Shown: piece after piece, positions 1 to 64,000 of the stretch
How the letters are laid out: each line of letters starts with the position of its first letter
Numbering within the stretch: position 1 is the first letter of the stretch
Source: a virus
Reading direction: 5' to 3' (one strand)
IMG/VR virus record: IMGVR_UViG_3300017963_000254
Coordinates: 10,516-74,515 of that record
DNA: 64,000 bases
Notes under the pieces: generated by a model
Databases searched by the model: none
What the model saw: the letters and a program-made list of their open reading frames with translations, nothing else
What the model was told of the DNA's origin: nothing
Translations under genes and position numbers: made by a program

Positions 1-18
1 CAGAAGAAGCCTGTCACG

Positions 19-1275
19 GTGCTACCCGACCTGACCCTGGTGGACGGCTACACGCGTGTCGAGCTGCTGAAGGAGCTGGGCGTCGAGCGGATCATGTACG
101 AGGTCGTGGACGCCTTCCCGACCGATGCCGAGCTGCACCTCTACGCGATCTCGACCAACCTCGAGCGGCGCCAGCTAGACGACTTCCAGCGCGGGGAGCT
201 GATCCTCTCGCGCCAGGCGATCGTTGATCGGGTCCAGGCCGAGGCGGCGAAGGCCAAGGCAGCTGGACAGCGGAAGGGCGGCGCGGCCACCAAGGGAGTG
301 CCGAAGCGGAAGAAGGACGCACCGGAACGCTCCGGGAACACTCGTCCCCCGAGCGTTCGGAAGGAGGAGGATCGAGGTCCGCGCTCTCGCGATGTGCTCG
401 CCAAGGCCGGTGGCCTGAAGTCGGGCCGGCAGCTCGAGAAGATCGCCAAGATCAAGAAGGCCGGCTCCACCGAGCAGCAGGAGCGGGTGCGCTCGAAGAA
501 GGCCACGATCAACCAGGTCTACAACGAGATCCGCAAGGCGGAGAGGGCCAAGGAGGCCGCGAAGAAGGCCGCGAAGGTCAAGGACGAGGAGCTGGGCGGC
601 CGGATCATCTGCGCCGACGCCTTCGAGATGGAGATCGAGCACCCCGGCACCGTGGACCTGGTGATCGTGGACCCGCCCTACGGGATCGCCCACGAGGGCA
701 AGGGCATCAAGCAGGCCGGCGTCATGGTCTCCGTCTCGGAGGCGCTCTCCGAGTGGGGCCTGGAGGACGGCGTCGCGATCCTGACCGACAGCCTGGTGCT
801 CATCGACAAGCTGCTGCGAGAAGGCGGGTCGTTCTACCTGTTCATCGACCGGCTGCTGGTGACGACGGCGTGGGACGTCGCGCTCCAGCTGAAGCTGAAG
901 CCGCGCAACACGGTCTACTGGCGTAAGACGAACCCGACGCCGTCCGGCCGAGGCAATTGGTCGTCGGCGGTCGAGGTCATGATCTACGGAACCAAGCCGG
1001 GGAAGAAGCATACGTGGAACCTGTCCGGTGACGCTCCCAACTTCATCGAGACACCGGTGGCCGCCGGCAAGGAGCGTGTCGATCACCCGACCCAGAAGCC
1101 GGTGAAGCTCTACTCGAAGCTCATCGAGGCCAGCTCCAACCCCGGTGACCTGGTCTGCGACTTCATGGCCGGGTCTGGGACGTGCGGGGTCGCGGCCCGC
1201 GAGCTGAAGCGCCCGTTCGTGCTCGTGGAGAAGCTGAAGAAGAACGTGAACACCATCAAGGCGAGGTTGGCATGA
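19..1275 (+). CDS. DNA N6-adenine/N4-cytosine methyltransferase with ParB-like N-terminal region (may start upstream of the window)
   Basis: Catalytic DPPY (IVDPPYG), HPTQKP and SAM-binding DFMAGSGT motifs; N-terminal 'VDGYTR...NLERRQL' resembles ParB/Srx. Confidence 0.88.
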   Translation: MLPDLTLVDGYTRVELLKELGVERIMYEVVDAFPTDAELHLYAISTNLERRQLDDFQRGELILSRQAIVDRVQAEAAKAKAAGQRKGGAATKGVPKRKKDAPERSGNTRPPSVRKEEDRGPRSRDVLAKAGGLKSGRQLEKIAKIKKAGSTEQQERVRSKKATINQVYNEIRKAERAKEAAKKAAKVKDEELGGRIICADAFEMEIEHPGTVDLVIVDPPYGIAHEGKGIKQAGVMVSVSEALSEWGLEDGVAILTDSLVLIDKLLREGGSFYLFIDRLLVTTAWDVALQLKLKPRNTVYWRKTNPTPSGRGNWSSAVEVMIYGTKPGKKHTWNLSGDAPNFIETPVAAGKERVDHPTQKPVKLYSKLIEASSNPGDLVCDFMAGSGTCGVAARELKRPFVLVEKLKKNVNTIKARLA

Positions 1276-1850
1276 GCGCTTTCTTCTGCACCTGCGGCCG
1301 GAAGATCCCCGACAACCTGGTGATCCGCCTCATCCAAGGCGGCGTCACGCTCGACTGCACCGACTGCGGGAAGAAGTGGACTCGCGGCGCGATCCTCGAC
1401 CACGGGCTCCAGTGCCCGGTCTGCTCGAGCCGGCTCCAGCGATACCACCGGAAGATCAACTCGGGGATGGCGCGTGTCCTGTTCGAGCTGTGGTCGCTCT
1501 CGGAGCGCGACCTGACCGCCGAGTGGTGGCACCATCGCCAGTTCGATCGCTTCGGCTCGCGCGAGGTCCACAAGCTCGTCTGGTGGCGCTTCGTCGAGCA
1601 GAAGCCAGCCGATCCAGAGGAGACGAAGAAGAAGACGTCCGGCTACTGGCGAATCACCGAGGAGGGCCGCAAGTACGCGTCCGGCCTTTCGGCTGCCAAG
1701 CCGATCGCGATCGTCTACCAGGGAAAGCTGGTCGGCTTCGAGGGAACGCCGGAGCGAATCAGCGGTGCGTTCGGCGAGAAGTTCGACTACGGCGAGCTGA
1801 TGACGGCGCACAAGGCAGGTGAGCTGACGGCGACGACGGGGGCCTCGTAG
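1272..1850 (+). CDS. Hypothetical Zn-finger/winged-helix protein
   Basis: ATGA overlap with the upstream stop; CxC, CxxC, CxxC motifs; 'YWRITEEG' wing-like segment. Confidence 0.6.
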   Translation: MSAFFCTCGRKIPDNLVIRLIQGGVTLDCTDCGKKWTRGAILDHGLQCPVCSSRLQRYHRKINSGMARVLFELWSLSERDLTAEWWHHRQFDRFGSREVHKLVWWRFVEQKPADPEETKKKTSGYWRITEEGRKYASGLSAAKPIAIVYQGKLVGFEGTPERISGAFGEKFDYGELMTAHKAGELTATTGAS

Positions 1851-1920
1851 AACACTCGGGCGCGGGGGAGGTCCCCGCGTCTTCCAGGCAAGCCCAGGCG
1901 AAAAGCTAGGAGGTGAGGCG

Positions 1921-2097
1921 ATGTCCGGCGGTGCGTATGGCGTGCGAGCGAGTGAGAGGGAGAAGGCGAGGATCATGAGGCTCCACGAGGAGGGGCTGAA
2001 CTACGAACAGATCGCTCGGCGGTTCGACCTTACCGCGAGGTCGGTCTCGAGGATCGTCAAGCGAGAGAAGGCGAAGGGAGAGAAGCAGCCGGCGTGA
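1921..2097 (+). CDS. Small helix-turn-helix protein (58 aa, below the ORF-track cutoff)
   Basis: AGGAGGTGA Shine-Dalgarno; translates MSGGAYGVRASEREKARIMRLHEEGLNYEQIARRFDLTARSVSRIVKREK... Confidence 0.7.
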   Translation: MSGGAYGVRASEREKARIMRLHEEGLNYEQIARRFDLTARSVSRIVKREKAKGEKQPA

Positions 2098-2366
2098 GTC
2101 TCGTTCGGGCGTCGTGCCAGTTCTGTCGCGGTCCGGTCTGGGCGGATGACCGGGGTACGATGGAGCTGCACAAGGACGCAAGGGGCGCGACATGTGAGGG
2201 GGCAGGCCGCCGGATTGACCGGAGCCTGATCCCCTCATGGCACCCGATGCACTCGTGCGGGATTCACTGCGACGGCCAGGACGGCATGTTCTCTCGCTGC
2301 AACCAGGCGAGGCTGCGAGGGCCACCGTCGGCTGTCGATCAACTCAGCAAGCTGGTGGATGAATGA
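2094..2366 (+). CDS. Hypothetical Cys/His-rich protein ending in the SAVDQL motif
   Basis: GTGA overlap; C-terminal PSAVDQLSKLVDE. Confidence 0.6.
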   Translation: MSLVRASCQFCRGPVWADDRGTMELHKDARGATCEGAGRRIDRSLIPSWHPMHSCGIHCDGQDGMFSRCNQARLRGPPSAVDQLSKLVDE

Positions 2367-2749
2367 GCAAGCTGCGTCGGCAACGAGCGTTCGAGGACGC
2401 CGAGATCCAGTCCAAGCTCCCCGAGGCCGACGCGCCTCAGTCGCGCGCGGTCAGCGCTGGCGATGTTTCTGGCGATCTGCTCACGACCGATGATGTCCAC
2501 CAGCCCTATTGGAACCTGGTGGACTACGGCTTCGACGAGCAGATCGGCCGGCGGTCTTACGACTCCTACCGATCCAGGCTCACCATGGTCTGGTCCGAGA
2601 TCGACCGCGTGCTTGCGCCGAACGGGAAGTTCTGCCTGAACGCGCCGATCATGCCGCTGCGGAAGGCGGTCTCGGCCGAGCACTTCGGCAAGACGCACAC
2701 GCGGCTGCTCGAAGAGCCATGCGGAGTGAGCCAACTGAGAGCGCGATGA
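2363..2749 (+). pseudogene. Degenerate DNA methyltransferase fragment
   Basis: 'PYWNLVDYG..QIG...VWSEIDRVLAPNGKFCLN' resembles the N4/N6 MTase segment after SPPY; the catalytic motif reads HQPY and the SAM-binding half is missing. Confidence 0.55.
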
Positions 2750-2975
2750 CCAGGGCGACACGGCCACCGGTTCTCGCTTATCTGTAGTAGTTGCAGTAGG
2801 TTGCTTCTCCAAGAGGTCTTGCGTAACCTCTTTAGATTCGTCCGACTTCGTACACAAGATGCCAGCGATGTGTGCTGTCAGCGAACAAGTGCGTCGTGGC
2901 ATTTTGTGAGCCCACTTGATTCCGCTTGGGAGTTGGCGTAGAACCTGAGCGGAACGGTCTCCGACTGGAGGCTGA

Positions 2976-3965
2976 ATGGGAGAGGCAGAGAAAAGAAAAG
3001 TCATCCTTCGAAGCAGGTCTAGGAGCCGGAAGATCGTAACCGAGATCATTACGATCGCGCCGTCGCAGGCCGCGCTGATTCTCGAACACCAGAACTATCT
3101 GAACAGGACGTTGGTCGAGGAGAGGGCAAAGACCCTCGCCAAGCTGATGACAGACGGCCTGTGGAAGATGAACGGTGACACGATTCGGTTTGCCATTGGG
3201 TCTGTGCGGCTGATGGACGGTCAGCATCGGCTGCGCGCTTGCGTGATCTCCGGGATCCCTCTCACGGTGATCGCGGTGTTCAACCTGCCCGATGACGCGA
3301 TGCCGACTATCGACACAGGTGGCGGCAGGACTGCCGCGCAAGCGCTGAACCTCGACCACAAGCAGCGGTTCGGCAAGGGATTCAAGAACGCCAACGTGAC
3401 CGCAGCGGTCGTTCGGCTCCTACACGCCTACGACGCTGACCCGCAGATGCCGGCCGTGAACAGGGGTAACTGGGGGAAGATGGCTCCGATTCGCGTAGTC
3501 GGCGCTGTCGACGACTATCCTCGCCTCGACGAGTCCGTCGCGATCGGCGTCGCTGGCGCAAAGGGGTTCTCTCGCACGGGCATGACGGCGACGGTCATGG
3601 GCTTCGCTCACTACGTGTTCGCGCGGATGAATCGGAAGAGGGCGGACGAGTTCATGGAGGGTCTGATAACAGGTGCGGAGCTGGCGATCGACGCGCCGGC
3701 CTTCGCGCTTCGCAAACGACTCAGCGGCAACACAAGCACCAACCGCCGGGATGGGCCGCTCGGGGCATTCGACGCGATCTACATGATCTTCCAGGCGTGG
3801 CGCTACTTCTGGAGCGGTGTTCCTCTCCAGAAGTCTCAGACGGCGAAGGCGACCAAGGACGGGTCCAGGCCGGCGCTGCCGGATCTCTCGAAGAAGGTCA
3901 CCGAAAAGGAGCGGACCCCTGTGGTCCGCTCCAAGAGGAAGGGTCGACAGAAGTCGACCGTTTAA
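2976..3965 (+). CDS. ParB/Srx-like domain protein
   Basis: NGDTI and LMDGQHRL motifs; GGAGG SD. Confidence 0.7.
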   Translation: MGEAEKRKVILRSRSRSRKIVTEIITIAPSQAALILEHQNYLNRTLVEERAKTLAKLMTDGLWKMNGDTIRFAIGSVRLMDGQHRLRACVISGIPLTVIAVFNLPDDAMPTIDTGGGRTAAQALNLDHKQRFGKGFKNANVTAAVVRLLHAYDADPQMPAVNRGNWGKMAPIRVVGAVDDYPRLDESVAIGVAGAKGFSRTGMTATVMGFAHYVFARMNRKRADEFMEGLITGAELAIDAPAFALRKRLSGNTSTNRRDGPLGAFDAIYMIFQAWRYFWSGVPLQKSQTAKATKDGSRPALPDLSKKVTEKERTPVVRSKRKGRQKSTV

Positions 3966-3983
3966 CCAGGAAACCGTTCCCAG

Positions 3984-4018
3984 AACCGCCGCCGCGATAC
4001 CGGCGGCGGTTTTGTTTT
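3984..4018 (+). terminator. Rho-independent terminator
   Basis: AACCGCCGCCG-CGATAC-CGGCGGCGGTT hairpin followed by a T-rich tract, just after the 3965 stop. Confidence 0.85.
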
Positions 4019-4096
4019 ATCAGAACGACGCTTTTCTGCCAATAGTCGGCGAATTTGCAAGATGCGCCGTCAGAGCGGTCGGGTAGAGTAGGGGTC

Positions 4097-4420
4097 ATGA
4101 CCGCCGACATCTGGCCGCCGCCCGGCTACTTCTGGTCCAAGAACCCGACCATCACGACGCGGGACAGGACCGACGTGCTCGTTCCGCTCGAGGCCGTAGC
4201 TCTCGGCGAGGTGATGCGCTACCAGCTGCCCGAGACGCCGGCCGAGCCGGGCTCTGTCTTCGTGGACGGCCATCTCTACTCGCTGGCGACCGGCGAGCTG
4301 CTCGACCAGGACGGGACGCTCGCCGGCTCGGTGGACTTCGATACGGGGATGATCGAGATCGACACCTCCGTGAGCCCCGGCCTCAGCTCGCGCCGCGCCC
4401 AGTATGTCGTCGCGGCTTGA
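4097..4420 (+). CDS. Hypothetical protein with a virion structural beta-domain-like segment
   Basis: 'PGSVFV...GTLAGSVDFDTGMIEI' pattern, similar to 56496-56951. Confidence 0.5.
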   Translation: MTADIWPPPGYFWSKNPTITTRDRTDVLVPLEAVALGEVMRYQLPETPAEPGSVFVDGHLYSLATGELLDQDGTLAGSVDFDTGMIEIDTSVSPGLSSRRAQYVVAA

Positions 4421-4631
4421 GGTGACCGGCGAGTTCGGCCAGGTCGATACGCCAAACGGTCCGATCTCCAAGCACTACGACGTCGCGATGGAGCCGCTCC
4501 GCGTCCTGCTCATGGAGCCGTCAGCGATCGATCGGCTCGCTGCGCTCGAGGATCCAGAGATCGCCGCGCGAGTGGAGCGGGCCGACCGCTTCCAGTCCTA
4601 CTACGGCGTGATAGACGTCACGGCGCTCTAG
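4404..4631 (+). CDS. Small hypothetical protein with SAIDRLA motif
   Basis: Fills the operon gap; EPSAIDRLAALED. Confidence 0.55.
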   Translation: MSSRLEVTGEFGQVDTPNGPISKHYDVAMEPLRVLLMEPSAIDRLAALEDPEIAARVERADRFQSYYGVIDVTAL

Positions 4632-4633
4632 CT

Positions 4634-4648
4634 GGGTAGAACGAGGGA
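4634..4648 (+). promoter_or_regulatory. GGGTAGAAC-N6-ATG putative leaderless promoter (one of many copies)
   Basis: TAGAAC at 4637-4642, 6 nt before ATG 4649; same spacing at starts 5321, 47122, 51660, 58648, 62043, 63088. Confidence 0.65.
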
Positions 4649-5311
4649 ATGGAGTCCTTCTACCCCAGTGCGATCGTCTCCGGTGGGCAGACGGGGGCCG
4701 ACCGTGGTGCCCTGATCGCCGCCGCGATCCTCGGTTACCTCCACGGCGGCTGGTGCACCGACGACCGGAAGGCCGAGGACGGCAAGATCCCCGACTGCTA
4801 CCCGATGACGCCGTGCGGATCGAATCGCTACCCCGACCGGACGCGCATGAACGTCGAGTGCTCCGACGCGACGATCGTGTTCACCAGGGAGGAGCATCCG
4901 AGCGGTGGGTCGGCGCTGACCTTGAAGCTGGTGCAGGAGAACCGCCGGCCCGGGATGCACGTGTGGCTCGAGCCCGACCGGCCGAAGGAGTCCAACGCCC
5001 GGGTGGCTCGGGTGATCCGGGCCTGGCTGGCCGAGGTCCGGCCCCGGGACCTGAACATCGCCGGCCAGCGCGAGAGCAAGGCTCCGGGGATCCAGAACCA
5101 GGTCGCAGAGGTGATGCTGCTGGCCCTCCAGAGGCCCTCTCGCTGCCTCTGCGGGCGTGAAATCCCTGATTCGGCCTGGGAGTCGGCCAGGCCCCAGAAC
5201 AAGCCGCTCGCGTGCTCCCAGTGCGGCCACGAGACCCGGTGGAGCGACTTCGACCTGACCGGCGTAAGTCTTTCAGAATCGGTGACAACCTACGTCGGCT
5301 CCTCGGGGTAG
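4649..5311 (+). CDS. SLOG-superfamily (circularly permuted YpsA/'molybdenum carrier'-like) protein with C-terminal Zn ribbon
   Basis: SGGQTGADRGAL, RTRMNVECSDAT and LNIAGQRES motifs. Confidence 0.8.
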   Translation: MESFYPSAIVSGGQTGADRGALIAAAILGYLHGGWCTDDRKAEDGKIPDCYPMTPCGSNRYPDRTRMNVECSDATIVFTREEHPSGGSALTLKLVQENRRPGMHVWLEPDRPKESNARVARVIRAWLAEVRPRDLNIAGQRESKAPGIQNQVAEVMLLALQRPSRCLCGREIPDSAWESARPQNKPLACSQCGHETRWSDFDLTGVSLSESVTTYVGSSG

Positions 5312-5320
5312 AACGTAGGC
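5306..5320 (+). promoter_or_regulatory. GGGTAGAAC-N6-ATG motif overlapping the upstream TAG stop
   Basis: TAGAAC at 5309-5314, then GTAGGC, then ATG 5321; no SD. Confidence 0.65.
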
Positions 5321-6787
5321 ATGAGTTCTGCGTCTACGGTCGCGATCATGCGCGGTGAGCTGGGCATCCACCTCAGCGAGCTGGACGACGATCAGCGAGA
5401 GTTACTCGAGCAACAGCTGACCCTGGTCTCGAGGCCCTGGGGCGACAACCCGCCCAAGACGGTCCGCTGCTACCAGGAGAAGGACGGCCGCCTCTGGATC
5501 CCGCGCCACTTCGAGCCGATGTCGATGTGGCAGCTCGTGGACAGCTGGGAGTGGAGCACCGGCCGCCATCATCAGTTCCAGGTCCAGGCGAAGCTCGACC
5601 CCGAGCGCGGTCAGGTCAGGGCTGTGCCGGCGATGATCGAGTACCTCAAGCGACACGGCGCCGGCGTCCTTCGTTCTGGCACAGGCACAGGCAAGACCGT
5701 GGTGGGGCTGATCATTGGCGCGGCCTTCGAGTGCTTCATCGGGATCCCGGTCTACAACGGGCACATGATGGACCACTGGACCGAGGACGCGATGAAGGTG
5801 CTCGGCCTGTCCGAGGACGACATCGGAATCGTGCAGAGCGACCGCTGCGATCTGGGCAAGCCGGTCACGATCATGATGGTCCAGAGCCTCCTCGCGCGCA
5901 GGTACCCGGACGAGCTGTACGAGCAGATCGGCTTCCTGATCGGCGATGAGACGCCGCACTTCGGCGCACCCGAGTGGAAGGCGACCGTGGGGATGTTCCC
6001 GGCGCGCTACCGCCTCGGCCTCACGGCCGATCCGAAACGGAAAGACGGCCTCGGCGCGTTGATCAACTGGACGTTCGGCGAGGTCGGCTACACCGCCAGG
6101 CGCGTCCGCACGAAGGACATCAAGCCGCCGACCGTGACGGCGATCTTCTGGAAGAAGACCTACCCATGGGGCTCCTACTGCAAGTGGGAGAAGGACTCGA
6201 CCGGTCAGTGGGCGATGGGCGACGAGGGGCACCCGTCCAAGTACGACAACGTGCTTGCCGCCGACGAAGATCGCACCAGGATGCTCGTGGCGGAGATCAA
6301 GAACGCGGCCGTCAAACAGCGGTCGATCTTGGTGTTCTCGGCGCGCGTCGAGCACTTGGTGGAGATGCGGGAGCTGCTGGCACGCCAGCTTGACCCGCCG
6401 ACGGCGATCGAGAGACTAGCGCAGCTCCGGGCACCGCCGCCGAACCTACCCGTGCTTGGTCACCTGAAGAGCGGCCTGAAGAAGAGTCAACGGGAGTGGG
6501 TGCTCAAGGCGGACATCATCTTCGCGACCTACGCGATGGCGCGGGACGCGTTCAACGCGCCCAAGCTCGACACCGAGTTCTTCGCCACGCCTCCGGGCGA
6601 TGTCGAGCAGCCCGCCGGCCGTCTCCGCGAGAAAGCCGAGGACCACGACCGCAAGCCGCTGATGATCGTGGAGGTCTACGAGGATACGCCCTACGGACGC
6701 GAGAAGTGGGTCAAGCGGCGCGACTGGTACAGGCAGCGAGGCTTCAAGGTCCAGGAGGTCACCCGGACTCCGAGGAGACGCAAGTGA
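5321..6787 (+). CDS. Superfamily 2 DExH helicase (UvsW/XPB-like)
   Basis: Walker A GTGTGKT, Walker B DETPH, motif III LTAD, motif VI QPAGR. Confidence 0.88.
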   Translation: MSSASTVAIMRGELGIHLSELDDDQRELLEQQLTLVSRPWGDNPPKTVRCYQEKDGRLWIPRHFEPMSMWQLVDSWEWSTGRHHQFQVQAKLDPERGQVRAVPAMIEYLKRHGAGVLRSGTGTGKTVVGLIIGAAFECFIGIPVYNGHMMDHWTEDAMKVLGLSEDDIGIVQSDRCDLGKPVTIMMVQSLLARRYPDELYEQIGFLIGDETPHFGAPEWKATVGMFPARYRLGLTADPKRKDGLGALINWTFGEVGYTARRVRTKDIKPPTVTAIFWKKTYPWGSYCKWEKDSTGQWAMGDEGHPSKYDNVLAADEDRTRMLVAEIKNAAVKQRSILVFSARVEHLVEMRELLARQLDPPTAIERLAQLRAPPPNLPVLGHLKSGLKKSQREWVLKADIIFATYAMARDAFNAPKLDTEFFATPPGDVEQPAGRLREKAEDHDRKPLMIVEVYEDTPYGREKWVKRRDWYRQRGFKVQEVTRTPRRRK

Positions 6788-7290
6788 GCGGCGGCGACTG
6801 GGCGCAGTTCGTCAGCTACGACTCGGCCGAGGCGCGTCAACGCGCGCTCGAGAGAAAGCGCAAGCGCTACAAGACCGATGAGGAGTACCGCGAGTCGAAG
6901 CGAGCGTCGGCGCGGGCGCGATACAAGCCGAAGGGCCGGAAGGAGCGAAGCGGCCGGGGCCGCAACAGGCCGCGTCCGTACCCCTACGAGGGCCGGGTGA
7001 TCCTCCTCGTCGGGTTGGGCCAGCTCTCCGACGCAACCGGCGTCAGCAAGTCGACCTTACGACGCTACGAGGAGAAGGAGATCATTCCCATCAACCGGAT
7101 CATCGATGCGCGCGGCCGGCGCTGGTACCCGAAGGAGTTTGTGACCTGGCTCGCGCCGCTCCTGCTCGGCCAGGCCCAGAAGAGAGAGCCCCACTGGCGT
7201 CTGAGGACCCGGGTAGAACGTGAGTGGAAGAAGGCTCTGGCCAAGGGTATGCCCGTCCTGAAGGAGGCACGAGATGAGCGAGACGACTGA
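6784..7290 (+). CDS. MerR-like HTH DNA-binding protein
   Basis: 'LGQLSDATGVSKSTLRRYEEKEIIP...GRRWY'; GTGA overlap. Confidence 0.72.
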   Translation: MSGGDWAQFVSYDSAEARQRALERKRKRYKTDEEYRESKRASARARYKPKGRKERSGRGRNRPRPYPYEGRVILLVGLGQLSDATGVSKSTLRRYEEKEIIPINRIIDARGRRWYPKEFVTWLAPLLLGQAQKREPHWRLRTRVEREWKKALAKGMPVLKEARDERDD

Positions 7291-7636
7291 GGTTACGACC
7301 CCTTCGATTGTTGCGGCGACCACGATCACGGTCCTGCGCACCGTCAAGGTGGGGACGGAGGACTCGGACGGTGAGTCCGAGCTGACCGAGACCATCGAGG
7401 TCCACAAGTTCGCCGTGCCGCCGGCCATCGCCAAGGCCGGGCTGTCCGTGAGGAAGAGCAAGCAGACCGTGCGCGGCGACTGGGTCGCCGGCGAGGTCAC
7501 GCTCGGCGCCGACCGGCCCTGCTACATGGAAGAGCTGCCCCAGGCCGCCGAGGTCGCCTACGACCTGGTCAAGGAGCGGATGCAGGTCGAGCTGCCGAAG
7601 ATGCTCGCGGCGCTGGACCAGCTGGCCAAGTCCTGA
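7274..7636 (+). CDS. Hypothetical protein
   Basis: AGGAGG SD; coupled to recA. Confidence 0.6.
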   Translation: MSETTEVTTPSIVAATTITVLRTVKVGTEDSDGESELTETIEVHKFAVPPAIAKAGLSVRKSKQTVRGDWVAGEVTLGADRPCYMEELPQAAEVAYDLVKERMQVELPKMLAALDQLAKS

Positions 7637-8874
7637 TGGCGGCTGCCAAGAAGAAGACCGCCAAGAAGACCAAGAGGCCGGCCGTGAAGAAGGCGGCGCC
7701 CAAGAAGGCGGCCAAGAAGAAGGACGAAGACGGATTCGCCGCGTTCACGGCCAAGGCCAAGAAGGCGTGGCCGGACACGATCATCGTCGCGTCCGAGGGC
7801 GTGCAGGAGATCCCCTGCTTCTCGACAGGCAACATCGGCCTCGACATCGCGACGTTCGGCGGCTGGCGGCGTGGGCGCATCCACCGGATCTACGGGCTCG
7901 AGAAGGCCGGCAAGACGGGCACGATGCTCAACTCGGTCCGCGCCTGGCAGCGGCACTGCGGGCTCTGCTACGAGCGCGGCCCATGCGAGCACGGGAAGGT
8001 GTCCGGCGTGGATCGGCCGAAGGCGGCGGCCCTCTACATCGACGCCGAGCACCGGCTGGCCGACATGTGGAAGCGGGTTGCCGACCACGGAATCGACCTG
8101 GACCGGATCCTTGTCCAGCAGCCGCCGACCGGCCAGCACGTCGTGGACTTCGTGGACTCGGCCCTTCGAGAGAAGGGCGCGAACATCGGGCTCGTCATCG
8201 TCGATTCGATCGCGCACATCGTGTCGAAGGAGGAGATCGAGAAGGCGACCATGAAGGGCCGCACGATGGCCGTCAACGCGCAGCTCATCAACAAGGCCGT
8301 GCGCAAGTGGACGGCGGCAGTCTGCTCGCTCGGCATCTCGACCGCGAAGAAGCCGACGATTCTCCTGGTCAATCAGCTGAGGCAGTCTCCCGACCAGTAC
8401 GTGAAAGAGGTCCAAACGGGCGGCAAGGGTCTCGACTACGCGACCAGCCTCGACCTGCGCCTATCCGCCGGTAAGTACCACTACGTGGTGCCGACCAAGG
8501 ACGGCAAGGGGTGGGAGGACAAGATCCCCAAGTTCGGCCCACAGGGCTGGAAGCCGGACGCCGACGCCGCGCCGGACTACGTGGAGATCAACTACCGCGT
8601 GACGAAGTCCGGCGTCTGCCCGAACGGGCGCTTCGGATCGTTCCAGTACTGGCTGCGGCCGACGCACGGGCGCCGGATCGGCGACCCAGACAACATGGGC
8701 CGGCTGTGGGAGTACGCGAGGAAGTACCTCATGGAGAAGGTCGGTGGCAGCTACACCATCCTCGGTATCGAGGCCAGCACGCAGAACAAGCTGAAGCAGA
8801 AGTTCACTCACGATCCAGATGCCGTCGAGAAGGCGTGGACGGCCCTTGTGGCGGTGCTGTCGGAGTTGTCGTGA
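7636..8874 (+). CDS. recA: RecA-like recombinase
   Basis: STGNIGLDIA..GG..RGRI, P-loop YGLEKAGKT, YIDAEH, IVDSIA, NQLR, TGGKGLDY; Lys/Ala-rich N-terminal tail. Confidence 0.92.
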   Translation: MAAAKKKTAKKTKRPAVKKAAPKKAAKKKDEDGFAAFTAKAKKAWPDTIIVASEGVQEIPCFSTGNIGLDIATFGGWRRGRIHRIYGLEKAGKTGTMLNSVRAWQRHCGLCYERGPCEHGKVSGVDRPKAAALYIDAEHRLADMWKRVADHGIDLDRILVQQPPTGQHVVDFVDSALREKGANIGLVIVDSIAHIVSKEEIEKATMKGRTMAVNAQLINKAVRKWTAAVCSLGISTAKKPTILLVNQLRQSPDQYVKEVQTGGKGLDYATSLDLRLSAGKYHYVVPTKDGKGWEDKIPKFGPQGWKPDADAAPDYVEINYRVTKSGVCPNGRFGSFQYWLRPTHGRRIGDPDNMGRLWEYARKYLMEKVGGSYTILGIEASTQNKLKQKFTHDPDAVEKAWTALVAVLSELS

Positions 8875-9272
8875 GCGGGCCTCGCTACTTCGACGAGGTT
8901 CACGAGGCCGAGGGGCCGGACTACTTCGGCAAGGAGAACAGGCCGAAGACCGGCGACTGGAAACAGCACGAGAAGGACATCGCCGAGCGCACAGGCGATC
9001 AACAAGTGCGCGGGTCCGGCAATCAGCCCGGCCGGCCTGGTGACACGATGGGGGCCGACTTCCTCCGCGACGGAAAACTGTCGCACGGGGCCGGGATCAC
9101 GATCAAGGCCAGCTGGCTCAGGAAGCTCATCGAGGAGGCTCTCAGCATGGGGAAGCGTCCCGTGCTCGAGGTCAGACTCGAGGGCGCCGAGACGCCTGTT
9201 CCTCGGGACTGGGTGTTCGTTCCTGCGGCCGACTACGACGACCTACAGGAGCGCGCCGGATGGTCGACATAG
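8871..9272 (+). CDS. Putative Holliday-junction resolvase (PD-(D/E)XK-like)
   Basis: 'E..IA...G...RGSG...PGD.....LRDGK' pattern; follows recA. Confidence 0.6.
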   Translation: MSGPRYFDEVHEAEGPDYFGKENRPKTGDWKQHEKDIAERTGDQQVRGSGNQPGRPGDTMGADFLRDGKLSHGAGITIKASWLRKLIEEALSMGKRPVLEVRLEGAETPVPRDWVFVPAADYDDLQERAGWST

Positions 9273-10180
9273 CCGACGTCCTGGGCCTGCTCGACGAGCA
9301 CGCCATTACTCCGACATCTTCGCTCGTACGGACGCCGGCGTCGGACACGGCCAGCGTGTTCTTGCAGGAATTCTACGAGTGGCTCGAGGCAGATGAGCGG
9401 CGGCGGGAGCCGGACGATCCGAGCTACCTGCGCGCGTCGAGCCTGTACAAGGTCTGCGGCCGGCGCGAGGCGTTCTTCATGGAACGGCCGGTGCTGCGGT
9501 CGGTGGAGAGCTTCTCACCGGGCCGACGCATGAACTTCGACGTTGGTCACGCGCTCCACTGGTGGTGGCAGAACCGCTACCTCGGGCCGATGGGCCGTCT
9601 GTGGGGCAACTGGTTCTGCTCGCGCTGCGATCGGATCGTGACCCAGGGGCTCATGCCGAAGCGGTGCCCCGGATGCAACCAGGGCCACAAGAAGGTGCTC
9701 ACCTACGAGGAGATGTTCCTCAAGGACGAGCGGCTCAAGTACACCGCGCACCCAGACGGCCTTCTGGTCGATGCGCCCGGTCCTCCGCGCCTGCTTCTCG
9801 AGCTGAAGACGAAGAAGTCGGACAAGTTCGAGCCGCTCAAGCGGCCCGACGGCGAGCACGTGATCCAGGTGCTCGCCTACATGCGCCCGCTCGGCGTGCG
9901 CGAGGCGCTGGTGGTCTACATCGACAAGGGCAAGCAGACCTTGTGGAGGCCGATGGCCGGGCGGATCGCGCCCGTGGGGCCTCCGCGCGTGAAGGTCTTC
10001 CACGTCCTGTTCGACGACGAGATCTGGGCCGACGTCGAGAAGCGCATCCTCGATTTCTGGCGGGCAAAGGATGGCGCTCCGCCGGAAGATCTGTGTAGGA
10101 TCTGTCCTTCCCCGACGAGCAGCTTCGCGCGGATCTGTCTGGCGAGAGACGACTGTTTCTCTCGGAGTGCGCCATCATGA
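9260..10180 (+). CDS. Cas4-like/PD-(D/E)XK exonuclease
   Basis: ASSL..C.R, G.ALH, HPDG..LLELKT, Q..AY and C-terminal CxxC...C. Confidence 0.78.
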   Translation: MVDIADVLGLLDEHAITPTSSLVRTPASDTASVFLQEFYEWLEADERRREPDDPSYLRASSLYKVCGRREAFFMERPVLRSVESFSPGRRMNFDVGHALHWWWQNRYLGPMGRLWGNWFCSRCDRIVTQGLMPKRCPGCNQGHKKVLTYEEMFLKDERLKYTAHPDGLLVDAPGPPRLLLELKTKKSDKFEPLKRPDGEHVIQVLAYMRPLGVREALVVYIDKGKQTLWRPMAGRIAPVGPPRVKVFHVLFDDEIWADVEKRILDFWRAKDGAPPEDLCRICPSPTSSFARICLARDDCFSRSAPS

Positions 10181-10701
10181 TGCCGATTCTCACTCTGGAC
10201 CTGGGCACGCACACCGGCTGGTCCCTGCGGGATACGAGGGGCAACGTCATAAGCGGCCGGCAGTCGTTCGAGCTGACCCGGTGGGAGAGCCACGGGATGC
10301 GCCAGCTCCGGTTCCGCAAGTGGATCCGTGAGATGCTCGACGAATTCCTTCTGGCGGATGACCCGGAGCAGGCGTTCGTGGCCTACGAGCGGCCTATCAT
10401 CGCGGGCCGGGGGAAGAACCAGCACAGGTCGGGCAACGAGGTCGGGAAGCTCCTGGTCGGGACGCTGCTTCCCGAGCTGGAGGAGCGCGAACTGCTCCAC
10501 GCGGCGCCGACGCCGGTTCAGGTGAAGAAGCACGCGACTGGCAAGGGAAACGCGAACAAGCACGCGATGGTCGAAGCGGCCGAGAACCGCTGGGAGCACT
10601 ACTCGCGGCCGAAGGACTACAGCGAGAAGAATGGGGACGACGAGGCGGATGCGCTCGGCATCATGGGATGGGCGATCGACGAGGTTGGGGCGTCTGGGTA
10701 G
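10177..10701 (+). CDS. RuvC-like resolvase
   Basis: LTLDLGTHTGW, AYE, VKKHATGKGNANK and DEADAL motifs. Confidence 0.82.
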   Translation: MMPILTLDLGTHTGWSLRDTRGNVISGRQSFELTRWESHGMRQLRFRKWIREMLDEFLLADDPEQAFVAYERPIIAGRGKNQHRSGNEVGKLLVGTLLPELEERELLHAAPTPVQVKKHATGKGNANKHAMVEAAENRWEHYSRPKDYSEKNGDDEADALGIMGWAIDEVGASG

Positions 10702-10730
10702 GCGGGTATAACCCAACACGGAAGCTGATC

Positions 10731-11057
10731 ATGTCGCTGCTGAGGGAGTACCTCATTGACGGACGGAGTTGTCGAGACCTTGCGGCCAAGCACGGCGTGT
10801 CTGAGGCTCTTGTCCGGGCTACTCTCGGAGAGCGCGGTATCCGCGTTGACTCTGACAGCGTTCGCGATCCCGTCTGTGCTGCTGTCGGATGGCTCGGATA
10901 CGGGTCGTTCTCCCGCTTCGTTCACCAGCGCGGTCTGTCCTCGCTCAACGCCCAGGCTCAAGAGCTGGGGGTCACGAAGGCCCAGCTCCAACGGGTCTAC
11001 GGGATCTTCCGGCGGCTAGCGGAAGAGGAAGGCGGCGACGATGGCGCAGGGGCGTAG
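10731..11057 (+). CDS. HTH-containing hypothetical protein
   Basis: Two HTH-like segments (SCRDLAAKHGVS; AQELGVTKAQL). Confidence 0.55.
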   Translation: MSLLREYLIDGRSCRDLAAKHGVSEALVRATLGERGIRVDSDSVRDPVCAAVGWLGYGSFSRFVHQRGLSSLNAQAQELGVTKAQLQRVYGIFRRLAEEEGGDDGAGA

Positions 11058-11859
11058 GAGTGACGAGCCGGAGGAGATCAGGAAGCGGCTGCGGGCAAGC
11101 AAGAAGGCGATCGACGAGGAGTACATCCGCATGGGGCGCGACCTGTACCAGGTCTACCACAGGCGGCTCTTCCTCGACTGGGGGCACGACACCTTCGACG
11201 ATTTCGCCGAGAACGAGGTCAAGATCTCACGGAAGCGCGCCGAGCGCGTCCGGCTGATCTTCACGCACTTCGTCAAGGAGTGCGGCTTGAAGCCGTCGGA
11301 GCTGAGCGTCCTCGGCTACACGTGCGCGAACGAACTGCGCGGGGCAACGGACCAGAGCAATGTCCGGCAGCGGGTCAAGGCGGCGAAGGATCTCAGCTGG
11401 AGAGCGCTGCGCCGGAAGATCGCCCAGTGGAAGCAGCCTCCCAAGGACGTCACCGACGACATGCCGAAGGTGCCGGACGAGGAACCGCCGGTCGACGACG
11501 ACACAACACCGCTGGCGTCGAACGATGGCCGGATCGTGAGGAACTTCCCCCTCTACCCGTCCCAGCAGAAGGTCGTGCAGGCGGCGATCGATGAGGCCAA
11601 GCGCGGCAAGCCCAACGAGATGGCCGACAACGAAGCGCTCGCCAACATCTCGACCGAGTTCTTGGCGTCGCGGATGTCGAAAGAGGAGGAGCCGGTCACG
11701 CGATGCCGCTACATACTCTCCGTGCTGGAGCGTGTCTACGGCGGCAAGATGATCTGGATCCCGGACGACGAGGCCGCCGAGGCTCTCGCGAAGTACATGG
11801 AGAAGCACCCCGAGCTGTTCAGCGAACCAACCGAGGAACTGGAGGATGACGATGAGTGA
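11041..11859 (+). CDS. Hypothetical protein
   Basis: Long ORF with typical codon usage in an operon context. Confidence 0.65.
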   Translation: MAQGRRSDEPEEIRKRLRASKKAIDEEYIRMGRDLYQVYHRRLFLDWGHDTFDDFAENEVKISRKRAERVRLIFTHFVKECGLKPSELSVLGYTCANELRGATDQSNVRQRVKAAKDLSWRALRRKIAQWKQPPKDVTDDMPKVPDEEPPVDDDTTPLASNDGRIVRNFPLYPSQQKVVQAAIDEAKRGKPNEMADNEALANISTEFLASRMSKEEEPVTRCRYILSVLERVYGGKMIWIPDDEAAEALAKYMEKHPELFSEPTEELEDDDE

Positions 11860-12166
11860 GGCAGGGGACAAGAGGACGCGGAACGTCACGCCGCTCCACT
11901 ACAGGCTGGTGGCGGTCTCGCGGGATGAGTCCGGCGAGCCGACTCGCTTCGATGTGGTGCCGGCGCCGGACGGCGTGAAGGACCCGAAGCGCAGGGACCA
12001 GTACAAGCGCTCGGTGCGGGCCGTGCTCGAGGCGGCCGAGGACGCTGACGCGGTCCAAGCCTACAACGGCAAGCAGTTGACCGTGGTCGCCTTCCCCGAT
12101 CCGTTCATGTTCAAGGCGGAGGTCAAGGAGGAGACGATCCGCACGGTCCACATCACCGAGAGCTAG
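11846..12166 (+). CDS. Hypothetical protein
   Basis: GGAGG SD, operon context. Confidence 0.6.
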   Translation: MTMSEAGDKRTRNVTPLHYRLVAVSRDESGEPTRFDVVPAPDGVKDPKRRDQYKRSVRAVLEAAEDADAVQAYNGKQLTVVAFPDPFMFKAEVKEETIRTVHITES

Positions 12167-12915
12167 TGACCGGCGCCGGCGCGGATCCTCTCTTCGAGCT
12201 GCGGCTCGAGATCAAAGCCTGCACGGGCTGTCATCTGCGGCACACGAGCAAGCAACGCGTGCCGGGTGACGGGAGCAGGGCCGCGCCGATCATGTTGATT
12301 GGGGAGGCTCCCGGCTACTACGAGGACAGGGACGGCCGGGCGTTTATCGGCAAGGCCGGTCAGAAGCTCGACGCGTGGCTGGATCTCGTTGGTCTTGATC
12401 GGCACAAGCACCTGTTCATCACCAACGTCCTTCGCTGCCGCCCTCCGAACAATCGCTTCCCGGAGTACGAGCGCGGCGGTCCGGTTGACTCCTGTATGCC
12501 GTGGCTCGTGCGTCAGCTGGAGCTGGTCAACCCGTGGGCCGTGATCCTCGCGGGGAAGCGAGCGCTCCACCACGTGCTGCTGGACGGCTCGGTCGAGATG
12601 GCCGATCCGTTCCGGCCGTGGGTAGGGCGCGTCTGCCGGCGGCGCGACCTCTACGGCGAGGTGCGCTTCTACCCGATCTGGCACCCGGCCTACATCCTGC
12701 GGAACAGGAACCCCTACGAGGAGGAGAAGTGCACCGAGGCCCTCACCGCCGCCTTCGATTACGTCGCCGCGAAGCAAGGAGGCGGCGGCGCGCCGGTGGA
12801 GGATCTCTACGAGGTCCGGCCTGTTGGCTTCGTGCAGCACCAGCAGCGGTTCCGGCTGTTCGGCGCGCCGAAGCCGATCCAGGAGCCGGAGCAGGAGACG
12901 GGAGCGGGAGCATGA
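12166..12915 (+). CDS. Uracil-DNA glycosylase, family 4
   Basis: CxxC..L, IGEAPG..ED, TNVLRCRPPNNR, HPAYILR. Confidence 0.9.
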   Translation: MTGAGADPLFELRLEIKACTGCHLRHTSKQRVPGDGSRAAPIMLIGEAPGYYEDRDGRAFIGKAGQKLDAWLDLVGLDRHKHLFITNVLRCRPPNNRFPEYERGGPVDSCMPWLVRQLELVNPWAVILAGKRALHHVLLDGSVEMADPFRPWVGRVCRRRDLYGEVRFYPIWHPAYILRNRNPYEEEKCTEALTAAFDYVAAKQGGGGAPVEDLYEVRPVGFVQHQQRFRLFGAPKPIQEPEQETGAGA

Positions 12916-13184
12916 CGCCAGAGAAGGTACACGCCTTTGTCGAGGAGCTGGACAAGATCAACGACCTGCTTCTCGAGGTCCAGGCTGACGGCGCTTCCGA
13001 TGGCGGGAGTGTGAACACGAAACTGGACATGCTATGCTACGCGGTCGCTGCGCTCGTCCGGCTTGAGAGCGAGCGGCTCTCGGCCGAGCTGAGCGACCAC
13101 GAACAGGCGGAACCGGATGTCCCGACTCAGCTCGAGTTGTTTCCCGATTTACCGCCTCCAACTCCCGACGTGACCGAGACTTAG
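12912..13184 (+). CDS. Hypothetical acidic protein
   Basis: ATGA overlap; QLELF near the C-terminus resembles a beta-clamp-binding motif. Confidence 0.5.
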   Translation: MTPEKVHAFVEELDKINDLLLEVQADGASDGGSVNTKLDMLCYAVAALVRLESERLSAELSDHEQAEPDVPTQLELFPDLPPPTPDVTET

Positions 13185-13279
13185 GTCGCTCAGGAGAAAA
13201 ACTACAAATTGGCGTGACAGGCTAGAGGCGTTTCGCTATTCTGGGGGGTAGCTCTACCACCCGAGGAGGGACGCCGAAC

Positions 13280-14569
13280 GTGCTATCTGTCGCTTACCGG
13301 GCTCCCTGGCCGCCGGCCAGGGTCCCTTCTACCCACAAGCCGTGCTCCGAGTGCGGGCGCGTGTTGCCCCGCGCCACTCACTACCGTCTCCGCTACGCCG
13401 ACAACCCGTTCAACCTGCCCGACGGGGAAGAGGACGGCTCCGACGTGCCGGGCGATCGTGTGCTCTGCGTGCAGCCGCGCTGCATCGCGTGCGACAACCT
13501 GCGCCGGGAGCGCAGCCGCGCGGTGACGGAGCTGCGGCGGAAGCTCTCCAAGTACAAGTCGGCCGTCGTCAAGCACGACAGCCTCTACCACACGGTCGAG
13601 ATTCGCGGACGCGTGCCGCGCGCCATCCGGGAGATGCTGCTCGAGCCTGCGGCCCGTGCCGGCCTGATCGTCGTGGATGAGAAAGGAGAGCCGTTTCTGC
13701 CGAAGGATCCCGAGGCCGCGCTCCGCGTCTGCTACGCCGGCGTGCTTCCGATCTACATCAAGAAGGCCGGGTCGAGCCAGAAGATCCGGCCGTCGCGGAT
13801 CGGGCATTTCGGCCGCGAGCAGATCGCGTTGCTGAAGGCGATCCCGGGGCTCGTCAACAAGCTGCCGGACAAGCATCCGTTCGCCAAGCTCGCTCAGGAC
13901 GTGGTCGACGTCGCGCTCGTCCGGGAGTGGGGCGACCACTCCGAGGAGGCGATGGATGCGATCATCGGTCGTCTCCGCCGGAAGCTGTGGAAGTTCGCCA
14001 GGGCGATGGTCGACTCGAAGATGCTCCGCCCGGACGAGGCGGAGACGCGGTTCGTGGAGGGGATCTATGACGGCGTACGAACGTGGGATCCTCTCCACCC
14101 CTCGTGCGCCGCGCTACTGACGCACTGCGGGCACCGGGTGAAGAGGTCGCTCCAGCTGCGCGGCCGGAAGGACCATCGGATCGCTGCGCGGAAGGACTCC
14201 GATGGCCGGTTCCGTGGAGGGGCGGCCAGTCTCGATACCCTGATGCCGCCCAAGATCGCGGACGAAGGCGCGTTCGTTCCTCATGCCCGGAGTTACTCGA
14301 CTGGCGCAGGCGCGGTGCCGAGCGTTCAGTCCGACCGCCGCGAGGAGTCCCGCCGCCTGGCCATCCAGTCGGACGTGGCCGAGGCGCTCGAGGTGCTCGA
14401 TCCCGTCAGCCGGCGGATCGTCGAGGGCGTCTTCCTGTCCGATTTCTCGATCGGACGGATGTCGGAGGAGCTTGGTATGACCACTGGTGAGCTGCGCAGG
14501 CGGGTCTCCGAGATCAAGGAAACGCTCCAGGTCGCGCTTGCGTCTTACCAGGAGGCGATGTCCGTATGA
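13280..14569 (+). CDS. Sigma-factor-like protein with N-terminal Zn finger
   Basis: Region-2-like 'EGIYDGVRTWDP', 'SLD', region-4-like 'LEVLDPVSRRIV...SIGRMSEELGMTTGELRRR'; GAGGAGG SD. Confidence 0.65.
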   Translation: MLSVAYRAPWPPARVPSTHKPCSECGRVLPRATHYRLRYADNPFNLPDGEEDGSDVPGDRVLCVQPRCIACDNLRRERSRAVTELRRKLSKYKSAVVKHDSLYHTVEIRGRVPRAIREMLLEPAARAGLIVVDEKGEPFLPKDPEAALRVCYAGVLPIYIKKAGSSQKIRPSRIGHFGREQIALLKAIPGLVNKLPDKHPFAKLAQDVVDVALVREWGDHSEEAMDAIIGRLRRKLWKFARAMVDSKMLRPDEAETRFVEGIYDGVRTWDPLHPSCAALLTHCGHRVKRSLQLRGRKDHRIAARKDSDGRFRGGAASLDTLMPPKIADEGAFVPHARSYSTGAGAVPSVQSDRREESRRLAIQSDVAEALEVLDPVSRRIVEGVFLSDFSIGRMSEELGMTTGELRRRVSEIKETLQVALASYQEAMSV

Positions 14570-15036
14570 CGACCGACAACGGGAACCTGCAAGCGGCGCT
14601 GGACGCGCTCGGCGGCGCACATCAGCAGAAGAAGGAGGGCACCGGCCCCATCGAGCCCACGCTCGTCTCGAGCGGCAGCGCGGTCGAGGATCTGGGCAAG
14701 CTGGTCGAGCGGAACGCCGGCGTCCCGCAGGGCGTCCTGGCGATGGCCGCGCGCGCTGCGCAGGCGGCAGACGAGGCGCGCGAGGCTGACGCGAAGGCCA
14801 AGATGCTCAAGGCCGAGCTGACCGAGGCGATGAAGGCAGCTGAGGTCAAGAAGATCCACATGGAGGATCGACAGCCGATCGCGTTCAAGACGAAGAGCGA
14901 CCGGCAGACGACGCGCAAGGCGATCATCGGTGTGATCGGCGAGGAGGTCGGGACGAAGCTCTGGGCCAACCTGCCTACGCCGACCAAGGTCTACTTGGAC
15001 ATTCCCAAGAGGGAGGTCGACGACCCCGAACAGTGA
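14566..15036 (+). CDS. Hypothetical protein
   Basis: ATGA overlap; coiled-coil segment. Confidence 0.6.
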   Translation: MTTDNGNLQAALDALGGAHQQKKEGTGPIEPTLVSSGSAVEDLGKLVERNAGVPQGVLAMAARAAQAADEAREADAKAKMLKAELTEAMKAAEVKKIHMEDRQPIAFKTKSDRQTTRKAIIGVIGEEVGTKLWANLPTPTKVYLDIPKREVDDPEQ

Positions 15037-15040
15037 GCCA

Positions 15041-15397
15041 GTGAGCCAGTTCGTCGCCACCAAGCCGTTCTGCAAGCCGCCGCCCGGCGAGAATCCGAAG
15101 CTCATCATCCTCGATTCGGCCGGAACGAGCCCGGGGATGTACTGGAGCTACCGGGCCTGCCTGTTGGAGCGCGGCGACATGGTGGTCTGGCACTCCGTAG
15201 AGCACGGCGACCGTCTGGCCCGGGTGTCGAGACCTGATGGGACCGGCCCATGGGACCCTGTCCATATCCGGCTGCTGCGGCCTGTCGAGATCCCCAACGG
15301 TCGTGGCTCGGTCGATCGGCGATGGGGGTTCACGGCCGAGCAGGGCGATCTGTCTGAACCCAGTGCTGTAGATCTACTTGCGGACCTGGGCAGGTGA
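15041..15397 (+). CDS. Hypothetical protein ending in the SAVDLLA motif
   Basis: C-terminal PSAVDLLADLGR. Confidence 0.55.
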   Translation: MSQFVATKPFCKPPPGENPKLIILDSAGTSPGMYWSYRACLLERGDMVVWHSVEHGDRLARVSRPDGTGPWDPVHIRLLRPVEIPNGRGSVDRRWGFTAEQGDLSEPSAVDLLADLGR

Positions 15398-15430
15398 TCT
15401 GGTAGCCTCTAGGGAACCCTGGAGGCGCCG

Positions 15431-16321
15431 ATGACCGAGGTTACGCTCACCGAGGCCCAGCAGCAGGCCCTCGACGAGTTCAACAAGTTCCCCATCTGGG
15501 GCGAAGCGCGGATGCTCCCGATCGATTCGCTCGAGTTCACCGACTGGAACGTGAACGAGATGGGCGATGCGGAGTTCTCCGAGCTGGTCGAGGAGGTTGA
15601 CAAGGGCGGCTTCGATGAGCCGCTCGGCGTCATCCCGATTCCAGGCGAGACCGACAAGTACCTCGTCCCATCCGGCGAGCACCGCGCCCGAGCTGCCATC
15701 GCGCTCGAGATGGAGTCGGTACCGGCCGTCCTGAAGATCCACCTCACCGAGAAGGAGGAGCACGAGATCCAGGAGTGGTCGGTCAAGCGGAACCACATCC
15801 GGGGCAAGGTCAACGAGCAGAAGTGGCGGAAACTGGAGAAGCGCATTACCGAGCGAACCGGCCATCGGGCCGAAATCGTGCGCCAGCGCGCTCTCCTGCG
15901 CGAGGAGATGCTGCTCCAGCTGGCGAAGGGGAGGGAGGATCGGGACTCGCGCAGGCGCTCTGCGGCCAACAAGAAGAAGGGCAGCGCTGACCAGGATCCT
16001 CCGGCCGGAGACGCCCCTCCTAGCGGTCCACCGGCCGATGGCGACAAGGCCGACGCAGACCGGGCGCGTGCCAACCTCGGTCGGGCGTTCAAGGCCGCCT
16101 GGGAGGAGGCGCTCGTGAATAGCGCCGACACAGTGGAGAATGGCTACCTCATCCTCGCCGATGGGAAGGACGAGAGGGTCCACGTGGTCGTCGACACGAG
16201 CAAGTACCTGGCGCCGCTCGTCAAGCGCATGGTGGCCGCGTGTCGCGCCAGCTCGTCGCACATCGACGAGTTCCTCGTGACCGCGCTCACGAAGGAGCTG
16301 AAGGAGTGGGAGGACAAGTGA
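15431..16321 (+). CDS. ParB-like nuclease domain protein
   Basis: WNVNEM, GFDEPL and SGEHRARAA motifs; GGAGG SD. Confidence 0.78.
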   Translation: MTEVTLTEAQQQALDEFNKFPIWGEARMLPIDSLEFTDWNVNEMGDAEFSELVEEVDKGGFDEPLGVIPIPGETDKYLVPSGEHRARAAIALEMESVPAVLKIHLTEKEEHEIQEWSVKRNHIRGKVNEQKWRKLEKRITERTGHRAEIVRQRALLREEMLLQLAKGREDRDSRRRSAANKKKGSADQDPPAGDAPPSGPPADGDKADADRARANLGRAFKAAWEEALVNSADTVENGYLILADGKDERVHVVVDTSKYLAPLVKRMVAACRASSSHIDEFLVTALTKELKEWEDK

Positions 16322-17205
16322 ACGATCTTGCCGAGGCCGCGATCGACGCGCATCTCTTCTTCTCGCGCTACCCCCTCGTGGAAGGGGCCGGCGAGATCGA
16401 GAAGCTGGCTGTGAAGGCCATCGCCGGTGACATGGCGGCGCTCGGCGATCTGGTGACGAAGCTCGATCGGAACCTCAAGGCTACGGCTCGCGCGCGCGGC
16501 AGAGGTGCGCTCTCGAAGGAGGATGTCGAGGACGTCGTGCAGGACGCCTTGACCAAGCTGCTTGAGCCCGGCCAGCTGGCCAAGTTCAAGGACGACCCAG
16601 GCGGCATCGTGCCATGGCTCCATCGGTCCGTGATGAACGCGACGTTCAACCTGCGGAAGCAGAAGGCGCGTCGCGGTACAGTCGGCCTATCCGTGGATGT
16701 TCCGACCGGCGGCCTGGGCGCCGTCTCCGGCCTCACGCGGAAGAAGATGTCCGCCACCAAGCGCGAGATCGTGCACGGGGCCGTCAAGCGGGCGCTCGCT
16801 GGTCATTTCACCAAGCCCGAGCAGGAGTTCATCCTCAAGCTGTTCGGCAGCGATGACGATTTCAAGATGCCAACCAAGGGCGATGCCGAAGGCGCGGCCA
16901 AGGAGATCGGCCGCAAGGGAACGAAGCGCGCGATCGAGGCGTGGTCCTCGCGCGTGAAGAAGAAGTTCCTGAAGGCGCTCTGCACCGATCGCCAGCTCTG
17001 CGACCTGCTGCCATCCCACAGGGGCGTCACAGGCCGTGTCCGCAAGAACGTCAAATACGCCTGCCGTGGCGTGGCCGGTTCATGTGTCGAGTCCGAGATC
17101 ATCGAGTTCGCGTCAGCGCTGACCGAGGACAACGGAAAACTAGATGAGGGCGCGGCTTGCGAGCTGGTGCTATCCTGGTTGAAGGAGGTGCTGGCCGAGG
17201 AATGA
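16318..17205 (+). CDS. ECF/sigma-70 region-2-like protein
   Basis: 'EDVEDVVQDALTKL...WLHRSVMNATFNLRKQK' matches the ECF sigma region 2 pattern. Confidence 0.6.
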   Translation: MNDLAEAAIDAHLFFSRYPLVEGAGEIEKLAVKAIAGDMAALGDLVTKLDRNLKATARARGRGALSKEDVEDVVQDALTKLLEPGQLAKFKDDPGGIVPWLHRSVMNATFNLRKQKARRGTVGLSVDVPTGGLGAVSGLTRKKMSATKREIVHGAVKRALAGHFTKPEQEFILKLFGSDDDFKMPTKGDAEGAAKEIGRKGTKRAIEAWSSRVKKKFLKALCTDRQLCDLLPSHRGVTGRVRKNVKYACRGVAGSCVESEIIEFASALTEDNGKLDEGAACELVLSWLKEVLAEE

Positions 17206-17870
17206 GCAACGGGACCGGCAACAACCCGAAGCGCTCTCTGGTGACACCGACGCAGGCGGCTGCGATCGGCCGGAACAAGCGTCGCTACCGGTCGCTGATC
17301 GATAAGAGGCGGCTCGCCGTATGGGAGGCTCGTCTCGCCGGCGTGCCGGTCTATCAGCTGGCCAAGGACCACGGCGTCTCCACGAAGACGATCGAGCGGG
17401 ACATCAGGTGGTGGGAGGATCGGCTCGGCTACCGAGCTGACGAGCTGAAGGATCCGAAGAACGCCGCGATCGATGTCGGCATGACGATGGCCAAGCTCCA
17501 GAAGGTGGCCGAGGATGCCTACGTCGAGTTCCTGGGGGCCGACAACGGTCACCTCAAGGCCAAGTTCCTGATGGTGATGAACAACGCGCTCGTCAACAGG
17601 CACAAGATCGGCGCCGACGCCGGGTTCTTGCCGAAGGTCGGTCAGGACCACGAGTGGCGAGAAGAGGTCAAGGTCACCTTCACTCAGCGGTTCGGCAAGG
17701 AGTCCCCGCAGGCCGTGTTCGATGACGACAAGAGCCGGCGCCGTGTTCTCGAGGCGACCGAGGCGATTCTCAAGGAGAGCGCCAGGTCGGGTGTTCCAGT
17801 CAAGGCCCTTCTCGAGCAGGCGTCGGCCAAGCCGGTGGAAGGCCAAGTTGTCGACACTGACGATGTGTAA
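17202..17870 (+). CDS. Probable terminase small subunit (HTH)
   Basis: HTH 'QLAKDHGVSTKTIERDI'; directly upstream of and coupled to the large terminase. Confidence 0.6.
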   Translation: MSNGTGNNPKRSLVTPTQAAAIGRNKRRYRSLIDKRRLAVWEARLAGVPVYQLAKDHGVSTKTIERDIRWWEDRLGYRADELKDPKNAAIDVGMTMAKLQKVAEDAYVEFLGADNGHLKAKFLMVMNNALVNRHKIGADAGFLPKVGQDHEWREEVKVTFTQRFGKESPQAVFDDDKSRRRVLEATEAILKESARSGVPVKALLEQASAKPVEGQVVDTDDV

Positions 17871-19393
17871 TGATCAGCTACGAGCACGGGCGTTGGCGGT
17901 CGGTTCGGACTAATACCGAGAAGCTGAACGCCGCGCTTGAAGCCGTGCGTCAGCTGACGGTCGATGAGAGGGCCGCGTTAGGGATCGTCCTCGGCGAGTT
18001 CGAGGACACCGGCACCAGCCAGACAGCCGACGAAGCGGCCGAGTTCGAGTGGGAGGAGACGCCTCTCCCGATCGAGGAGTGGATCCTGTCTGAGTACCAC
18101 GTCGGCGAGACCGGTAAGGATCTCTACCCGATCCTACGCAAGGACATCTGCGAGCTGTTCCACGCGGGCGCACTCAAGAAGGGTGGCTACGCGGAGGCCG
18201 TGCTCTGCTTGCACCCAGACACGCGGGTGCCTCTTCTCGATGGGACTGCTCCTACGATCGCCGAGCTGGCAGAGCGCTGGCAGCGTGACTCGGTGCCGTT
18301 CTGGGTCTACTCCTACGTCAACGGAGAGCTGGGGCGGGCGCAGGCGGTCCAGCCCCGGCAGACCGGCGTGGACGACTACTACCAGGTAACCCTGGACGAC
18401 GGTTCGACGTTCATCGGGAACTCCAGACACCAGATGCTCCGGCGCACTGGCGAGAAGGTGATGATCCGGGACATGCGGCCCGGCGATTCGCTGATGCCAT
18501 TCGAGGTGAAGTTCTCATCGACGAGCGCCGGCGACGATTTGGACGGCTACGAGAAAACTCAGCTTCTGTCAGGAGAGTGGGCTTACACGCACCGACTCGT
18601 TGCCAAGGCATTGTGCGAGCAGGAAAGCGAGCGGCACAGTGTCGTTCACCATGAGGATCTGGACAAGCGCAACAACACACCAGAGAACCTCACGTGGATG
18701 AAGTGGCTCGATCACTTCAGGTTGCACCACCAGGAGCGGCGAGTAGACATCACGATTGATGCGATTCGCGCTACTGGTGCCGCGAGTCTACAGGAGGCGG
18801 CGGAGGCGCTTGAGTGTAGTTACTCACGCATTCGTTACGTGCTCCAGAAGAACGGCTACACGCAGACCGAGTTCTTCGGCAACCGGCGCGGCAGACGGCG
18901 CGGTAAAGACGACCTGACGATGGCTGCCGTGCGATTGGTGATCGAGGGTGGGGCGAGGACAGCCCGCGAAGCGGCCAAGCATCTTGATCGGGACCGCTCG
19001 ACGCTTCATCGGTTCCTGCGGGCACGCGGTACCACTTGGACGAAGCTGCTGCGCGGGCACGACAAGAAGCTCACGGTGGAGCGCGTGGTTGCTGCGATCC
19101 AGTCTGGTGCCGCCACTGTTACAGCGGCGGCGCACTCACTTGGTTGTTACAAGAGCACGATCTACAAGCTGCTCAACCGCGAGGGGCTTGAGTGGGCCGA
19201 ACTAGGCGGAGTGGTCGGCAATCACTTCGTCGTGAGTGTCGAGAAGATAGGAAGAGGTCCGGTCTACTGCTTGTCTGTTCCCGGCGCGGGGAACTTCGCC
19301 ATCAGCACTCAACACAGCGAGGAGGAAGAGGTCAGTCCCATCCATCGCTCTGGTGTTTTTTCGTCGAACACCGGAGCCATCGGATGGGGCTGA
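17870..19393 (+). CDS. terL: Terminase large subunit, 5' part (N-extein + intein + TGAIGWG), ending at an in-frame TGA
   Basis: After intein removal reads ...LYP...EAVL-TGAIGWG, a terminase Walker A lacking its Lys. Confidence 0.75.
   Translation: MISYEHGRWRSVRTNTEKLNAALEAVRQLTVDERAALGIVLGEFEDTGTSQTADEAAEFEWEETPLPIEEWILSEYHVGETGKDLYPILRKDICELFHAGALKKGGYAEAVLCLHPDTRVPLLDGTAPTIAELAERWQRDSVPFWVYSYVNGELGRAQAVQPRQTGVDDYYQVTLDDGSTFIGNSRHQMLRRTGEKVMIRDMRPGDSLMPFEVKFSSTSAGDDLDGYEKTQLLSGEWAYTHRLVAKALCEQESERHSVVHHEDLDKRNNTPENLTWMKWLDHFRLHHQERRVDITIDAIRATGAASLQEAAEALECSYSRIRYVLQKNGYTQTEFFGNRRGRRRGKDDLTMAAVRLVIEGGARTAREAAKHLDRDRSTLHRFLRARGTTWTKLLRGHDKKLTVERVVAAIQSGAATVTAAAHSLGCYKSTIYKLLNREGLEWAELGGVVGNHFVVSVEKIGRGPVYCLSVPGAGNFAISTQHSEEEEVSPIHRSGVFSSNTGAIGWG
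18206..19369 (+). mobile_element. Intein (388 aa) with HNH endonuclease and HTH repeats, in TerL
   Basis: Starts CLHPDTRVPLLDG; ends ...GVFSSN followed by Thr; internal 'YTHRLVA...VVHHEDLDKRNNTPENL' HNH motif. Confidence 0.85.
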
Positions 19394-19406
19394 CCTCGAA
19401 ATTCTC

Positions 19407-21077
19407 AAGGACTACTTCGCCACCTTCGCGACGATGCGTGTGCTCTACGAGCTGCTCTGTCTGAAGAACCCTCAGCACACGTTAGGGCTGGGCGCCGGCG
19501 AGCCCATTCACGTCGTCCCCATCTCTCGCACGGTCGCTCAGGCGAAGCGCGTCGTCTTCGGCGGCCTCTGCAAGAAGCTCAACCTCGCCGACTGGTTCCG
19601 TGGCAAGTTCGTCGAGACGATGGAGGAGGTCCGCTTCAAGGAGAAGGGCGTCTACATCGTCGGCGGCGCGTCACAGGATGCAAGCGCACTCGGGTTGAAC
19701 GTAATTTGTGCATTGGTTGATGAATCGAATTTCATGGGAGAAGGCAAAGTCGCTACAGGAAGCGCCAGCGGTGAGGCGTATGATAAAGCAACAATGATCT
19801 ACAACGCGCTCGCCCGGCGCGTGAAATCGCGCTACGAGCGACACGGAGTCTCCGGCCTGGTGTTCCTCATCTCGTCGAAGCGCTCGACGGAGGACTTCAC
19901 CGAGCGCCATCTGAAGCAGGCGATGAAGGACGACGACCCGACCGTCTTCGCCCGCGACTATGCGACATGGCACGTGCACCCCGAGCCGTTCGCGGACCAG
20001 AAGTGGCACAAGGTGATGGTGTCTCCGAAGAGCGGCAAGAGCAGGCTGCTCGAGGATGGCGAGGAAGTCGAGGAAGACGAGAACACGATCGTCTTCGAGT
20101 ATCCCGATGACTATCACGAGGAGTTCATCAACGACACGGACGGCGCGGTCCGCGACTTCGGTGGCATCGCGACCGACTTCGCCGGCAAGCTGTGGATCAC
20201 CAGGCGGCAGGCGATCGACGAGATGTTCGATCACGCCAGGCCGCAGTGGTTCGGTACCTCCGAGTGGAGGACCGACAGGATGCTGCGGTTCAACTGGAAG
20301 ATGTGCATGGGGGAGAACGTCGACAAGGAGCCGGTGCCGGCCTGTTGTCCTGGCTCGGTCCGCCACGTCCACATCGATCTCTCCACGAGCCAGTGCGCGA
20401 CCGGGTTCTGCATGGGGCATGTGGCCGGCTCGGTTCCGGTGACCCGGCGCGACCCGGAGACGGGCGAGCAGCGCCGCGAGGATGCGGTGGTGGTCCACAT
20501 CGACTGCATCCTGCGGATCGTGGCGCCAGACGGCGGCGATGTCGATCACGGCGAGGTGCGCAGCCTGGTCTACAAGCTGATGAAGGGCGGGGTCCCGATC
20601 CGGTCGGTCTCGATGGACCAGTACCTCGCCCCGTCCAACCTCCAGATGTTCAAACGCAAGGGGTTGCGCACCGAGGAGATCGGTGAGCGGCGCTTCAAGC
20701 TCAAGCCCTACATCGCGACCCGGCAGGCGCTCTACGAGGGCCGGGTGGTGGCTCCGGTCTCCGAGAACCTGGCGTCCGAGCTGAAGGTGCTCGAGCTGCA
20801 CCCGTCCGGCAAGAAGGTCATCGTCCCCGCGAAGCAGTCGAAGGATCTGGCGGACGCGCTGTGCGGCGTGGTCTACTACATCTCGGAGCACATGAGGGCC
20901 GGCGTCGTCCTCGCGCCGACTCTGGGAACGTCCGGGAGCGCACGGCCGGTCGGTCCTCAATGGAGTTCCGGCGGCCATGTCGACTGGGGCGACGATGACG
21001 ATTACGGTTACGATCCTCCGCTCACGTCCGATGGCTCTGGTGATGGGGGGTTCTCGTCGTGGATCATCCTCGGCTGA
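19407..21077 (+). CDS. terL: Terminase large subunit, 3' part (Walker A Lys onward, Walker B, nuclease domain); no own start codon at this point
   Basis: KDYFA...LYELLCLKNP, Walker B ALVDESNF, LISSKR, nuclease HVHIDLS and SKDLADALCG. Confidence 0.8.
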   Translation, partial: KDYFATFATMRVLYELLCLKNPQHTLGLGAGEPIHVVPISRTVAQAKRVVFGGLCKKLNLADWFRGKFVETMEEVRFKEKGVYIVGGASQDASALGLNVICALVDESNFMGEGKVATGSASGEAYDKATMIYNALARRVKSRYERHGVSGLVFLISSKRSTEDFTERHLKQAMKDDDPTVFARDYATWHVHPEPFADQKWHKVMVSPKSGKSRLLEDGEEVEEDENTIVFEYPDDYHEEFINDTDGAVRDFGGIATDFAGKLWITRRQAIDEMFDHARPQWFGTSEWRTDRMLRFNWKMCMGENVDKEPVPACCPGSVRHVHIDLSTSQCATGFCMGHVAGSVPVTRRDPETGEQRREDAVVVHIDCILRIVAPDGGDVDHGEVRSLVYKLMKGGVPIRSVSMDQYLAPSNLQMFKRKGLRTEEIGERRFKLKPYIATRQALYEGRVVAPVSENLASELKVLELHPSGKKVIVPAKQSKDLADALCGVVYYISEHMRAGVVLAPTLGTSGSARPVGPQWSSGGHVDWGDDDDYGYDPPLTSDGSGDGGFSSWIILG

Positions 21078-21349
21078 GTCGTAGGCCGCTCAAGACCTTG
21101 AGCGAGATCGCAACGACCCGCGAGCCCCACAAGGCCGACCGTCTGACCAACCGGATGCGGCGGCTCTCGGACAAGTTCGCGTCCCGCCGGTTCAACCGGG
21201 CCGGCTACAACCGGCAGGAGCGGACGAACTATCACAAGCGGATCCGCCAGTCCCAGGACAAGCGGCGGATGCACCCAGCTGACGCCTCCGGCAAGAAGCG
21301 CGTCGCGCCCGAGAAGCGCGCCGGCGCGGGCAGGCTCCGCCGTCGATGA
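21059..21349 (+). CDS. Small basic protein with RRPLKTL motif (start uncertain, possibly CTG 21074)
   Basis: Arg-rich ORF between terL and the NrdR-like gene. Confidence 0.5.
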   Translation: MDHPRLSRRPLKTLSEIATTREPHKADRLTNRMRRLSDKFASRRFNRAGYNRQERTNYHKRIRQSQDKRRMHPADASGKKRVAPEKRAGAGRLRRR

Positions 21350-21600
21350 GATGCCCTCGCTGCACGCACCACGGCTCGAAGGTCACCAAGACTACGCGTC
21401 CAATCGACGAGGGCTCGTTCGAGTTCGGTAACCTGAAGAAGCGCGAGCGCAAGTGTGGTGAGTGCAACGGCCGGTTCTTCACCTACGAGATCCACGAGGA
21501 TGCGTTTCGTAGAATGCTCACCCTTACCGAGGGTAAACCTGTCCGCCGGTCGCTCCGAACGGGGGGCAAGAAGCCGAGCTATCGAGCGTCGCACCTGTAG
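21346..21600 (+). CDS. NrdR-like Zn-ribbon protein lacking the ATP-cone
   Basis: MRCPRC...SKV...RERKCGECNGRFFTYE matches the NrdR N-terminal domain. Confidence 0.75.
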   Translation: MRCPRCTHHGSKVTKTTRPIDEGSFEFGNLKKRERKCGECNGRFFTYEIHEDAFRRMLTLTEGKPVRRSLRTGGKKPSYRASHL

Positions 21601-21607
21601 GGACAGC

Positions 21608-24600
21608 ATGAACTGGGCAACCCTGATCGAAGCCGACTGCGACAAGGACATCAAGATCAAGGATCCGACGCCGAAGCCGGAGGTCCAGGCGTCTCCGGTC
21701 ATCCTGGCGCGTGTCTCGACCACGATCATCAGCCGTCGCAAGGGTCTGGACGCCCAGCTGGCAAAGATGGCCAAGAAGAAGGCCAAGGCCGGCAAGGCGA
21801 AGACTGACAAGGCCAAGCACAAGGCCGACGTCGCGGTTGCGTGCGACGAGCTGCGCGTGAAGGCGCGCGCGGCCGACCTGGAGCTGGCGCTCAACAGGTG
21901 GAAGAACCTCGAGCCGATGGCCAAGAGCAACCTGGAGAAGTACCAAGGCCAGCGCGCGAACCTGGCTGCCAAGGGCAAGGATACCTCCAAGGTCGACGAG
22001 ACCATCGCGAGCATCGAGGCGTGGCTCCACTTCGGCGGCAAGCAGTCCGGCGCCGGCCAGGAGCACCTTGGCGGCTACAGCGATGAGAACTTCAAGCCCC
22101 CGCCGCTGGACAACGTCTCCTACGACTTCGGCAAGAACAAGGTGTTCGGGCCGAGCGGCGAGGAGTTCGATGTCGTCGCGCACGTCGCGGCCGAGAAGGA
22201 GAAGGCGGCGACCGCTACGGCAACGGCCGTGCTCGAGCCGCCGCCAGAGCCCAAGCCGGCGGAGCCGGTGGCGAAATCGGTGGATGCCCTGACGGCCTCC
22301 GAGCTGGCCGCGCTCAAGACCGATCTCAAGGCCGCCTACCTTGATGGTGTGAGCAAGGGAACCCTCAACCCGTTGCCGCACGATGTGTTCAAGAAGGCCG
22401 GTGTCGCTACACCCGTGGTCGGCTGGATGCTTCCGTCATCGAGCGAGACCGCCTCCAATCAGCTATGGACGTCCATCAAGGACGAGGTCGCGGTTTCCTC
22501 GCTCGACGATCTCGATATGGAGGAGGCGACGAAGCTGGTCTCGACGGCAATGAAGATCGTGTCGGACCAGATGAAGCTGGACGTGGCGGCCAGTAGCGCT
22601 TTCAAGAAGGTCACCGCCGTCAAGGCCATGCGGACCGCCAGCGCTGGCGTGATCGGCAAAGTTCTCGGCCTGAAGCCAGCGCTGGCGTTCATCGATCAGG
22701 CGCGTGACAAGTGGTACTCGGTACCGAAGCCGCTGCACGCCTACACGCCGAGCAAGCAATCTCAGATCAAAGGCATCGCGAAGTCGCTGGCGATTGAGTC
22801 CGCGTTTGCCGATCTCGGTCACGGGCCACTGGCGAGCAAGATAAAGGACAAGGCATCTACGGAGGGGCTGGGTCTATCGGCGGTAGCGGCTAGTGAGCTA
22901 TCCATGGACGCTGTGGTGTCCTACACCAACCTCGGCCTCGAGCAGCTCAACGCGGATCAGAAACAGGCCGTGATGGCGGTAGCCAAGAAGGCCGTCGACT
23001 CCGGCAAGAGCGTTCACGATGCGCTCAAGGCTGCCGGGATCGTCCACCTCAACAAGTCCGGGATGAAGCAGCTCCAGGACGAGGTGGGAGCGAAGCCTGA
23101 CGAGGCCGGCTTCCTGAAGGAGATCGAGGACGCGCTGGATTCGATCGCGCCGGGCGATGTGATTCCGCTCGAGCCGGCCGCCATCATCTCGCACATCGAC
23201 CAGTTCTGGGGGATGCCGTTCATCGGGTTGATGAGCAAGTACCACATCGAGAAGGTCAAGGGCACGAAGCTCGAGAACGACGTGAAGGCCAAGGCTCTCT
23301 ACGTCGTGCTCAAGCGGTGGAATCCCGAGAAGCTCATCCAGTTCGTTCACGACGAGTGGGACTTCGCGTTTGGCGATAAGGAGACCGCGCCTGGCGAGGG
23401 GTACGCGCTTCACTACGTGGATGGCGTCTTCACCATGAACACTCCATCCGTCGTCAAGCTCGGCGGATGGCCGGAGGCGATCAAAGAGATCACGAAGAAG
23501 CACCATCAGGAGTGGTTGGCCGAGAAAGCCTGGCCGCCGTGGAGCGCGAAGTGGGACAAGGATCACCCCACGGCTCCTACCCAGGATGACATCGACAACT
23601 TCGCCGATTGGGTCATCGCAGACCCGGAGTTCATACCGCCCGGTGTTATTCCCAGTGGTAGCGCACTGCACAACGCGGTGATCAAGTGGGCCGAGGATCA
23701 TCTTGGTGGTGACATGGGTCCCATCACGGATGCGATCCACAAGAAGTCTGAGACTGCGCCGATCGATATTAGCTCGGATGAGGAACTTGGCGCGGCCAGC
23801 ATCTCGATCAACGCGACGGAGACCGGCGACACCGAGCCGAAGCCGTTGCCGCAGAAGCCCGCACTACCGACCGTCTCGGGCAAGACGAAGGTCACGAAGA
23901 TCTCCAAGCCGCACCACCTGACCGGCGAGCAGAAGAAGCTCCTCGACGGATTGGTATCGGTGGCCATCGGCGGAGGTCTGCCGTTCACGAAGACCGGCGC
24001 GCTCAAGACCCAGCTGGGCTCAGTTGCCGGCGGCATCGCCAAGCAGTTCAAGGATGCCCATCTTGCGGCCGGCACCAAGCTCACGATCGGCAAGCCGCTC
24101 GTGCAGGCGGCGCTCGAGAAGGCGCTTGTCGGGATCAAGCACTCCGACTGGCTGGCATATGAGACCTACAAGGCGCTGTCGGCCGAGGTCATCTCGAGTG
24201 CGCTGACCAATTCTCAGCTCGCGGCCCTCGGAGATCTGGTCAACGAGTGCTTCACCCATGAGACCTATCAGAAGAAGGAGGGTGGCGGCTACTACGGCGG
24301 TCCGTTCAAGAACAAGAAGCAGAAGCAGCTCTTCAACGAGCTGATCTCCAAGTGCGAGGCGGTCGCGGCGGCCCCGACTGTGCCGGAGCAGGTGACAGGG
24401 CCGGCCGGAGCCGCCTACGGCGGGTCGATGTCCGTGGCCGAGCTGTTCGGCATGAGCAAGCCGGACTTGGACGAGTTCGCCAGCCTGGGGCTGGTCTCCG
24501 GGATGACGACGGCTCCTCCGATCGACAGCTCGTGGACCAGCTCGAGTAGTGATCTCGATGACAGCGGCGGTTCCCAGGGGAGCACCAAGAAGTTCCTGTC

Positions 24601-27600
24601 GGCCGCACTCGACGGCAAGAAGCACACCGGAGCTGGCGCCGCGCCGGCTCAGTTCCTCTTCAAGCACGACGGTTACCGAGCGCTCGGCGAGGCGGCTGCC
24701 AACCGGGTCCAGTCGCTTCTCGGTCTGGGAGGCGTCGGCACGAACAGCTACGTCATGTCGCGAGGCGGCAAGACCGGCTTCGTGCAGTTCTTCCGCGTCA
24801 CCAAGAACCTGCGGCACAAGTACGGTCACGGCGGTAAGCCGTGGCTGGGTCTTCCGGGGAGCGGCAAGGCCAACCCGCCCGAGGATGAGCGGAAGCGCCT
24901 GGCGCAGGGCCTTCAGCTGGCTCTCGTGGGCAACTGGCTGATCGACGACAAGGACGATCACGGCGGCAACTTCGTGTTCGACGAGTCCGATCAGATCACC
25001 GGGATCGACCACGGGCAGTGCTGCAAGTTCTTCGACTCGGGCGGTACTCTGCTCTCCCACTGGGACTGGTCTACCGGCAAGATCGCCAACAAGGATGGCA
25101 AGGCCACGCTCGAGGCCAACAAGGGGTGGCCGAAGCGGATGCTCTACGACTGGGCGGCCGGCGCTGACCTGGGTCCCGACCAGACCGCGATCCCTCTCCT
25201 GGCGCTGACAGACCCGGCGTTCGAGAAGATGATCCAGCGCGCCGAGGGCATTCCCGACGACGTCTACGACAAGATGTGGCGTCCATATGCCGAGGGAGCC
25301 GTGTCGGCCGCGCAACGGGACGGTGAGCAGCGGCTCTCGCGATACTCCCACAACCCGAAGGACAGGACGGTCGAAGGCTTCCTCGACGGGATGCAGAAGC
25401 GGCGCAAGTCGATCCGCAAGCAGGTCGCTGAGCTGTACTCGATGCTGGCGAAGAAGCGCGCACAGGCGCTCGCCGCGCACGGGGACACGAGACCCCTGGC
25501 CGAGATCGAGGCCGACGTCCGCGAGCAGCTCGGCTTAGACAAGTTCGCGGCCGGAGCGGTTACCGACAAGCAAGCGGCCAAGATGTCGCCGCTGGCCGAC
25601 GAGATCCAGGGCAGCGCTGACGCGCCCGGATGGGACGAGTCGAAGCTGCCCGAGTCATCTCACGTGCCGACGGCGGAGACGATCGCCGAGTGGGGCGTGA
25701 AGGGCTACGACATGGCCGTGGGCGGTGATGCCATCAAGGACGGTCGTGTCACGTTCCGACAGGTTGGCGAGATCCCGATGGTGGACTTCCGGCTGGACAA
25801 CCAGGCTCGCGCGGCGTTGCAGTCCCGTCTGCCCGGGTATTCGGGTGGGTCCACTGCGCCGCCCAAGCCGGCAGAGCCGTACTTGCCGCCGTTCACGCCT
25901 CCACCCAAGCCTACGTTCAACCAGTCGAACGAGTCTCTGGGAATGCAAGCGCTGACCGGTGGCGATCCAGGCGGCATGACCGGGCTCGCCAAGGGCGGCG
26001 TCACCGGAGATAACTGGACGAAGGTCGAGAAGTACGTCAGCAAGCACTACCTGCTGGATGGCGGGCCGGTCAAGCAGCCGAAGGGTTCGGTCTACTGGCT
26101 GAAGGGGCTGAAGGCCAGCCGCGATATGAAGCTGAGCGCGGATCCGGTAGTTGCGGCGGCCGGAGCGCACTACGAGAAGGAGCTGCTGAAGTTCGGCGAG
26201 GAGGGCGGCGAGGACGGGTTCGTGTTCAAGGCCAAGGACGATGTGCCAGAGGCCGATCGTACGATCACGCCGTTCAAGCTGACGCCGGAGCTGAAGAAGC
26301 TCCAAGACGCGGCGAAGGCAGATGTCGAGGCAGCGCACGCGAAGTCTGTCGAGGAGGCTAAGGCGGCGCACGAGAAGGAGGTGGAGGGGATCAAGGACAA
26401 GCACGCCGCAGCGATGGTCGTGTGGCAGGAGAAGTATGACGCCTGGAGCAGTGGGGGAGAGGCGGCAAGCGTCATCAAGGACGCCGTCAAGTACCCTCGG
26501 CCCCAGCAGCCGATCGGCGCGAAGCAGGAATCTGCCGGCGGTAAGGCTGGAGGAGGCTCGAAGTGGGACGGGTCGTGGGGCAACGCCTGGTACGCCGGAG
26601 GATCCGCTTACGAGATCGATCTGACGGATGCTGTAACACAGCTGGGCGGAGTCGCGACGGGCGAGAAGGATAGCCGTTTCGTGATTCGCTACAACACCGG
26701 AAAGACGGCGGACGTCGATCCTAAGTCGGTGTCACAGAGCACAGCCGGGCTGCCCACCTTCTCCGGTAAGACCACCATTCAGTTCCCAAAGGGGTCGAAC
26801 AAGGAGCAGATGCGCGCCATGATGAAGCGCGCGTTCGAGGTATTGGGCATCGACGCGCGGCCGGCCTCGGAAGAGGACCACGAGCTGAACTATGTGCGCA
26901 AGATGGCCTGGCTCCTCGGTATCGAGGGCGCGCACGGGACGGCGGTGAGCGGCGGCGCGGATGCTCGGTGGCACAAGGTCGAGCCGGCCGGTGGCACCCG
27001 CAGGGAGCGCATCGACTTCTGGATCGGCAAGCTCAAGAAGAAGGTCGGCTACGATCCGCGATATGCTCCGCAGCTGGCGAAGAACGGGACACCCAAGACG
27101 GTACCGGGCAGCCACGGCAAGGTGATGATGCAGGGAGACGGCAAGGTGCCGAATCCCGCGTGGCGTCCACAGGCCAAGCGTGTTGCGAATCGCGTCGCCC
27201 ACCGGCGGTTCGATTACACCGACGAGGCAATGATCCACCAGCTCTCGCTGGCCGATCCGCATGTTCCGGTGCAGCAGTCGAGCGACCGGCTCGGCAAGAT
27301 CCTCCAGGGCACGATGATGTCGTCGGCCGAGCGCACGGCGAACGGTATTCTGACGCCGTCCGGTGGTACAGAAGGCTCGGCCAGCGCCGACGCGGCGACT
27401 GGTGGAGGGCTTTCGGTGTTCCTCTACAACCGAAAGGTCAGTACTCACCACGTCATGGGCACAATGGGCAGAGTGGAGACGCGGATGGTGTTCCACCCGT
27501 CCATTCACCTGTACACGAACACCTACGCCGTGCCCGGCGATTCCTACGGCTCGAAGGTCTCCAAGAGCTGGACCGAAAAACGGCACAGGTCGCTGGACGA

Positions 27601-27868
27601 GGAGCGGCTGCTCACGGAGATTCGTCAGCACTCGTCTGGTTCTGCCGAGACGATGGCGATGGACCAGATCGACATCTTCCACCACGTCCTGTTCTACAAG
27701 CTGGCCGAGCCGAAGCGCTCGAATACGATCAAGAAGCTCAAGAAGGCCGGCATCGACACGATCGGTATGCCTCCCCGTCCGGTGGAAGAGGTCATCGTCT
27801 CCCAGTTCAGCGAGAGCGACATGAAGGCCGTGCTGAAGGCGAGCGCCAAGAGCAAGGAGTGGAGCTGA
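21608..27868 (+). CDS. Giant 2086-aa multidomain protein with HipA/PI3K-like kinase domain; probably virion-associated
   Basis: FLFK...EAAA..., WLIDDKDDHGGNF and GIDHG kinase-like motifs; start MNWATLIEA. Confidence 0.7.
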   Translation: MNWATLIEADCDKDIKIKDPTPKPEVQASPVILARVSTTIISRRKGLDAQLAKMAKKKAKAGKAKTDKAKHKADVAVACDELRVKARAADLELALNRWKNLEPMAKSNLEKYQGQRANLAAKGKDTSKVDETIASIEAWLHFGGKQSGAGQEHLGGYSDENFKPPPLDNVSYDFGKNKVFGPSGEEFDVVAHVAAEKEKAATATATAVLEPPPEPKPAEPVAKSVDALTASELAALKTDLKAAYLDGVSKGTLNPLPHDVFKKAGVATPVVGWMLPSSSETASNQLWTSIKDEVAVSSLDDLDMEEATKLVSTAMKIVSDQMKLDVAASSAFKKVTAVKAMRTASAGVIGKVLGLKPALAFIDQARDKWYSVPKPLHAYTPSKQSQIKGIAKSLAIESAFADLGHGPLASKIKDKASTEGLGLSAVAASELSMDAVVSYTNLGLEQLNADQKQAVMAVAKKAVDSGKSVHDALKAAGIVHLNKSGMKQLQDEVGAKPDEAGFLKEIEDALDSIAPGDVIPLEPAAIISHIDQFWGMPFIGLMSKYHIEKVKGTKLENDVKAKALYVVLKRWNPEKLIQFVHDEWDFAFGDKETAPGEGYALHYVDGVFTMNTPSVVKLGGWPEAIKEITKKHHQEWLAEKAWPPWSAKWDKDHPTAPTQDDIDNFADWVIADPEFIPPGVIPSGSALHNAVIKWAEDHLGGDMGPITDAIHKKSETAPIDISSDEELGAASISINATETGDTEPKPLPQKPALPTVSGKTKVTKISKPHHLTGEQKKLLDGLVSVAIGGGLPFTKTGALKTQLGSVAGGIAKQFKDAHLAAGTKLTIGKPLVQAALEKALVGIKHSDWLAYETYKALSAEVISSALTNSQLAALGDLVNECFTHETYQKKEGGGYYGGPFKNKKQKQLFNELISKCEAVAAAPTVPEQVTGPAGAAYGGSMSVAELFGMSKPDLDEFASLGLVSGMTTAPPIDSSWTSSSSDLDDSGGSQGSTKKFLSAALDGKKHTGAGAAPAQFLFKHDGYRALGEAAANRVQSLLGLGGVGTNSYVMSRGGKTGFVQFFRVTKNLRHKYGHGGKPWLGLPGSGKANPPEDERKRLAQGLQLALVGNWLIDDKDDHGGNFVFDESDQITGIDHGQCCKFFDSGGTLLSHWDWSTGKIANKDGKATLEANKGWPKRMLYDWAAGADLGPDQTAIPLLALTDPAFEKMIQRAEGIPDDVYDKMWRPYAEGAVSAAQRDGEQRLSRYSHNPKDRTVEGFLDGMQKRRKSIRKQVAELYSMLAKKRAQALAAHGDTRPLAEIEADVREQLGLDKFAAGAVTDKQAAKMSPLADEIQGSADAPGWDESKLPESSHVPTAETIAEWGVKGYDMAVGGDAIKDGRVTFRQVGEIPMVDFRLDNQARAALQSRLPGYSGGSTAPPKPAEPYLPPFTPPPKPTFNQSNESLGMQALTGGDPGGMTGLAKGGVTGDNWTKVEKYVSKHYLLDGGPVKQPKGSVYWLKGLKASRDMKLSADPVVAAAGAHYEKELLKFGEEGGEDGFVFKAKDDVPEADRTITPFKLTPELKKLQDAAKADVEAAHAKSVEEAKAAHEKEVEGIKDKHAAAMVVWQEKYDAWSSGGEAASVIKDAVKYPRPQQPIGAKQESAGGKAGGGSKWDGSWGNAWYAGGSAYEIDLTDAVTQLGGVATGEKDSRFVIRYNTGKTADVDPKSVSQSTAGLPTFSGKTTIQFPKGSNKEQMRAMMKRAFEVLGIDARPASEEDHELNYVRKMAWLLGIEGAHGTAVSGGADARWHKVEPAGGTRRERIDFWIGKLKKKVGYDPRYAPQLAKNGTPKTVPGSHGKVMMQGDGKVPNPAWRPQAKRVANRVAHRRFDYTDEAMIHQLSLADPHVPVQQSSDRLGKILQGTMMSSAERTANGILTPSGGTEGSASADAATGGGLSVFLYNRKVSTHHVMGTMGRVETRMVFHPSIHLYTNTYAVPGDSYGSKVSKSWTEKRHRSLDEERLLTEIRQHSSGSAETMAMDQIDIFHHVLFYKLAEPKRSNTIKKLKKAGIDTIGMPPRPVEEVIVSQFSESDMKAVLKASAKSKEWS

Positions 27869-28590
27869 TGGACCTTGCACAGTTCAAGGCGCAGATCGAC
27901 AGCGGCAAGTACGGTCTCGTGCGCGAGTTCCCGGAGGTCGGCGCAGAGGAGCTGTTTGGCGAGGTCATGGATGTCATCGTCGGCAGGTCCAGGCTCGCGG
28001 TCATCATCGGCAACGACGAGGAGTCCGGGCCTGGGCCTTTCCGTGTGCGTACTCTTCGTGTCAGCGAGGTCATCTCGCTTGGGCCGGACAAGGTCACGGT
28101 GGTCGAGGATGTGGGCTGGCCGGTGACCGCGTGGCAGTTCGTCAGGCGGAAGCCAGGCGAGGATGCCGTGTGGAACACCAGGCTCGCGTACTACGACGAC
28201 TACGAGGACGCAGCCGAATCGCTCGCTACGCAGAAGTTGTCCGAGATGCCGGCTCACCGAGAGTCCGAGCTGCAACGCTTCGATTACGTCCAGTGGTCGG
28301 TCATCGTCGGCGGCGAGGTGATGCCGGCCGGGGTGCTCCTCCGCCACCCGGACGGTGTCCTTCGCGTCGAGGAGTTCCATGGGCACGAGGACGATGCCGA
28401 CTACTGGAGCAGTCGCTACGAGTTCGTGCCGGAGAACTTCCTCGACGACATCAATCACTCATCAGGCCGAGACGAGGTGTTCTCGGAGACCAAGGTGGTG
28501 CTCGCCAATTCGTTTGCGGATGCGCTGGACAGGGCCAAGTACGCTTTCGCGAAGGAGCACTACGAGCAGACAGGAAGGAGCCTCTTCTGA
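27868..28590 (+). CDS. Hypothetical acidic protein coupled to the giant protein
   Basis: TGATG overlap; GGAG SD. Confidence 0.65.
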   Translation: MDLAQFKAQIDSGKYGLVREFPEVGAEELFGEVMDVIVGRSRLAVIIGNDEESGPGPFRVRTLRVSEVISLGPDKVTVVEDVGWPVTAWQFVRRKPGEDAVWNTRLAYYDDYEDAAESLATQKLSEMPAHRESELQRFDYVQWSVIVGGEVMPAGVLLRHPDGVLRVEEFHGHEDDADYWSSRYEFVPENFLDDINHSSGRDEVFSETKVVLANSFADALDRAKYAFAKEHYEQTGRSLF

Positions 28591-29627
28591 TGGACGAGCA
28601 ACAGCTGATCGACGCGGTGGCGACGCTCTCCACCTCGTCCGCGTTCCGGCACGGTGACGCCGGCACGTTCTCTGTCGCGTTCCTCCGGCACCAGGCTGAG
28701 CTGCCGGGGCCGGCTGATCCGCAGAGGTACCTCCGGTCCATGGAGGGACAGCTCGGGTTCAAGGTGGCCGAGGACGACAGTGTCGCGATCGTCGGCGCAG
28801 GGAACGGCGGGCTGGTGGCCGAGGCGCTCCTGGCCGGAGCCGAGCAGGCCGTCGCGATCGAGCCTCGCGCGCGCTATCGCGAGGCGGTCGACCAGGTGGT
28901 CTCGCTCCTGCGCGAGACCCACGAGCGGGTCGATGTCAAGACCTACCTCGGCTGGCCGAGCCCCAAGTCCACCCTCGGCCCGTTCGACCTGATCCTCTGG
29001 CCGGAGGGGCTCGACGAGTGCACCGATCCGGCCGTCGTCCTGGCCAACCTGCTCAAGTGCCTCCGGCCAGAGGGGTTGCTGTGTGTCGAGGTCACCCACG
29101 GCGAGAACACCAAGCTCGAGGCGCCGCTCAACTCGTTCCGGCCGACCGAGGACGCGTGGGCCGAGCTGCTCGACCAGCTGGGCGTCAAGGTCGCGGCGCA
29201 GGGCTCCGGCCGCGCGCAGAACCGCGTGCTCTACCGGCTCGATGCGGGGAAGGCCGTGAAGGCGCCGGCTCCAAAGCCGAAGCCGAAGCCCGCGCCCCTG
29301 CCGCCGTTCCCGAAGCCCGTGCCCCCCAAGGCCGCGCCCAAGCCGATGACGACGCCGATGCCCGAGAAGGATCTGTCGGTTCGCGCGCCCGACCCGGAGC
29401 CCAAGGTCGAGGAGACGAAGCCGCCGAAGCTGGTACCGAAGCCCGTGGCGAAGCCGAAGGCGGTTCCGAAGGTGGTCGAGGGGCCGAAGCCGGCCGAGAA
29501 GCCGAAGGTCACCAAGAAGAAGACCAGCAAGAAGACGTCGAGCCGGGTCAAGAAGGAGGAGGCAGCTCCGCCGCCTCCGGCGCCGGCCGAGAAGCCGAAG
29601 GCCGAGCCGAAGGACGAGACCGAGTAG
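28590..29627 (+). CDS. Class I SAM-dependent methyltransferase-like protein with Pro/Lys-rich tail
   Basis: VAIVGAGNGGL, FDLILW and LRPEGLL motifs. Confidence 0.65.
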   Translation: MDEQQLIDAVATLSTSSAFRHGDAGTFSVAFLRHQAELPGPADPQRYLRSMEGQLGFKVAEDDSVAIVGAGNGGLVAEALLAGAEQAVAIEPRARYREAVDQVVSLLRETHERVDVKTYLGWPSPKSTLGPFDLILWPEGLDECTDPAVVLANLLKCLRPEGLLCVEVTHGENTKLEAPLNSFRPTEDAWAELLDQLGVKVAAQGSGRAQNRVLYRLDAGKAVKAPAPKPKPKPAPLPPFPKPVPPKAAPKPMTTPMPEKDLSVRAPDPEPKVEETKPPKLVPKPVAKPKAVPKVVEGPKPAEKPKVTKKKTSKKTSSRVKKEEAAPPPPAPAEKPKAEPKDETE

Positions 29628-29687
29628 CGCATACCGCGATTAGGCTCAAGTAGTTAGAATCCACGGTCAGTAGCGGAGGTCGCGCCT

Positions 29688-30047
29688 GTGTCGAAGACCG
29701 TCAAGATCCAAGCTCAGTTCCAGGTGATCGACGCTGACGGTACGCAGGCCATCAACCGGGTCACCAGGGATGAGGTCAGCATCGAGGAGGGCACCGGCGT
29801 CTTCCCTGAGAAGATCGCGCCCTCGACGGTCGATCATCCGGTCCAGTTCTCCGGCGTCACCAACGGCAAGCGCGTCTTCCTGCGCTCGAACCAGGAGGTC
29901 ACGCTCAAGATCAACAACATCGGGGACATCGGCTTCCCGTTTGGCCCCGGAGATGGCTACCTCACCAGCTACACCGGAATCACCGCGCTCTACGTCACTA
30001 CCGGCGGGAGCGAGACCGAGTTCGAGGCCGTGGTCACCGGAGATTGA
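29688..30047 (+). CDS. Hypothetical beta-rich (likely virion structural) protein
   Basis: GGAGG SD; Thr/Val/Gly-rich. Confidence 0.55.
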   Translation: MSKTVKIQAQFQVIDADGTQAINRVTRDEVSIEEGTGVFPEKIAPSTVDHPVQFSGVTNGKRVFLRSNQEVTLKINNIGDIGFPFGPGDGYLTSYTGITALYVTTGGSETEFEAVVTGD

Positions 30048-30062
30048 GCGAGGAGATAGGGC

Positions 30063-30440
30063 ATGGCTCACCAGCACCACTTCCACGTCAAGACCGACGA
30101 CTGGCCGGTGGTCTCGAACACCGATCAGCTGATGATCGTGCACCGCAATCAGCTCGCGATCAACGCGGTGCTCTACATCGGCGCGCACAAGGAGTCCGTG
30201 GTGGAGATCCGGTCGGCGACCGATCGGGAGACCGTCGAGACGGCCACCATCCCAGCCACAGGCGGGTCGGCGCTGACCATCCCCGCCGGCGGTATGGTCA
30301 AGTTCGACCTTCCCGGAGGTGGCACCACGCCACTCGACCTGGTCACGAAGCTCTCGCTTCTCAGGGGGAGCGTCTTCGTGCACATCTCGTCGTCGGGCGA
30401 GTTCGACACGCATCTCAAGCAGGTGGACACAGGCATCTAG
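30063..30440 (+). CDS. Hypothetical beta-rich (likely virion structural) protein
   Basis: GAGGAG SD. Confidence 0.55.
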   Translation: MAHQHHFHVKTDDWPVVSNTDQLMIVHRNQLAINAVLYIGAHKESVVEIRSATDRETVETATIPATGGSALTIPAGGMVKFDLPGGGTTPLDLVTKLSLLRGSVFVHISSSGEFDTHLKQVDTGI

Positions 30441-30474
30441 TCACTAGGGCCTCCCATTCACGATGGAGGAAGCA

Positions 30475-30762
30475 ATGAGCACGTTCGACAAGCTGGCCGG
30501 CATCGATGAGGGCGTGACCCTCACGCGTCGTCCGCTCAAGACCCTCGACGAGGCGGGCGGCGGCAAGAAGGTCACGACGGCAGCGACGACCGACTACGGC
30601 CCCACGCCGCCGAACACCAAGCTCGGTACGCCGAACAGTGCGTTCCGGCCGATGCCGAGTTCCCAGATCGGCGGAGCGCCGCCGTTCCCCGTCAAGCGGC
30701 GTCAGGTCCGTACCGGGAAGGTGGCGTCGCCGCGCCAGCCGATTCCCGTGCGGAAGGAGTAG
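30475..30762 (+). CDS. Small putative head-internal protein
   Basis: MSTFDKLAGIDEG leader; RRPLKTLDE. Confidence 0.55.
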   Translation: MSTFDKLAGIDEGVTLTRRPLKTLDEAGGGKKVTTAATTDYGPTPPNTKLGTPNSAFRPMPSSQIGGAPPFPVKRRQVRTGKVASPRQPIPVRKE

Positions 30763-30798
30763 CGCAACTCCTCCCAACCGCGTCTGGAGGTCGCGCTA

Positions 30799-31140
30799 GT
30801 GGGCTATCTGTCTGACAACCTGGCTCCGGGGAAGTCCGTCGCGGACTGCCCGGAGCTTTACCCGTATGCGATGGTCGTCGAGTACTCGCGCAACGACCCG
30901 TTCTTCGCACCCGGGCCGGTTGACCAGATCGCGTTAGCCATCCGCGAAGCGCTTCCCGATGTCGAGGTCTGGCAGCGTTCGATCGTCCGCCCCGACGAGA
31001 ACCGCGTGAAGTTCCGGTTCCGTTCCGAGGGCGAACGCACTCAGGGCAGCGACGCTCTCACCTCCGTCGATCCGTCGATCTCGATCCGCCGGATCGTCTT
31101 CCTGAACCCGCCCGATCGAGCGAGACGAGGAATCCCATGA
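30799..31140 (+). CDS. Hypothetical protein
   Basis: GGAGG SD; ATGA coupling to the next gene. Confidence 0.55.
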   Translation: MGYLSDNLAPGKSVADCPELYPYAMVVEYSRNDPFFAPGPVDQIALAIREALPDVEVWQRSIVRPDENRVKFRFRSEGERTQGSDALTSVDPSISIRRIVFLNPPDRARRGIP

Positions 31141-33335
31141 GCGAGCCGTCCAAGACCACGCTCCCGCCGCAGATGCTCAAGAACGCGAAGAAGTGGGCGA
31201 AGATCAGCGGGAAGACGCTGTACGTTTACTGGAGCCCGGCGATGGGCCGGCCGATGTTCGCCGAGGGTCCGCCCAGCGATCCCAAGCGGTTCAAGGTGCT
31301 GGCGATCGTCTCCCCGGACGGCAGCGTCAAGAAGATGCACGGCAAGAAGGCGACGGCCGTCGCCGAGGCGCAGGACCCGTTCGATGTCATGGTGGACCTG
31401 TCGCGCGGCGCGTTCGCCGGCTACCAGGGGCCGTTAGCCGAGGCCAAGGCGCCTCCGAAGCCGGTCGGCAAGGCGCAGATCGCGCTGATGACCTACCTCA
31501 AGAAGTCGCACACGGCCGGCGGTCCGATGTTCCCCAAGAACGAGCTGACGGATGTGGTGCGCCACCCGATGTTCCGGGCGATGCACTTCGGCAAAGTGAG
31601 CAAGGCGGCTTCGGTCCTGGCCAAGAAGGGTCTGGTCAAGTTCGACGGTCTGAAGATCTCGCTCGTGGAGGGCTCGACGAAGCACGGCCAGTCGATGTCG
31701 TCCGGGTTCTCCCGAGACGCCAAGCTGATGGCGCCCGGCACCCGCGAGCTGGTGCTCAAGAGCCGCATGACCGAGATCGAGGCGTTCGCCGAGGATCGCG
31801 GCTACGACCCTGCGATGGTGTTCGCCGTCGCCGAGGTCTCCATGCGGATGGGCCGAGTCCCCGACCTCCGGCAGTACGGCTTCGCCGGTGAGGATGCGAA
31901 GGCCGTCCGCCACTTCGTCGCCGGCGACATCCTCAACATCGCGGTCGAGGACGTGCAGCATCTCCGACGAGCGCCCGGCTGTTCCTACGGGTCAGCTGGC
32001 GCGCTGCCGGTTGATCTCGAGGAGGACCAGCTGGAGGAGGGCCGCCAGGATCGGCAGCTCGGGCTCCACACGAACAGCGATGGCTCGGGGTTCACTGCCC
32101 TGACCCACTCGGCCAGCAAGACGTTCAAGAGCCGGGGCGGCGCGGTCCGCTGGCTCAAGAAGCGCGGCTACGACGAGAAGGGCGGCCGGATCAAGCAGGA
32201 GGACGAGGACTGGTCCGAGGCCGAGGCCCTCTGCGAGGCGACCGCTCTGCGAGCGCCCGGCGCCGCTCATGTGCTGGCCAACTCGCTCTCCGGTGATCTG
32301 GACGAGGACCGGGTTCACCGGAACGCGGCCGGCCCGGCGATGACCGAGACCGCCTACAACATCCTCGCGACGCCGGCCGCCGCGCCGACCGGCAGCGACG
32401 TGGACAAGATGGCGAAGGAGATCGAGAAGGCCCTCGCGCCTCTCTACAAGGGTCGCTACCTCTCGGTCAAGGCGCAGGACGTGTTCGGCCAGGCGAAGTC
32501 GGTCCACATCCGCGCCGGCAACATCACCCCCGCGATGATCAAGCACAACGTGGCGTGGCACAACGACCCCTACAAGTTCCAGGCGATCGTGGGCGGATTC
32601 CTGAAGGACGGCTCGGCCGGCCCGAAGATCAACGTCGAGCAGATCGCCGGCCACTACAACAAGAAGAGGATGCGCAAGAAGACCATCAAGCCCGGCAAGG
32701 AGTCCTTGATGGTCCAGCACATCAAGAAGTACGTGACCGGGCTGATGAAGGACGCTCCCGCGCCTCGCGCCGAAGACGTGGGGGCGCTCGACGAGGCCAA
32801 GGTCAAGCCGAAGATCCGGCGCGAGAAGATGCTTGGGCACCAGCTCTGGGTCGTTTCTCTGTCAGGAAAGGACATCGGTTCGATCAGCAAGCCTGGGCGC
32901 GACACCAAGGCGTCGAAGTCGGCGTGGGCGGCCTACGTGGGCATCGGCAGCAAAGCGCGCCACGTCGGCAACTACTGGGACAAGAAGAAGGCGGCCAACG
33001 AGGTTGTCAAGGCGGCGGCCGTGGCCGAAGACGTGGAAGCGCTGGCCGAGGAGGGTCTCTCCGAGGTCTCCCCGCCCGGCTGGTCCGGCTCCGTCAGGGC
33101 GATGAAGGGCGAGCCGGCGGAGAAGCTCAAGAAGTACGCCGACGAGCCCAAGAGCGACGACGAGAAGAGCATCGACAACCCGTGGGCGCTCGCCTGGTAC
33201 ATGCACAAGAAGGGCGCGAAGCCCCACTACAAGCCCGAGAAGGGCAAGCCGAAGTACACGCCGCCGAAGAAGAAGAAGGAGGAGGACGCCGATCTCAGAT
33301 CGGCCGTCGCCGCCTTCCGCGCGATGGAGGACTAA
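31137..33335 (+). CDS. Putative head-internal polyprotein (basic modules separated by L-x-E sites; includes a DUF1391-like module)
   Basis: PLAE, SLVE, QLEE, DLDE, ALDE, GLSE sites; 'NSDGSGFTALTHSASKTFKSRGGAVRWL'. Confidence 0.6.
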   Translation: MSEPSKTTLPPQMLKNAKKWAKISGKTLYVYWSPAMGRPMFAEGPPSDPKRFKVLAIVSPDGSVKKMHGKKATAVAEAQDPFDVMVDLSRGAFAGYQGPLAEAKAPPKPVGKAQIALMTYLKKSHTAGGPMFPKNELTDVVRHPMFRAMHFGKVSKAASVLAKKGLVKFDGLKISLVEGSTKHGQSMSSGFSRDAKLMAPGTRELVLKSRMTEIEAFAEDRGYDPAMVFAVAEVSMRMGRVPDLRQYGFAGEDAKAVRHFVAGDILNIAVEDVQHLRRAPGCSYGSAGALPVDLEEDQLEEGRQDRQLGLHTNSDGSGFTALTHSASKTFKSRGGAVRWLKKRGYDEKGGRIKQEDEDWSEAEALCEATALRAPGAAHVLANSLSGDLDEDRVHRNAAGPAMTETAYNILATPAAAPTGSDVDKMAKEIEKALAPLYKGRYLSVKAQDVFGQAKSVHIRAGNITPAMIKHNVAWHNDPYKFQAIVGGFLKDGSAGPKINVEQIAGHYNKKRMRKKTIKPGKESLMVQHIKKYVTGLMKDAPAPRAEDVGALDEAKVKPKIRREKMLGHQLWVVSLSGKDIGSISKPGRDTKASKSAWAAYVGIGSKARHVGNYWDKKKAANEVVKAAAVAEDVEALAEEGLSEVSPPGWSGSVRAMKGEPAEKLKKYADEPKSDDEKSIDNPWALAWYMHKKGAKPHYKPEKGKPKYTPPKKKKEEDADLRSAVAAFRAMED

Positions 33336-33336
33336 C

Positions 33337-34824
33337 GTGACAACGCATCAGGAAGAAGGAGCGGGCGCTGTGGGCAAGATGGAAGAGGCCACGATGGGCG
33401 GCGCCGGCATGGGCGCCCACATGCAGCTCGGCTCGGCGTTCATGCGGCGTCCATCCTCGATGATCCCCTACAACCAGTGGGCGGAGACCGACGACGATGA
33501 CCTGTCGGCCGTCGCGTCCGGCCCGGCCATCTCCGCGTTCCAGCCGTTCAGCGTGCGCGACATGCTGCGGCTCGACGACGTCGAGCAGGACGGCGAGCCG
33601 ATCGATGAGGCCGCCGATCCCGAGAAGATCTGGGCCAAGGTGCAGGAGCTTCGCAAGAAGTACCCCACCAAGACCCTCGTCGCCTTGCAGAAGATGGCCG
33701 AGCGAGCGCTGCGCCACGAGGGCGTCGAGGGTGCCTCGTCGCTGCGGGAGGGCAAGACGCGCGCGCAGCGGAAGAAGGAGAACAAGGCCCGCTTCGCCAA
33801 GATGTCGCCGGAGCAGAAGGCGGCCACGAAGGGCGACGAGCCGTTCCACCCCGAGGCCGGGAAGAGCGAGGACGAGGATCTCGACGAGTCGCGCGACTCC
33901 TACGGGCAGGCCCCGTCCCTCGGCGAGATCTTCACCGCCAAGAACGCTGCGAGAGCAGGCGACTTCCTCGCCAAGTGGATGAAGAAGCCCAAGCCCAAGA
34001 CGAAGGGCAAGAAGCAGGAGGACGAGGAGCTGGTCGAGGCGTTCGACGCGACCAAGTTCGCGAAGGGCCTGGCGATGCACATGATGTCCGGCTCGATGAA
34101 GGGGAAGCTCCCCTCGAGCAAGGTCATCTGGCTCAGCTCGGTCGCCGCCGCGTTCGTGAAGAAGAACGAGGCGAAGATCCGCAAGCAGCTCGAGACCGGG
34201 TCGCTGGACCCCAAGGCGTTCATGGCGTCGTTCAAGAAGTACGCCGAGAACGCGGCCAAGAAGTCCGAGGAGGCGCCTGTCAGCGCTGACGTCACTGGCG
34301 CCTCTGCGCTGCGAGAGGGCAGCAAGTGGCAAGGCGCGATGTCGGCGCACGAGAAGCGCGTTTCGGCGAAGACCAGCACGATGTCTGACATCAAGGCCGT
34401 CAAGAAAGGCGCGCCGAAGTCGGCAGCCGACCTCAAGCATTACGCAGAGTCGGTCTGCGCTACGGTCCTGCGAGAGGCGCGGCCGAACCCCAAGACGCAT
34501 CCGAAGATGAAGGCGCACGTCAACAGCCCCAAGTTCCGGGCGCACATCGGTGACCCGAAGGACCAGGAGAAGCCCTACCACAAGGGCAAGGGCATCCAGT
34601 CCGATGAGGCGCCCGTCGGTGCCGGCGTGCTTCGCGAGGGCGGGAAGGAGAAGTGGATCGCCGGTGCGATCAAGCGGCCCGGTGCGCTCAAGGCGAAGAT
34701 CGAGAAGCGCACCAAGAAGGGCACGATCCCGGCAGCTGAGCTGGCGAAGGCCGCGAAGAAGCCGGGGCTCACTGGGCAGCAGGCCCGGCTGGCGAAGACG
34801 CTCAGGAAGATCGGCAAGAAGTGA
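33337..34824 (+). CDS. Putative head-internal polyprotein
   Basis: Repeated GAxxLREG, plus PIDE, DLDE, ELVE, between Lys-rich modules. Confidence 0.6.
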   Translation: MTTHQEEGAGAVGKMEEATMGGAGMGAHMQLGSAFMRRPSSMIPYNQWAETDDDDLSAVASGPAISAFQPFSVRDMLRLDDVEQDGEPIDEAADPEKIWAKVQELRKKYPTKTLVALQKMAERALRHEGVEGASSLREGKTRAQRKKENKARFAKMSPEQKAATKGDEPFHPEAGKSEDEDLDESRDSYGQAPSLGEIFTAKNAARAGDFLAKWMKKPKPKTKGKKQEDEELVEAFDATKFAKGLAMHMMSGSMKGKLPSSKVIWLSSVAAAFVKKNEAKIRKQLETGSLDPKAFMASFKKYAENAAKKSEEAPVSADVTGASALREGSKWQGAMSAHEKRVSAKTSTMSDIKAVKKGAPKSAADLKHYAESVCATVLREARPNPKTHPKMKAHVNSPKFRAHIGDPKDQEKPYHKGKGIQSDEAPVGAGVLREGGKEKWIAGAIKRPGALKAKIEKRTKKGTIPAAELAKAAKKPGLTGQQARLAKTLRKIGKK

Positions 34825-35093
34825 GCCTGACCGACTCCATCCGCCGGTTCCGATCGATCGACGAGGCGACTACCTCGGCGATGCTCGGTTCACGTACGAC
34901 CGGCGGTCTCCCGTTCTACGGTCGGCGCGGGCTGGCCACGATCGAGCGGGAGCGCAAGGAGCGGATGAAGCGCCGCAGGAAGTGCAAGGGCTACGACCCC
35001 AAGTGTCGCGACAAGGAGTGGGAGGTACCGGCCCCGGTCGGCGGCGTTGCGCTTCTCCGCCGCAGTCCCATCACGAGTCTATCGCCAAGTTGA
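34821..35093 (+). CDS. Small putative head-internal protein
   Basis: Leader MSLTDSIRRFRSIDE. Confidence 0.55.
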   Translation: MSLTDSIRRFRSIDEATTSAMLGSRTTGGLPFYGRRGLATIERERKERMKRRRKCKGYDPKCRDKEWEVPAPVGGVALLRRSPITSLSPS

Positions 35094-35140
35094 TCGACCC
35101 CCCAGCTGTGAGCGGGTAAGATGTTGAGCCGAGGCCACCT

Positions 35141-37063
35141 ATGAGCGATTCGATCGACAAGCTGCTGCACCTGGCGATGGCAGGTCCGTTTGCCGACTTC
35201 GCGTTACCCGAGGAAGCGGCCGAAGCGGATCAGCTGGACGAAGCGCTTGACCCGTTCCAGCGCATGACCGTGGACGACATGATCCGGGCCTGGATCAAGA
35301 AGCACGGGAAGACCGGCCTCGACAGGCTCATCAAGACGATCAAGAAGAAGGTCCGGGGCATCGAGAGCGCCAGCATCAACAAGCGGCTCGCGATCGTCGG
35401 CGGCATCTCCGAGGGCGACGACCTCGACATGCTCTCGCCCGAGGAGAGGATGCTCCTGGGCCTCGAGCGCGGCTCGAGTTCCGGCCCGTGGTTCGGTGAC
35501 GACATGCCGGCCGGTCCCCGGCCGCTGATGGAGGGGGACACCTCGGGCTACTTCCCCCAGCCGATGACGCTGGACGAGCACCGCTCGGACGCTCTGCCGC
35601 TCGTCGAGGAGGTGCTCGACTGCGCCGAGCCGACCGTGTCGTTCTCGGCCGGCCCGTGCTTGGACGAGACCTACACGCCGGAGCAGATGAAGCGCTACAA
35701 GCGCGGCGGCGGCAAGCCTGGCAGTGTCGGCGACTGGCTCTACCACTTCGACGAGATGGACATCCGGCCGCAGTGGGTGAAGAGGGCCAGGTCGATGATG
35801 GGGGCCGAGGAGTTCGACTCGTCCTGCGTCAAGGCGCTCGCGCGCAAGGACCAGAAGCAGGTCGTCGAGTTCCTGGAGGGGAACAAGAAGGCCGAGGCGA
35901 TGGCCAAGGTCTTGAACTACGCGTCGGGCGCGAAGACCGAGGAGCTGATCCACGAGGAGCGCTCTTTCAAGCGCGGCGATGTGGTCAAGTTCAAGGGCAA
36001 GCGCGAGCGGCGGCGCTACGTGATCACGTTCGTCGACCAGTTCGGTATGCACAACATGGTCGCGCTGTCCGGCAGCGAGCGCGGGTCGGCGCCGTCCGGG
36101 CACAAGACGAGCGAGCTGGAGCTGGACAAGGACCAGTCGATCGTGTTCTCCGGGAAGAAGGCCAAGCAGCTGTTCCGCCGCTATGACCAGTACCAGGGTG
36201 CCCACTGGGGCGGCAAGATCAACAAGCCGCACAAGGTCTCCGAGGACGAGGCGCTGTCCGAGATGGAGGCCGGCGACATCGACGGCCAGATGAAGATCAT
36301 CCGCGCGAAGGTCATCAAGGGCGCGAAGCCCACTCGCGCCCGCCGGCTCGCCGGCTGCCTGCGCGCACTGCGCACGGGCGGGATCACCGTCTCCGGCCAG
36401 TCCCAGACCAACCTGAACCCGGTGCCCAAGGCCGAGAGGAACAAGGAAGACCAGCCGAAGGACGACACGCCCGGCGAGGTGGACGAGGACACCGGCCCGC
36501 CGGACCAAGTGAACACGGAGGATGTCATGAACCTGAGTGATGCGATCCGGCGCTTCCGGGGCGAGGACGAAGAGCCCGCTCCGAGGCCCGCAAGGAAGCC
36601 CCAGACGGAGTCCCATGGCGCGCGGCCGGCTTACGGCGAGTCGTTCGACGACCTGCGCGACAAGGGAATGGCGCTCGATGACTTCGGCTCGTTCGACGAC
36701 GACGGTGACGTCGAGTTCGCCGAGGCGATGCTGAACAACGACCCGACCCTGACCGGGATGGACCGCCGGCTGGCCCAGCTGGAGGCCAACATCCCCGTGA
36801 AGGGCGGCAAGTCCAAGAGCAAGTTCCGCCAGCCCTACAAGGGTCCGGGCAAGGGCGTGTACGGTCCGGTTTCGACCCCGGCCGATCCCGAGGCGAAGGC
36901 GGCTGCCACGCGCAGCACCGCCGGCGTGAAGGGTCCGGGCTACACCCCGGACGGTCGTGAGGAGGTCGATGTTCGGACCGAGCAGCGTGAGCCTGCTACA
37001 GCCCACGAGCTGGATCTCTTCGCCGAAGGCATGGAGTACCCGACCGACCTGATCGGCCGCTAG
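35141..37063 (+). CDS. Putative head-internal/scaffold-like polyprotein
   Basis: Alternating acidic and basic modules; QLDE, PLME, CLDE, ALSE sites; internal MNLSDAIRRFRGE. Confidence 0.6.
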   Translation: MSDSIDKLLHLAMAGPFADFALPEEAAEADQLDEALDPFQRMTVDDMIRAWIKKHGKTGLDRLIKTIKKKVRGIESASINKRLAIVGGISEGDDLDMLSPEERMLLGLERGSSSGPWFGDDMPAGPRPLMEGDTSGYFPQPMTLDEHRSDALPLVEEVLDCAEPTVSFSAGPCLDETYTPEQMKRYKRGGGKPGSVGDWLYHFDEMDIRPQWVKRARSMMGAEEFDSSCVKALARKDQKQVVEFLEGNKKAEAMAKVLNYASGAKTEELIHEERSFKRGDVVKFKGKRERRRYVITFVDQFGMHNMVALSGSERGSAPSGHKTSELELDKDQSIVFSGKKAKQLFRRYDQYQGAHWGGKINKPHKVSEDEALSEMEAGDIDGQMKIIRAKVIKGAKPTRARRLAGCLRALRTGGITVSGQSQTNLNPVPKAERNKEDQPKDDTPGEVDEDTGPPDQVNTEDVMNLSDAIRRFRGEDEEPAPRPARKPQTESHGARPAYGESFDDLRDKGMALDDFGSFDDDGDVEFAEAMLNNDPTLTGMDRRLAQLEANIPVKGGKSKSKFRQPYKGPGKGVYGPVSTPADPEAKAAATRSTAGVKGPGYTPDGREEVDVRTEQREPATAHELDLFAEGMEYPTDLIGR

Positions 37064-37079
37064 CTCCGGGGAGGTCACC

Positions 37080-37589
37080 GTGGGCCTGAAGGACGTGGCC
37101 GAGGATCTCGCCGGCTTCCTCGCGGAGGCTGCCCCCGACCCCGAGCAGGGGTCGGTTCCGCCTGTACTCACCGAGGAGCAGGTCGGCGAGGCCGCGACAG
37201 CTGTGCTGGACTACGTGCTCAGTCGGATGGAGAGCGACGACACCCCGGCAACGCTGGGCGAGGCTCTCATCATCGGCGCGCGCGCCGTCGGCGTGGATCT
37301 CGATCAGGATGACGACCGGATCGCGCAGGCGGCCGTCGCCCGGCTCGAGGACATCGCCCGCTCGGCTCGCGCGGCGCTCGAGGCGAACGAGGGGCCGATC
37401 GAGGAGGCGGCGGCCCCCGAGACCAGCGCGATCCTCGACCTCCTCCGCAAGAAGAAGGGGGCGAAGCTGCGTGAGATCGCCAAGGCGATCGGCAGCGATG
37501 TGAAGGCGGCGGCCAAGGCGCTCAAGAAGCTCCAGGCGCAGGGGCGGCTCAGCTACAACCTCAAGACCGGCTACTCGGTGGCGCAGTGA
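37080..37589 (+). CDS. Protein with acidic N-terminus and C-terminal winged-HTH
   Basis: 'ILDLLRKKKGAKLREIAKAIG...ALKKLQAQGRL' after PIEE. Confidence 0.6.
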   Translation: MGLKDVAEDLAGFLAEAAPDPEQGSVPPVLTEEQVGEAATAVLDYVLSRMESDDTPATLGEALIIGARAVGVDLDQDDDRIAQAAVARLEDIARSARAALEANEGPIEEAAAPETSAILDLLRKKKGAKLREIAKAIGSDVKAAAKALKKLQAQGRLSYNLKTGYSVAQ

Positions 37590-37981
37590 GCCTCTACGAC
37601 CGGGTTACCCTGGCCGAAGGCACGGCCGAGACGATCCTCAAGCAGCTCCGAAAGGCGCTTGGCTGGATCGACTACGGCGCGATGGGCATCAAGAACGTGT
37701 TCTCGTTCAAGGGTGACCAGAAGTTCCTGGGCGCCGAGGACACGACCGGACCGGGCGTCCAGTTCGACGTTCGCGGGCACTGGAAGGGCCGCGTCCTGAT
37801 TCGGCTCGACCCGAGCGACACCTACACGATCATCTTCGGCCGCACGCGGCGGAAGAAGGACAAGAAGCTCGGCATCTTCACGCCCTACTGGCACGTGGAC
37901 AAGAAGCTGAAAGGCGTCTACGTCTCCGAGCTGGGCAAGATCGTCAAGGACCACGTGCTAGGAACGGCGCTGAGGAAGTGA
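37586..37981 (+). CDS. Hypothetical phage protein with MSLYDRV leader
   Basis: MSLYDRVTLAE leader; GTGA coupling. Confidence 0.65.
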   Translation: MSLYDRVTLAEGTAETILKQLRKALGWIDYGAMGIKNVFSFKGDQKFLGAEDTTGPGVQFDVRGHWKGRVLIRLDPSDTYTIIFGRTRRKKDKKLGIFTPYWHVDKKLKGVYVSELGKIVKDHVLGTALRK

Positions 37982-39465
37982 GTCTCTACGATCGAGTTCT
38001 GGCGGAGAGAGCTGCGGCCACGAAGGCCGCCGGCTTCGCATCCTTGTCTGCCGATCAGCGCGGTGCCCTCGCCGATGCGTGGGATCGCTGGCGCTCAAGA
38101 CCGTCCTGGTCGAAGCGCGGACAGAACGCGTGGTACGACTGCCCGCGCGTGAAGGCCGCGCTAGGTCTGATGCCGGGCGACAAGGTGCCCGGCTTCATCA
38201 AGCGTCTCAAGCGGAAGGATCTGAAGGAGGCGAAGCGGGGAAGCGCTGCGGCGTCCAAGAAGCTCAGCGGGACGTGGGGCCATCCGCGCCGGCACGGCAA
38301 GAAGGCGGCCAGCAAGAAGCGCCGGCAACAGGGCAAGAGGCTGGACGAGGGCAAGGCCGCGTCCAGTTCCCAGATCTCCTACGCCCAGCACCTCGCCAAG
38401 CAGCAGAAGCTCAAGAGCCCAACCGCCGACGAGATCGCGGCGATGGACGACGTCGCCATCAGCAAGCTGATCGACGGCCTCAAGAAGAAGCGCGGCGAGC
38501 CGGTGTTCTACGGCAACGGCAAGTTCAAGGGCTGGGTCAAGAAGGGCGAGCTGTGGCCCAAGGGCAAGAAGGAGTCGCTCGACGAGGCCGCCTGGGGCAT
38601 GTTCACCGGCGGGGCGGCACCGCTGGATGTTCCCTACCACGTGGGCGGAGACTGGAAGGAAGGCGCGGCGCAACTGCTCCGTCGAGAGATCGCGAAGCTC
38701 AAGGGGAAGGTCACGATGGAGCGAGCGCGGCTCGCTTTCCTCGCCGACGCGCTGGAGCGGGGCGACCTCAAGACAGCCAAACGCTTCTACAAGAAGCTGT
38801 CGAAGTCCGCGCGGAACCGATACGTCACGGTGGCGGCCCGCGAGAAACTGGCCGAGGGTGCCATCAAGAAGATCACCCTGGTTCAGCCGTCCGATGCTGA
38901 GGTCAAAGCGCTGAGGAAGGAGATCCTCAAGCTCGTCGACTCAGGGGTCAGCAAGAGCGGCGGTCCAGGCGGCAAGCCGGACAAGCCGTCGGTGCGAAAC
39001 ATCAAGCGTGGCAGCACAGCTCCGTCCATCGAGATCCGCCGCTACACGCCATTCACGCCCGAGGAGGGTGTGCGGATCGTCAAGCTGCTGATGTCGAAGG
39101 GCTACGTCGATGCGCTCGGAGCGGTTCCCTGGCCGGAGTTCCTGCGCAAACCGTTCCACCACCCGTCCATCATCGCCGGCAAGCCCGCGAGCAGCGTGTC
39201 CGAAGCTGTGGAGCGATTCCGCGAGCTACCCCTCACTGAGTACGGCGGCATCGGCGGCCGGATCGCCGGTGGTCGTCATCCCTACCGGGTGCCTCCGTCG
39301 AACACGATCCCGCCGGCCAACGTGATCGTCAGCCCCAAGGACATGACGGCCGAGCTGATGGCGAAACGGCAGCGGGAGCTGGAGCAGCGAGCCGAAACGC
39401 GGGAGCGGATGCGCCAGCTGGCGATCGAGTGCGACCGCCGGCCGCTGAAGACCCTGAGATCATAG
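37978..39465 (+). CDS. Putative head-internal polyprotein with MSLYDRV leader
   Basis: MSLYDRVLAE; DLKE, RLDE, SLDE, KLAE, PLTE sites; ends RRPLKTLRS. Confidence 0.65.
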   Translation: MSLYDRVLAERAAATKAAGFASLSADQRGALADAWDRWRSRPSWSKRGQNAWYDCPRVKAALGLMPGDKVPGFIKRLKRKDLKEAKRGSAAASKKLSGTWGHPRRHGKKAASKKRRQQGKRLDEGKAASSSQISYAQHLAKQQKLKSPTADEIAAMDDVAISKLIDGLKKKRGEPVFYGNGKFKGWVKKGELWPKGKKESLDEAAWGMFTGGAAPLDVPYHVGGDWKEGAAQLLRREIAKLKGKVTMERARLAFLADALERGDLKTAKRFYKKLSKSARNRYVTVAAREKLAEGAIKKITLVQPSDAEVKALRKEILKLVDSGVSKSGGPGGKPDKPSVRNIKRGSTAPSIEIRRYTPFTPEEGVRIVKLLMSKGYVDALGAVPWPEFLRKPFHHPSIIAGKPASSVSEAVERFRELPLTEYGGIGGRIAGGRHPYRVPPSNTIPPANVIVSPKDMTAELMAKRQRELEQRAETRERMRQLAIECDRRPLKTLRS

Positions 39466-39655
39466 GCCGACCAGTCGATCATCTCGGGTAGAACGTGGGT
39501 ACGTCGTGAGAGCAGGTCAGCGCTGACCGAGTGCTCGTGCGGCTGTGGTTGCGAGTGCGACGCGCTCGACTACGACAGCGGCGAGCCTCTCAGTATCGAC
39601 TGCTGGCAGGATGGTTTCGCGAAGCGGTGCCGGGCTCGCCGAGAGGAGACGCTAC

Positions 39656-40432
39656 GTGGTTACACGGGTTCTAGTGGTCGTGGCGGGTAACGCCAAACAC
39701 GGAAAAGACACGACGGCCGACGTGCTGGCCGAGCTGCTCCCGGACGCGCGGCGGGATGCCTACGCGGCACCCCTGAAGGTGTGCGTCCACCTCAAGACGG
39801 GGATCCCGATGGACGTGCTCAATGGGCCGCAGTCGGTCAAGGAGGACCCCAAGTTCGGCCGTTACGGGCAGACTCCGCGTAAACTCATGCAGGACGAGGG
39901 CCAGGAGGCCCGGGACCGGATCGGGGAGACCGTCTGGATGGACAGGCTCGTAGAACGCACACGGGCCGCCCAGGAGCGCTGCACGATCGTCAGCGACGGA
40001 CGACACCCAAACGAGGAGATCGTTGGCGTACGGGCCGCGCTGGGCTCCCACGGGGTCGTCCTGGGTGTACGCGTGGTCCGACAGAGCGTGCCCGTCGTCC
40101 GGGGGCACCCCTCCGAGGACAAGATCGCCGACGCGCCGGACTCCCTGTTCGACGTCATCATCCGTAACGACGGAACACTGGAGGACTTACGGGCGATGGT
40201 CCAGCAGGTCGCCGACCTGGCGGTGCTCCGGGCCAAGACGGGTGGCCGGAAGAAGGCTCCCGAGGGCTGGATCGTCCGGTGTCCGAGCGGTGGGCGGTCG
40301 GCCGAGCCGCTCGAGCTGGAGCAGACGGCGAGGGTCGTCGCCGCGCAGCCGATGGTGCCGTGCCCGGTCTGCGGGACTCACGATTCTCACGAAGTCGAGC
40401 CGGTCAGCTACGACCTGATCGAGATCGTTTGA
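39656..40432 (+). CDS. Deoxynucleoside monophosphate kinase
   Basis: P-loop AGNAKHGKDT, A.PLK, TPRKLMQ, SDGRHPNE, HPSE, IRNDGTLEDL; GAGGAG SD before GTG 39656. Confidence 0.85.
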   Translation: MVTRVLVVVAGNAKHGKDTTADVLAELLPDARRDAYAAPLKVCVHLKTGIPMDVLNGPQSVKEDPKFGRYGQTPRKLMQDEGQEARDRIGETVWMDRLVERTRAAQERCTIVSDGRHPNEEIVGVRAALGSHGVVLGVRVVRQSVPVVRGHPSEDKIADAPDSLFDVIIRNDGTLEDLRAMVQQVADLAVLRAKTGGRKKAPEGWIVRCPSGGRSAEPLELEQTARVVAAQPMVPCPVCGTHDSHEVEPVSYDLIEIV

Positions 40433-40559
40433 GTTAGCGAATCAGTGCTGATTTCGGTCTCCGGTGCCCTCATGATGCGGGCAGCATCGTTCGGAAGGCC
40501 CCGGTAGAATACGTCCTGCTGGACACCCAGCAGTCCCTCTACCACCTCTGGAGACCGGT

Positions 40560-43500
40560 ATGTCGCCCGCTTTAAGTGCTGCTAGCGCCAATACTTCTGC
40601 CGTTCAGCTCAAGCCCTACTTCACCGACACCGACGACCCCTTCGAGGGGGTCGAGTGGGATCGTCGCCGAGCTGTGATCCAGAACACCGACGGCTCGGTC
40701 GTGTTCGAGATGGACGACGTCGAGGTGCCCGCGAGCTGGAGCCAGCGCGCGACCGACATCGTCGTCTCGAAGTACTTCCGCAAGGGCGGCGTGCCCGAGA
40801 CCAGGACCGAGAAGTCGGTCCGGCAGGTCGTGCATCGGATCGCCAGCGCGCTAGCGTCGTCCGGCCAGCAGCAGGGCTACTTCTCCGCCACGACTGCGCG
40901 CGTCTTCTACCGCGAGCTGGCCTACCTGCTCGTGAACCAGGTTGGCTGCTTCAACTCGCCCGTCCTGTTCAACGTCGGCCTGGCCGAGATCTACGGCATC
41001 AAGGGCGAGTCGGCTGGTAACTGGGCCTGGGTCGAGTCGCTGAACGAGGCGGTGCAGACGAGCGACGGCTACTCGAGACCGCAGTCGTCGGCCTGCCAGC
41101 CATACCACTCGCTCGTTCTGACCGAGCGCGGCCTGATGCCCATCGGTCGGATCGTCGAGGAGAACGCTGTGGGCCTTCGTGTTCACGACGGGGCGGGGTG
41201 GACTGAGGTCAAGGCGACCAAGGACAACAACACGAAACTGGTCTACAAGATCCAACTTGCCGATGGGCGGCAGGTCGAGGCGACGGCCGACCACCTGGTC
41301 TGTGCGCACACTCAGCGCCGCAAGAAGACCGAGGAGTGGGTGCCCGTTGGCGACCTTCAGCCGGGCATGTACATGCGCGCCTGTGTGAAGGCCGAGGAGG
41401 CCGCCTGGGATACGCGCACGGCGTCTGTCGCGGATGTGGCCAAGGCGGCGTTGGCCGGGTGGCTTCAGACGGATGGCTACGTCGGTCAACCTGAGAGCGC
41501 CGCGTCGCTCATCGTCGAGTTCGAGACGATCAACGAGCAGGAGCGGAATTGGGTGCTCCAGCACCTGCCTGTGGTGTTTGGCGATGCCCACTACAACGTG
41601 ATCGACGTAGAGACCGACGATCCGAAGGTGGACTACAAGCGCATTCGTCTCTACGGCGAGCACCTGCGACCGTTCGTCGATGACTACGGGCTCATGGTGC
41701 GCAATCCGTCCCAGGTCGTCCCGCAGCGCGTGCTGACTGGAACACCGACCGAGCAGGTCGCCTATCTCCGCAGCGTGTTCCAGGCTGACGGTTACGTGAG
41801 TCTGAGGCGAAGCGCGGCGCTGGTCGCTGTCTCGAAGTGCTCTCGGAAGATGATGCAGGGCGTTCAGCAGATCCTCGCACGGCTCGGCGTCTACGCGCGA
41901 TTGCGGCGGGCCGAGGAGAAGCGCGCCGGCCGCCACGACCGGTGGGTTGTGGCCATCGCCAACCTGTCGGAGCGCGAGCGGTTTGCGGACCTGATCGGGT
42001 TCATCGCTGCTGACAAGCAGGCCAAGCTGGACGAGAGCCTGGATCTCGATGGCAAGACCTGTCCTCCCGTGCGCTACGTGCCCGTCGAATCGATCGCCTG
42101 TGTTGGGGAGCGTCGGGTCTACGACATCCAGACCGGGACGGGAAAGTACCTCTGCGGCGACGTGCTCGTCCACAACTGCTTCATCCGCTCGGTCGAAGAT
42201 GACCTCATGTCGATCGCCGAAGGGATCAAGACCGAGATGCGCCTCTTCAAGTGGGGTTCTGGCACCGGCACGAACTTCTCCAGGCTGCGCGCGCTGGGTG
42301 AGCCCCTCTCGGGCGGCGGATCGTCGTCGGGCGTGATGTCGTTCCTGCGCGCGTACGACACGGCGGCGGGTTCGGTGAAGTCCGGTGGGACGACGCGTCG
42401 GGCGGCGAAGATGGTGATTCTCGACGCCGACCACCCGGACGTTGAGCGGTTCATCGACTGGAAGGTGCAGGAGGAGAAGAAGGCGAAGGTACTCCTCGCG
42501 GCCGGCTTCTCTGGAGGCATCGACGGTGAAGCCTACCGCACCGTCTCCGGGCAGAACGCGAACAACACGGTGCGGGTGACCGATGGGTTCATGCGAGCTG
42601 CCGAGAAGGGCGAGTCGTGGTCCACGCGATTCCGCACGTCTGGTGAGGTGGCTACTAAGCTCGAGGCGAGGAGGCTGCTCCGCAAGATCGCGTCGGCCGT
42701 CTGGGAATGCGGAGATCCCGGCATCCAGTTCCACGACACGATCAACAGGTGGAACCCGACGCCGAACGCGGGCGAGATTCGGGCCACGAACCCCTGCGTC
42801 AGCGGCGATACGCTCGTCGCTACCGCAGACGGACTACTTCCGATTCGGGATCTCGTCGGTCGCGCGCCTCGGGTGGTGACCACAGAGGGCGAGCAGGTAG
42901 CAACCGACGTGTTCTCGACGGGCCACAAGCCGGTGTACCGTCTCCGCACCAAATCGGGCTACTCGCTGAAGGTGACGGCCGATCACCCCATCTGGGCTGC
43001 GGATCGCAACTGCTACGTGAAGGCGGCCGACCTCAAGCCTGGAAACAAGCTCCAGCTGGTGGAAGGACGGTTCGGTCAGGAGAGTCTGCCCCCTGCTCTG
43101 GCCGAGGCGATCGGCTATGCCATCGGCGACGGGTGCATCAGCGGCGGGGTGCTGATGCTTACTGCCGGTCGAGAGGGCGCCGATTTCCTCGGCGCCGTGG
43201 TGGAGACGCTCAACCGACACAAGCAGCGGCTTGCCGCCAAGAGCGGGGACGGACGGACCGGACGGCCTGTCTCCGTGGTCGAGGTGCCGACCGGCTGGCG
43301 AGTCGCGACTGAGGCGCTGGAGGTAGTCTCGATGTTCTCGGCCCACGGCGTACTGGACCGGGGGTCAGAGCACAAGGCGCTCACGGACCTGGCGCTTCGG
43401 CTCGACTCGCCGTCCATCGCGGCGCTGCTGCGTGGGCTGTTCACAGCCGATGGTACCGTGAGCTGCGACGGACCCGGGGGAAAGAACGCGTACGTCGGGC

Positions 43501-45491
43501 TCGACAGCACCAGCATCAAGCTGCTGCGACAAGTCCAGGTCGTGCTCCTGGGATTCGGTATCAAATCGAAGCTCTACCTGAACCGTGGCGGTGATGACAC
43601 GAAGGCGATGCCGGACGGACGCGGCGGTCTCAAGGACTACGAGACCAAGCCCCGGCACTCGCTCAGGATCAGCCGCTCGTCTCGGGTGGTGTTCGAGCAA
43701 CGGATCGGATTCTCCCCGATGAGCCGGAGGCAGGGCGCCCTGGAGGAGATGAACCAGACGGTCGGCGCCTATGCCGACAAGATGATCGATGCTTTCGAGG
43801 AGCTGGAACCGCTCGGCACTGAGGAAGTCTTCGACCTGCGGGTGCCCGCAGCGGCGCAGTTCGTGGCCAACGGCGTCCACGTTCACAACTGCGGCGAGTA
43901 CGGCTTCGTGGACGAGTCGGCCTGCAACCTCGCCAGCCTGAATCTGGTCAAGTTCCTCCGGCCAGATGGCTCGTTCGACACCGAGAGCTTCCGACGCGCG
44001 TGTCGGATCTTCATCCTCGCCCAGGAGATCATCGTCGATTACGCGAGCTACCCGACGAAGAAGATCGCCGAGAACAGCCACCAGCTCCGGCCCCTCGGGC
44101 TCGGCTACGCGAACCTCGGCGGCCTGCTCATGCGGCTTGGCCTGCCCTACGACAGCGACGACGGCCGCGCAGTCTGCTCGGCCGTCACGGCGCTCATGGG
44201 AGGAACCGCCTGGGAGATGTCGGCGGAGATCGCCGCGAAGGTCGGCTCGTTCGCCGGTTTCCCGTTCAACCGGGATTCCATGCTCCGCGTCGGCAAGATG
44301 CACCAGGACGCGCTCGACGACTTACCCCAGTGCCCGATCCGCGACGAGGCGAAGCTCACCTGGGAGCGCGCGCTGGACCTCGGCCGCGAGCACGGCTTCC
44401 GCAACGCGCAGTTGTCCTTGCTCGCCCCCACGGGAACCATTTCGTTCCTGATGGACTGCGACACGACGGGGATCGAGCCGACCTTCGCGTTGATCACTCA
44501 GAAGAAGCTCGCCGGCGGCGGCATGATGAAGATCACCAGCGGCGCGGTGATCGAGGCGCTCCAGACGCTCGGCTACTCGCCGGATGAGCAGCGCGCGGTG
44601 GCCGAGTACATCGACGACAACGGGAAGATCGAGGACGCGCCGCACGTCAAGCCCGAGCACTACCCCGTATTCGCGTGCGCCACCGGCAGCAACGCGATCT
44701 CACCGGCCGGACACCTCGGGATGATGGCCGCCGCGCAGCCGTACCTCTGTGGCGGGATCTCCAAGACGTGCAACCTGCCGGAGACGGCGACCGTCGAGGA
44801 CATCGAGCGGCTCTACATGGACGCCTGGAAGATGGGGCTCAAGGCGGTGGCCGTGTTCCGTGCTGGGAGCAAGGGCTGCCAGGTGCTCACGTCGGGCCGG
44901 AAGAAGCGTCAGCCGGACGAGCCGGAGGCCGAGAAGGCGCAGGATGAGCAGGTCCGCGCGCGCCGCCGCCGCCACCGTCTGCCGAAGCGGCGGACTGGCT
45001 TCACCCAGGAAGCGACGATCGGCGGTCACAAGGTCTACCTGCGAACCGGCGAGTACGAGGATGGCTCCCTGGGGGAGATCTTCATCGACATGCACAAGGA
45101 GGGAGCGACGTTGAGGAGTCTCCTCAACACGGTCGCCATCTCCATCTCGCTGGGGCTCCAGCACGGGGTGCCGCTCGAGGAGTACGTGGACGCGTTCACG
45201 TGGACGCGGTTCCTGCCGGCCGGTCCGGTCGTCGGCCACGAGCACGTCAAGACGGCGACCTCGATCATCGACTACATCTTCAAGGTGCTTGCGGTCGAGT
45301 ATCTCGGCAGGCATGACCTGGCTCACGTACACCCGCTCAAGAACAAGGGCGACAACAACGGGCAACCGCCGCCTCCGATAAACGGAGCTTCGCGCGAGGC
45401 TCAGATCTGTCCGCGCTGCGGTGGCCTGACGCAGACGAGCGGAACGTGCAGCGTGTGCGTTTCGTGCGGGGAGACCACAGGCTGCTCCTAA
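40560..45491 (+). CDS. nrdJ: Class II (B12-dependent) ribonucleotide reductase with two inteins and a C-terminal TSCPD/Zn domain
   Basis: FNSPVLFNVG, PQSSA|CFI, GSGTGTNFS, GGTTRRAAKM, NP|CGEY, APTGTISF, GISKTCN. Confidence 0.93.
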   Translation: MSPALSAASANTSAVQLKPYFTDTDDPFEGVEWDRRRAVIQNTDGSVVFEMDDVEVPASWSQRATDIVVSKYFRKGGVPETRTEKSVRQVVHRIASALASSGQQQGYFSATTARVFYRELAYLLVNQVGCFNSPVLFNVGLAEIYGIKGESAGNWAWVESLNEAVQTSDGYSRPQSSACQPYHSLVLTERGLMPIGRIVEENAVGLRVHDGAGWTEVKATKDNNTKLVYKIQLADGRQVEATADHLVCAHTQRRKKTEEWVPVGDLQPGMYMRACVKAEEAAWDTRTASVADVAKAALAGWLQTDGYVGQPESAASLIVEFETINEQERNWVLQHLPVVFGDAHYNVIDVETDDPKVDYKRIRLYGEHLRPFVDDYGLMVRNPSQVVPQRVLTGTPTEQVAYLRSVFQADGYVSLRRSAALVAVSKCSRKMMQGVQQILARLGVYARLRRAEEKRAGRHDRWVVAIANLSERERFADLIGFIAADKQAKLDESLDLDGKTCPPVRYVPVESIACVGERRVYDIQTGTGKYLCGDVLVHNCFIRSVEDDLMSIAEGIKTEMRLFKWGSGTGTNFSRLRALGEPLSGGGSSSGVMSFLRAYDTAAGSVKSGGTTRRAAKMVILDADHPDVERFIDWKVQEEKKAKVLLAAGFSGGIDGEAYRTVSGQNANNTVRVTDGFMRAAEKGESWSTRFRTSGEVATKLEARRLLRKIASAVWECGDPGIQFHDTINRWNPTPNAGEIRATNPCVSGDTLVATADGLLPIRDLVGRAPRVVTTEGEQVATDVFSTGHKPVYRLRTKSGYSLKVTADHPIWAADRNCYVKAADLKPGNKLQLVEGRFGQESLPPALAEAIGYAIGDGCISGGVLMLTAGREGADFLGAVVETLNRHKQRLAAKSGDGRTGRPVSVVEVPTGWRVATEALEVVSMFSAHGVLDRGSEHKALTDLALRLDSPSIAALLRGLFTADGTVSCDGPGGKNAYVGLDSTSIKLLRQVQVVLLGFGIKSKLYLNRGGDDTKAMPDGRGGLKDYETKPRHSLRISRSSRVVFEQRIGFSPMSRRQGALEEMNQTVGAYADKMIDAFEELEPLGTEEVFDLRVPAAAQFVANGVHVHNCGEYGFVDESACNLASLNLVKFLRPDGSFDTESFRRACRIFILAQEIIVDYASYPTKKIAENSHQLRPLGLGYANLGGLLMRLGLPYDSDDGRAVCSAVTALMGGTAWEMSAEIAAKVGSFAGFPFNRDSMLRVGKMHQDALDDLPQCPIRDEAKLTWERALDLGREHGFRNAQLSLLAPTGTISFLMDCDTTGIEPTFALITQKKLAGGGMMKITSGAVIEALQTLGYSPDEQRAVAEYIDDNGKIEDAPHVKPEHYPVFACATGSNAISPAGHLGMMAAAQPYLCGGISKTCNLPETATVEDIERLYMDAWKMGLKAVAVFRAGSKGCQVLTSGRKKRQPDEPEAEKAQDEQVRARRRRHRLPKRRTGFTQEATIGGHKVYLRTGEYEDGSLGEIFIDMHKEGATLRSLLNTVAISISLGLQHGVPLEEYVDAFTWTRFLPAGPVVGHEHVKTATSIIDYIFKVLAVEYLGRHDLAHVHPLKNKGDNNGQPPPPINGASREAQICPRCGGLTQTSGTCSVCVSCGETTGCS
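41094..42176 (+). mobile_element. Intein 1 of NrdJ (361 aa, LAGLIDADG type)
   Basis: CQPYHSLV ... VLVHN|C; LAGWLQTDG and YLRSVFQADG. Confidence 0.9.
42795..43889 (+). mobile_element. Intein 2 of NrdJ (365 aa, LAGLIDADG type) at the catalytic NPC site
   Basis: CVSGDTLV ... VHVHN|CGE; IGYAIGDG and LLRGLFTADG. Confidence 0.9.
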
Positions 45492-45518
45492 TTCGGTCGT
45501 AGGGCCGGTTCACGGATA

Positions 45519-45550
45519 GGCCGCTGGGCCGCTGGGCCGCTGGGCCGCAG
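45519..45550 (+). repeat. 8-bp tandem repeat (GGCCGCTG)x4
   Basis: Three perfect copies plus GGCCGCAG, intergenic, just upstream of TACTAT-N6-ATG. Confidence 0.85.
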
Positions 45551-45567
45551 GTTGTTACTATCGGCGT

Positions 45568-46221
45568 ATGAACGAAGCGCTCATGGCGGCCTTTATCGCG
45601 ATGGCCCTCGCGCTGGTCGAGGGCTTCAAGTACGCCATCGGCCGGCTCAAAGAGCGCGACGCCGAGAAGAAGGCCCAACAGCAGGCCGAGCAGGACAAGA
45701 AGGACCGGAAGGACCGGAAGGTTCTAAGCCCAGAGGACAAGCTGAACAGCATCCTCGAGCTGGTGTCCGCTGTCCGAACAGAGAGCGCGGACCTTCACAA
45801 GTGGCACGCCGTGGAGGACCCCGCCCAACCAGGCGTGAAGCTCTGGTGGAATACCGAGAAGCAGCAGGCGCTCCAGCTGGAGATCGACGAGAAGATCGAC
45901 TCGCTGACAACGATGCTCTCGAGCATGAGAGAGGTCCATCGGACGTGCAACGAGAGCCAGGTCGGCTTCATTCAGAGGATGCGGGACGAAAACGAAGCAC
46001 TTAGGAAGCGCATCGACGAGTTGCACGAGCTTCGAGTGGTTGACCGAGATACGCTGTATGAGCGTGTCATCGGTGTTACTGAGTCTTTCTCTCGGCGGAT
46101 CGAGGAGGGAATCTCCGGCACTGGGACTGGATCAGGAAGCGGACCTGTTGATAGCACGGCTACCACTAGGTTCACGAGGCCACAGCCACCTTCGGGCGAA
46201 GATAACGGGGAAGAGGTGTGA
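45568..46221 (+). CDS. Membrane-anchored coiled-coil protein (holin-like?)
   Basis: Hydrophobic N-terminal helix followed by coiled coil. Confidence 0.55.
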   Translation: MNEALMAAFIAMALALVEGFKYAIGRLKERDAEKKAQQQAEQDKKDRKDRKVLSPEDKLNSILELVSAVRTESADLHKWHAVEDPAQPGVKLWWNTEKQQALQLEIDEKIDSLTTMLSSMREVHRTCNESQVGFIQRMRDENEALRKRIDELHELRVVDRDTLYERVIGVTESFSRRIEEGISGTGTGSGSGPVDSTATTRFTRPQPPSGEDNGEEV

Positions 46222-46511
46222 GTATGACCGTTCAGCCGCCGACCAAGCGTGAGCCCACCAAGAGCGAATCCGGGCGAGAGCGCGAGCTGCAAGATCGGCT
46301 GCGGGCGGCCGAGGCGCGTCTCGTCCAGACGGCGGTCAAACTCCTCAAGCACGCGAAGCGCGAGGACGTCGTACGCCAGGTGGTGTTGGAGGCCGCCGGC
46401 GAGGTGTCACCGATGAACGGCAACTCGCCGGTGCATGACATCGTTCCGTTCTGGGCTGACCTGTCGGACACCCAGAAGCACAAGGTTGGCGGGATACTGC
46501 GCGACGTCTAA
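46218..46511 (+). CDS. Hypothetical protein
   Basis: Coupled to the upstream gene. Confidence 0.5.
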   Translation: MSMTVQPPTKREPTKSESGRERELQDRLRAAEARLVQTAVKLLKHAKREDVVRQVVLEAAGEVSPMNGNSPVHDIVPFWADLSDTQKHKVGGILRDV

Positions 46512-47122
46512 GCGCGGCGCTTCCGCCGCCTCGTTCCGAGGATCTCGAACGCCTCGTCGCTGACCGCCTCCTCCAGATCGACTGGTAGCCGCCGCAGCAG
46601 TCCCTTGAACTCGCGCTTGAGCACCGTGTTCTCGTGCTCCAGCTCCCTGAGCCGCGCGGCCCACTCGTTCTCGCGCTGGACGCTGTCCTTGACCTCGAGC
46701 GATGGGGCCAGGTCCCGGAGGAGCTGCTTGTAGGTGGCCTTCGAGAGCCTGCCGCGCCCGGACTTCCCGATGCGCTTGAGCACCTCGTCGTGAACGGCCT
46801 TCCGCTCGCGCACCTTGGGCACGCGCTCGAGAAGGGAGACGCCGCCGCTCCAGCCGAGGCGCTCCCAGATCGCCTTCTCGGGCACGCTCTTGAGCGCCGA
46901 GATCATCCGGCGGGCCGTCTTGATCTTGTTGCTGTCGAGGCCGAGACCATCAGCTGGATCGGCCAGGAACTCCCGGAACTCGTCCGGGGAGGTGCAGTCC
47001 GTCCAGAGGCCCTGGTAGCCCTTGGCCAGGTCCCACTCGGCTCCGCCGACCTTCTTGATCGCCTTCGCGATCTTGGTCTTGTGGGTCTGGAACTTCTCCA
47101 GCTTGAATCGCGGTGTAGCCAT
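46508..47122 (-). CDS. Hypothetical protein
   Basis: TAGAAC-N6-ATG upstream; typical codon usage. Confidence 0.7.
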   Translation of the reverse strand: MATPRFKLEKFQTHKTKIAKAIKKVGGAEWDLAKGYQGLWTDCTSPDEFREFLADPADGLGLDSNKIKTARRMISALKSVPEKAIWERLGWSGGVSLLERVPKVRERKAVHDEVLKRIGKSGRGRLSKATYKQLLRDLAPSLEVKDSVQRENEWAARLRELEHENTVLKREFKGLLRRLPVDLEEAVSDEAFEILGTRRRKRRA

Positions 47123-47131
47123 GGTGACGTT

Positions 47132-48493
47132 CTACCTCGCTCTTCTGTTTTCGGAACGCTCGTCCACCGTTCTGGGGACCAGCTCCGTTCGCAGGTACTT
47201 GAGATCCCGGGTGACCTCGTCCACGCGGGCGTCCAGCTCCGAGACCTGCTTGGATCCTTCGTGGCCGAGGGCATCTCGCAGTTCCCCGCCGGTCTCGATC
47301 TCCTCGACGAGGGTCTCTGCGATGCCGCTTACCACCTTGAGGCTCTCGAGCGCCGCCTTCAGGCGCTCGCGCACTCGGTGGGGATAGAACTCCATGCCGT
47401 CCACGATCACACGGCCGTCGCCGCGCCGGCGGTCGACCGCCTGGGCGAGTCTGGGAGAGCGTTCGCTCTCCTCATCCTCCTCGTTGTTGTAGCCGTTGAC
47501 GAAGAAGCCGAGATCGGCGAGGGACAGGTCGTGCTCGGCCAGGAGGCCCTCGACCTGGAGGATGGCTGCGCCGATCGCGTGGTACTCGACGGGGGCGTCG
47601 ATGCCGGCTTCGTAGGCCGCGCGCGCCGCGCGCTTCTCGAGTGGCGCCTCCCAGTCGCGCTCCTCCTCGAAGGGCGGCGCCAGGCCGACTACCTCGACCT
47701 GCCCGAGCGCGGACTTGATCGCCTCGTCTTCGCATGTCCGACAGAGCCGGCGGCCGTCCTGTTTGGATCGGACCTTACAGACGGGACAGAGCATGTTCTC
47801 CAGGCGCAGCCGCTCCAGCTCGGCCTCGCGCTCCTCCTGCTCGCGCTTGATCCGCGCAGCCTCTTCCTCCGCCCGGCGCTGGCGCTCGTTCTCCTCTTCC
47901 TCCTGCACGATGATCTGGAGCGCGTCGAGCTGCGTGATGCGCTCGGCACGCTTCTGTTCGGCCTCATCGACGAATTCCTTGATCGCTAACGGGTCGTCGG
48001 TGAGCACGGCGCCGCACCGCTCGTGGTAGTGGACGATGTCGATCAGCTTCGCGACCGCGTTCGGGATCTTGCACCCGCCGCGCTGCCACGAGAGCACGTC
48101 TTCCGAGTCGAGGCCGCTCGCGCGGGCTACGCCGCGATGCCCCTCCTGGACCATCGCGCAGACCGCCTGCACGTCCTGGGCGTACATGATCCGCATGACG
48201 TCGGCGAGATTGACGTTGTCGTCCACGGCGCGAATGTAGACGTTCTCGATGCGGTCGCCCTTCCAGGCAACTGACGACTGGAACTCGTCCATGTCGGCGA
48301 GGAGCGAGAGAGCTGCCACGAGCCGCTCGGTTGCCGCTTTACGGTCGCTCCCATTGGTCTGACCGCAGGCGTGAAGGAGCGCCTTGACCTTGACGGTAAT
48401 GAACCGGTGCGCGCCGACGTCCGTGGGCAGATCGAGGATGGTCCGGCGAACGGCGTCGGCGTCGAGGAAGACCGTCTTGGGGATGTCGCTCAT
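47132..48493 (-). CDS. Hypothetical protein (coiled coil + Zn finger)
   Basis: CPVC...CRTC; GAGGAG SD. Confidence 0.65.
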   Translation of the reverse strand: MSDIPKTVFLDADAVRRTILDLPTDVGAHRFITVKVKALLHACGQTNGSDRKAATERLVAALSLLADMDEFQSSVAWKGDRIENVYIRAVDDNVNLADVMRIMYAQDVQAVCAMVQEGHRGVARASGLDSEDVLSWQRGGCKIPNAVAKLIDIVHYHERCGAVLTDDPLAIKEFVDEAEQKRAERITQLDALQIIVQEEEENERQRRAEEEAARIKREQEEREAELERLRLENMLCPVCKVRSKQDGRRLCRTCEDEAIKSALGQVEVVGLAPPFEEERDWEAPLEKRAARAAYEAGIDAPVEYHAIGAAILQVEGLLAEHDLSLADLGFFVNGYNNEEDEESERSPRLAQAVDRRRGDGRVIVDGMEFYPHRVRERLKAALESLKVVSGIAETLVEEIETGGELRDALGHEGSKQVSELDARVDEVTRDLKYLRTELVPRTVDERSENRRAR

Positions 48494-48534
48494 GTCTTGT
48501 TCCTGCTCCTCACACCCCTGGTTTTACCCAGGGC

Positions 48535-49101
48535 TCACTCGCGCTTCGGTTTCTTCTGGTCGGCGCTGACCTTCTTCGCGAACCGGATGCCGAGTTTCGT
48601 CATCCCGCGCTCCGCCTGCTTGACCACGGCCGGGCCGATGCCCGGCGTCTCGCTGAGCTGCCTCTTTGTCATGCCGGCCAGCTGGTTGATGGTCTTGATG
48701 CCGGCCTTCTTCAGGCGCCACGTGTAGCAGCTCTTGATGGGGAGGGATTCGATCGGCCGCCAGAACTCCGACAGCCGAGCATCAGGCGGTGGGGGTTCGG
48801 GAGTACCGAGCGACACCCTCGCCGAGCACTCGCTCGAGGTGACGGTGGAATGTGGGTAGCCGCTGGTCGTTGTGGCGCCTGACTCGCTGGCTGGTACAGG
48901 TATCAACCCCCGGATCATGCGCTTCTCGGCGCGATCGATCAGCTCTTCCATTCGACGTACGTGCTCGCCGATCTGGGCCGGCGACTCGACCGCCATCTCC
49001 CAGGGCGTGTTTGGGTGGATCTGGAAGAGTCTCGCGATCAACCCGTTGTCCGAGATCACGTGGACGCCTCCCACTACGGCGATCGTGAGCTTGTGCTTCA
49101 T
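48535..49101 (-). CDS. Protein with RNA polymerase alpha-CTD-like domain
   Basis: 'PIESLPI...LKKAGIKTINQL...LSETPGIG' matches the alpha-CTD HhH pattern. Confidence 0.7.
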   Translation of the reverse strand: MKHKLTIAVVGGVHVISDNGLIARLFQIHPNTPWEMAVESPAQIGEHVRRMEELIDRAEKRMIRGLIPVPASESGATTTSGYPHSTVTSSECSARVSLGTPEPPPPDARLSEFWRPIESLPIKSCYTWRLKKAGIKTINQLAGMTKRQLSETPGIGPAVVKQAERGMTKLGIRFAKKVSADQKKPKRE

Positions 49102-49167
49102 CGGATATGCCTCCAGTGAGGTTCTACCCGGGTCTCCGTCGGCTGGTCCGGGTATAACCTCAGTGAG

Positions 49168-49602
49168 ATGAGGGAAAAACTGACGTGCGACTGCGGCCGG
49201 AACATCCCGGTGATCGCGTTCTGGACGGCCCTCGCCCAGGAGAAGGCGCTGAGATGCACGGAGTGCCGGGCCAAGATCACCAGGCAGAGCCTAATCGATA
49301 GGGCCGACACCGGGCTGATCTACGCTCGCGTAGTACTTGCGATCTACCGGCAGCTGCTCCAGTTCGGCTGGACCTCGTCGGACGTGATCACCAACGCTGT
49401 GCCGCACGCCGACGACGGCCAGGCGCTCGGCGGCCTGCTCGCCGGCCTGGTCCGCGCGGGACTGATCCAGCGCGGCGATCCGCCACCATCCGCATCATCG
49501 GCCTTCGCTGGCCTCGTTTCAGTTCCATCGAGCCCGGTCTTCGTGCCGGGGCCGATGTTCCCCGCGCAGGAGGATGAGAGTGTCGGGAGCCACCAGAGCT
49601 AA
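49168..49602 (+). CDS. Hypothetical Zn-finger protein
   Basis: CDCG...CTEC; similar in layout to 1272-1850. Confidence 0.5.
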   Translation: MREKLTCDCGRNIPVIAFWTALAQEKALRCTECRAKITRQSLIDRADTGLIYARVVLAIYRQLLQFGWTSSDVITNAVPHADDGQALGGLLAGLVRAGLIQRGDPPPSASSAFAGLVSVPSSPVFVPGPMFPAQEDESVGSHQS

Positions 49603-50041
49603 CCAGACGATCCGAGACGCGCTGCGATGCCCAAAGTGCGGCCAGCGCGGCAAGATTCGGCCCTCCGCGTCCGGCGCACACGATCCGGGCGTCTCGATCC
49701 GGCTGGCCTGCGCCGACTGCGGGATGCTCGGCACGTTCGTGCCGCCCGACCCTGTCGCCTGGAGCATGATCCTGCCAGCTGATGCGGTCGAGAAGATCCA
49801 GGCGTTCCTCGACAACAGCGGCCTGCCCGAGAACGCGGTGGACCTCCTCGCGACGATGCGCCGGAAGGACGAGCGGGTCGAGGAGCTGGAGGCGGAGATC
49901 CGGCAGATCGCCCAGATGGTCCACCAGGCGTACCACGGCGGCCGGCCGCCCGACGACCTCTGCGACGTGACGTGGGACAAGTGCGCGCTCGGGATCTGCC
50001 GCCGCGCTCAACACGTCCTGGGGGTGAGCGACGATTCGTGA
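49574..50041 (+). CDS. Hypothetical Zn-ribbon protein
   Basis: CPKC...CADC; GGAGG SD. Confidence 0.55.
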   Translation: MRVSGATRANQTIRDALRCPKCGQRGKIRPSASGAHDPGVSIRLACADCGMLGTFVPPDPVAWSMILPADAVEKIQAFLDNSGLPENAVDLLATMRRKDERVEELEAEIRQIAQMVHQAYHGGRPPDDLCDVTWDKCALGICRRAQHVLGVSDDS

Positions 50042-50565
50042 TCATCACGGAGCTGGGGCCGTGGAACCTCAAGGACCACCTGGATGAGTCGATGGTCGCG
50101 GTCGGGGTGCTCGAGAACATCCGGTGCCCGGAGTGCGATCGACAGGCGCGAGTCGGCTGGAAGCGAGTGGGCGTCTCCTCGACCGAGTTCTACTGCGTGG
50201 ACTGCGGCTACCTCGCGACGTTCGCTGGCACCTTCGAGCTGGAGACGGTCATCCCGTCAGGCATCTGCATGGCCGACCATGTTGGAGGACTGTCGTTGAT
50301 AGCGCAGACGAGGCTCACCGAGGCGCGGATCGGTCAGTCGGCCGTGGACAAGCTGGCGAAGATCGCCTACGACGATCTGGTCGGGAAGCTCAAGCCGCTC
50401 ATCGTGCGGCAGGACGAGCTGGAGAAGGCGCTCGAGGAGCTGGCGCAGTTCCGGCACCAGCGGCACGTCGTGCAGACGCACATCGACGGCTGGCGCGATT
50501 GCTGGAAGCCGGAGTGCAAGCGGATGCAGAATCTCTTTGCGGCGAGGGTGGAGATCGATGAGTGA
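50038..50565 (+). CDS. Hypothetical Zn-ribbon protein with SAVDKLA motif
   Basis: CPEC...CVDC; QSAVDKLAKI. Confidence 0.55.
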   Translation: MIITELGPWNLKDHLDESMVAVGVLENIRCPECDRQARVGWKRVGVSSTEFYCVDCGYLATFAGTFELETVIPSGICMADHVGGLSLIAQTRLTEARIGQSAVDKLAKIAYDDLVGKLKPLIVRQDELEKALEELAQFRHQRHVVQTHIDGWRDCWKPECKRMQNLFAARVEIDE

Positions 50566-50926
50566 CGACCCGCTTCAGATCAGCGTGAGCTACCCGATGG
50601 ACGGTCTGCCGAACAAGAACGGCCGGGTCTATCCCCCCGAGCTGTTCAAGGAGGCGATGGAGAAGGCCGTGCGCGAGGGCAAACTCAAGGTCGAGATCGG
50701 TGGCCAGTGCGAGCCGTGGCTGAAGAACAAGCCGATCTCCCTCGGCGGCAAGCGCTTCGTCAATCCCAAGATGCAGATCGAGAGCATGGACCTGGGACCG
50801 GACGGGCTACAGGCCGTGGTCCGCGTCGAGGAGCAGGCGGGAGCGGTGGATCAGCTGGCGTCGCTCGCCGACGAGGACGAGTCGAAGTCCAGCTCGGTTT
50901 CCGAGGGCGACGGCCAGACGCGCTGA
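50558..50926 (+). CDS. Small protein resembling the N-terminal part of T4 gp21-type prohead protease
   Basis: 'PNKNGRVYPPELFKEAMEK'; AVDQLASL near the C-terminus. Confidence 0.5.
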   Translation: MSDDPLQISVSYPMDGLPNKNGRVYPPELFKEAMEKAVREGKLKVEIGGQCEPWLKNKPISLGGKRFVNPKMQIESMDLGPDGLQAVVRVEEQAGAVDQLASLADEDESKSSSVSEGDGQTR

Positions 50927-51660
50927 AACCCGTAGCCGCGCTCGGACACCACGAGGATGTAGATGCGGCCGTTGATCCGCGCTCGGTAGAGCGCTTCCCC
51001 GTTCTCGTGGAAGCGTCCGTCGTAGCCGGGCGCCTGGCATCCGGCGACCTTCAGAGCGGTCTCCAAGACCTCATCCAGCATCTCGAGCCGGCGGGATAGC
51101 GCGTCTCGGTAGTCCCGAGCAGCGTCGAACTCGTCTCCCAGCGCGATCTCCTCTGGCCGCGCGATGGCGGTCAGCCGGTCGATCGCGCTCGTCAGGCCCT
51201 TCCGATCGCCCCACTCCTCGAGCGTGTATGTCTCGCTGTTGCCCCGATCGTCCCACTCTGTGAACTGCCGCTCGTGGCTCGACCAGTGTCGGTGGTAGAT
51301 GCGGCCGAGCGCTTTCGATCGCTCCCAGACGTCTTCCCAGACCGGAAGCGCGACCTCGTAGAGCCGCCGGGCGATGCGCCATCGAAGCGCCTCGATCCGC
51401 CGGACATCGTTGAGCTTGTCGCGGCGAACGAGCCAGGCAGCGCGGTAGCCTGACTTCCCGATCTCGGCGTACCAGCGGCCGATCACGCGCTTGCGCCGGT
51501 AGACGCTCCCGTCGTCGGCTAGCTGGGTGCGGTGGCCGTAGTCCTCGATCGGCAACATCCCGTGGACGCTTCCGTCGTCCCGGATGATGCCGACGTACGG
51601 GTAGATGGAGCGCTTGTAGTCCTGTAGCTCGCGGTTCGTTCGGAGTGCGGTGGCTGTCAC
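50851..51660 (-). CDS. Hypothetical protein with SAIDRL motif
   Basis: TAGAAC-N6-GTG start; TSAIDRLTAI. Confidence 0.65.
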   Translation of the reverse strand: MTATALRTNRELQDYKRSIYPYVGIIRDDGSVHGMLPIEDYGHRTQLADDGSVYRRKRVIGRWYAEIGKSGYRAAWLVRRDKLNDVRRIEALRWRIARRLYEVALPVWEDVWERSKALGRIYHRHWSSHERQFTEWDDRGNSETYTLEEWGDRKGLTSAIDRLTAIARPEEIALGDEFDAARDYRDALSRRLEMLDEVLETALKVAGCQAPGYDGRFHENGEALYRARINGRIYILVVSERGYGFQRVWPSPSETELDFDSSSSASDAS

Positions 51661-51669
51661 ACCACCGTT

Positions 51670-51981
51670 CTACCCGGCGCCGTCCTCCGTCAGCACCTGG
51701 GGCGCGGCCTTCTCGCGCGGGTCGTAGGTGCGGAGCGCGCCCATGGGCACGCGCACGCTACCTAGCCCGCCACACGTCGCGCACTGGGAGCCCTGCTTCG
51801 TCTGAGAGCACGCTGGGCAACTCAGGACGACCGTGACCTCGGTCGATTCACGTGGCGGGTTCCGATCGCAGCTCGCGCACTTCCACGATCCGTCGTCGTT
51901 CTCCACTGCATTCACGACGGCATCCCGATGCAACCCGCACCCTGGGCAGTGGGTCTGGGGGCCGACTTCATTCATCGTCAT
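51670..51981 (-). CDS. Cys-rich Zn-finger protein
   Basis: Four CxxC motifs. Confidence 0.6.
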   Translation of the reverse strand: MTMNEVGPQTHCPGCGLHRDAVVNAVENDDGSWKCASCDRNPPRESTEVTVVLSCPACSQTKQGSQCATCGGLGSVRVPMGALRTYDPREKAAPQVLTEDGAG

Positions 51982-52444
51982 CTTCCTCGCTATCCGTCGC
52001 CGGACCGCCGGCGGCGATGATGCTACCTGGTTCCGCCTTCGTCGCCGAGCGTCCGATCTTCTCGAAGCCCGGCGGGGCTAACGGGAAAGCCTCCCGTATG
52101 GAGACGCACAAGTTGATCGCCTGGACCTCGTGCATGTCCGGGGTCTCGTCTTCGAGGACGATCGTTCGGGCGGCGATCCCGTAGACACACGCCTCCCAGT
52201 CGCTCCTCTCGGCTAACGCGGCCCAGGCCCGGCGGAGCTGGCTTAGCGCTCGTTTCCTGGTCTTCTGATCGCACCGCACCTCGCGGATCAGCTTACGGTT
52301 CTCCTGGAGGAAGTTGGCGATGGGCACGCGTACGTTCCAGCCAGCGTTCTGGCAGGCGACGTACATTCGCCGCCACGCGATGCAGGCATCCCAGTCCCCC
52401 TGATCGTAGGGCCTTGGGGTGTCTTTCCGTCGTGATCGACCCAT
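51968..52444 (-). CDS. Hypothetical protein
   Basis: ATG 52444 with GGAG SD. Confidence 0.5.
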   Translation of the reverse strand: MGRSRRKDTPRPYDQGDWDACIAWRRMYVACQNAGWNVRVPIANFLQENRKLIREVRCDQKTRKRALSQLRRAWAALAERSDWEACVYGIAARTIVLEDETPDMHEVQAINLCVSIREAFPLAPPGFEKIGRSATKAEPGSIIAAGGPATDSEEDDDE

Positions 52445-52512
52445 TCCCGGATTCTCCGGTCGGGCAGCTGGCGAGTCCAGAACCGAGACGGTAGTAGATC
52501 CGTACAAAGCGG

Positions 52513-52833
52513 CTACGAAGTCTTCGTGACCGGAGCAGTCGAAACAGCCGGAGCGTTCCGAAAAAGCGGCCGGTTCTGGTCGTCGATTGCGACCATCGAA
52601 AAGACGTTCTCCGACCACAGGATCCCCTGCACGATGCCGACCCGCTGCCAGAGCTTCTGCTCCGGCCACTTGTCCCTGACCGCGTTCTGCTTGATGTCGT
52701 CGATCATCCACCTGGCGTGAGCCAGACGAAGGTCACCGGACTGAGCCGTGTGCGGCTCCTCGCGGCGGTGCACACCCTGAATCGAGAGGGTGTTCTCGTA
52801 GAGCTGTAGCAGCTCGGTGATCTGCTCGTTCAT
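52513..52833 (-). CDS. Hypothetical phage protein
   Basis: GGAGG SD and upstream GGTAGAAC. Confidence 0.65.
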   Translation of the reverse strand: MNEQITELLQLYENTLSIQGVHRREEPHTAQSGDLRLAHARWMIDDIKQNAVRDKWPEQKLWQRVGIVQGILWSENVFSMVAIDDQNRPLFRNAPAVSTAPVTKTS

Positions 52834-53014
52834 AAGTCCTCCAGAGATGGCGTTCTACCGAATCGGTCCGACGTATAGAATGGATTTCCGTGAAGTTACC
52901 GAACTGGGTCCGTCGGCTCATCTGCCGATTCCTAGGCCACATCCCTCTCGTAGTGAGGGAGAGACCGGATAAGGTCGTAATGTGCAAGCGGTGCTGGACC
53001 AGGCTGGAGGGACG

Positions 53015-53350
53015 ATGAGCCTATTCGACCGAGTCGTACTGGCCGAATCGACCTCCTCCGACGTATCGGAGATCGTTGAGCACCTCAAGGACGGCATCAA
53101 GCGCGGGAAGTTCTCCCCCGGCGTCAGCATCGACGAAGTATTCGCGACGCTTCCAGTGGAGATCACCATGCGCAGGTTCTCATCGTTGCTGCGTAAGCAC
53201 GCCGACGAGATCGGGAAGCGGCTGGGAGTGAAGGGATTCGCTGTGGGCGGCGGCAAGTATGTTCACTCGACTAAGAAGGAGAATTGGGGGAACATGCCGC
53301 ACAACAAGGCCGGCGGGTTGCGGGCAGGAACGCTGTGGTGGGCGCGATGA
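53015..53350 (+). CDS. Protein with MSLFDRVVLAE leader
   Basis: GGAGG SD; shared leader. Confidence 0.65.
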   Translation: MSLFDRVVLAESTSSDVSEIVEHLKDGIKRGKFSPGVSIDEVFATLPVEITMRRFSSLLRKHADEIGKRLGVKGFAVGGGKYVHSTKKENWGNMPHNKAGGLRAGTLWWAR

Positions 53351-54498
53351 GCCTGCTCGATCGAGTCGTAGGCGAAGCGATCGGCGCGGCCGGCTCGTGG
53401 GACCAGACCAACCCGGTCGGCGTCTCCAAGCAATCGCGCAAGGTGGTCGGGAACTTCCCGCTGCCGCTCCGGCGCAGGCGCGAGAAGGGCGAGAAGATCC
53501 ACCCGGATCTGTTCACGGAGGCCAAGAAGGTCAGGCTCACGAAGGCGCAGCGACGCGCGCTGGAGTTCTATGCGAAGAGGGACAAGCCCGATCCTGTCAT
53601 CAACTTCCCGTGGCGCGTGCATCCCACGCTGATGGATCTGGTTCGCAGGGGGCTGCTGCGCGAGCATCCCGATCCGAAGTGGATCGAGAAGAGGAAGTAC
53701 TCGATCACCGACGCCGGTCGCTCGGCACTGGGCCTGACGGAGCAGCAGCCTGCGCCGGTCTCCGGGTGGGTGACCATGCGCTATCCAGCTGGCACGAAGC
53801 ACGCTGGCAGGGCCGATGTCGTGATCGGCAAGGGCGGTGACCGCAAGCGCGCGAAGAAGGTTGCCGATGCGCTGCGGTGGATCTACGACAAGCGGGTGAA
53901 GACAGAGAGCGAGACGTTCAAGCTCACGCGCGCGGGCGAGTGCGCGATCGACCAGATCAGGCGCGCGCGGCACCTCACCTGGCGGCAACTGCTGGCGAGA
54001 TGCAAGAAGGGCTACGGCCGCGCGGACCTCGTGAAGGCGCTGCGCGACTTGGTGAGGGCGAAGGCCGTGATGGGCTACCAGGTCCAATTCCCCGGACCGC
54101 ACCTATGGCTCGATCCGGCCGACGCCGCTTCGTTCAAGCTCGACGACTGGCTGTACGCGCTGAACGCGAAGTCCAAGAAGTACTTTCCGCACGGTCCGCC
54201 GCCGGCGTGGCTGGGCGAGGATGAAGCTCCAGCGTTCAAGGCGCTCAAGGCGGGCCGTGGCAAGCTGACGCCAGAGGAACGCACGAAGGTGATGGACAGC
54301 AAAGCTGTCTGGCACTCCAAGATCAAGCGGAACCCGAAGACGGGGAAGATCGTTCACTCGGCCGTCCCTGCCGTATGGAAGTCTGAGGTGGACGGCAAGA
54401 CCTGGTACGTGACGAACACGCACCGCGCCTACAACGTGACGACGACGCTGAAGGGGACGATCAAGCGCTTCCACGACTTCATCAAGGGGACCGCGTGA
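53347..54498 (+). CDS. Putative head-internal polyprotein with MSLLDRVVGE leader
   Basis: Leader plus FTE, LTE, LGE module boundaries. Confidence 0.65.
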   Translation: MSLLDRVVGEAIGAAGSWDQTNPVGVSKQSRKVVGNFPLPLRRRREKGEKIHPDLFTEAKKVRLTKAQRRALEFYAKRDKPDPVINFPWRVHPTLMDLVRRGLLREHPDPKWIEKRKYSITDAGRSALGLTEQQPAPVSGWVTMRYPAGTKHAGRADVVIGKGGDRKRAKKVADALRWIYDKRVKTESETFKLTRAGECAIDQIRRARHLTWRQLLARCKKGYGRADLVKALRDLVRAKAVMGYQVQFPGPHLWLDPADAASFKLDDWLYALNAKSKKYFPHGPPPAWLGEDEAPAFKALKAGRGKLTPEERTKVMDSKAVWHSKIKRNPKTGKIVHSAVPAVWKSEVDGKTWYVTNTHRAYNVTTTLKGTIKRFHDFIKGTA

Positions 54499-55133
54499 GC
54501 CTCTACGACCGGGTGCTTGCGGAAGAGGACCGAGGGGCTGTCCGCACGCTCTACGCGTCAGGGAACGTGCGTCCAGGTGCGCCCCTGCTTGATGTGGGCG
54601 ATGGCGCTCTTGCTGACGCCGAGCGATGTGGCGATGGCTTGCAGCGATTCTCCGGTCTTGAGGCGTTGTCGGATGCCCGGGATGTCGGCCTCGACGAGTT
54701 GCGCCTTCCTGTTCTTCGACCCTCTCCTGTCGTCAAACCGACCCTTTCGCGAGCAGTCTTCCATGTTCCTCTTCTGGGTGCCGAGGAACAGGTGGTCAGG
54801 ATTCACGCAGGCCGGTGTGTCGCAGGAGTGGCAGACATTCATTCCCGGGGGGATGCTCCCTTTTTCCAGCAGGTAGGCTATCCGATGGGCACGTTGTTCT
54901 TTTCCCCATCGGATGTGCCCGTACCCGTCGTGGTTCACCGCCCCTGTCCAGAGCCAGCATCCGCTCTTCGTGCGACGAACTCTGCTCCAGAGTCGTGTCT
55001 CGATTGGGGTGTGGTGCGAGAAGCGCGGGGTATGATGGTTGGTGGCCATCGTGCCTCCTTCACAGGCTCGGCGGTCTGCGCAGCCCGGAGCCCTAACTCC
55101 GGGCTGTCGCCTTCTGCAAGGATAGCAGCGTGA
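54495..55133 (+). pseudogene. Orphaned 5' end of the HAD gene (MSLYDRVLAEEDRGAVRTLY) that then reads through the antisense strand of the HNH gene
   Basis: First 20 codons duplicate the start of 55130-56062; the remainder is the antisense of the HNH gene. Confidence 0.6.
54558..55049 (-). CDS. Free-standing HNH homing endonuclease
   Basis: SGCWLWTGA...GYG...RAHRIAY...VCHSCDTPACVNPDHLFLGT..N..D; GAAGGAGG SD. Confidence 0.92.
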   Translation of the reverse strand: MATNHHTPRFSHHTPIETRLWSRVRRTKSGCWLWTGAVNHDGYGHIRWGKEQRAHRIAYLLEKGSIPPGMNVCHSCDTPACVNPDHLFLGTQKRNMEDCSRKGRFDDRRGSKNRKAQLVEADIPGIRQRLKTGESLQAIATSLGVSKSAIAHIKQGRTWTHVP

Positions 55134-56062
55134 GACGGCGGGGGTTGAAGGTGCTCCTGTCGGAGGACAGGGGGAGTGACCTAAAGGTAAGAACACTATA
55201 TATTTATGACTTCGATGACACACTGGTCTACTCGCCGCCGGTCAAGCGGCTGCGCGAGCTGACGAAGGCCAGCAGCATCGCCGGCAAGCCGATCAAGGCC
55301 AAGCCCCAGGTGCGCGCGGCCTACCAGCGCGCGAAGCAGGACCACTTGGGCAAGGTCATCGTGATGACTGGCCGGCTCAACACGCCCGAGCTGCGCAAAG
55401 CGGTGAAGGACGCGCTAGACCAGGCCGGCTACACCGGCCACAAGTTCGGCCACGACCTGTTCCTGAAGAACCCGAGGACGCGCAGCACGGCCGAGTGGAA
55501 GAAGAAGATGCTGCGCGGCTTCATGAAGCGCTGGCCGAACGCGACATCGGTCCACATGTGGGATGACCGTGGCGAGCACGTCGAGCAGTTCAAGAGGCAG
55601 ATCAAAGATCTGAACCGAGAACCACACGTCGTGCACGTCTCGGAGAGCCTCTACGATCGGATCGTCGAGGCGCTCGTGGCCAGGGTGCTGAAGGGCAAGG
55701 CGGGGACGCTGGTCCGCAGCAAGTACATCCACCAGGCGGTCGATGTTGGTGGGGCGATTCGCCCGGCCTGCCGGCCGCGTGATGTGAGCGCGGTGCTGAA
55801 GCTCTCGCCGCGCCTGGACTCGACCGATGTGACGTGTCCGAGGTGCAAGAAGCTCGTCGAGAGCTACCCGAACCGCCCGCGAGGACAAGCGAGAGATCTG
55901 TCAGTTCCTTCCAAGGGGGAGAAACCGTCGCCCGAGGCGCCAGCCGAAGAGCCTGAACAGCCGATGGACAGCGCGTTGCCCGGGAACGTGAGTCCGAGAG
56001 CGTTCATGAGAGGAGCAGGTACTAGGGCTCAACGCATGAGAGGACCAAGGCCGCCCCGATGA
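55130..56062 (+). CDS. HAD-superfamily phosphatase-like protein (polynucleotide/RNA-repair type)
   Basis: YDFDDTL (motif I), MTGR (II), K, WDDR (IV); internal ESLYDRIVEA. Confidence 0.75.
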   Translation: MRRRGLKVLLSEDRGSDLKVRTLYIYDFDDTLVYSPPVKRLRELTKASSIAGKPIKAKPQVRAAYQRAKQDHLGKVIVMTGRLNTPELRKAVKDALDQAGYTGHKFGHDLFLKNPRTRSTAEWKKKMLRGFMKRWPNATSVHMWDDRGEHVEQFKRQIKDLNREPHVVHVSESLYDRIVEALVARVLKGKAGTLVRSKYIHQAVDVGGAIRPACRPRDVSAVLKLSPRLDSTDVTCPRCKKLVESYPNRPRGQARDLSVPSKGEKPSPEAPAEEPEQPMDSALPGNVSPRAFMRGAGTRAQRMRGPRPPR

Positions 56063-56499
56063 TCGACCTCGTGATTCTGCTCGCCGACACGGCTGCGGAG
56101 GCCACAGCTGATCCAGCCATTCCCTCCTGGGGCAAGTACGTTCTCGGCCCGCTCGGCTGTCTGGTGCTGCTCCTGATCTACGCCGTCTACACGGAGAGGT
56201 ACCGGATACCAAAATTCGAGGGCCTGTTGACATCGAAGGAGACGTCGCTGAAAGAGGTGCGCACCGAGCTGGAGACGCTGCGCGACAAGAACTCGCTCAG
56301 GCAGGAGGAGATCCGCAAGGAAGCCGAGGCGCGGGAGGATGAGCTGGAGGCCGAGGTTCGCCGGCTGAAGGACAAGATCGCCAAGGAGAAGTCGGCTCGA
56401 GCATGGTGGCAGGCGAAGGCGACCGGGGCCTTCAAGCGGCTCAAGGAAGACGTCAGTATCCCCGAAGACATCGACAAGACGCACTACGGCGGCGACTAG
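56059..56499 (+). CDS. Membrane protein with coiled coil (holin-like?)
   Basis: TM segment VLGPLGCLVLLLIYAV followed by coiled coil. Confidence 0.55.
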   Translation: MIDLVILLADTAAEATADPAIPSWGKYVLGPLGCLVLLLIYAVYTERYRIPKFEGLLTSKETSLKEVRTELETLRDKNSLRQEEIRKEAEAREDELEAEVRRLKDKIAKEKSARAWWQAKATGAFKRLKEDVSIPEDIDKTHYGGD

Positions 56500-56951
56500 T
56501 AGAGGTTGTTGAGCGCCTCTCGCAGCTCTCGCAGGGTAACCCAGCGCTTCTTGCCACCCAGCTTGACCCGCATCTTCGCCTTGTAGAGCCTGTGGAGCCG
56601 GCGCTTGTAGGTGAGTACGATGTCGGCGCCATCGGCCGGCGCGTGCTCCCAGATGATCTGCACGTAGCCGGTCGTGTAGTTGACCGTGCCGGTGCAGTTG
56701 CCGTGCATGACGCCATCCTCGCCGATGTCGCAGCAGGCCATCTCCGGCTTGATGTGGCCAGTCAACGCTCCCAGACGACTGACAGCGTCGGGCGGCATGA
56801 CTCGGATTCGTACTGAGCCAGGGACGATCGGTCCACGGATGCCGCCTGAGAAGGTCGTCGTCGCCCCGTCGCCCTCGCCAAACGGCAGGCGGATGTCCTC
56901 GGCCTTCGGATAGTCGCCCCACTCGCCGTCGCCCCAGTCACTACCGCTCAT
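56496..56951 (-). CDS. Protein with tail-sheath/virion beta-domain-like segment
   Basis: 'FGEGDGATTTFSG...PIVPGSV...GTVNYTTG...APADGADI..TY'. Confidence 0.55.
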   Translation of the reverse strand: MSGSDWGDGEWGDYPKAEDIRLPFGEGDGATTTFSGGIRGPIVPGSVRIRVMPPDAVSRLGALTGHIKPEMACCDIGEDGVMHGNCTGTVNYTTGYVQIIWEHAPADGADIVLTYKRRLHRLYKAKMRVKLGGKKRWVTLRELREALNNLY

Positions 56952-57228
56952 CGGATAGCTTCCCGAGCGCGGTGATCGCGCACGGCGCGACCGGCTCCCA
57001 GTTGCGCGACAGGAACCACTCCAGCAGCTCCGGCTTGTTCGTCTCCAGCCAGCGGTCGCTGTACTGTGGGCTGTCTGGCGTGCAGAGCGTAAGCCACGGT
57101 TCCCCACCTGGAACGGTCGGCCGGTGTTCCTTCGCCTGTGCCTCGTAGTCGAGGGGGTGCCGCTTCGCGTCCTTGTAGGACAGCGCAGACCCGGCGCGCG
57201 AGAGACGTAGCGCCTCGCGCAGGGTCAC
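56941..57228 (-). CDS. Hypothetical protein
   Basis: GTGA coupling; C-terminal AITALGKL. Confidence 0.5.
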   Translation of the reverse strand: MTLREALRLSRAGSALSYKDAKRHPLDYEAQAKEHRPTVPGGEPWLTLCTPDSPQYSDRWLETNKPELLEWFLSRNWEPVAPCAITALGKLSDER

Positions 57229-57587
57229 GGTTTCACCTGGCACTCGCAGCCCTTCTCGATGAGGATCCGACGCTGCTCCTCGAGCGTGTTGACGAGACCA
57301 GGAGGTTCCGGCGGCGATTCCAGCAGGTCTGCCAGTTGGTCGATAGCCGATCGTTCGAAGAAGATCGGCGACTTGTGATTCCATCCGCGCTGATCCATCT
57401 CCTCTACCTGCTCTCGATGTCGATCCGCTAGATGCTGGAGATGCCCCTCCCAGCGCTTGACCTCCGGGTGATGCCGGTATCCCTGCCTATCCTCGGTCAG
57501 GATCGTCCAGATCGCGTGCAGCTCGCGGTGCTCTCCGAGGAGGTGCTTGCGGCAGAGGACGCGAACCGGCAGGTCCCAGATCCTCAC
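57225..57587 (-). CDS. Pyrimidine-dimer DNA glycosylase (DenV/endonuclease V-like)
   Basis: MRIW....LCRKHLLGEHRELH...EM..RG.NHKSP. Confidence 0.78.
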   Translation of the reverse strand: MRIWDLPVRVLCRKHLLGEHRELHAIWTILTEDRQGYRHHPEVKRWEGHLQHLADRHREQVEEMDQRGWNHKSPIFFERSAIDQLADLLESPPEPPGLVNTLEEQRRILIEKGCECQVKP

Positions 57588-58135
57588 TCGACTTCCTCGA
57601 CTTCCTCATCGACGAGAGTGGCGAGGTGGTCGACGGCCGATGGGAACGCGTCCGGCTGGATGTCGGCGAGTACGCGAGACGGCATCCGTCCCTCGGCAGC
57701 GGCGATCATGAGAAGTGCGTCGAGGAGCTTCTTGTCCGCATCCCATCCGCTGATGTCAACCTCTACGCGTGTCTTTCGGTGCGTGTAGTAGCCGGTGTAG
57801 TTGCCCTTGAACCATTCAGGTTCGCGCTCGCCCTCGGCCTCCCGGCCGCTGCATGGACATCGGTCGTCGAGGTAGCGGGTGAACGCTTCCGGCGTGAGTG
57901 CGTGGGCATATGGAAGGACAGGCGCGAGGAACAGTCTGGTGATCTTCTCCAGCCGGTCGATGCGGTTAAGGAGCTGACCGACCTCTTCGATGAACGCACT
58001 TCCTGATGAGCCTGTGATGAGTACGTCGATCGGCGTCTTGTCGTCGATCGCAACGCGGATCACGGCGCCGCGTTCATCGAACGTGAAGAAGCTCGGACGA
58101 AGCTCTGGTGCTGGAGCGTCGGCCATGTCTGGCAC
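57584..58135 (-). CDS. Hypothetical protein ending in the SAVDHLA motif
   Basis: PSAVDHLATLVDE. Confidence 0.6.
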   Translation of the reverse strand: MPDMADAPAPELRPSFFTFDERGAVIRVAIDDKTPIDVLITGSSGSAFIEEVGQLLNRIDRLEKITRLFLAPVLPYAHALTPEAFTRYLDDRCPCSGREAEGEREPEWFKGNYTGYYTHRKTRVEVDISGWDADKKLLDALLMIAAAEGRMPSRVLADIQPDAFPSAVDHLATLVDEEVEEVE

Positions 58136-58437
58136 TATCGTCTCCTCTTCTTGCCGCGCTTCGCCTGCCGCTCCTTCCGCGCCTCGAGCCGCTCGGCGCG
58201 CTGCGCCCGGAGCGTCGTGTTGTGCAGGAAGCGGTCGACGCCACCCTCATCGATCTCGACGCCATCGAGTTGGCCCAGCATGGTCCGAATCAGGGCCGCC
58301 GGATCGTCAGGGTCAACCGGCCCGGCGGGTAAGGAGCTGGCAACCTCGATCTTGGGAGCCGGCTCCTTCGCTTTCTTCTTGGGTGGCAACTTGTCGTCGG
58401 CCGGCGGCGGGCTGGAGAAGAACTCGGCCTCCTTCAT
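58135..58437 (-). CDS. Hypothetical protein
   Basis: AAGGAG SD before ATG 58437. Confidence 0.5.
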   Translation of the reverse strand: MKEAEFFSSPPPADDKLPPKKKAKEPAPKIEVASSLPAGPVDPDDPAALIRTMLGQLDGVEIDEGGVDRFLHNTTLRAQRAERLEARKERQAKRGKKRRR

Positions 58438-58648
58438 GGGTACTCCTTCCGATGTCGGCCAGCTGATCCACGGCCGATTTCGGCCTGACATTGCCGATCC
58501 AGCACTTGAGCACCTTGGGCTCACCGATGGCCGCATCGTGCAGGCGGAATACGACCTCCTGCGTGAGCGGCCACACGCGGATCACCTTGCCGAAGCGGCC
58601 GGCGAATCGGCCGGCGTTGATGATGCGGATCTCGTCTCCTGGGTCCAT
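58313..58648 (-). CDS. KOW/SH3-like small protein with SAVDQLA motif
   Basis: 'PGDEIRIINAGRFAGRFGKV'; TAGAAC-N6-ATG. Confidence 0.55.
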   Translation of the reverse strand: MDPGDEIRIINAGRFAGRFGKVIRVWPLTQEVVFRLHDAAIGEPKVLKCWIGNVRPKSAVDQLADIGRSTHEGGRVLLQPAAGRRQVATQEESEGAGSQDRGCQLLTRRAG

Positions 58649-58657
58649 ACCCTAGTT

Positions 58658-58864
58658 CTACCCCGCCTTCTGTCCGAGGTGCGCCAAGCAATCCACGGCC
58701 GAGGCGTCCCACGGGATCCCGTCCACGCAGAGGGTCATCCCGTCTTCTCCCTCGTGGGCGATCCTGGCGTTCAACTCGCCCAGCTCCTTCCGCTCGGCCG
58801 GCGTCAGCCGATCCGGCAGGCAGAGCTGCCAGTGGCGATGGATGACCTCGTCGCGGGCTACCAT
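58658..58864 (-). CDS. Small protein ending in the SAVDCLA motif
   Basis: ATG 58864; ASAVDCLAHLG. Confidence 0.5.
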   Translation of the reverse strand: MVARDEVIHRHWQLCLPDRLTPAERKELGELNARIAHEGEDGMTLCVDGIPWDASAVDCLAHLGQKAG

Positions 58865-59331
58865 TGCGGCTTCGCGTCCTTCCCTCGATCGCTGTTCTTC
58901 AGATCGACGCCGTGCCTCTTCGCGGTAGCCGCGATCGGTCCCCACATGTGGTGGTTGTTGCACTCGCGCCAGAGCTTCTGGAGCCTGGCCGCGATGACCT
59001 CTGGCGGATCGTCGATCGGTTCCACTGTTACTCGGTAGCGCACGACGCGCACCGATCCGTTGAAGGCAGACGGTTCGGGGTCGAGGCGGATACCGTTGTA
59101 CATGGAGATGGTCGCGTCGTAGGTCTCGAAGGACAGCGGCCACTCGTCGACTTGGCGCACCTGCGCCCACGCCTTGGCGAGCTTCAGCGTGCCGCCGCCT
59201 CCGACCTTCCCCGTCCGAGTGTCAGTCGTCTGGTAGTAGACATCGCCGGAGACTTTGGCTCGCTTGATGGAGAATCGGCCGTCCTTTGACGTGCAGCAGC
59301 CGTCCTTGCTCCGGTTCCACTTGATCTTCAC
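58858..59331 (-). CDS. Hypothetical protein
   Basis: Operon context. Confidence 0.6.
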   Translation of the reverse strand: MKIKWNRSKDGCCTSKDGRFSIKRAKVSGDVYYQTTDTRTGKVGGGGTLKLAKAWAQVRQVDEWPLSFETYDATISMYNGIRLDPEPSAFNGSVRVVRYRVTVEPIDDPPEVIAARLQKLWRECNNHHMWGPIAATAKRHGVDLKNSDRGKDAKPQW

Positions 59332-59645
59332 GGGATCTTTCCTTCGGCCCTGTAGGATTCGTCGGCCTCGACCGCGAGAGCCCAGAGATCCTGGTAGCTG
59401 ACGAACCAGGAGCGCAGGCTGTTCGGGTCGTGCCCGTTGTAGAAGGTGACCTCGACGCCGCCGCCGATGAGCGCGGCGATGTAGCCGACCTTGTTGCCGT
59501 CCGCGTCGCTCACGTCGGCTGTCGTGTCCGAGATCTTGAAGCCGGTCCGCCCCGAGCTGAACCGCTCGGTGTCGCCGTAGAGCTTGAACCGGAGAGGCGC
59601 GGTCGCGCTTGCCTCTGGGGGCGGATCTGGCAGCGGTGGCTTCAT
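59328..59645 (-). CDS. Hypothetical protein
   Basis: AGGAGG SD. Confidence 0.55.
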   Translation of the reverse strand: MKPPLPDPPPEASATAPLRFKLYGDTERFSSGRTGFKISDTTADVSDADGNKVGYIAALIGGGVEVTFYNGHDPNSLRSWFVSYQDLWALAVEADESYRAEGKIP

Positions 59646-59652
59646 GGGCCTC

Positions 59653-60027
59653 CTAGCACGTGTAGAGGACGAACGAGGGCTCGGTGTAGACGCGCTCGAC
59701 CGGATCGTCCGACGGATCGTAGCCCTCGACGAAGTTGCCTGCCGCGACCTGCTCGCGTATCAGCTCCCGCGCCTGCTCCTCGTTCTCCGCCAGGCACCCG
59801 AACCCCTCCCACTCGTACACGTTCCTCTGCGTCTGCCCCAGCTCCGCCAGGAGCTTCTCGGCGATGCCCCGGAACCACTCCTTCGACACGTCGTCCGGTG
59901 GCGCCTCCTCGGGCAGGTCGTCCCACGTCGGGCAGTGCTCATCCGGGTCCGGCGGATCCTCAGCTGGCCAGAAGTGCGCGTGCAGCGCCCACAGTCGCTT
60001 GGCTAGGTGCTCTTTCATCCGTCCCAC
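59653..60027 (-). CDS. Hypothetical acidic protein
   Basis: Operon context. Confidence 0.55.
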   Translation of the reverse strand: MGRMKEHLAKRLWALHAHFWPAEDPPDPDEHCPTWDDLPEEAPPDDVSKEWFRGIAEKLLAELGQTQRNVYEWEGFGCLAENEEQARELIREQVAAGNFVEGYDPSDDPVERVYTEPSFVLYTC

Positions 60028-60425
60028 TCCTCATCGTCCTTGTCGGTGACGCCGCAGATCGGCAGTAGGCCCATCTTGCGGGCCAGTTTGACAGCGAGCG
60101 CCAGCTCCTCGTCGACCGGCTCGGTGGAGCCGTCACCGAAGCGGATGCCGCTCTTGTACTCGTCGGGATCGTCGCCGTAGCGAGCGATGACGGTCGGCAG
60201 GTTCTCGCCCTGCTTCGTGCAGAAGTAGAGATCGAAGAACTCCGACGGCTTGGTGCGCAGCTCGCGGTGCAGGTCGGCGAGCGACGGGTTCTCGATGTGT
60301 CGGGTCAGCGCTGACACGACCTCGTCGGTGACGAGGATCGTCTCGGATCGCGTGATTCTGCCCAGGAACACGCACTTGTCGCAGTCGTGGGTGAAGTGAG
60401 GGTCGACGTTCACTGTGCCGGACAC
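60015..60425 (-). CDS. Hypothetical phage protein (HDCDKCVFLG)
   Basis: GAGGAG SD before GTG 60425. Confidence 0.55.
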   Translation of the reverse strand: MSGTVNVDPHFTHDCDKCVFLGRITRSETILVTDEVVSALTRHIENPSLADLHRELRTKPSEFFDLYFCTKQGENLPTVIARYGDDPDEYKSGIRFGDGSTEPVDEELALAVKLARKMGLLPICGVTDKDDEEWDG

Positions 60426-61144
60426 TCTTCCTCCTCGGCTAGTAGCCCGAGCCTGGTGACCGCGTCGGCGCACAGCTCGTGGATGACCCTGAGCCGGCCG
60501 CGCTTGATGCTGGCTTCCTTGAGCGCCTCCGAGGCCGCTCGCTTCGACCTGAAGGTCTCCGGCAGCTTGTCCTTGTAGCCATCCTCACCGTAGAGTTTGG
60601 CGCTCCACCCTCCCTGGACACTGGTGACCAGGCCGAGCCGCACGCTGGTGCCGCCGTGCTTCCTGCCGATCCACACCTGTCGGCCTTCGCGCCTGTAGGA
60701 GAACGGCTGCTCCAGCAGTTTGCGCCAGCCGTCGTTGTTCATGTCGATCGCGAGTGACGAGACCCAGTATGGGACGCCGCGCAGCCACTTCCAGGTGGCG
60801 ACCGAAGCGGGCCGCGACAGCCAGAACTCGATGTCGCCAAACTGCCGCCAGAACCGTGCCTCGGTGCGGGTGACGGTCTCGTTGCCGTCCTTGTCTTTGA
60901 TGATGCGCCGGCCGCGCATGGTCGGGTTCCTGGACGACCACCTTCCCCATCGGCCGTCAACCTGCCTACGGTAGAACGAGATCCTGCACTCGGCGCTCCA
61001 CTCGTCGTTGATCGGGTAGTGCAGCAGAGCCGTGAACTCCTGACGAGTGCCGCTCTCGCTCGCGCCGCCGTACGAGGGTGTCCACCCGCTGCTACTGGCA
61101 AGCTCGATCATGCGCTTGGCGCGGGCCGGAAGACTGATGGTCAC
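60410..61144 (-). CDS. Hypothetical protein
   Basis: GTGA coupling; C-terminal DAVTRLGLLA. Confidence 0.55.
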   Translation of the reverse strand: MTISLPARAKRMIELASSSGWTPSYGGASESGTRQEFTALLHYPINDEWSAECRISFYRRQVDGRWGRWSSRNPTMRGRRIIKDKDGNETVTRTEARFWRQFGDIEFWLSRPASVATWKWLRGVPYWVSSLAIDMNNDGWRKLLEQPFSYRREGRQVWIGRKHGGTSVRLGLVTSVQGGWSAKLYGEDGYKDKLPETFRSKRAASEALKEASIKRGRLRVIHELCADAVTRLGLLAEEEECPAQ

Positions 61145-61485
61145 GCAGCATCCTCCTCGTCGTCGAGCAGCGAACCCATCCTGGTGATCACGTCGATCTC
61201 CCGGGTGTAGCCCTTGTCGCGCTTCTCGTTCTTCATTCTCCGGGCGTAGCTGATGGCGCTGCTCTTCCCGCGTCGGACCTCGGGCTTGATCCTGCCCTTC
61301 GCTCCGTACTTGCCCCACCGTCGGACGACCTCGAACTTGCCGTCTCCGCACCTGAGCACGGCGACCTCCCAGAACTTGTCGGACTGGCCGCTCACGTTCT
61401 CGGCGTTGGGGCCGAGGTACTCGAGGTAGCGGTGGTAGATCGGCTCTGGACGACCATCGTAGGGGCTGATGTCGGTGAGCTTCAC
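61141..61485 (-). CDS. WGR-domain protein
   Basis: SDKFWEV...VVRRWGKYGAKG...EKRDKGY. Confidence 0.78.
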   Translation of the reverse strand: MKLTDISPYDGRPEPIYHRYLEYLGPNAENVSGQSDKFWEVAVLRCGDGKFEVVRRWGKYGAKGRIKPEVRRGKSSAISYARRMKNEKRDKGYTREIDVITRMGSLLDDEEDAA

Positions 61486-61673
61486 GACTGCTCCTCTCCG
61501 GTCCACAGCGGCCGGCCGTCGCGGTCCACCTGGTTGTGCGGGCGCCGGGCACGGGCCTGACCCTGCCAGACCTGGTTGCCTGACTGCTTGCGCACGCCAG
61601 CCCAGACTCGACTCGAGTAGCGCCGGATCTGGCGGCGGGTGCGTCCGTGCTGCGGCTTGCCCTTGATGCTCAT
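61482..61673 (-). CDS. Small basic hypothetical protein
   Basis: ATGA coupling. Confidence 0.45.
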   Translation of the reverse strand: MSIKGKPQHGRTRRQIRRYSSRVWAGVRKQSGNQVWQGQARARRPHNQVDRDGRPLWTGEEQS

Positions 61674-61933
61674 GCCTCGACCTCGTCCTTCCGCCTCCGG
61701 CCGGCCTCGGTCAGCCGGTAGCCCCACGCGCTCCCGATCCGCTTGCCCTGGTGCATACGGCCCTCGCACCACCGGACCTCGGCCAGACAGCGCCGCACGA
61801 GCGCGCGGGCGCTGCGGCCGTCGGCGTCGCAGTCGAAGTAGAGGTGCGAGAGCGCTCGCAGGGCTCGTCGCTGGGCGCTGTTCAGCTCGGCGCAGGTGGC
61901 GACCCCCTCGACGGTATCGATCGTGTAGCTCAT
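61670..61933 (-). CDS. Small winged-helix-like protein
   Basis: 'RSARALVRRCLAE...YRLTEAGR'; GAGGAG SD. Confidence 0.55.
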   Translation of the reverse strand: MSYTIDTVEGVATCAELNSAQRRALRALSHLYFDCDADGRSARALVRRCLAEVRWCEGRMHQGKRIGSAWGYRLTEAGRRRKDEVEA

Positions 61934-62043
61934 TGCGTCTCCTCTCTGCCCCTCTCAACAACCTCGCTTTCCGTTCTCACACGGTTTCCGTAGTCGGTCA
62001 CTACTAAAGGACTTATGTGGCGGATGGGGTGCCGGAACTCCAT
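61930..62043 (-). CDS. 37-aa leaderless micro-ORF (not in the ORF track)
   Basis: TAGAAC-N6-ATG; MEFRHPIRHISPLVVTDYGNRVRTESEVVERGREETQ; ATGA overlap with the next gene. Confidence 0.45.
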   Translation of the reverse strand: MEFRHPIRHISPLVVTDYGNRVRTESEVVERGREETQ

Positions 62044-62052
62044 ACCCTGGTT

Positions 62053-62574
62053 CTACCCAGGATCGGCCAGCTCCCCGAGGTGTTCGACGGCGCTCAGCAG
62101 GTCGATCTCGCCGGGCTGCTCGCGGCCATCCGAGAGGCGGTCGGCCGTGTTGTTCCAGCGCGTGAAGTCGGAGTTGTCGCGCTGATGCTCCGACGACAGA
62201 ATCGCATCGCGGCCCGGACCCAGGCGTCGTCGAGCGCGCGCTGTCTTGCCCTTCTCGGACTGCTCGTATCGCTGCTGCGCAGCGCGCCTCGTCTCTGGGT
62301 TGTTCGCCGCCCACTCGCGTTTGGCTGCGTTGAGCTGCTCCGCGTTCGTCTCACGGTAAGCTGCCGCAGCCGCTTTGCCCTTGTCCGACTGATCGTATCG
62401 ACGGCAGTGCTCGCGTCTCTTCTCTCGGTTCTGCCGTTGCCATTCGGCGCTCTTGGCCTTGATGCACTCCACGCACGGTCGTTGGAGTTTGCCGTTTCGC
62501 CGCGTGTAGTGCTTCCCGATTTTCCCGCAGGTATTACAGCGCTTGCGGACCTTCGGTCGGGCGGCCTGTGGCAT
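62053..62574 (-). pseudogene. Homing-endonuclease-like N-terminal remnant fused to a former RNase H C-terminus
   Basis: CNTC...CVEC plus 'REW..NP' repeats, no nuclease motif; tail HQRDNSDFTRWNNTADRLS mirrors the RNase H end. Confidence 0.55.
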
Positions 62575-63088
62575 TCAACTGCTCCTCCAGATGAAACTCT
62601 GTCTGGAGCGATGCTAGGCGGTCCGCTTCGTGGTTCCAATAGGAAAAATCGGATTCGTCTGGATCTTGGTGTCCCGCGTGGTGGACGAACGAGAGGAGCA
62701 GGTCGCGGTCCTCGGCGATGGCCATCGCGTGTTCGATCTTGCCGCGCACCAGCTGATCCTTGATCTTCCAGTTGCCAGTCATCCAGGCGGCGATCCCCAG
62801 GTAGTCGGAGACGACGATGACCTCGCTGCCGCGCGGCGCGTGCTCGAGGCCGAGCAAGAGTCCGTCCAGCTCGGCGCCGACGTTCCTCGTGCTGGTGGGC
62901 TCGCTGAAGCCGGCGTACTTCTTCGCGCAGGCGCGGGTGACGACCACGGCCCCGAAGCCTCCCTTCGAGCTGCCATCGGTGAAGACGTAGACCTTGTTGG
63001 CCAGGCAGCGGCGGTCCTCCAGCAGGGAGACCCACTTCGCTTGATGGGGGACGCGGACGGTACCGGGGTTCGTGGAGTAGACGCTCAT
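62534..63088 (-). CDS. Ribonuclease HI-like protein
   Basis: VFTDGSS, N..AELDG, VSDY and HQ...WNHEADRLA catalytic pattern. Confidence 0.82.
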   Translation of the reverse strand: MSVYSTNPGTVRVPHQAKWVSLLEDRRCLANKVYVFTDGSSKGGFGAVVVTRACAKKYAGFSEPTSTRNVGAELDGLLLGLEHAPRGSEVIVVSDYLGIAAWMTGNWKIKDQLVRGKIEHAMAIAEDRDLLLSFVHHAGHQDPDESDFSYWNHEADRLASLQTEFHLEEQLNATGRPTEGPQAL

Positions 63089-63117
63089 GGAGCTGTTCTA
63101 CCCCAGGTCGGCGACAT

Positions 63118-63531
63118 CTAGGGTTGTCGGGGCTGCCCGGGGTCGCCTATGTCGGCGAGCAGCCCCACCAGAGCCGCCTCGGGGTCAAGATCCTCGAGCG
63201 CGGCGGCATCTCCCCGAGATGCAAACAAGCCCGACCAGTTTCCCGATCGGGCTGCATCTAGGATCCGAACGGCCTTCGGGTCCGGGCTCGGACCTCGCGT
63301 CGCCTTCACGAGCGCGACGACCCTGGAGAACGCCCAGGGATGGCGCGCCAGCTGGCGCTCGATCACGATGCGCTCGTGGCTACTGACTACGCCAGCGGCA
63401 TAGCGACAGAGCCCGTACACATCGACGCCCGACTCCAGGGCGAAGTCGGGCGTCGTTCTCGCGAGGTTGGCCTCGGTCAGCAGATCAGCGAACAACGTCT
63501 GGCCGGGGCGCTTGGGATTGACGGGGGGCAT
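63118..63531 (-). CDS. Hypothetical protein
   Basis: GAGGA SD; upstream GGGTAGAC. Confidence 0.55.
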   Translation of the reverse strand: MPPVNPKRPGQTLFADLLTEANLARTTPDFALESGVDVYGLCRYAAGVVSSHERIVIERQLARHPWAFSRVVALVKATRGPSPDPKAVRILDAARSGNWSGLFASRGDAAALEDLDPEAALVGLLADIGDPGQPRQP

Positions 63532-63587
63532 GTCTTCCTCTCGTGAGTTGTGGTCTACCCCCTAGACCCCGGGAAGCGCCCCTCCTG

Positions 63588-63827
63588 TCAGTTCGATTGC
63601 GCGTAGAGCAGCCACAACTCGTTTGTCCACCGACGCATCTTGAGCACCGCTGGATGCTGCCCATCCGGGCGAGCGCGGTACATGGCCCAGGTCTCGGCCG
63701 CGATCTCCGGCGTCACCGGCTCGTGGAAAGCCGGAACCAGCTCGTGCCAGATCCAGGCGAGGAGCATGACGTGCTCCTCCTTCACGTCCGGGAGTGACCA
63801 GGCCACGGTGCTCACGCCTCTCTCCAT
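63588..63827 (-). CDS. Hypothetical protein
   Basis: Probable GTG start at 63815 coupled to the upstream ORF. Confidence 0.5.
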   Translation of the reverse strand: MERGVSTVAWSLPDVKEEHVMLLAWIWHELVPAFHEPVTPEIAAETWAMYRARPDGQHPAVLKMRRWTNELWLLYAQSN

Positions 63828-63970
63828 CTCTGATTGGGCTCGCCCCAGCCGGGGCCGCGCCTGATGGTGGTGAAGTAGGGCCAGTCGGGCATGAGATCGG
63901 CGACGATGCGCACGTCGATCTCTCGTCGCAGGTCAGCGCTGGCCGCTTCGATCAGGTCGCGATCGAACAT
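63812..63970 (-). CDS. 52-aa hypothetical protein (not in the ORF track)
   Basis: MFDRDLIEAASADLRREIDVRIVADLMPDW...; TAGATG and GTGA overlaps with its neighbours. Confidence 0.45.
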   Translation of the reverse strand: MFDRDLIEAASADLRREIDVRIVADLMPDWPYFTTIRRGPGWGEPNQRWREA

Positions 63971-64000
63971 CTACTGACCGATCTGCACGACGGCAATCCC

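Follow-up and report, generated by a model that had tools for sequence, protein, structure and literature searches.

A short peptide tag shared by many unrelated proteins of uncultured high-GC T4-like jumbo phages

A tag of 9-10 residues, with the consensus h-x-[PE]-x-[SD]-A-[VI]-[DE/TS]-x-L-[GA]-x-[LI]-[AV], is a clade-wide feature of uncultured high-GC T4-like jumbo phages. The window (the whole 64,000-nt stretch of DNA that was analysed) is part of a 74.5-kb fragment (G000) from such a phage with 65% GC, and about one fifth of its proteins carry the nine-residue tag. The share of called genes that are tagged is 30-44% in two related phages, G001 (complete, 275 kb, 423 genes called) and G003 (a 120-kb fragment from a relative farther off than G001, 274 genes called). 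The sequence-only reading had proposed a constraint on the peptide, unrelated carriers and insertion into loops, all of which hold; the tag is, however, a property of the clade and is not confined to this genome. The tag appears to be an undescribed address label. On balance it is probably a portable short linear motif, an amphipathic capped mini-helix that serves for docking or address and is read by one common partner, docking being suggested by the anatomy of the tag.

All 17 motif instances reported earlier were recovered at their positions, and all lie in coding frames. A loose regular expression, [STGDC][AV][VI][DESTN]x[LM][AGST]x[LI], run over six frames, gives exactly 17 matches in the window, every one in the coding orientation of its region, and one further match is found in the DNA polymerase gene just upstream of the window. 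Matches were also scored with a profile, with a threshold of 8 set to 0.5 false matches per proteome. The 21-39 kb block had been described as a virion block without tags. It is indeed free of them save for one weak profile match (last line below), but the label does not stand, as the block is not a T4-type structural module; the T4-type virion module sits outside it, elsewhere in the genome. The instances in the window are as follows.

2328..2354, plus strand: SAVDQLSKL, 3 residues ahead of the stop of a small ORF (about 2160/2094-2366); profile score 23.9.
4521..4547, plus strand: SAIDRLAAL, in a 75-aa ORF (4404-4631); sub-family with the extension EDPEIAARV.
6401..6427, plus strand: TAIERLAQL, in a Pro-flanked loop of a ResIII/SF2 helicase (5321-6787).
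14677..14703, plus strand: SAVEDLGKL, near the N-terminus of a 156-aa ORF (14566-15036) with a weak RecE-like PHROG match.
15362..15388, plus strand: SAVDLLADL, 2 residues ahead of the stop of ORF 15041-15397; profile score 29.9.
50338..50364, plus strand: SAVDKLAKI, internal in ORF 49972-50565; the tag of the G001 orthologue is identical.
50840..50866, plus strand: GAVDQLASL, tag-like, followed by an acidic tail; ORF 50537-50926 is uncertain as a gene.
51163..51189, minus strand: SAIDRLTAI, internal in a 269-aa ORF (50851-51660).
56763..56789, minus strand: DAVSRLGAL, a D/S variant preceded by a Pro-Pro linker; the protein (151 aa, about 56496-56951) is beta-rich and its layout is shared by relatives; score 26.2.
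56956..56982, minus strand: CAITALGKL, weak, 4 residues ahead of the stop, conserved in G001; score 16.3.
57324..57350, minus strand: SAIDQLADL, an insert in a DenV-type pyrimidine-dimer glycosylase (57225-57587).
57614..57640, minus strand: SAVDHLATL, in ORF 57584-58135; between the tag and the stop are 9 acidic residues.
58451..58477, minus strand: SAVDQLADI, in ORF 58313-58648 with a KOW-like N-terminus; 45 codons follow the tag.
58676..58702, minus strand: SAVDCLAHL, 5 residues ahead of the stop.
60440..60466, minus strand: DAVTRLGLL, a D/T variant; the 9 residues between it and the stop include the acidic run AEEEE.
61168..61194, minus strand: DVITRMGSL, immediately following a WGR domain (61141-61506), with an acidic tail; identical in G001.
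62068..62094, minus strand: SAVEHLGEL, 4 residues ahead of the stop of ORF 62053-62574; score 26.4.
26627..26653, plus strand: DAVTQLGGV, a weak, internal and doubtful tag-like match in a 2137-aa protein; profile score 10.5 against the threshold of 8.0.

On the 74.5-kb contig the loose motif occurs 18 times against 0.42 in residue shuffles (shuffle maximum 3), and a strict motif, [ST]A[VI][DE]xL[AGST]x[LI], occurs 13 times against 0.03, so that the frequency is far above that in shuffles, a comparison the earlier reading had named as a check. Column-permuted versions of the strict motif average 0.02 matches on the contig, and its reversed proteins give 1-2 motif matches. In 25 other high-GC viral loci there is at most one match each, and none near a stop. 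Among 120 high-GC bacterial loci picked because they match the DNA pattern of the tag, 28 have the peptide in frame, none of these within 8 residues of a stop, and no locus has three or more matches.

In G001, 92 six-frame matches were found, and by a crude in-house GC3/codon-based gene caller 85 of the 423 genes carry regular-expression tags and 125 are tagged by profile; with the same caller the count in G003 is between 73 (the lower count) and 121 (by profile) of 274. Relatives farther off have the lineage variants [SD]V[VI][ED]xLAEL and [VI]LDxLAx[IV]-stop. The fragment G004 carries its own variant, and in G006, a distant relative (89% complete), the variant [VI]L[DE]x[LM][AGS]x[ILV] is found 14 times within 2 residues of the stop, against 0.06 in shuffles. 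The motif thus drifts along with the phage lineage. No published description of it was found in the literature, which agrees with the earlier remark that no described phage system with this motif was known.

The carriers are unrelated to one another, as had been claimed. With the tag masked, the 85 carriers of G001 fall into 82 BLAST clusters, and few are paralogous (two small clusters, plus the sub-family with EDPEIAARV). Constraint on the peptide, and not on the DNA, was also upheld. In 27 G003/G001 pairs identity is 72% in the tag but 37% in the protein body. In contrast, tags with the same residue share the codon with a probability of 0.43, where genome codon usage predicts 0.419, and third-position identity is 0.40 inside the tag and 0.39 in the flanks; the flanks are at 0.29-0.32, with none of 3655 flank pairs reaching 70%. 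The few codon deviations are accounted for by genome-wide palindrome avoidance. With flanks and third codon positions no more alike than background, the selection is on the peptide, and the tag is under purifying selection at this level. In-frame mobile elements, such as the Rickettsia palindromic elements, are recognised by conservation of silent sites and flanks, which the tag lacks. An element acting in DNA or RNA (mobile insert, recombination site, operator or ribosome-binding signal) would be in keeping with tags near gene ends, where the regulatory signals of the next gene sit, and the small clusters and sub-family might suggest one diverged paralogous family. Both ideas are, however, largely refuted by the codon use, the flank comparison and the clustering, as well as by the presence of the tag in unrelated known folds, and they are extremely improbable.

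Carriers whose function is known work on DNA: the polymerase, the helicase, DenV, the WGR protein and the RecE-like protein. In three of these, comparison with homologues confirms lineage-specific insertion into a recognisable fold, as had been suspected for DenV and the helicase and is now seen for the polymerase too. The exonuclease domain of the DNA polymerase has a 22-residue tag-bearing insert that is absent in the G006 orthologue. The insert of about 9 residues in DenV is missing in 20 homologues, among them a G001 orthologue with 71% identity. In the helicase loop each lineage has its local tag variant, and the corresponding loop of the G006 orthologue contains NVLDALVYA and a disordered stretch. 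Tagging is one-sided in 9 of 34 tag-bearing orthologue pairs, by gain or loss. The majority of carriers are small orphan proteins (80-120 aa), a class in which about half are tagged.

In most cases a linker rich in Pro or in charged residues carries the tag, and a few residues, often acidic, come after it. The tag had been said to be usually C-terminal, which is true of the relatives more than of the window, where the bias is moderate: 8/17 tags end at most 9 residues from the stop, none ends at it, and 9/17 are internal. Tags ending at most 10 residues from the C-terminus number 78/125 in G001 and 95/121 in G003, where uniform placement predicts 15-17. The tag can do without a free C-terminus, as it is internal in 17 of 86 cases among the regular-expression tags of G001 and in 9/17 in the window; this makes a single recognition mode less obvious. 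Signals for ClpX (ssrA/LAA) and for tail-specific proteases are likewise C-terminal, partly non-polar and placed on unrelated proteins, and the G006 variant resembles these degrons in terminating exactly at the C-terminus of the protein. However, an ssrA-type degron forms the very end of its protein and leaves the carboxylate free, whereas the helix of the tag is internal or has 1-13 variable residues after it in the window, G001 and G003; moreover, no Clp or Lon genes were found in the phage.

The expectation of a short helix agrees with the AlphaFold2 model of DenV, in which residues 79-88 form a helix, at a confidence below that of the core, that starts at the residue before the Ser of the tag. 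Positions 1 and 4 are coupled, S1 occurring with D/E4 in 128/134 tags and D1 with T/S4 in 54/63, and an acid occupies one of the two positions in 235 of 246 tags. This is the pattern of an alpha-helix N-capping box (N-cap S/T/D, then E/D/S/T three residues on). Such coupling is predicted by intramolecular capping, so an autonomous capping-box helix that has no common partner, and that stabilises small, fast-evolving proteins or shields C-termini from host tail-specific or ClpXP-type proteolysis, would account for it, and the prevalence of small orphan carriers would also fit. However, a generic cap would not need six positions conserved across distant lineages, the tag is also inserted in loops of stable enzymes (polymerase, helicase, DenV), and the proteome-wide switch of variant in each lineage is better explained by co-evolution with one reader. 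A purely autonomous role is therefore unlikely.

The action of tagged proteins on DNA, together with the three-domain DnaN-like clamp gene of G001, would also suit binding to the phage sliding clamp. Clamp-binding motifs (QL[SD]LF, PIP box, T4 gp45-binding tails) are likewise short and found at termini or in loops of many unrelated DNA enzymes, and the phage has a clamp of its own, but these motifs differ from the tag in consensus, spacing and conformation. Beta-clamp peptides follow Q-L-[SD]-L-F or QLxLxL, starting with Gln and having a C-terminal aromatic or Leu pair, whereas the logo of the tag shows neither a Gln nor an aromatic column and places hydrophobics at positions 3, 6 and 9 of a capped helix. 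In addition, no clamp gene was found in G006 (89% complete), most carriers are small orphans, and up to 44% of genes are tagged. Clamp binding is thus a very doubtful explanation.

HK97-fold shells load cargo via terminal amphipathic peptides on linkers, and T4-type head genes, including an S77 prohead protease, are encoded in the clade. The tag might accordingly be a capsid-targeting or packaging signal that loads proteins into the head for injection. However, the carriers lie in early-type arrays of small genes, replication enzymes included, and the structural block is nearly without tags. Furthermore, only about 1/4 to 1/3 of tags have at position 8 the Glu that a T4-type L/I-x-E cleavage site requires. 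Packaging is therefore most unlikely as the function. The encapsulation peptides of bacterial microcompartments and the cargo peptides of encapsulins are also short, amphipathic, terminal, linker-borne and portable, and address one receptor surface, but their sequence pattern is another one, and the phage tag is partly internal and covers a far larger share of the proteome. Among the Pfam matches examined in these phages there is none to a shell protein (BMC-H/T or encapsulin).

Under the favoured reading of a docking or address label, small accessory proteins would have acquired the tag at their C-termini again and again, and some DNA enzymes in surface loops, and one common reader would handle many different tagged phage proteins as a group. 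Such a group may be recruited to a single place or machine, remodelled, or removed at a set time. The contact surface would be formed by the hydrophobic face (A2, V/I3, L6, L/I9 and A/V10), a small residue at 7, and one obligatory acid at 1 or 4. Phage precedents for a short shared peptide directed to one partner are the T4 capsid-targeting sequence and the acidic C-terminal tails of T7 gp2.5 and gp4, although these concern a handful of proteins, other positions (N-terminal in T4) and other sequences. For a reader with 30-44% of a proteome as its clients, no phage precedent was found.

Among phage-encoded candidates for the reader a CobS/CobT-like pair leads, with a host protein about equally likely. 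A CobS-like MoxR AAA+ ATPase (AAA_5 + CbbQ_C) and a CobT-like protein (CobT + CobT_C) are encoded together in G000, where they lie just upstream of the window, and in G001 and G006, with 52% and 40% identity. The ATPase is the only AAA+ remodelling machine found in both G001 and G006, and these genomes yielded neither ClpP nor a classic AAA protease. The CobT-like protein has an HExxH zincin motif and an intact vWA MIDAS (DxSxS...T...D); HExxH and DxSxS are invariant in 67 homologues, as are D337, S339, S341 and D466. The metagenomes that yielded G003 and G004 also contain contigs with homologues. Pairs of MoxR and zincin-vWA proteins have been noted in T4-like jumbo phages (Iyer et al. 2021, PMC7824862). 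In the solved CobST, CbbQO and NorQD complexes a finger of the vWA partner threads the ATPase pore, and the MIDAS site of this partner is thought to hold the client (bioRxiv 10.64898/2026.10.09.757910).

If this pair were the reader, the MIDAS of the CobT-like protein would capture the acid of the tag, or the terminal carboxylate in the case of the G006 variant. The client would be remodelled by the MoxR ATPase and perhaps cut by the HExxH domain, so that accessory proteins would be handled or removed at set times. The phage pair resembles the known MoxR/vWA systems (CbbQ-CbbO with Rubisco, NorQ-NorD, CobS-CobT) in its intact MIDAS, and binding of a client carboxylate there would match the one obligatory acid of the tag. 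However, this acid, while compatible with MIDAS binding, is accounted for equally well by the intramolecular capping box. The known systems have one dedicated client and no described shared client peptide, whereas the tag is on a third of the proteome and its link to the pair is co-occurrence only, with no informative absence. CobS/CobT-like pairs are moreover common in phages without the motif, whose CobT neighbourhoods lack it, and their presence is thus not specific evidence. The window encodes a B12-dependent class II ribonucleotide reductase, and a cobalamin-related role for the pair is therefore possible. The CobS/CobT-like machine is accordingly a rather improbable reader when taken by itself.

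It is a tentative and unlikely prospect that this giant T4-like clade has proteome-wide addressing, with a capped mini-helix on up to about 40% of its proteins by which a CobS/CobT-like machine would gather, remodel or remove them as a group. If true, the widespread phage "cobalt chelatase" genes would gain a function in protein handling.

A nine-residue helical peptide of the type S-A-[VI]-D-x-L-[AG]-x-[LI] was reported at 17 places in the window by the sequence-only reading, and all 17 are found where it placed them, in coding orientation. An 18th lies in the DNA polymerase gene, just upstream of the window. Across the 74.5-kb source contig, a strict form of the motif ([ST]A[VI][DE]xL[AGST]x[LI]) is matched 13 times against 0.03 in shuffled sequence, and a loose form ([STGDC][AV][VI][DESTN]x[LM][AGST]x[LI]) 18 times against 0.42, while column-permuted and reversed controls on the contig give 0-2 matches. 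Other high-GC sequence, comprising viral loci and 120 bacterial loci, shows neither clustering of the motif nor C-terminal placement. The tag is a real feature under strong selection. It had also been put forward as undescribed in phages, and nothing relevant is found in the searchable literature.

The source contig (G000; 74.5 kb, GC 63-67%, window at bases 10516-74515) is an estimated 27% complete. A helicase search led to G001, a complete relative of 275,101 bp with terminal repeats, the helicase of which is 85% identical to that of the window. As G001 carries a Gp23-type major capsid protein, a Gp20-type portal and an S77 prohead protease, the window's phage belongs to the T4-like jumbo phages, as an uncultured member with high GC. 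Cultured relatives were found neither by DNA search nor with the terminase, which is at most 31% identical to those of Rhodobacter and Vibrio siphophages. The CobT vWA domain is ~30% identical to those of SSU5-like, nickie-like and Rhizobium phages. Further relatives are G003, a 120-kb fragment with a capsid protein 81% identical to that of G001 and a terminase only ~26-31% identical to those of G001 and the window, G004 (capsid 80% identical) and G006 (capsid 69% identical, 58% GC, 89% complete).

Genes of the window include an SF2 helicase, a RecA-like protein, a methylase, the large terminase, DenV, a WGR protein, RNase H, many orphans and a class II ribonucleotide reductase with an intein (40560-45491). 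Inteins are also present in an ORF beside the terminase (17870-19393) and in the DNA polymerase upstream of the window, and these inteins carry LAGLIDADG or HNH endonucleases; in G001, inteins additionally split the prohead protease and a deoxynucleoside kinase. A 2137-aa protein (window 21455-27868) has no Pfam match, is kept in G001 and was not detected in G006. Also noted in G001 (1960-4367, 17340-19016 and 36405-38950) are three vWA proteins (CobT-like zincin-vWA, DUF2201 zincin-vWA and Ro60/TROVE-vWA), two MoxR ATPases, an ADP-ribosylglycohydrolase, a WGR protein and a 1750-aa UvrD-like helicase containing a 2'-5' RNA ligase domain.

In G001, the loose motif is found at 92 sites in six frames, 86 of them within 85 of the 423 called genes. 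The tags are dense in small-gene arrays at 90-180 kb, and the T4-type structural block (180-260 kb) has hardly any. With a position-specific profile, at a threshold of 0.5 expected false matches per proteome, carriers number 125/423 in G001 and 121/274 in G003, and about half of the proteins of 80-120 aa are tagged; these gene counts are approximate, the genes having been called with our own GC3/codon-based caller. A second recurrent C-terminal module is found within the same arrays: a SecA-type SEC-C zinc knuckle (GRNxPCxCGSGKKxKRCCGR) ends four G001 proteins of 167-218 aa (locus L012, 120667-131945) and one G004 protein (22974-23234).

Beyond these genomes, a profile of 39 tagged tails searched against 1.84 billion representative proteins gave 19 matches with E <= 0.001. 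The 17 that were retrieved and inspected are small (46-147 aa), and several also match, in their upstream sequence, G001 proteins from which the profile was made; the remaining two, outside this set, are the longest (452 and 944 aa). No bacterial family was recovered, although with so short a profile absence elsewhere is weak evidence. The D/T variant of the tag had no matches in a viral pattern scan, and the DNA pattern of the tag gave single chance matches only in bacterial genomes, with nothing pointing to a host.

Constraint on the peptide and not on the DNA, as had been argued from the variety of synonymous codons, is seen at several levels. In 27 G003/G001 orthologue pairs, identity is 72% in the tag versus 37% in the remaining protein, and same-residue tag pairs share a codon with probability 0.43, against 0.419 expected. 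Pairwise nucleotide identity within the tag is 0.66 at codon positions 1+2 and 0.40 at position 3, the latter equal to the flank background (0.39), and the 45-nt flanks are dissimilar, with 0/3655 pairs reaching 70%. Thus, a DNA repeat, mobile insert or RNA signal is ruled out. The unusual codons GAT at Asp4 and CTG at Leu9 are explained by genome-wide avoidance of GTCGAC and total absence of GAGCTC. A Shine-Dalgarno origin of G7-[DE]8 was also rejected, as GGA is only mildly enriched and Ala is as frequent at position 7. Six 6-bp palindromes are missing from the window (observed versus expected: AGGCCT 0 vs 20, CCGCGG 0 vs 37, CTGCAG 0 vs 11, GAGCTC 0 vs 41, GCATGC 0 vs 9, GGGCCC 0 vs 12). 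The avoided set differs in each related phage (G001, G003, G004 and G006), a pattern suggestive of escape from the restriction enzymes of the hosts.

The extended consensus is h(-4)-x-[PE]-x-[SD]1-A2-[VI]3-[DE/TS]4-x-L6-[GA]7-x-[LI]9-[AV]10, followed by 1-5 more residues. Positions 2, 3, 6, 9 and 10 form one hydrophobic face, and position 7 takes small residues only. The residue at position 1 is coupled to that at position 4: S1 occurs with D/E4 in 128/134 tags and D1 with T/S4 in 54/63, T/S4 never occurs without D1, and an acid is retained at one or other position in 235/246 tags. Such coupling is typical of a reciprocal N-capping box, and it means that exactly one carboxylate is placed at the helix start. 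In this clade of giant T4-like phages, between roughly a fifth and over two fifths of the proteins bear this portable, capped mini-helix.

The carriers are unrelated: BLAST clustering of the 85 from G001, with the tag masked, gives 82 clusters. Known folds among carriers are a family A DNA polymerase, a ResIII helicase, DenV, a WGR-domain protein and a weak RecE-like match; most carriers have no match in Pfam or PHROGs. The proposal that the tag can be inserted into a loop of a recognisable fold is borne out by comparison with homologues. A 22-residue insert interrupts the polymerase exonuclease domain in G000 and G001 but not in the G006 orthologue, and the ~9-residue insert holding the tag in the window's DenV is missing from 20 homologues, one of them the G001 orthologue (71% identical). 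An AlphaFold2 model folds this DenV insert into a helix (residues 79-88) that follows the conserved core and precedes the last helices, at a confidence below that of the core. In the helicase, a Pro-flanked loop reads TAIERLAQL in both G000 and G001, and at the same loop in G006 the tag takes its G006 form, NVLDALVYA, with a disordered stretch of Ser/Pro/Asp after it. Furthermore, 9 of 34 tag-bearing G003/G001 orthologue pairs have the tag on one side only. The tag is portable.

A small paralogous family has an internal tag followed by a second conserved stretch (LAAL-EDPEIAARV). It is found in the window (4404-4631), G001 (25.1-26.9 kb and 46.4 kb) and G003 (55.6-56.4 kb and 83.6 kb), repeated in tandem in G003, and may be an earlier and more extended version of the tag module. 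A homologue search with the 75-aa window member found a close orthologue only.

The tag drifts with phage lineage. G004 tags are mostly [SD]V[VI][ED]xLAEL plus one residue, and in G006 the variant is [VI]LDxLAx[IV], ending exactly at the stop (22 versus 1.7 expected; 14 versus 0.06 expected within two residues of the stop). Joint change of this kind across a proteome is what co-evolution with one reader predicts, and on balance we favour the tag being a docking or address label for a single common, hypothetical partner.

Candidate readers in G001 are a DnaN-like clamp, a CobS-like MoxR ATPase adjoining a CobT-like protein, a second MoxR adjoining the DUF2201 zincin/vWA protein, and the Ro60-vWA protein. 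Only the CobS/CobT-like pair recurs in G000, just upstream of the window, and in G006, and homologues are found on contigs from the metagenomes that yielded G003 and G004. Both the HExxH motif and the MIDAS site are invariant in the CobT-like family. In CobST structures, a vWA finger threads the ATPase pore and leaves the MIDAS site free for a client (bioRxiv 10.64898/2026.10.09.757910), and MoxR + zincin-vWA pairs have been described in T4-like jumbo phages, with a proposed role in virion assembly (Iyer et al. 2021, PMC7824862). On grounds of co-occurrence, the pair is a reasonable candidate. However, relatives of CobT are common in phages that do not have this motif in the neighbourhood of CobT, and a B12-dependent reductase is among the genes of the window. 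When the CobT-like protein (67-row alignment, with Mg and Zn) was modelled together with a 39-residue tagged tail (39-row alignment), the uncontrolled prediction scored zero, which speaks neither for nor against binding. A tag-like S-x-VLDLIGVP in CobT, conserved in all CobT relatives, closes the vWA alpha-1 helix and is taken as coincidental.

Neither ClpP nor a classic AAA protease was found in these phage genomes, the AAA search yielding an IstB-like loader in G001 and one unrelated ORF in G006. A 373-aa protein within a tag-rich region, 69% identical between G001 and G003, was rejected as a reader on its absence from the records of five other relatives, and among another 109 untagged G001 proteins scanned with Pfam nothing stood out as a peptide-binding module.

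Small orphan genes account for most of what is unknown in phage genomes, and a label on one third of these genes would show joint handling. The tag peptide offers a single experimental handle on the destinations and binding partners of the labelled orphans. Should the CobS/CobT-like pair prove to be the reader, a function would be assigned to two phage genes that are very common as a pair and as yet unexplained. For directing proteins in the course of an infection, the tag is in addition a portable peptide that is ready to use.

Follow-up and report, generated by a model that had tools for sequence, protein, structure and literature searches.

A stop-led insert beside an HNH intein in the Walker A motif of a phage large terminase gene: a candidate for translational bypassing

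How can a phage keep its large terminase gene when a stop codon and a frame shift divide the P-loop? The window analysed here, 64,000 nucleotides of the virus record IMGVR_UViG_3300017963_000254 (a 27%-complete metagenomic fragment), raises this question. In its large terminase (TerL) gene, 16 extra nucleotides lie between the Gly and Lys codons of the Walker A motif, at positions 19391-19406, and the first three of them are TGA. The gene is essential and present in one copy; it belongs to large, uncultured phages of a widespread clade, and the interruption falls at the same P-loop junction as in the Streptomyces phage phiHau3. Efficient translational bypassing is, to our knowledge, confined to a few natural genes: T4 gene 60 and its homologues, one yeast mitochondrion and the phiHau3 candidate.

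All the features discussed lie on the plus strand. The TerL N-extein (amino acids 1-112; 17870..18205) ends in ..GGYAEAVL and is collinear with the first 112 amino acids of the intact 677-aa TerL of a relative, L005. An intein of 388 aa follows (18206..19369), and after it come the first seven C-extein codons, TGAIGWG, the first half of Walker A (19370..19390), with five synonymous differences from the same 21 nt of L005. The junction reads ACC GGA GCC ATC GGA TGG GGC (19370-19390), then the TGA-led TGACCTCGAAATTCTC (19391-19406), then AAG GAC TAC TTC. The upstream open reading frame (ORF; 17870-19393) is thus N-extein, intein and only seven C-extein codons; the TGA of the insert terminates it, and beyond the insert the TerL frame is shifted by +1. 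The rest of TerL, from KDYFATF... to the stop (19407..21077), comprises the Walker A Lys, an ATPase core that includes Walker B, and the nuclease domain, as identified by tblastn and fold search. The boundary of the insert is uncertain by 1 nt (GGC/TGA..CTC/ or GG/CTGA..TCT/C), and its 16-mer is unique in the window. In this phage TGA serves as a regular stop codon, terminating 14 of the 22 long ORFs checked in the window.

Is the interrupted gene a large terminase? No Pfam or PHROGs family matched the TerL body and phmmer found no match among PDB sequences, so the identification required a fold search. An AlphaFold model (pLDDT 75.6) matches the large terminases of HK97, Sf6, D6E and T4 with E-values of 2e-11 to 5e-9; tblastn of TerL finds 359 phage records annotated as terminase, with E down to 7e-60. 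The gene is a large terminase, an ATPase with Walker A and B motifs joined to an RNase H-like nuclease fold. A complete 275-kb relative has one terL copy. Compared with L005, dN/dS is 0.19 in the N-extein and 0.09 in the rest of TerL, and this divergence is mostly older than the insertion. Megablast of the region against GenBank phages returned no match.

The intein, which the first-pass annotation of the window did not include, stops 21 nt upstream of the gap. It extends from CLHPDTRV to GVFSSN, between the Leu of ..AVL and the Thr of TGAIGWGK, and Pfam and PHROGs place in it an HNH endonuclease and several HTH modules. On the ORF, Pfam reports Intein_splicing at aa 122-477 (E 5.8e-5, below the gathering threshold), HNH_3 (6.8e-4; nuclease core at ORF aa 239-278, 18584..18703) and HTH families, and PHROGs reports an HNH endonuclease (2.9e-13). 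C113 (Cys1), N500 (the terminal Asn) and T501 (Thr+1) are invariant in 20 homologues, as are the HNH residues H260, H261, N269, N273, H282 and H286 in the alignment of these homologues (A1); the penultimate residue is Ser, not His. With splicing and endonuclease domains both recognised, the element is, on sequence criteria, a class 1 intein with an HNH homing endonuclease. Homologous inteins occupy the same site in the intact TerLs P0005, P0108 and P0128. In GenBank phages, tblastn of the intein ORF gave weak matches to other inteins only; intein-profile scans of viral contigs and genome contigs recovered mostly other inteins and no new broken terL, and a search of 50% representatives mostly other inteins with few extra junctions.

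The insert is found in independent assemblies. Logan contigs of two runs from two studies (X1 and X2), built with a different assembler from that of the window's record, each span 18958-19560 (603 nt) with no differences and no gaps; because they match across the insert, it is present in the reads. One contig in each run is continuous across the intein insertion site at 18205/18206. Among the contigs of X1 and X2, which drop rare variants, there is no intein-less allele on the same backbone and none that lacks the 16 nt. The gap-bearing contig has a depth of 4.8 against 6-8 for its flanks in both runs, about two thirds, and given this lower depth a second, unseen variant of the stretch may exist. 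Runs X3 and X5 contained short unrelated pieces only.

What does the gene look like where it is not interrupted? The relatives L005 and L006 (92% amino acid identity) carry GGYAEAVLTGAIGWGKDYFAT, with an unbroken ..AVLTGAIGWGKDYF.., in a single 677-aa ORF that has neither the intein nor the 16 nt. The distant TerLs of Vibrio PG28 and Agrobacterium JP1 share the motif GAIGxGKT, and in them the YxLSC helix follows at an unchanged distance. Removing exactly 16 nt from the window's gene restores the sequence and spacing of all these relatives. We read the insert as a coding gap because orthologues do not have it and its removal restores a conserved essential protein. The first-pass annotation had already described a Walker A motif split by a stop-led 16-nt insert, and L005 and L006 bear this out.

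The gap accompanies the intein. All 61 intein-less, full-length relatives have an uninterrupted GWGK, whereas about 24 of about 36 intein alleles of site a are broken. The sharpest comparison is between L010 and the intact L005: 471 nt of C-extein are 100% identical and only seven differences are scattered over 1.9 kb upstream. Otherwise L010 differs by an intein, by two silent substitutions within the 21 nt and by TGAGC, a gap of 5 nt placed between the same Gly and Lys codons; the triplet before its resume codon, AGC, matches the take-off codon at two of three bases. This pair, together with the counts, indicates that the gap is inherited with the endonuclease element and is missing from empty sites. 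In L105 an unrelated LAGLIDADG intein lies one codon downstream and is followed by GGT TGAATGGA AAG, an 8-nt gap with a Gly take-off codon (GGT), a stop and a Gly landing codon (GGA). The suggestion that relatives might carry variable inserts is therefore correct for these two alleles, with gaps of 5 and 8 nt, and fails for the intein-less relatives; the opposite possibility, that all relatives lack the insert, is true of the intein-less ones only, most intein-bearing alleles being broken at the same place.

The same break recurs over considerable divergence. Twenty N-terminal ORFs from NCBI, JGI, ENA and Logan assemblies, the window's included, finish exactly at ..SSNTGxxxWG at identities down to 38-60%. 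Partner C-terminal ORFs, from contigs of matching length, read MGLGKDYF, VGLNGKDYF or MGLSKDYF and imply stop-led gaps of 5 and 8 nt. For about 20 other broken alleles (P0042-P0063 and others) the gaps were deduced from overlapping ORF translations only; on that basis two partner alleles (P0079 and P0156) would have a GGN landing triplet, and the first stop would be TAG or TAA in some. The available downstream halves are all full-length and keep the invariant TerL residues. A scan of viral contigs for the exact flanks with a variable gap had no matches; a degenerate flank pattern found only gap-free relatives in viral contigs and L010 in metagenome contigs, and a further scan of viral contigs returned the window's record, that of L105 and two spurious matches.

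The interrupted alleles (n=15) are dispersed over the TerL tree with 13 state changes, as expected for a mobile cassette, and they form tips of the extein tree beside intact alleles. Window and L010 share about 100% identity over the N-terminal part of the intein against about 85% over their exteins, a pattern that points to recent exchange. The gap is real, it is linked to the intein, and diverged lineages show it repeatedly at this one junction; the two appear to move together as a single cassette. One of the earlier proposals, a scar of a larger element, is partly right, since an intein homing cassette has the gap as its 3' edge.

How, then, might TerL be made? We consider the 16 nt a genuine coding gap that is most likely bypassed in translation, a judgement we hold at about even chances. 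The cassette would comprise the HNH intein, 21 recoded nucleotides of the P-loop and the gap, and homing would have brought it into the Walker A coding region of terL, of which the phage has one copy. The ribosome would translate the N-extein, the intein and TGAIGWG and stall with peptidyl-tRNA-Gly on GGC (19388-19390), directly before the TGA, and with UGA, in the context UGA C, in the A-site. The tRNA would then unpair, and the ribosome would pass 16 nt and resume at AAG. The product would have a contiguous ..GAIGWGKDYF.. P-loop, from which the intein would splice itself. By analogy with MobA and gene 60 of T4, the benefit to the element might be that the invaded allele is protected from its own endonuclease; this is speculation.

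The first-pass annotation had also proposed bypassing, and comparison with the relatives and with phiHau3 makes it the best supported reading; the same annotation saw no matching GGC landing codon, and this observation, which we confirm, speaks against it. AAG is preceded by CTC, with only the third base in common with GGC, and no cognate or synonymous triplet, nor any GGN in the right frame, lies directly 5' of AAG in the window; in the published cases, T4 and phiHau3, the codons are matched or synonymous. No significant RNA structure was predicted by folding around the window's gap (z +0.7; L010, -3.4; L105, -0.8) and no Shine-Dalgarno (SD)-like element lies inside its 16 nt. A G-rich UGGGG adjoins the take-off codon. 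The nascent peptide RSGVFSSNTGAIGWG is conserved, yet it is constrained in any case as intein block G and P-loop. We infer both that the window's allele is bypassed and that landing is specified without a cognate triplet. Two other take-off and landing pairs, found by hand, were rejected: GCC...GCC would remove part of the P-loop and GGA...GGA would resume in the wrong frame. An alternative genetic code is out, since the gap lengths are not multiples of three and TGA terminates most genes; no tRNA or suppressor tRNA was found in the window.

The reading that competes best with bypassing is that the allele is dead. The intein cassette, or repair of its cut site, would have left a frame-breaking scar; no TerL would be made, and the allele would persist briefly or through complementation by co-infecting phages. 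The 16-nt version might have decayed from a gap that could be bypassed, or every allele of this kind might be defective. The missing landing triplet and structure would be explained, and interrupted tips beside intact alleles could equally be dead ends of recent origin; L010, which beyond the cassette hardly departs from the intact L005, is very young. The record is an incomplete metagenomic fragment of a phage that may not be infectious. A lethal lesion, however, would not survive co-inheritance over such divergence: the break follows the same WG in about 20 intein alleles at 40-60% identity, with the splicing and HNH residues invariant. The gap also occurs with two unrelated inteins; two runs, from two studies, both contain the allele, and their contigs show no intein-less form of the same backbone competing with it. 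The available downstream halves are undamaged in length and in their invariant residues. We regard a defective allele, in either variant, as unlikely, while giving it real weight.

Could the two halves be separate proteins? The N-extein with TGAIGWG, after splicing, might assemble non-covalently with a re-initiated C-terminal part, as the pieces of T4 gp39/gp60 and of the MobE-split NrdA reportedly do. In L010, P0079, P0156 and P0158 an in-frame GTG/ATG or TTG overlaps the stop (GTG GGG TTG AGC AAG), an arrangement typical of translational coupling, and gene splitting by insertion of a homing endonuclease is documented (bioRxiv 10.1101/2022.08.31.505936). The window's equivalent ATG (GGA TGG), however, is in the wrong frame. 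Its C-terminal frame has no ATG, GTG or TTG between 19354 and 19407, and the sole start, a GTG at 19353, is 38 nt upstream of the gap and has no SD sequence. Moreover, the P-loop would be cut between its Gly and Lys with no conserved added tails, and the N-terminal extensions would vary in every lineage. We think a split gene improbable.

A programmed +1 frameshift at GGC UGA C would resemble that of prfB (RF2) and insert DLEIL between the Gly and Lys of Walker A. As in prfB, UGA C is a weak stop context in the A-site and a G-rich SD-like run (UGGGG) adjoins the P-site codon; tRNA-Gly could retain two of three pairs on GCU. The prfB shift takes place on a slippery CUU U with good re-pairing, and no conserved motif is needed across it. 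In the window's allele, by contrast, the shift would break the P-loop by adding five residues to GxxxxGK, whose length is invariant in all 61 intact relatives. The gaps of the relatives would need a -1/+2 shift that adds 2 or 3 residues; because the alleles would have to shift in opposite directions and place 2, 3 or 5 residues between G and K, frameshifting fits less well than bypassing. An argument from phiHau3 points the same way, as a stop in the +1 frame of its gap did not lower recoding (PMC10732093). Frameshifting strikes us as quite improbable.

We give even less credence to removal at the level of nucleic acid, whether through a mini-intron, through RNA editing or through excision of DNA in part of the population. 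The depth of the gap-bearing contig, about two thirds of its flanks in both runs, speaks for it. Against this, no known intron or BHB element is anywhere near as short as the 5- and 8-nt gaps of the relatives. The insert has no repeats on its flanks and no significant fold, and no contig was found without the 16 nt; the micro-intron or DNA-excision switch proposed earlier thus finds no support. The proposal of an assembly artefact, natural for a metagenomic contig, is refuted to the point of negligible probability by the identical 603-nt contigs of two runs in two studies, made with another assembler and free of differences over the gap, and by analogous gaps in many independent assemblies.

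Bypassing may be part of a broader design, which we put forward tentatively and hold to be possible rather than probable. Terminase P-loop inteins would travel as composites with a short stop-led coding gap as an obligatory, selected part. Ribosomes would hop 5-16 nt at a Gly-stop, in the window's allele without codon-anticodon re-pairing at landing; this part, too, we would call less than an even bet. The gap would confer immunity to the element's own endonuclease, make the host gene dependent on the element, or both, and to this we attach the same reserve.

The gaps are stop-led, variable in length and tightly linked to two unrelated inteins. If they are bypassed, homing elements would have a general way to change a conserved DNA target while leaving the protein unaltered, and bypassing would be a recurrent companion of homing elements in phage terminases, beyond a curiosity of T4. 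Gaps of 5, 8 and 16 nt, with near-cognate, cognate and non-cognate landing, would be a natural series for dissecting short-range hopping. Gene callers would systematically split terL, so that annotation pipelines and intein surveys would miss such phages. If the gaps are not bypassed, intein homing would regularly kill terL, and yet the dead alleles would be common in nature; that would be unexpected too.

How does this locus compare with known systems? Inteins in the P-loop of phage large terminases have been described (Kelley et al. 2016, PMC5050341; Gosselin et al., bioRxiv 10.1101/2025.01.02.630785). Like them, the intein in the window carries a homing endonuclease, lies in the Walker A region and is sporadic among close relatives, and an in-frame HNH is a known, rare architecture. 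The surveys differ in making no mention of 'frameshift' or 'bypass' or of a coding gap beside the intein. The 'byp' inserts in mitochondrial genes of Magnusiomyces capitatus, as described in section 42 of a review (PMC5009743), offer a precedent for a non-cognate landing triplet such as the window's CTC. In the account given there they measure 27-55 nt, place an unused sense codon in the A-site and are read by mitochondrial ribosomes, whose wobble rules are relaxed; no link to inteins is described.

T4 gene 60 has a 50-nt bypass associated with a MobA homing-endonuclease cassette, and the gap shields the invaded allele from self-cleavage (Manning & Atkins, bioRxiv 10.1101/2022.08.31.505936). 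In both systems a Gly take-off codon is followed by a stop. In both, the gap is part of a mobile element whose spread depends on an HNH-type homing endonuclease, it is about 20 nt away from where the element acts, and the surrounding coding sequence is highly conserved; the insertions are recent and repeated at one site. The T4 gap, however, comes with a stem-loop at take-off, a mini-SD, a signal in the nascent peptide and matching GGA codons, whereas the window's gap of 16 nt (5-8 in relatives) has no detectable signals. The target here is terL and not a topoisomerase gene, and the endonuclease lies inside an intein and is not free-standing as in T4.

The closest parallel is the candidate bypass in the large terminase of phiHau3 and two prophages (Smith et al. 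2013, J Bacteriol 195:4924; Antonov et al. 2023, PMC10732093). There the gene reads GGT TGG GGC TTACTCCGGT AAG GAC, with a 10-nt gap; relatives have gaps of 7 and 10 nt, and mass spectrometry of an E. coli construct gave the junction peptide GWG/NDPLL (PMC10732093), experimental support for bypassing at that junction in the construct. In both phages a short frame-breaking insert falls between GWG and KD of terL, orthologues do not have it, take-off would be from a Gly codon and removal restores the P-loop. The two TerL families are only distantly related. The phiHau3 gap begins with the rare sense codon UUA, a proposed sensor of host tRNA, whereas that of the window begins with TGA; in phiHau3 the codons for take-off and landing are synonymous (GGC/GGT, TCT/TCC) and a hairpin spans the gap, and the window has neither. 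The gap in the window is tied to an intein, an element that does not appear in the phiHau3 study (PMC10732093).

The large terminase gene (terL) of the window is broken at its Walker A motif. On the plus strand, positions 19370-19420 read ACC GGA GCC ATC GGA TGG GGC / TGACCTCGAAATTCTC / AAG GAC TAC TTC, with a 16-nt insert (19391-19406) in the middle. The insert's TGA terminates the open reading frame 17870-19393, and a long downstream ORF lies in the +1 frame. That downstream ORF is the large terminase: 359 phage records annotated as terminase match it by tblastn (E down to 7e-60), and its AlphaFold model (pLDDT 75.6) matches the large terminases of HK97, Sf6, D6E and T4. The source record (IMG/VR, 74.5 kb, linear, about 65% G+C) is an estimated 27% complete. 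Two IMG/VR relatives, with 92% amino-acid identity to the window, each encode one 677-aa TerL that reads ..GGYAEAVLTGAIGWGKDYFAT.. without interruption; one of the two genomes is complete (275 kb, with terminal repeats) and has terL in a single copy. Because the relatives' TerL is uninterrupted here, exact removal of the 16 nt gives back their sequence; it also restores the spacing of distant TerLs with GAIGxGKT. The first-pass annotation was correct in describing a Walker A motif split by a 16-nt insert that begins with a stop codon.

The upstream ORF is more than the 5' half of terL, and an HNH intein within it had been overlooked. On the plus strand, ORF 17870-19393 opens with a 112-aa N-extein. 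An intein of 388 aa (CLHPDTRV...GVFSSN) follows, carrying an HNH nuclease as well as HTH modules, and then the start of the C-extein, TGAIGWG, only seven codons of which precede the stop. The 92% relatives lack the intein. Homologous inteins occupy the identical site (..L|TG..) in other TerLs, so that an intein homing site lies 21 nt upstream of the gap. Over its first 240 nt (window 18230-18469), the intein is about 100% identical to that of L010, a JGI metagenome contig, whereas the exteins are about 85% identical, which argues for recent movement of the intein between the two lineages. In the endonuclease region, identity between the two inteins drops to about 50% and the lengths differ; set against the intein's start, this points to a mosaic intein with recombination inside it.

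The contig L010 carries a gap of its own. Its exteins are of the type found in L005, an IMG/VR relative with an intact, intein-less TerL, and its related HNH intein sits at the same site as in the window. The junction reads ..TGG GGT TGAGC AAG GAT TAC: a 5-nt gap, TGA first, at the same Gly|Lys junction. Outside the cassette, L010 matches L005 at every position over 471 nt of C-extein and shows 7 scattered differences in the 1.9 kb upstream; beyond these it carries just two silent substitutions, both in the 21 nt between intein and gap. On this sequence comparison L005 and L010 are a natural before-and-after pair, in which the intein, the recoded 21 nt and the gap appear to have arrived together, the gap being the 3' end of the presumably converted tract.

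An unrelated intein is accompanied by a gap as well. In L105, a 203-kb IMG/VR contig, a LAGLIDADG intein lies one codon further downstream (..LTG|C...VHN|STRWG), and the junction reads GGT TGAATGGA AAG GAC, an 8-nt gap with a stop in which a Gly triplet adjoins the resume codon. The gene directly upstream of terL in this contig (L105:25-1878), a homologue of the HTH-containing gene at window 17157-17870, is interrupted by its own intein, reading ..AKSG|CLLGETRI...VVHN|SEKAKFLD...

Searching proteins with the window's upstream ORF brought up 19 more ORFs whose last residues are precisely ..SSNTG[AS][IT][GR]WG; they come from NCBI, JGI, ENA and Logan assemblies and share 38-73% identity. For several of them, a contig of equal length carries a C-terminal partner ORF, and the partners' N-termini are the shifted-frame reading of the gap: by translation, MGLGKDYF implies the gap TAGGN, VGLNGKDYF implies T[AG]A-AAY-GGN and MGLSKDYF implies T[AG]AGY. 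A few alleles break at points of the P-loop ahead of this junction (after TGA, TGAI or TGSIG) or continue in another frame, which means that the gap is not confined to G|K. Such earlier-breaking, intein-bearing relatives include proteins P0046, P0047, P0103, P0191, P0292 and P0060; one apparently has a 5-nt insert without a leading stop. Twelve alleles are intact despite an intein at the site (P0004, P0005, P0064, P0065, P0108, P0128, P0192, P0195, P0197, P0219, P0239 and L014), and all 61 full-length relatives without an intein are free of gaps. The 15 interrupted alleles are dispersed over a tree built from 81 C-exteins, some of them adjoining nearly identical intact alleles, and 13 state changes are needed.

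Inteins interrupt the P-loop of this TerL family at three or four sites at least: ahead of TG, following TG, and following GK (drawn from L014, L110, L112, L117, L120, L118, L139 and L001). L014 carries two inteins seven codons apart. In the 1046-aa TerL of Rhodobacter phage RcMenchie, the insert after GGGK begins Arg-Leu, not Cys/Ser. In the part of terL that encodes Walker B (window 19647-19826, ..ICALVDESNFMGEGK..), GC3 is lower than in the flanks (8-14 as opposed to 16-19 of the 20 codons per 60 nt). This part is 97% identical to L005, the flanks about 87%. Relatives including P0006, P0093 and P0097 have an intein exactly there (LVDE|C...HN|SNF). The segment looks like a shared conversion tract or the footprint of a second intein homing site. 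Directly downstream of terL, a 2137-aa ORF (21455-27868) occupies the expected position of the portal gene.

Is the insert real? Independent Logan assemblies are at hand for two runs of different studies, one a sediment metagenome and the other from seawater; in each, a contig of 603 nt covers 18958-19560 with no difference and no gap relative to the window, ruling out a sequencing or assembly artefact. In both runs a single contig is unbroken over the intein insertion site (18205/18206), so these assemblies, in which contigs drop rare variants, reveal no intein-less allele on the window's backbone. The contigs of both runs break at identical places (18958-18969 and 19560-19644). Depth of the gap-bearing contig is 4.8, about two thirds of the 6-8 on its flanks. 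In run X2, loose ends at 19241 and 19308 agree with the intein variant of L010, and the samples probably contain the 3' half of the intein in two versions.

How might the two halves be joined? Translational bypassing is the reading that would fit all alleles. Peptidyl-tRNA-Gly would take off from GGY with the stop in the A-site, and the ribosome would resume at AAG, leaving the invariant GxxxxGK intact for any gap length (5, 8 or 16 nt). The weak point is the window's own allele: the triplet directly 5' of its resume codon is CTC, and no GGN occurs in the productive frame. The sole precedent for non-cognate landing is a yeast mitochondrion (PMC5009743). Moreover, the window's gap has no significant RNA structure (z +0.7) and no internal SD. 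This allele could therefore be bypassed in a way that the sequence does not show, or be decayed and non-functional; that it occurs in two runs from two studies is a mild argument for function. We judge bypassing of the window's allele an even bet, and consider some productive recoding of the gap in the family as a whole more likely.

Frameshifting fits less well than bypassing: the window would need +1 but L010 and L105 -1/+2, and 5, 2 or 3 residues would be added between the Gly and Lys of the P-loop. For the window the predicted tryptic peptide is ..GAIGWGDLEILK under +1 frameshifting and ..NTGAIGWGK under bypassing. Re-initiation, making terL a split gene, is conceivable for L010-type gaps, where GTG or TTG overlaps the stop, but around the window's gap no start codon is in the right frame, and the P-loop itself would be cut. 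An alternative genetic code is excluded, as gap lengths are not multiples of three and TGA terminates 14 of the 22 long window ORFs checked.

The terL of Streptomyces phage phiHau3 reads ..GGT TGG GGC TTACTCCGGT AAG GAC.., and has a second insert with TCT/TCC. For both, Smith et al. (2013) suggested bypassing. Antonov et al. (2023, PMC10732093) detected the junction peptide GWG|NDPLL by mass spectrometry from a UAA-containing construct in E. coli, and a +1-frame stop placed in the gap did not lower recoding. The text of that paper does not mention inteins, nor a recent actinophage intein survey gaps (bioRxiv 10.1101/2025.01.02.630785). In T4 gene 60, the 50-nt gap belongs to the MobA homing-endonuclease element, about 20 nt from the nick site, and shields the invaded allele against self-cleavage (bioRxiv 10.1101/2022.08.31.505936). 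The phiHau3 gap is the closest known case, a frame-breaking insert (10 nt, take-off GGC, landing GGT) in the same gene, at the identical Gly-Lys junction of GWG|KD; next closest is the MobA/gene 60 cassette, with its gap as part of a homing element. What is new here is that the gaps begin with a stop and vary in length, that they are strictly associated with inteins of the P-loop, which are of two unrelated kinds, that they are spread over a clade of uncultured large phages, and that one allele lacks a cognate landing codon.
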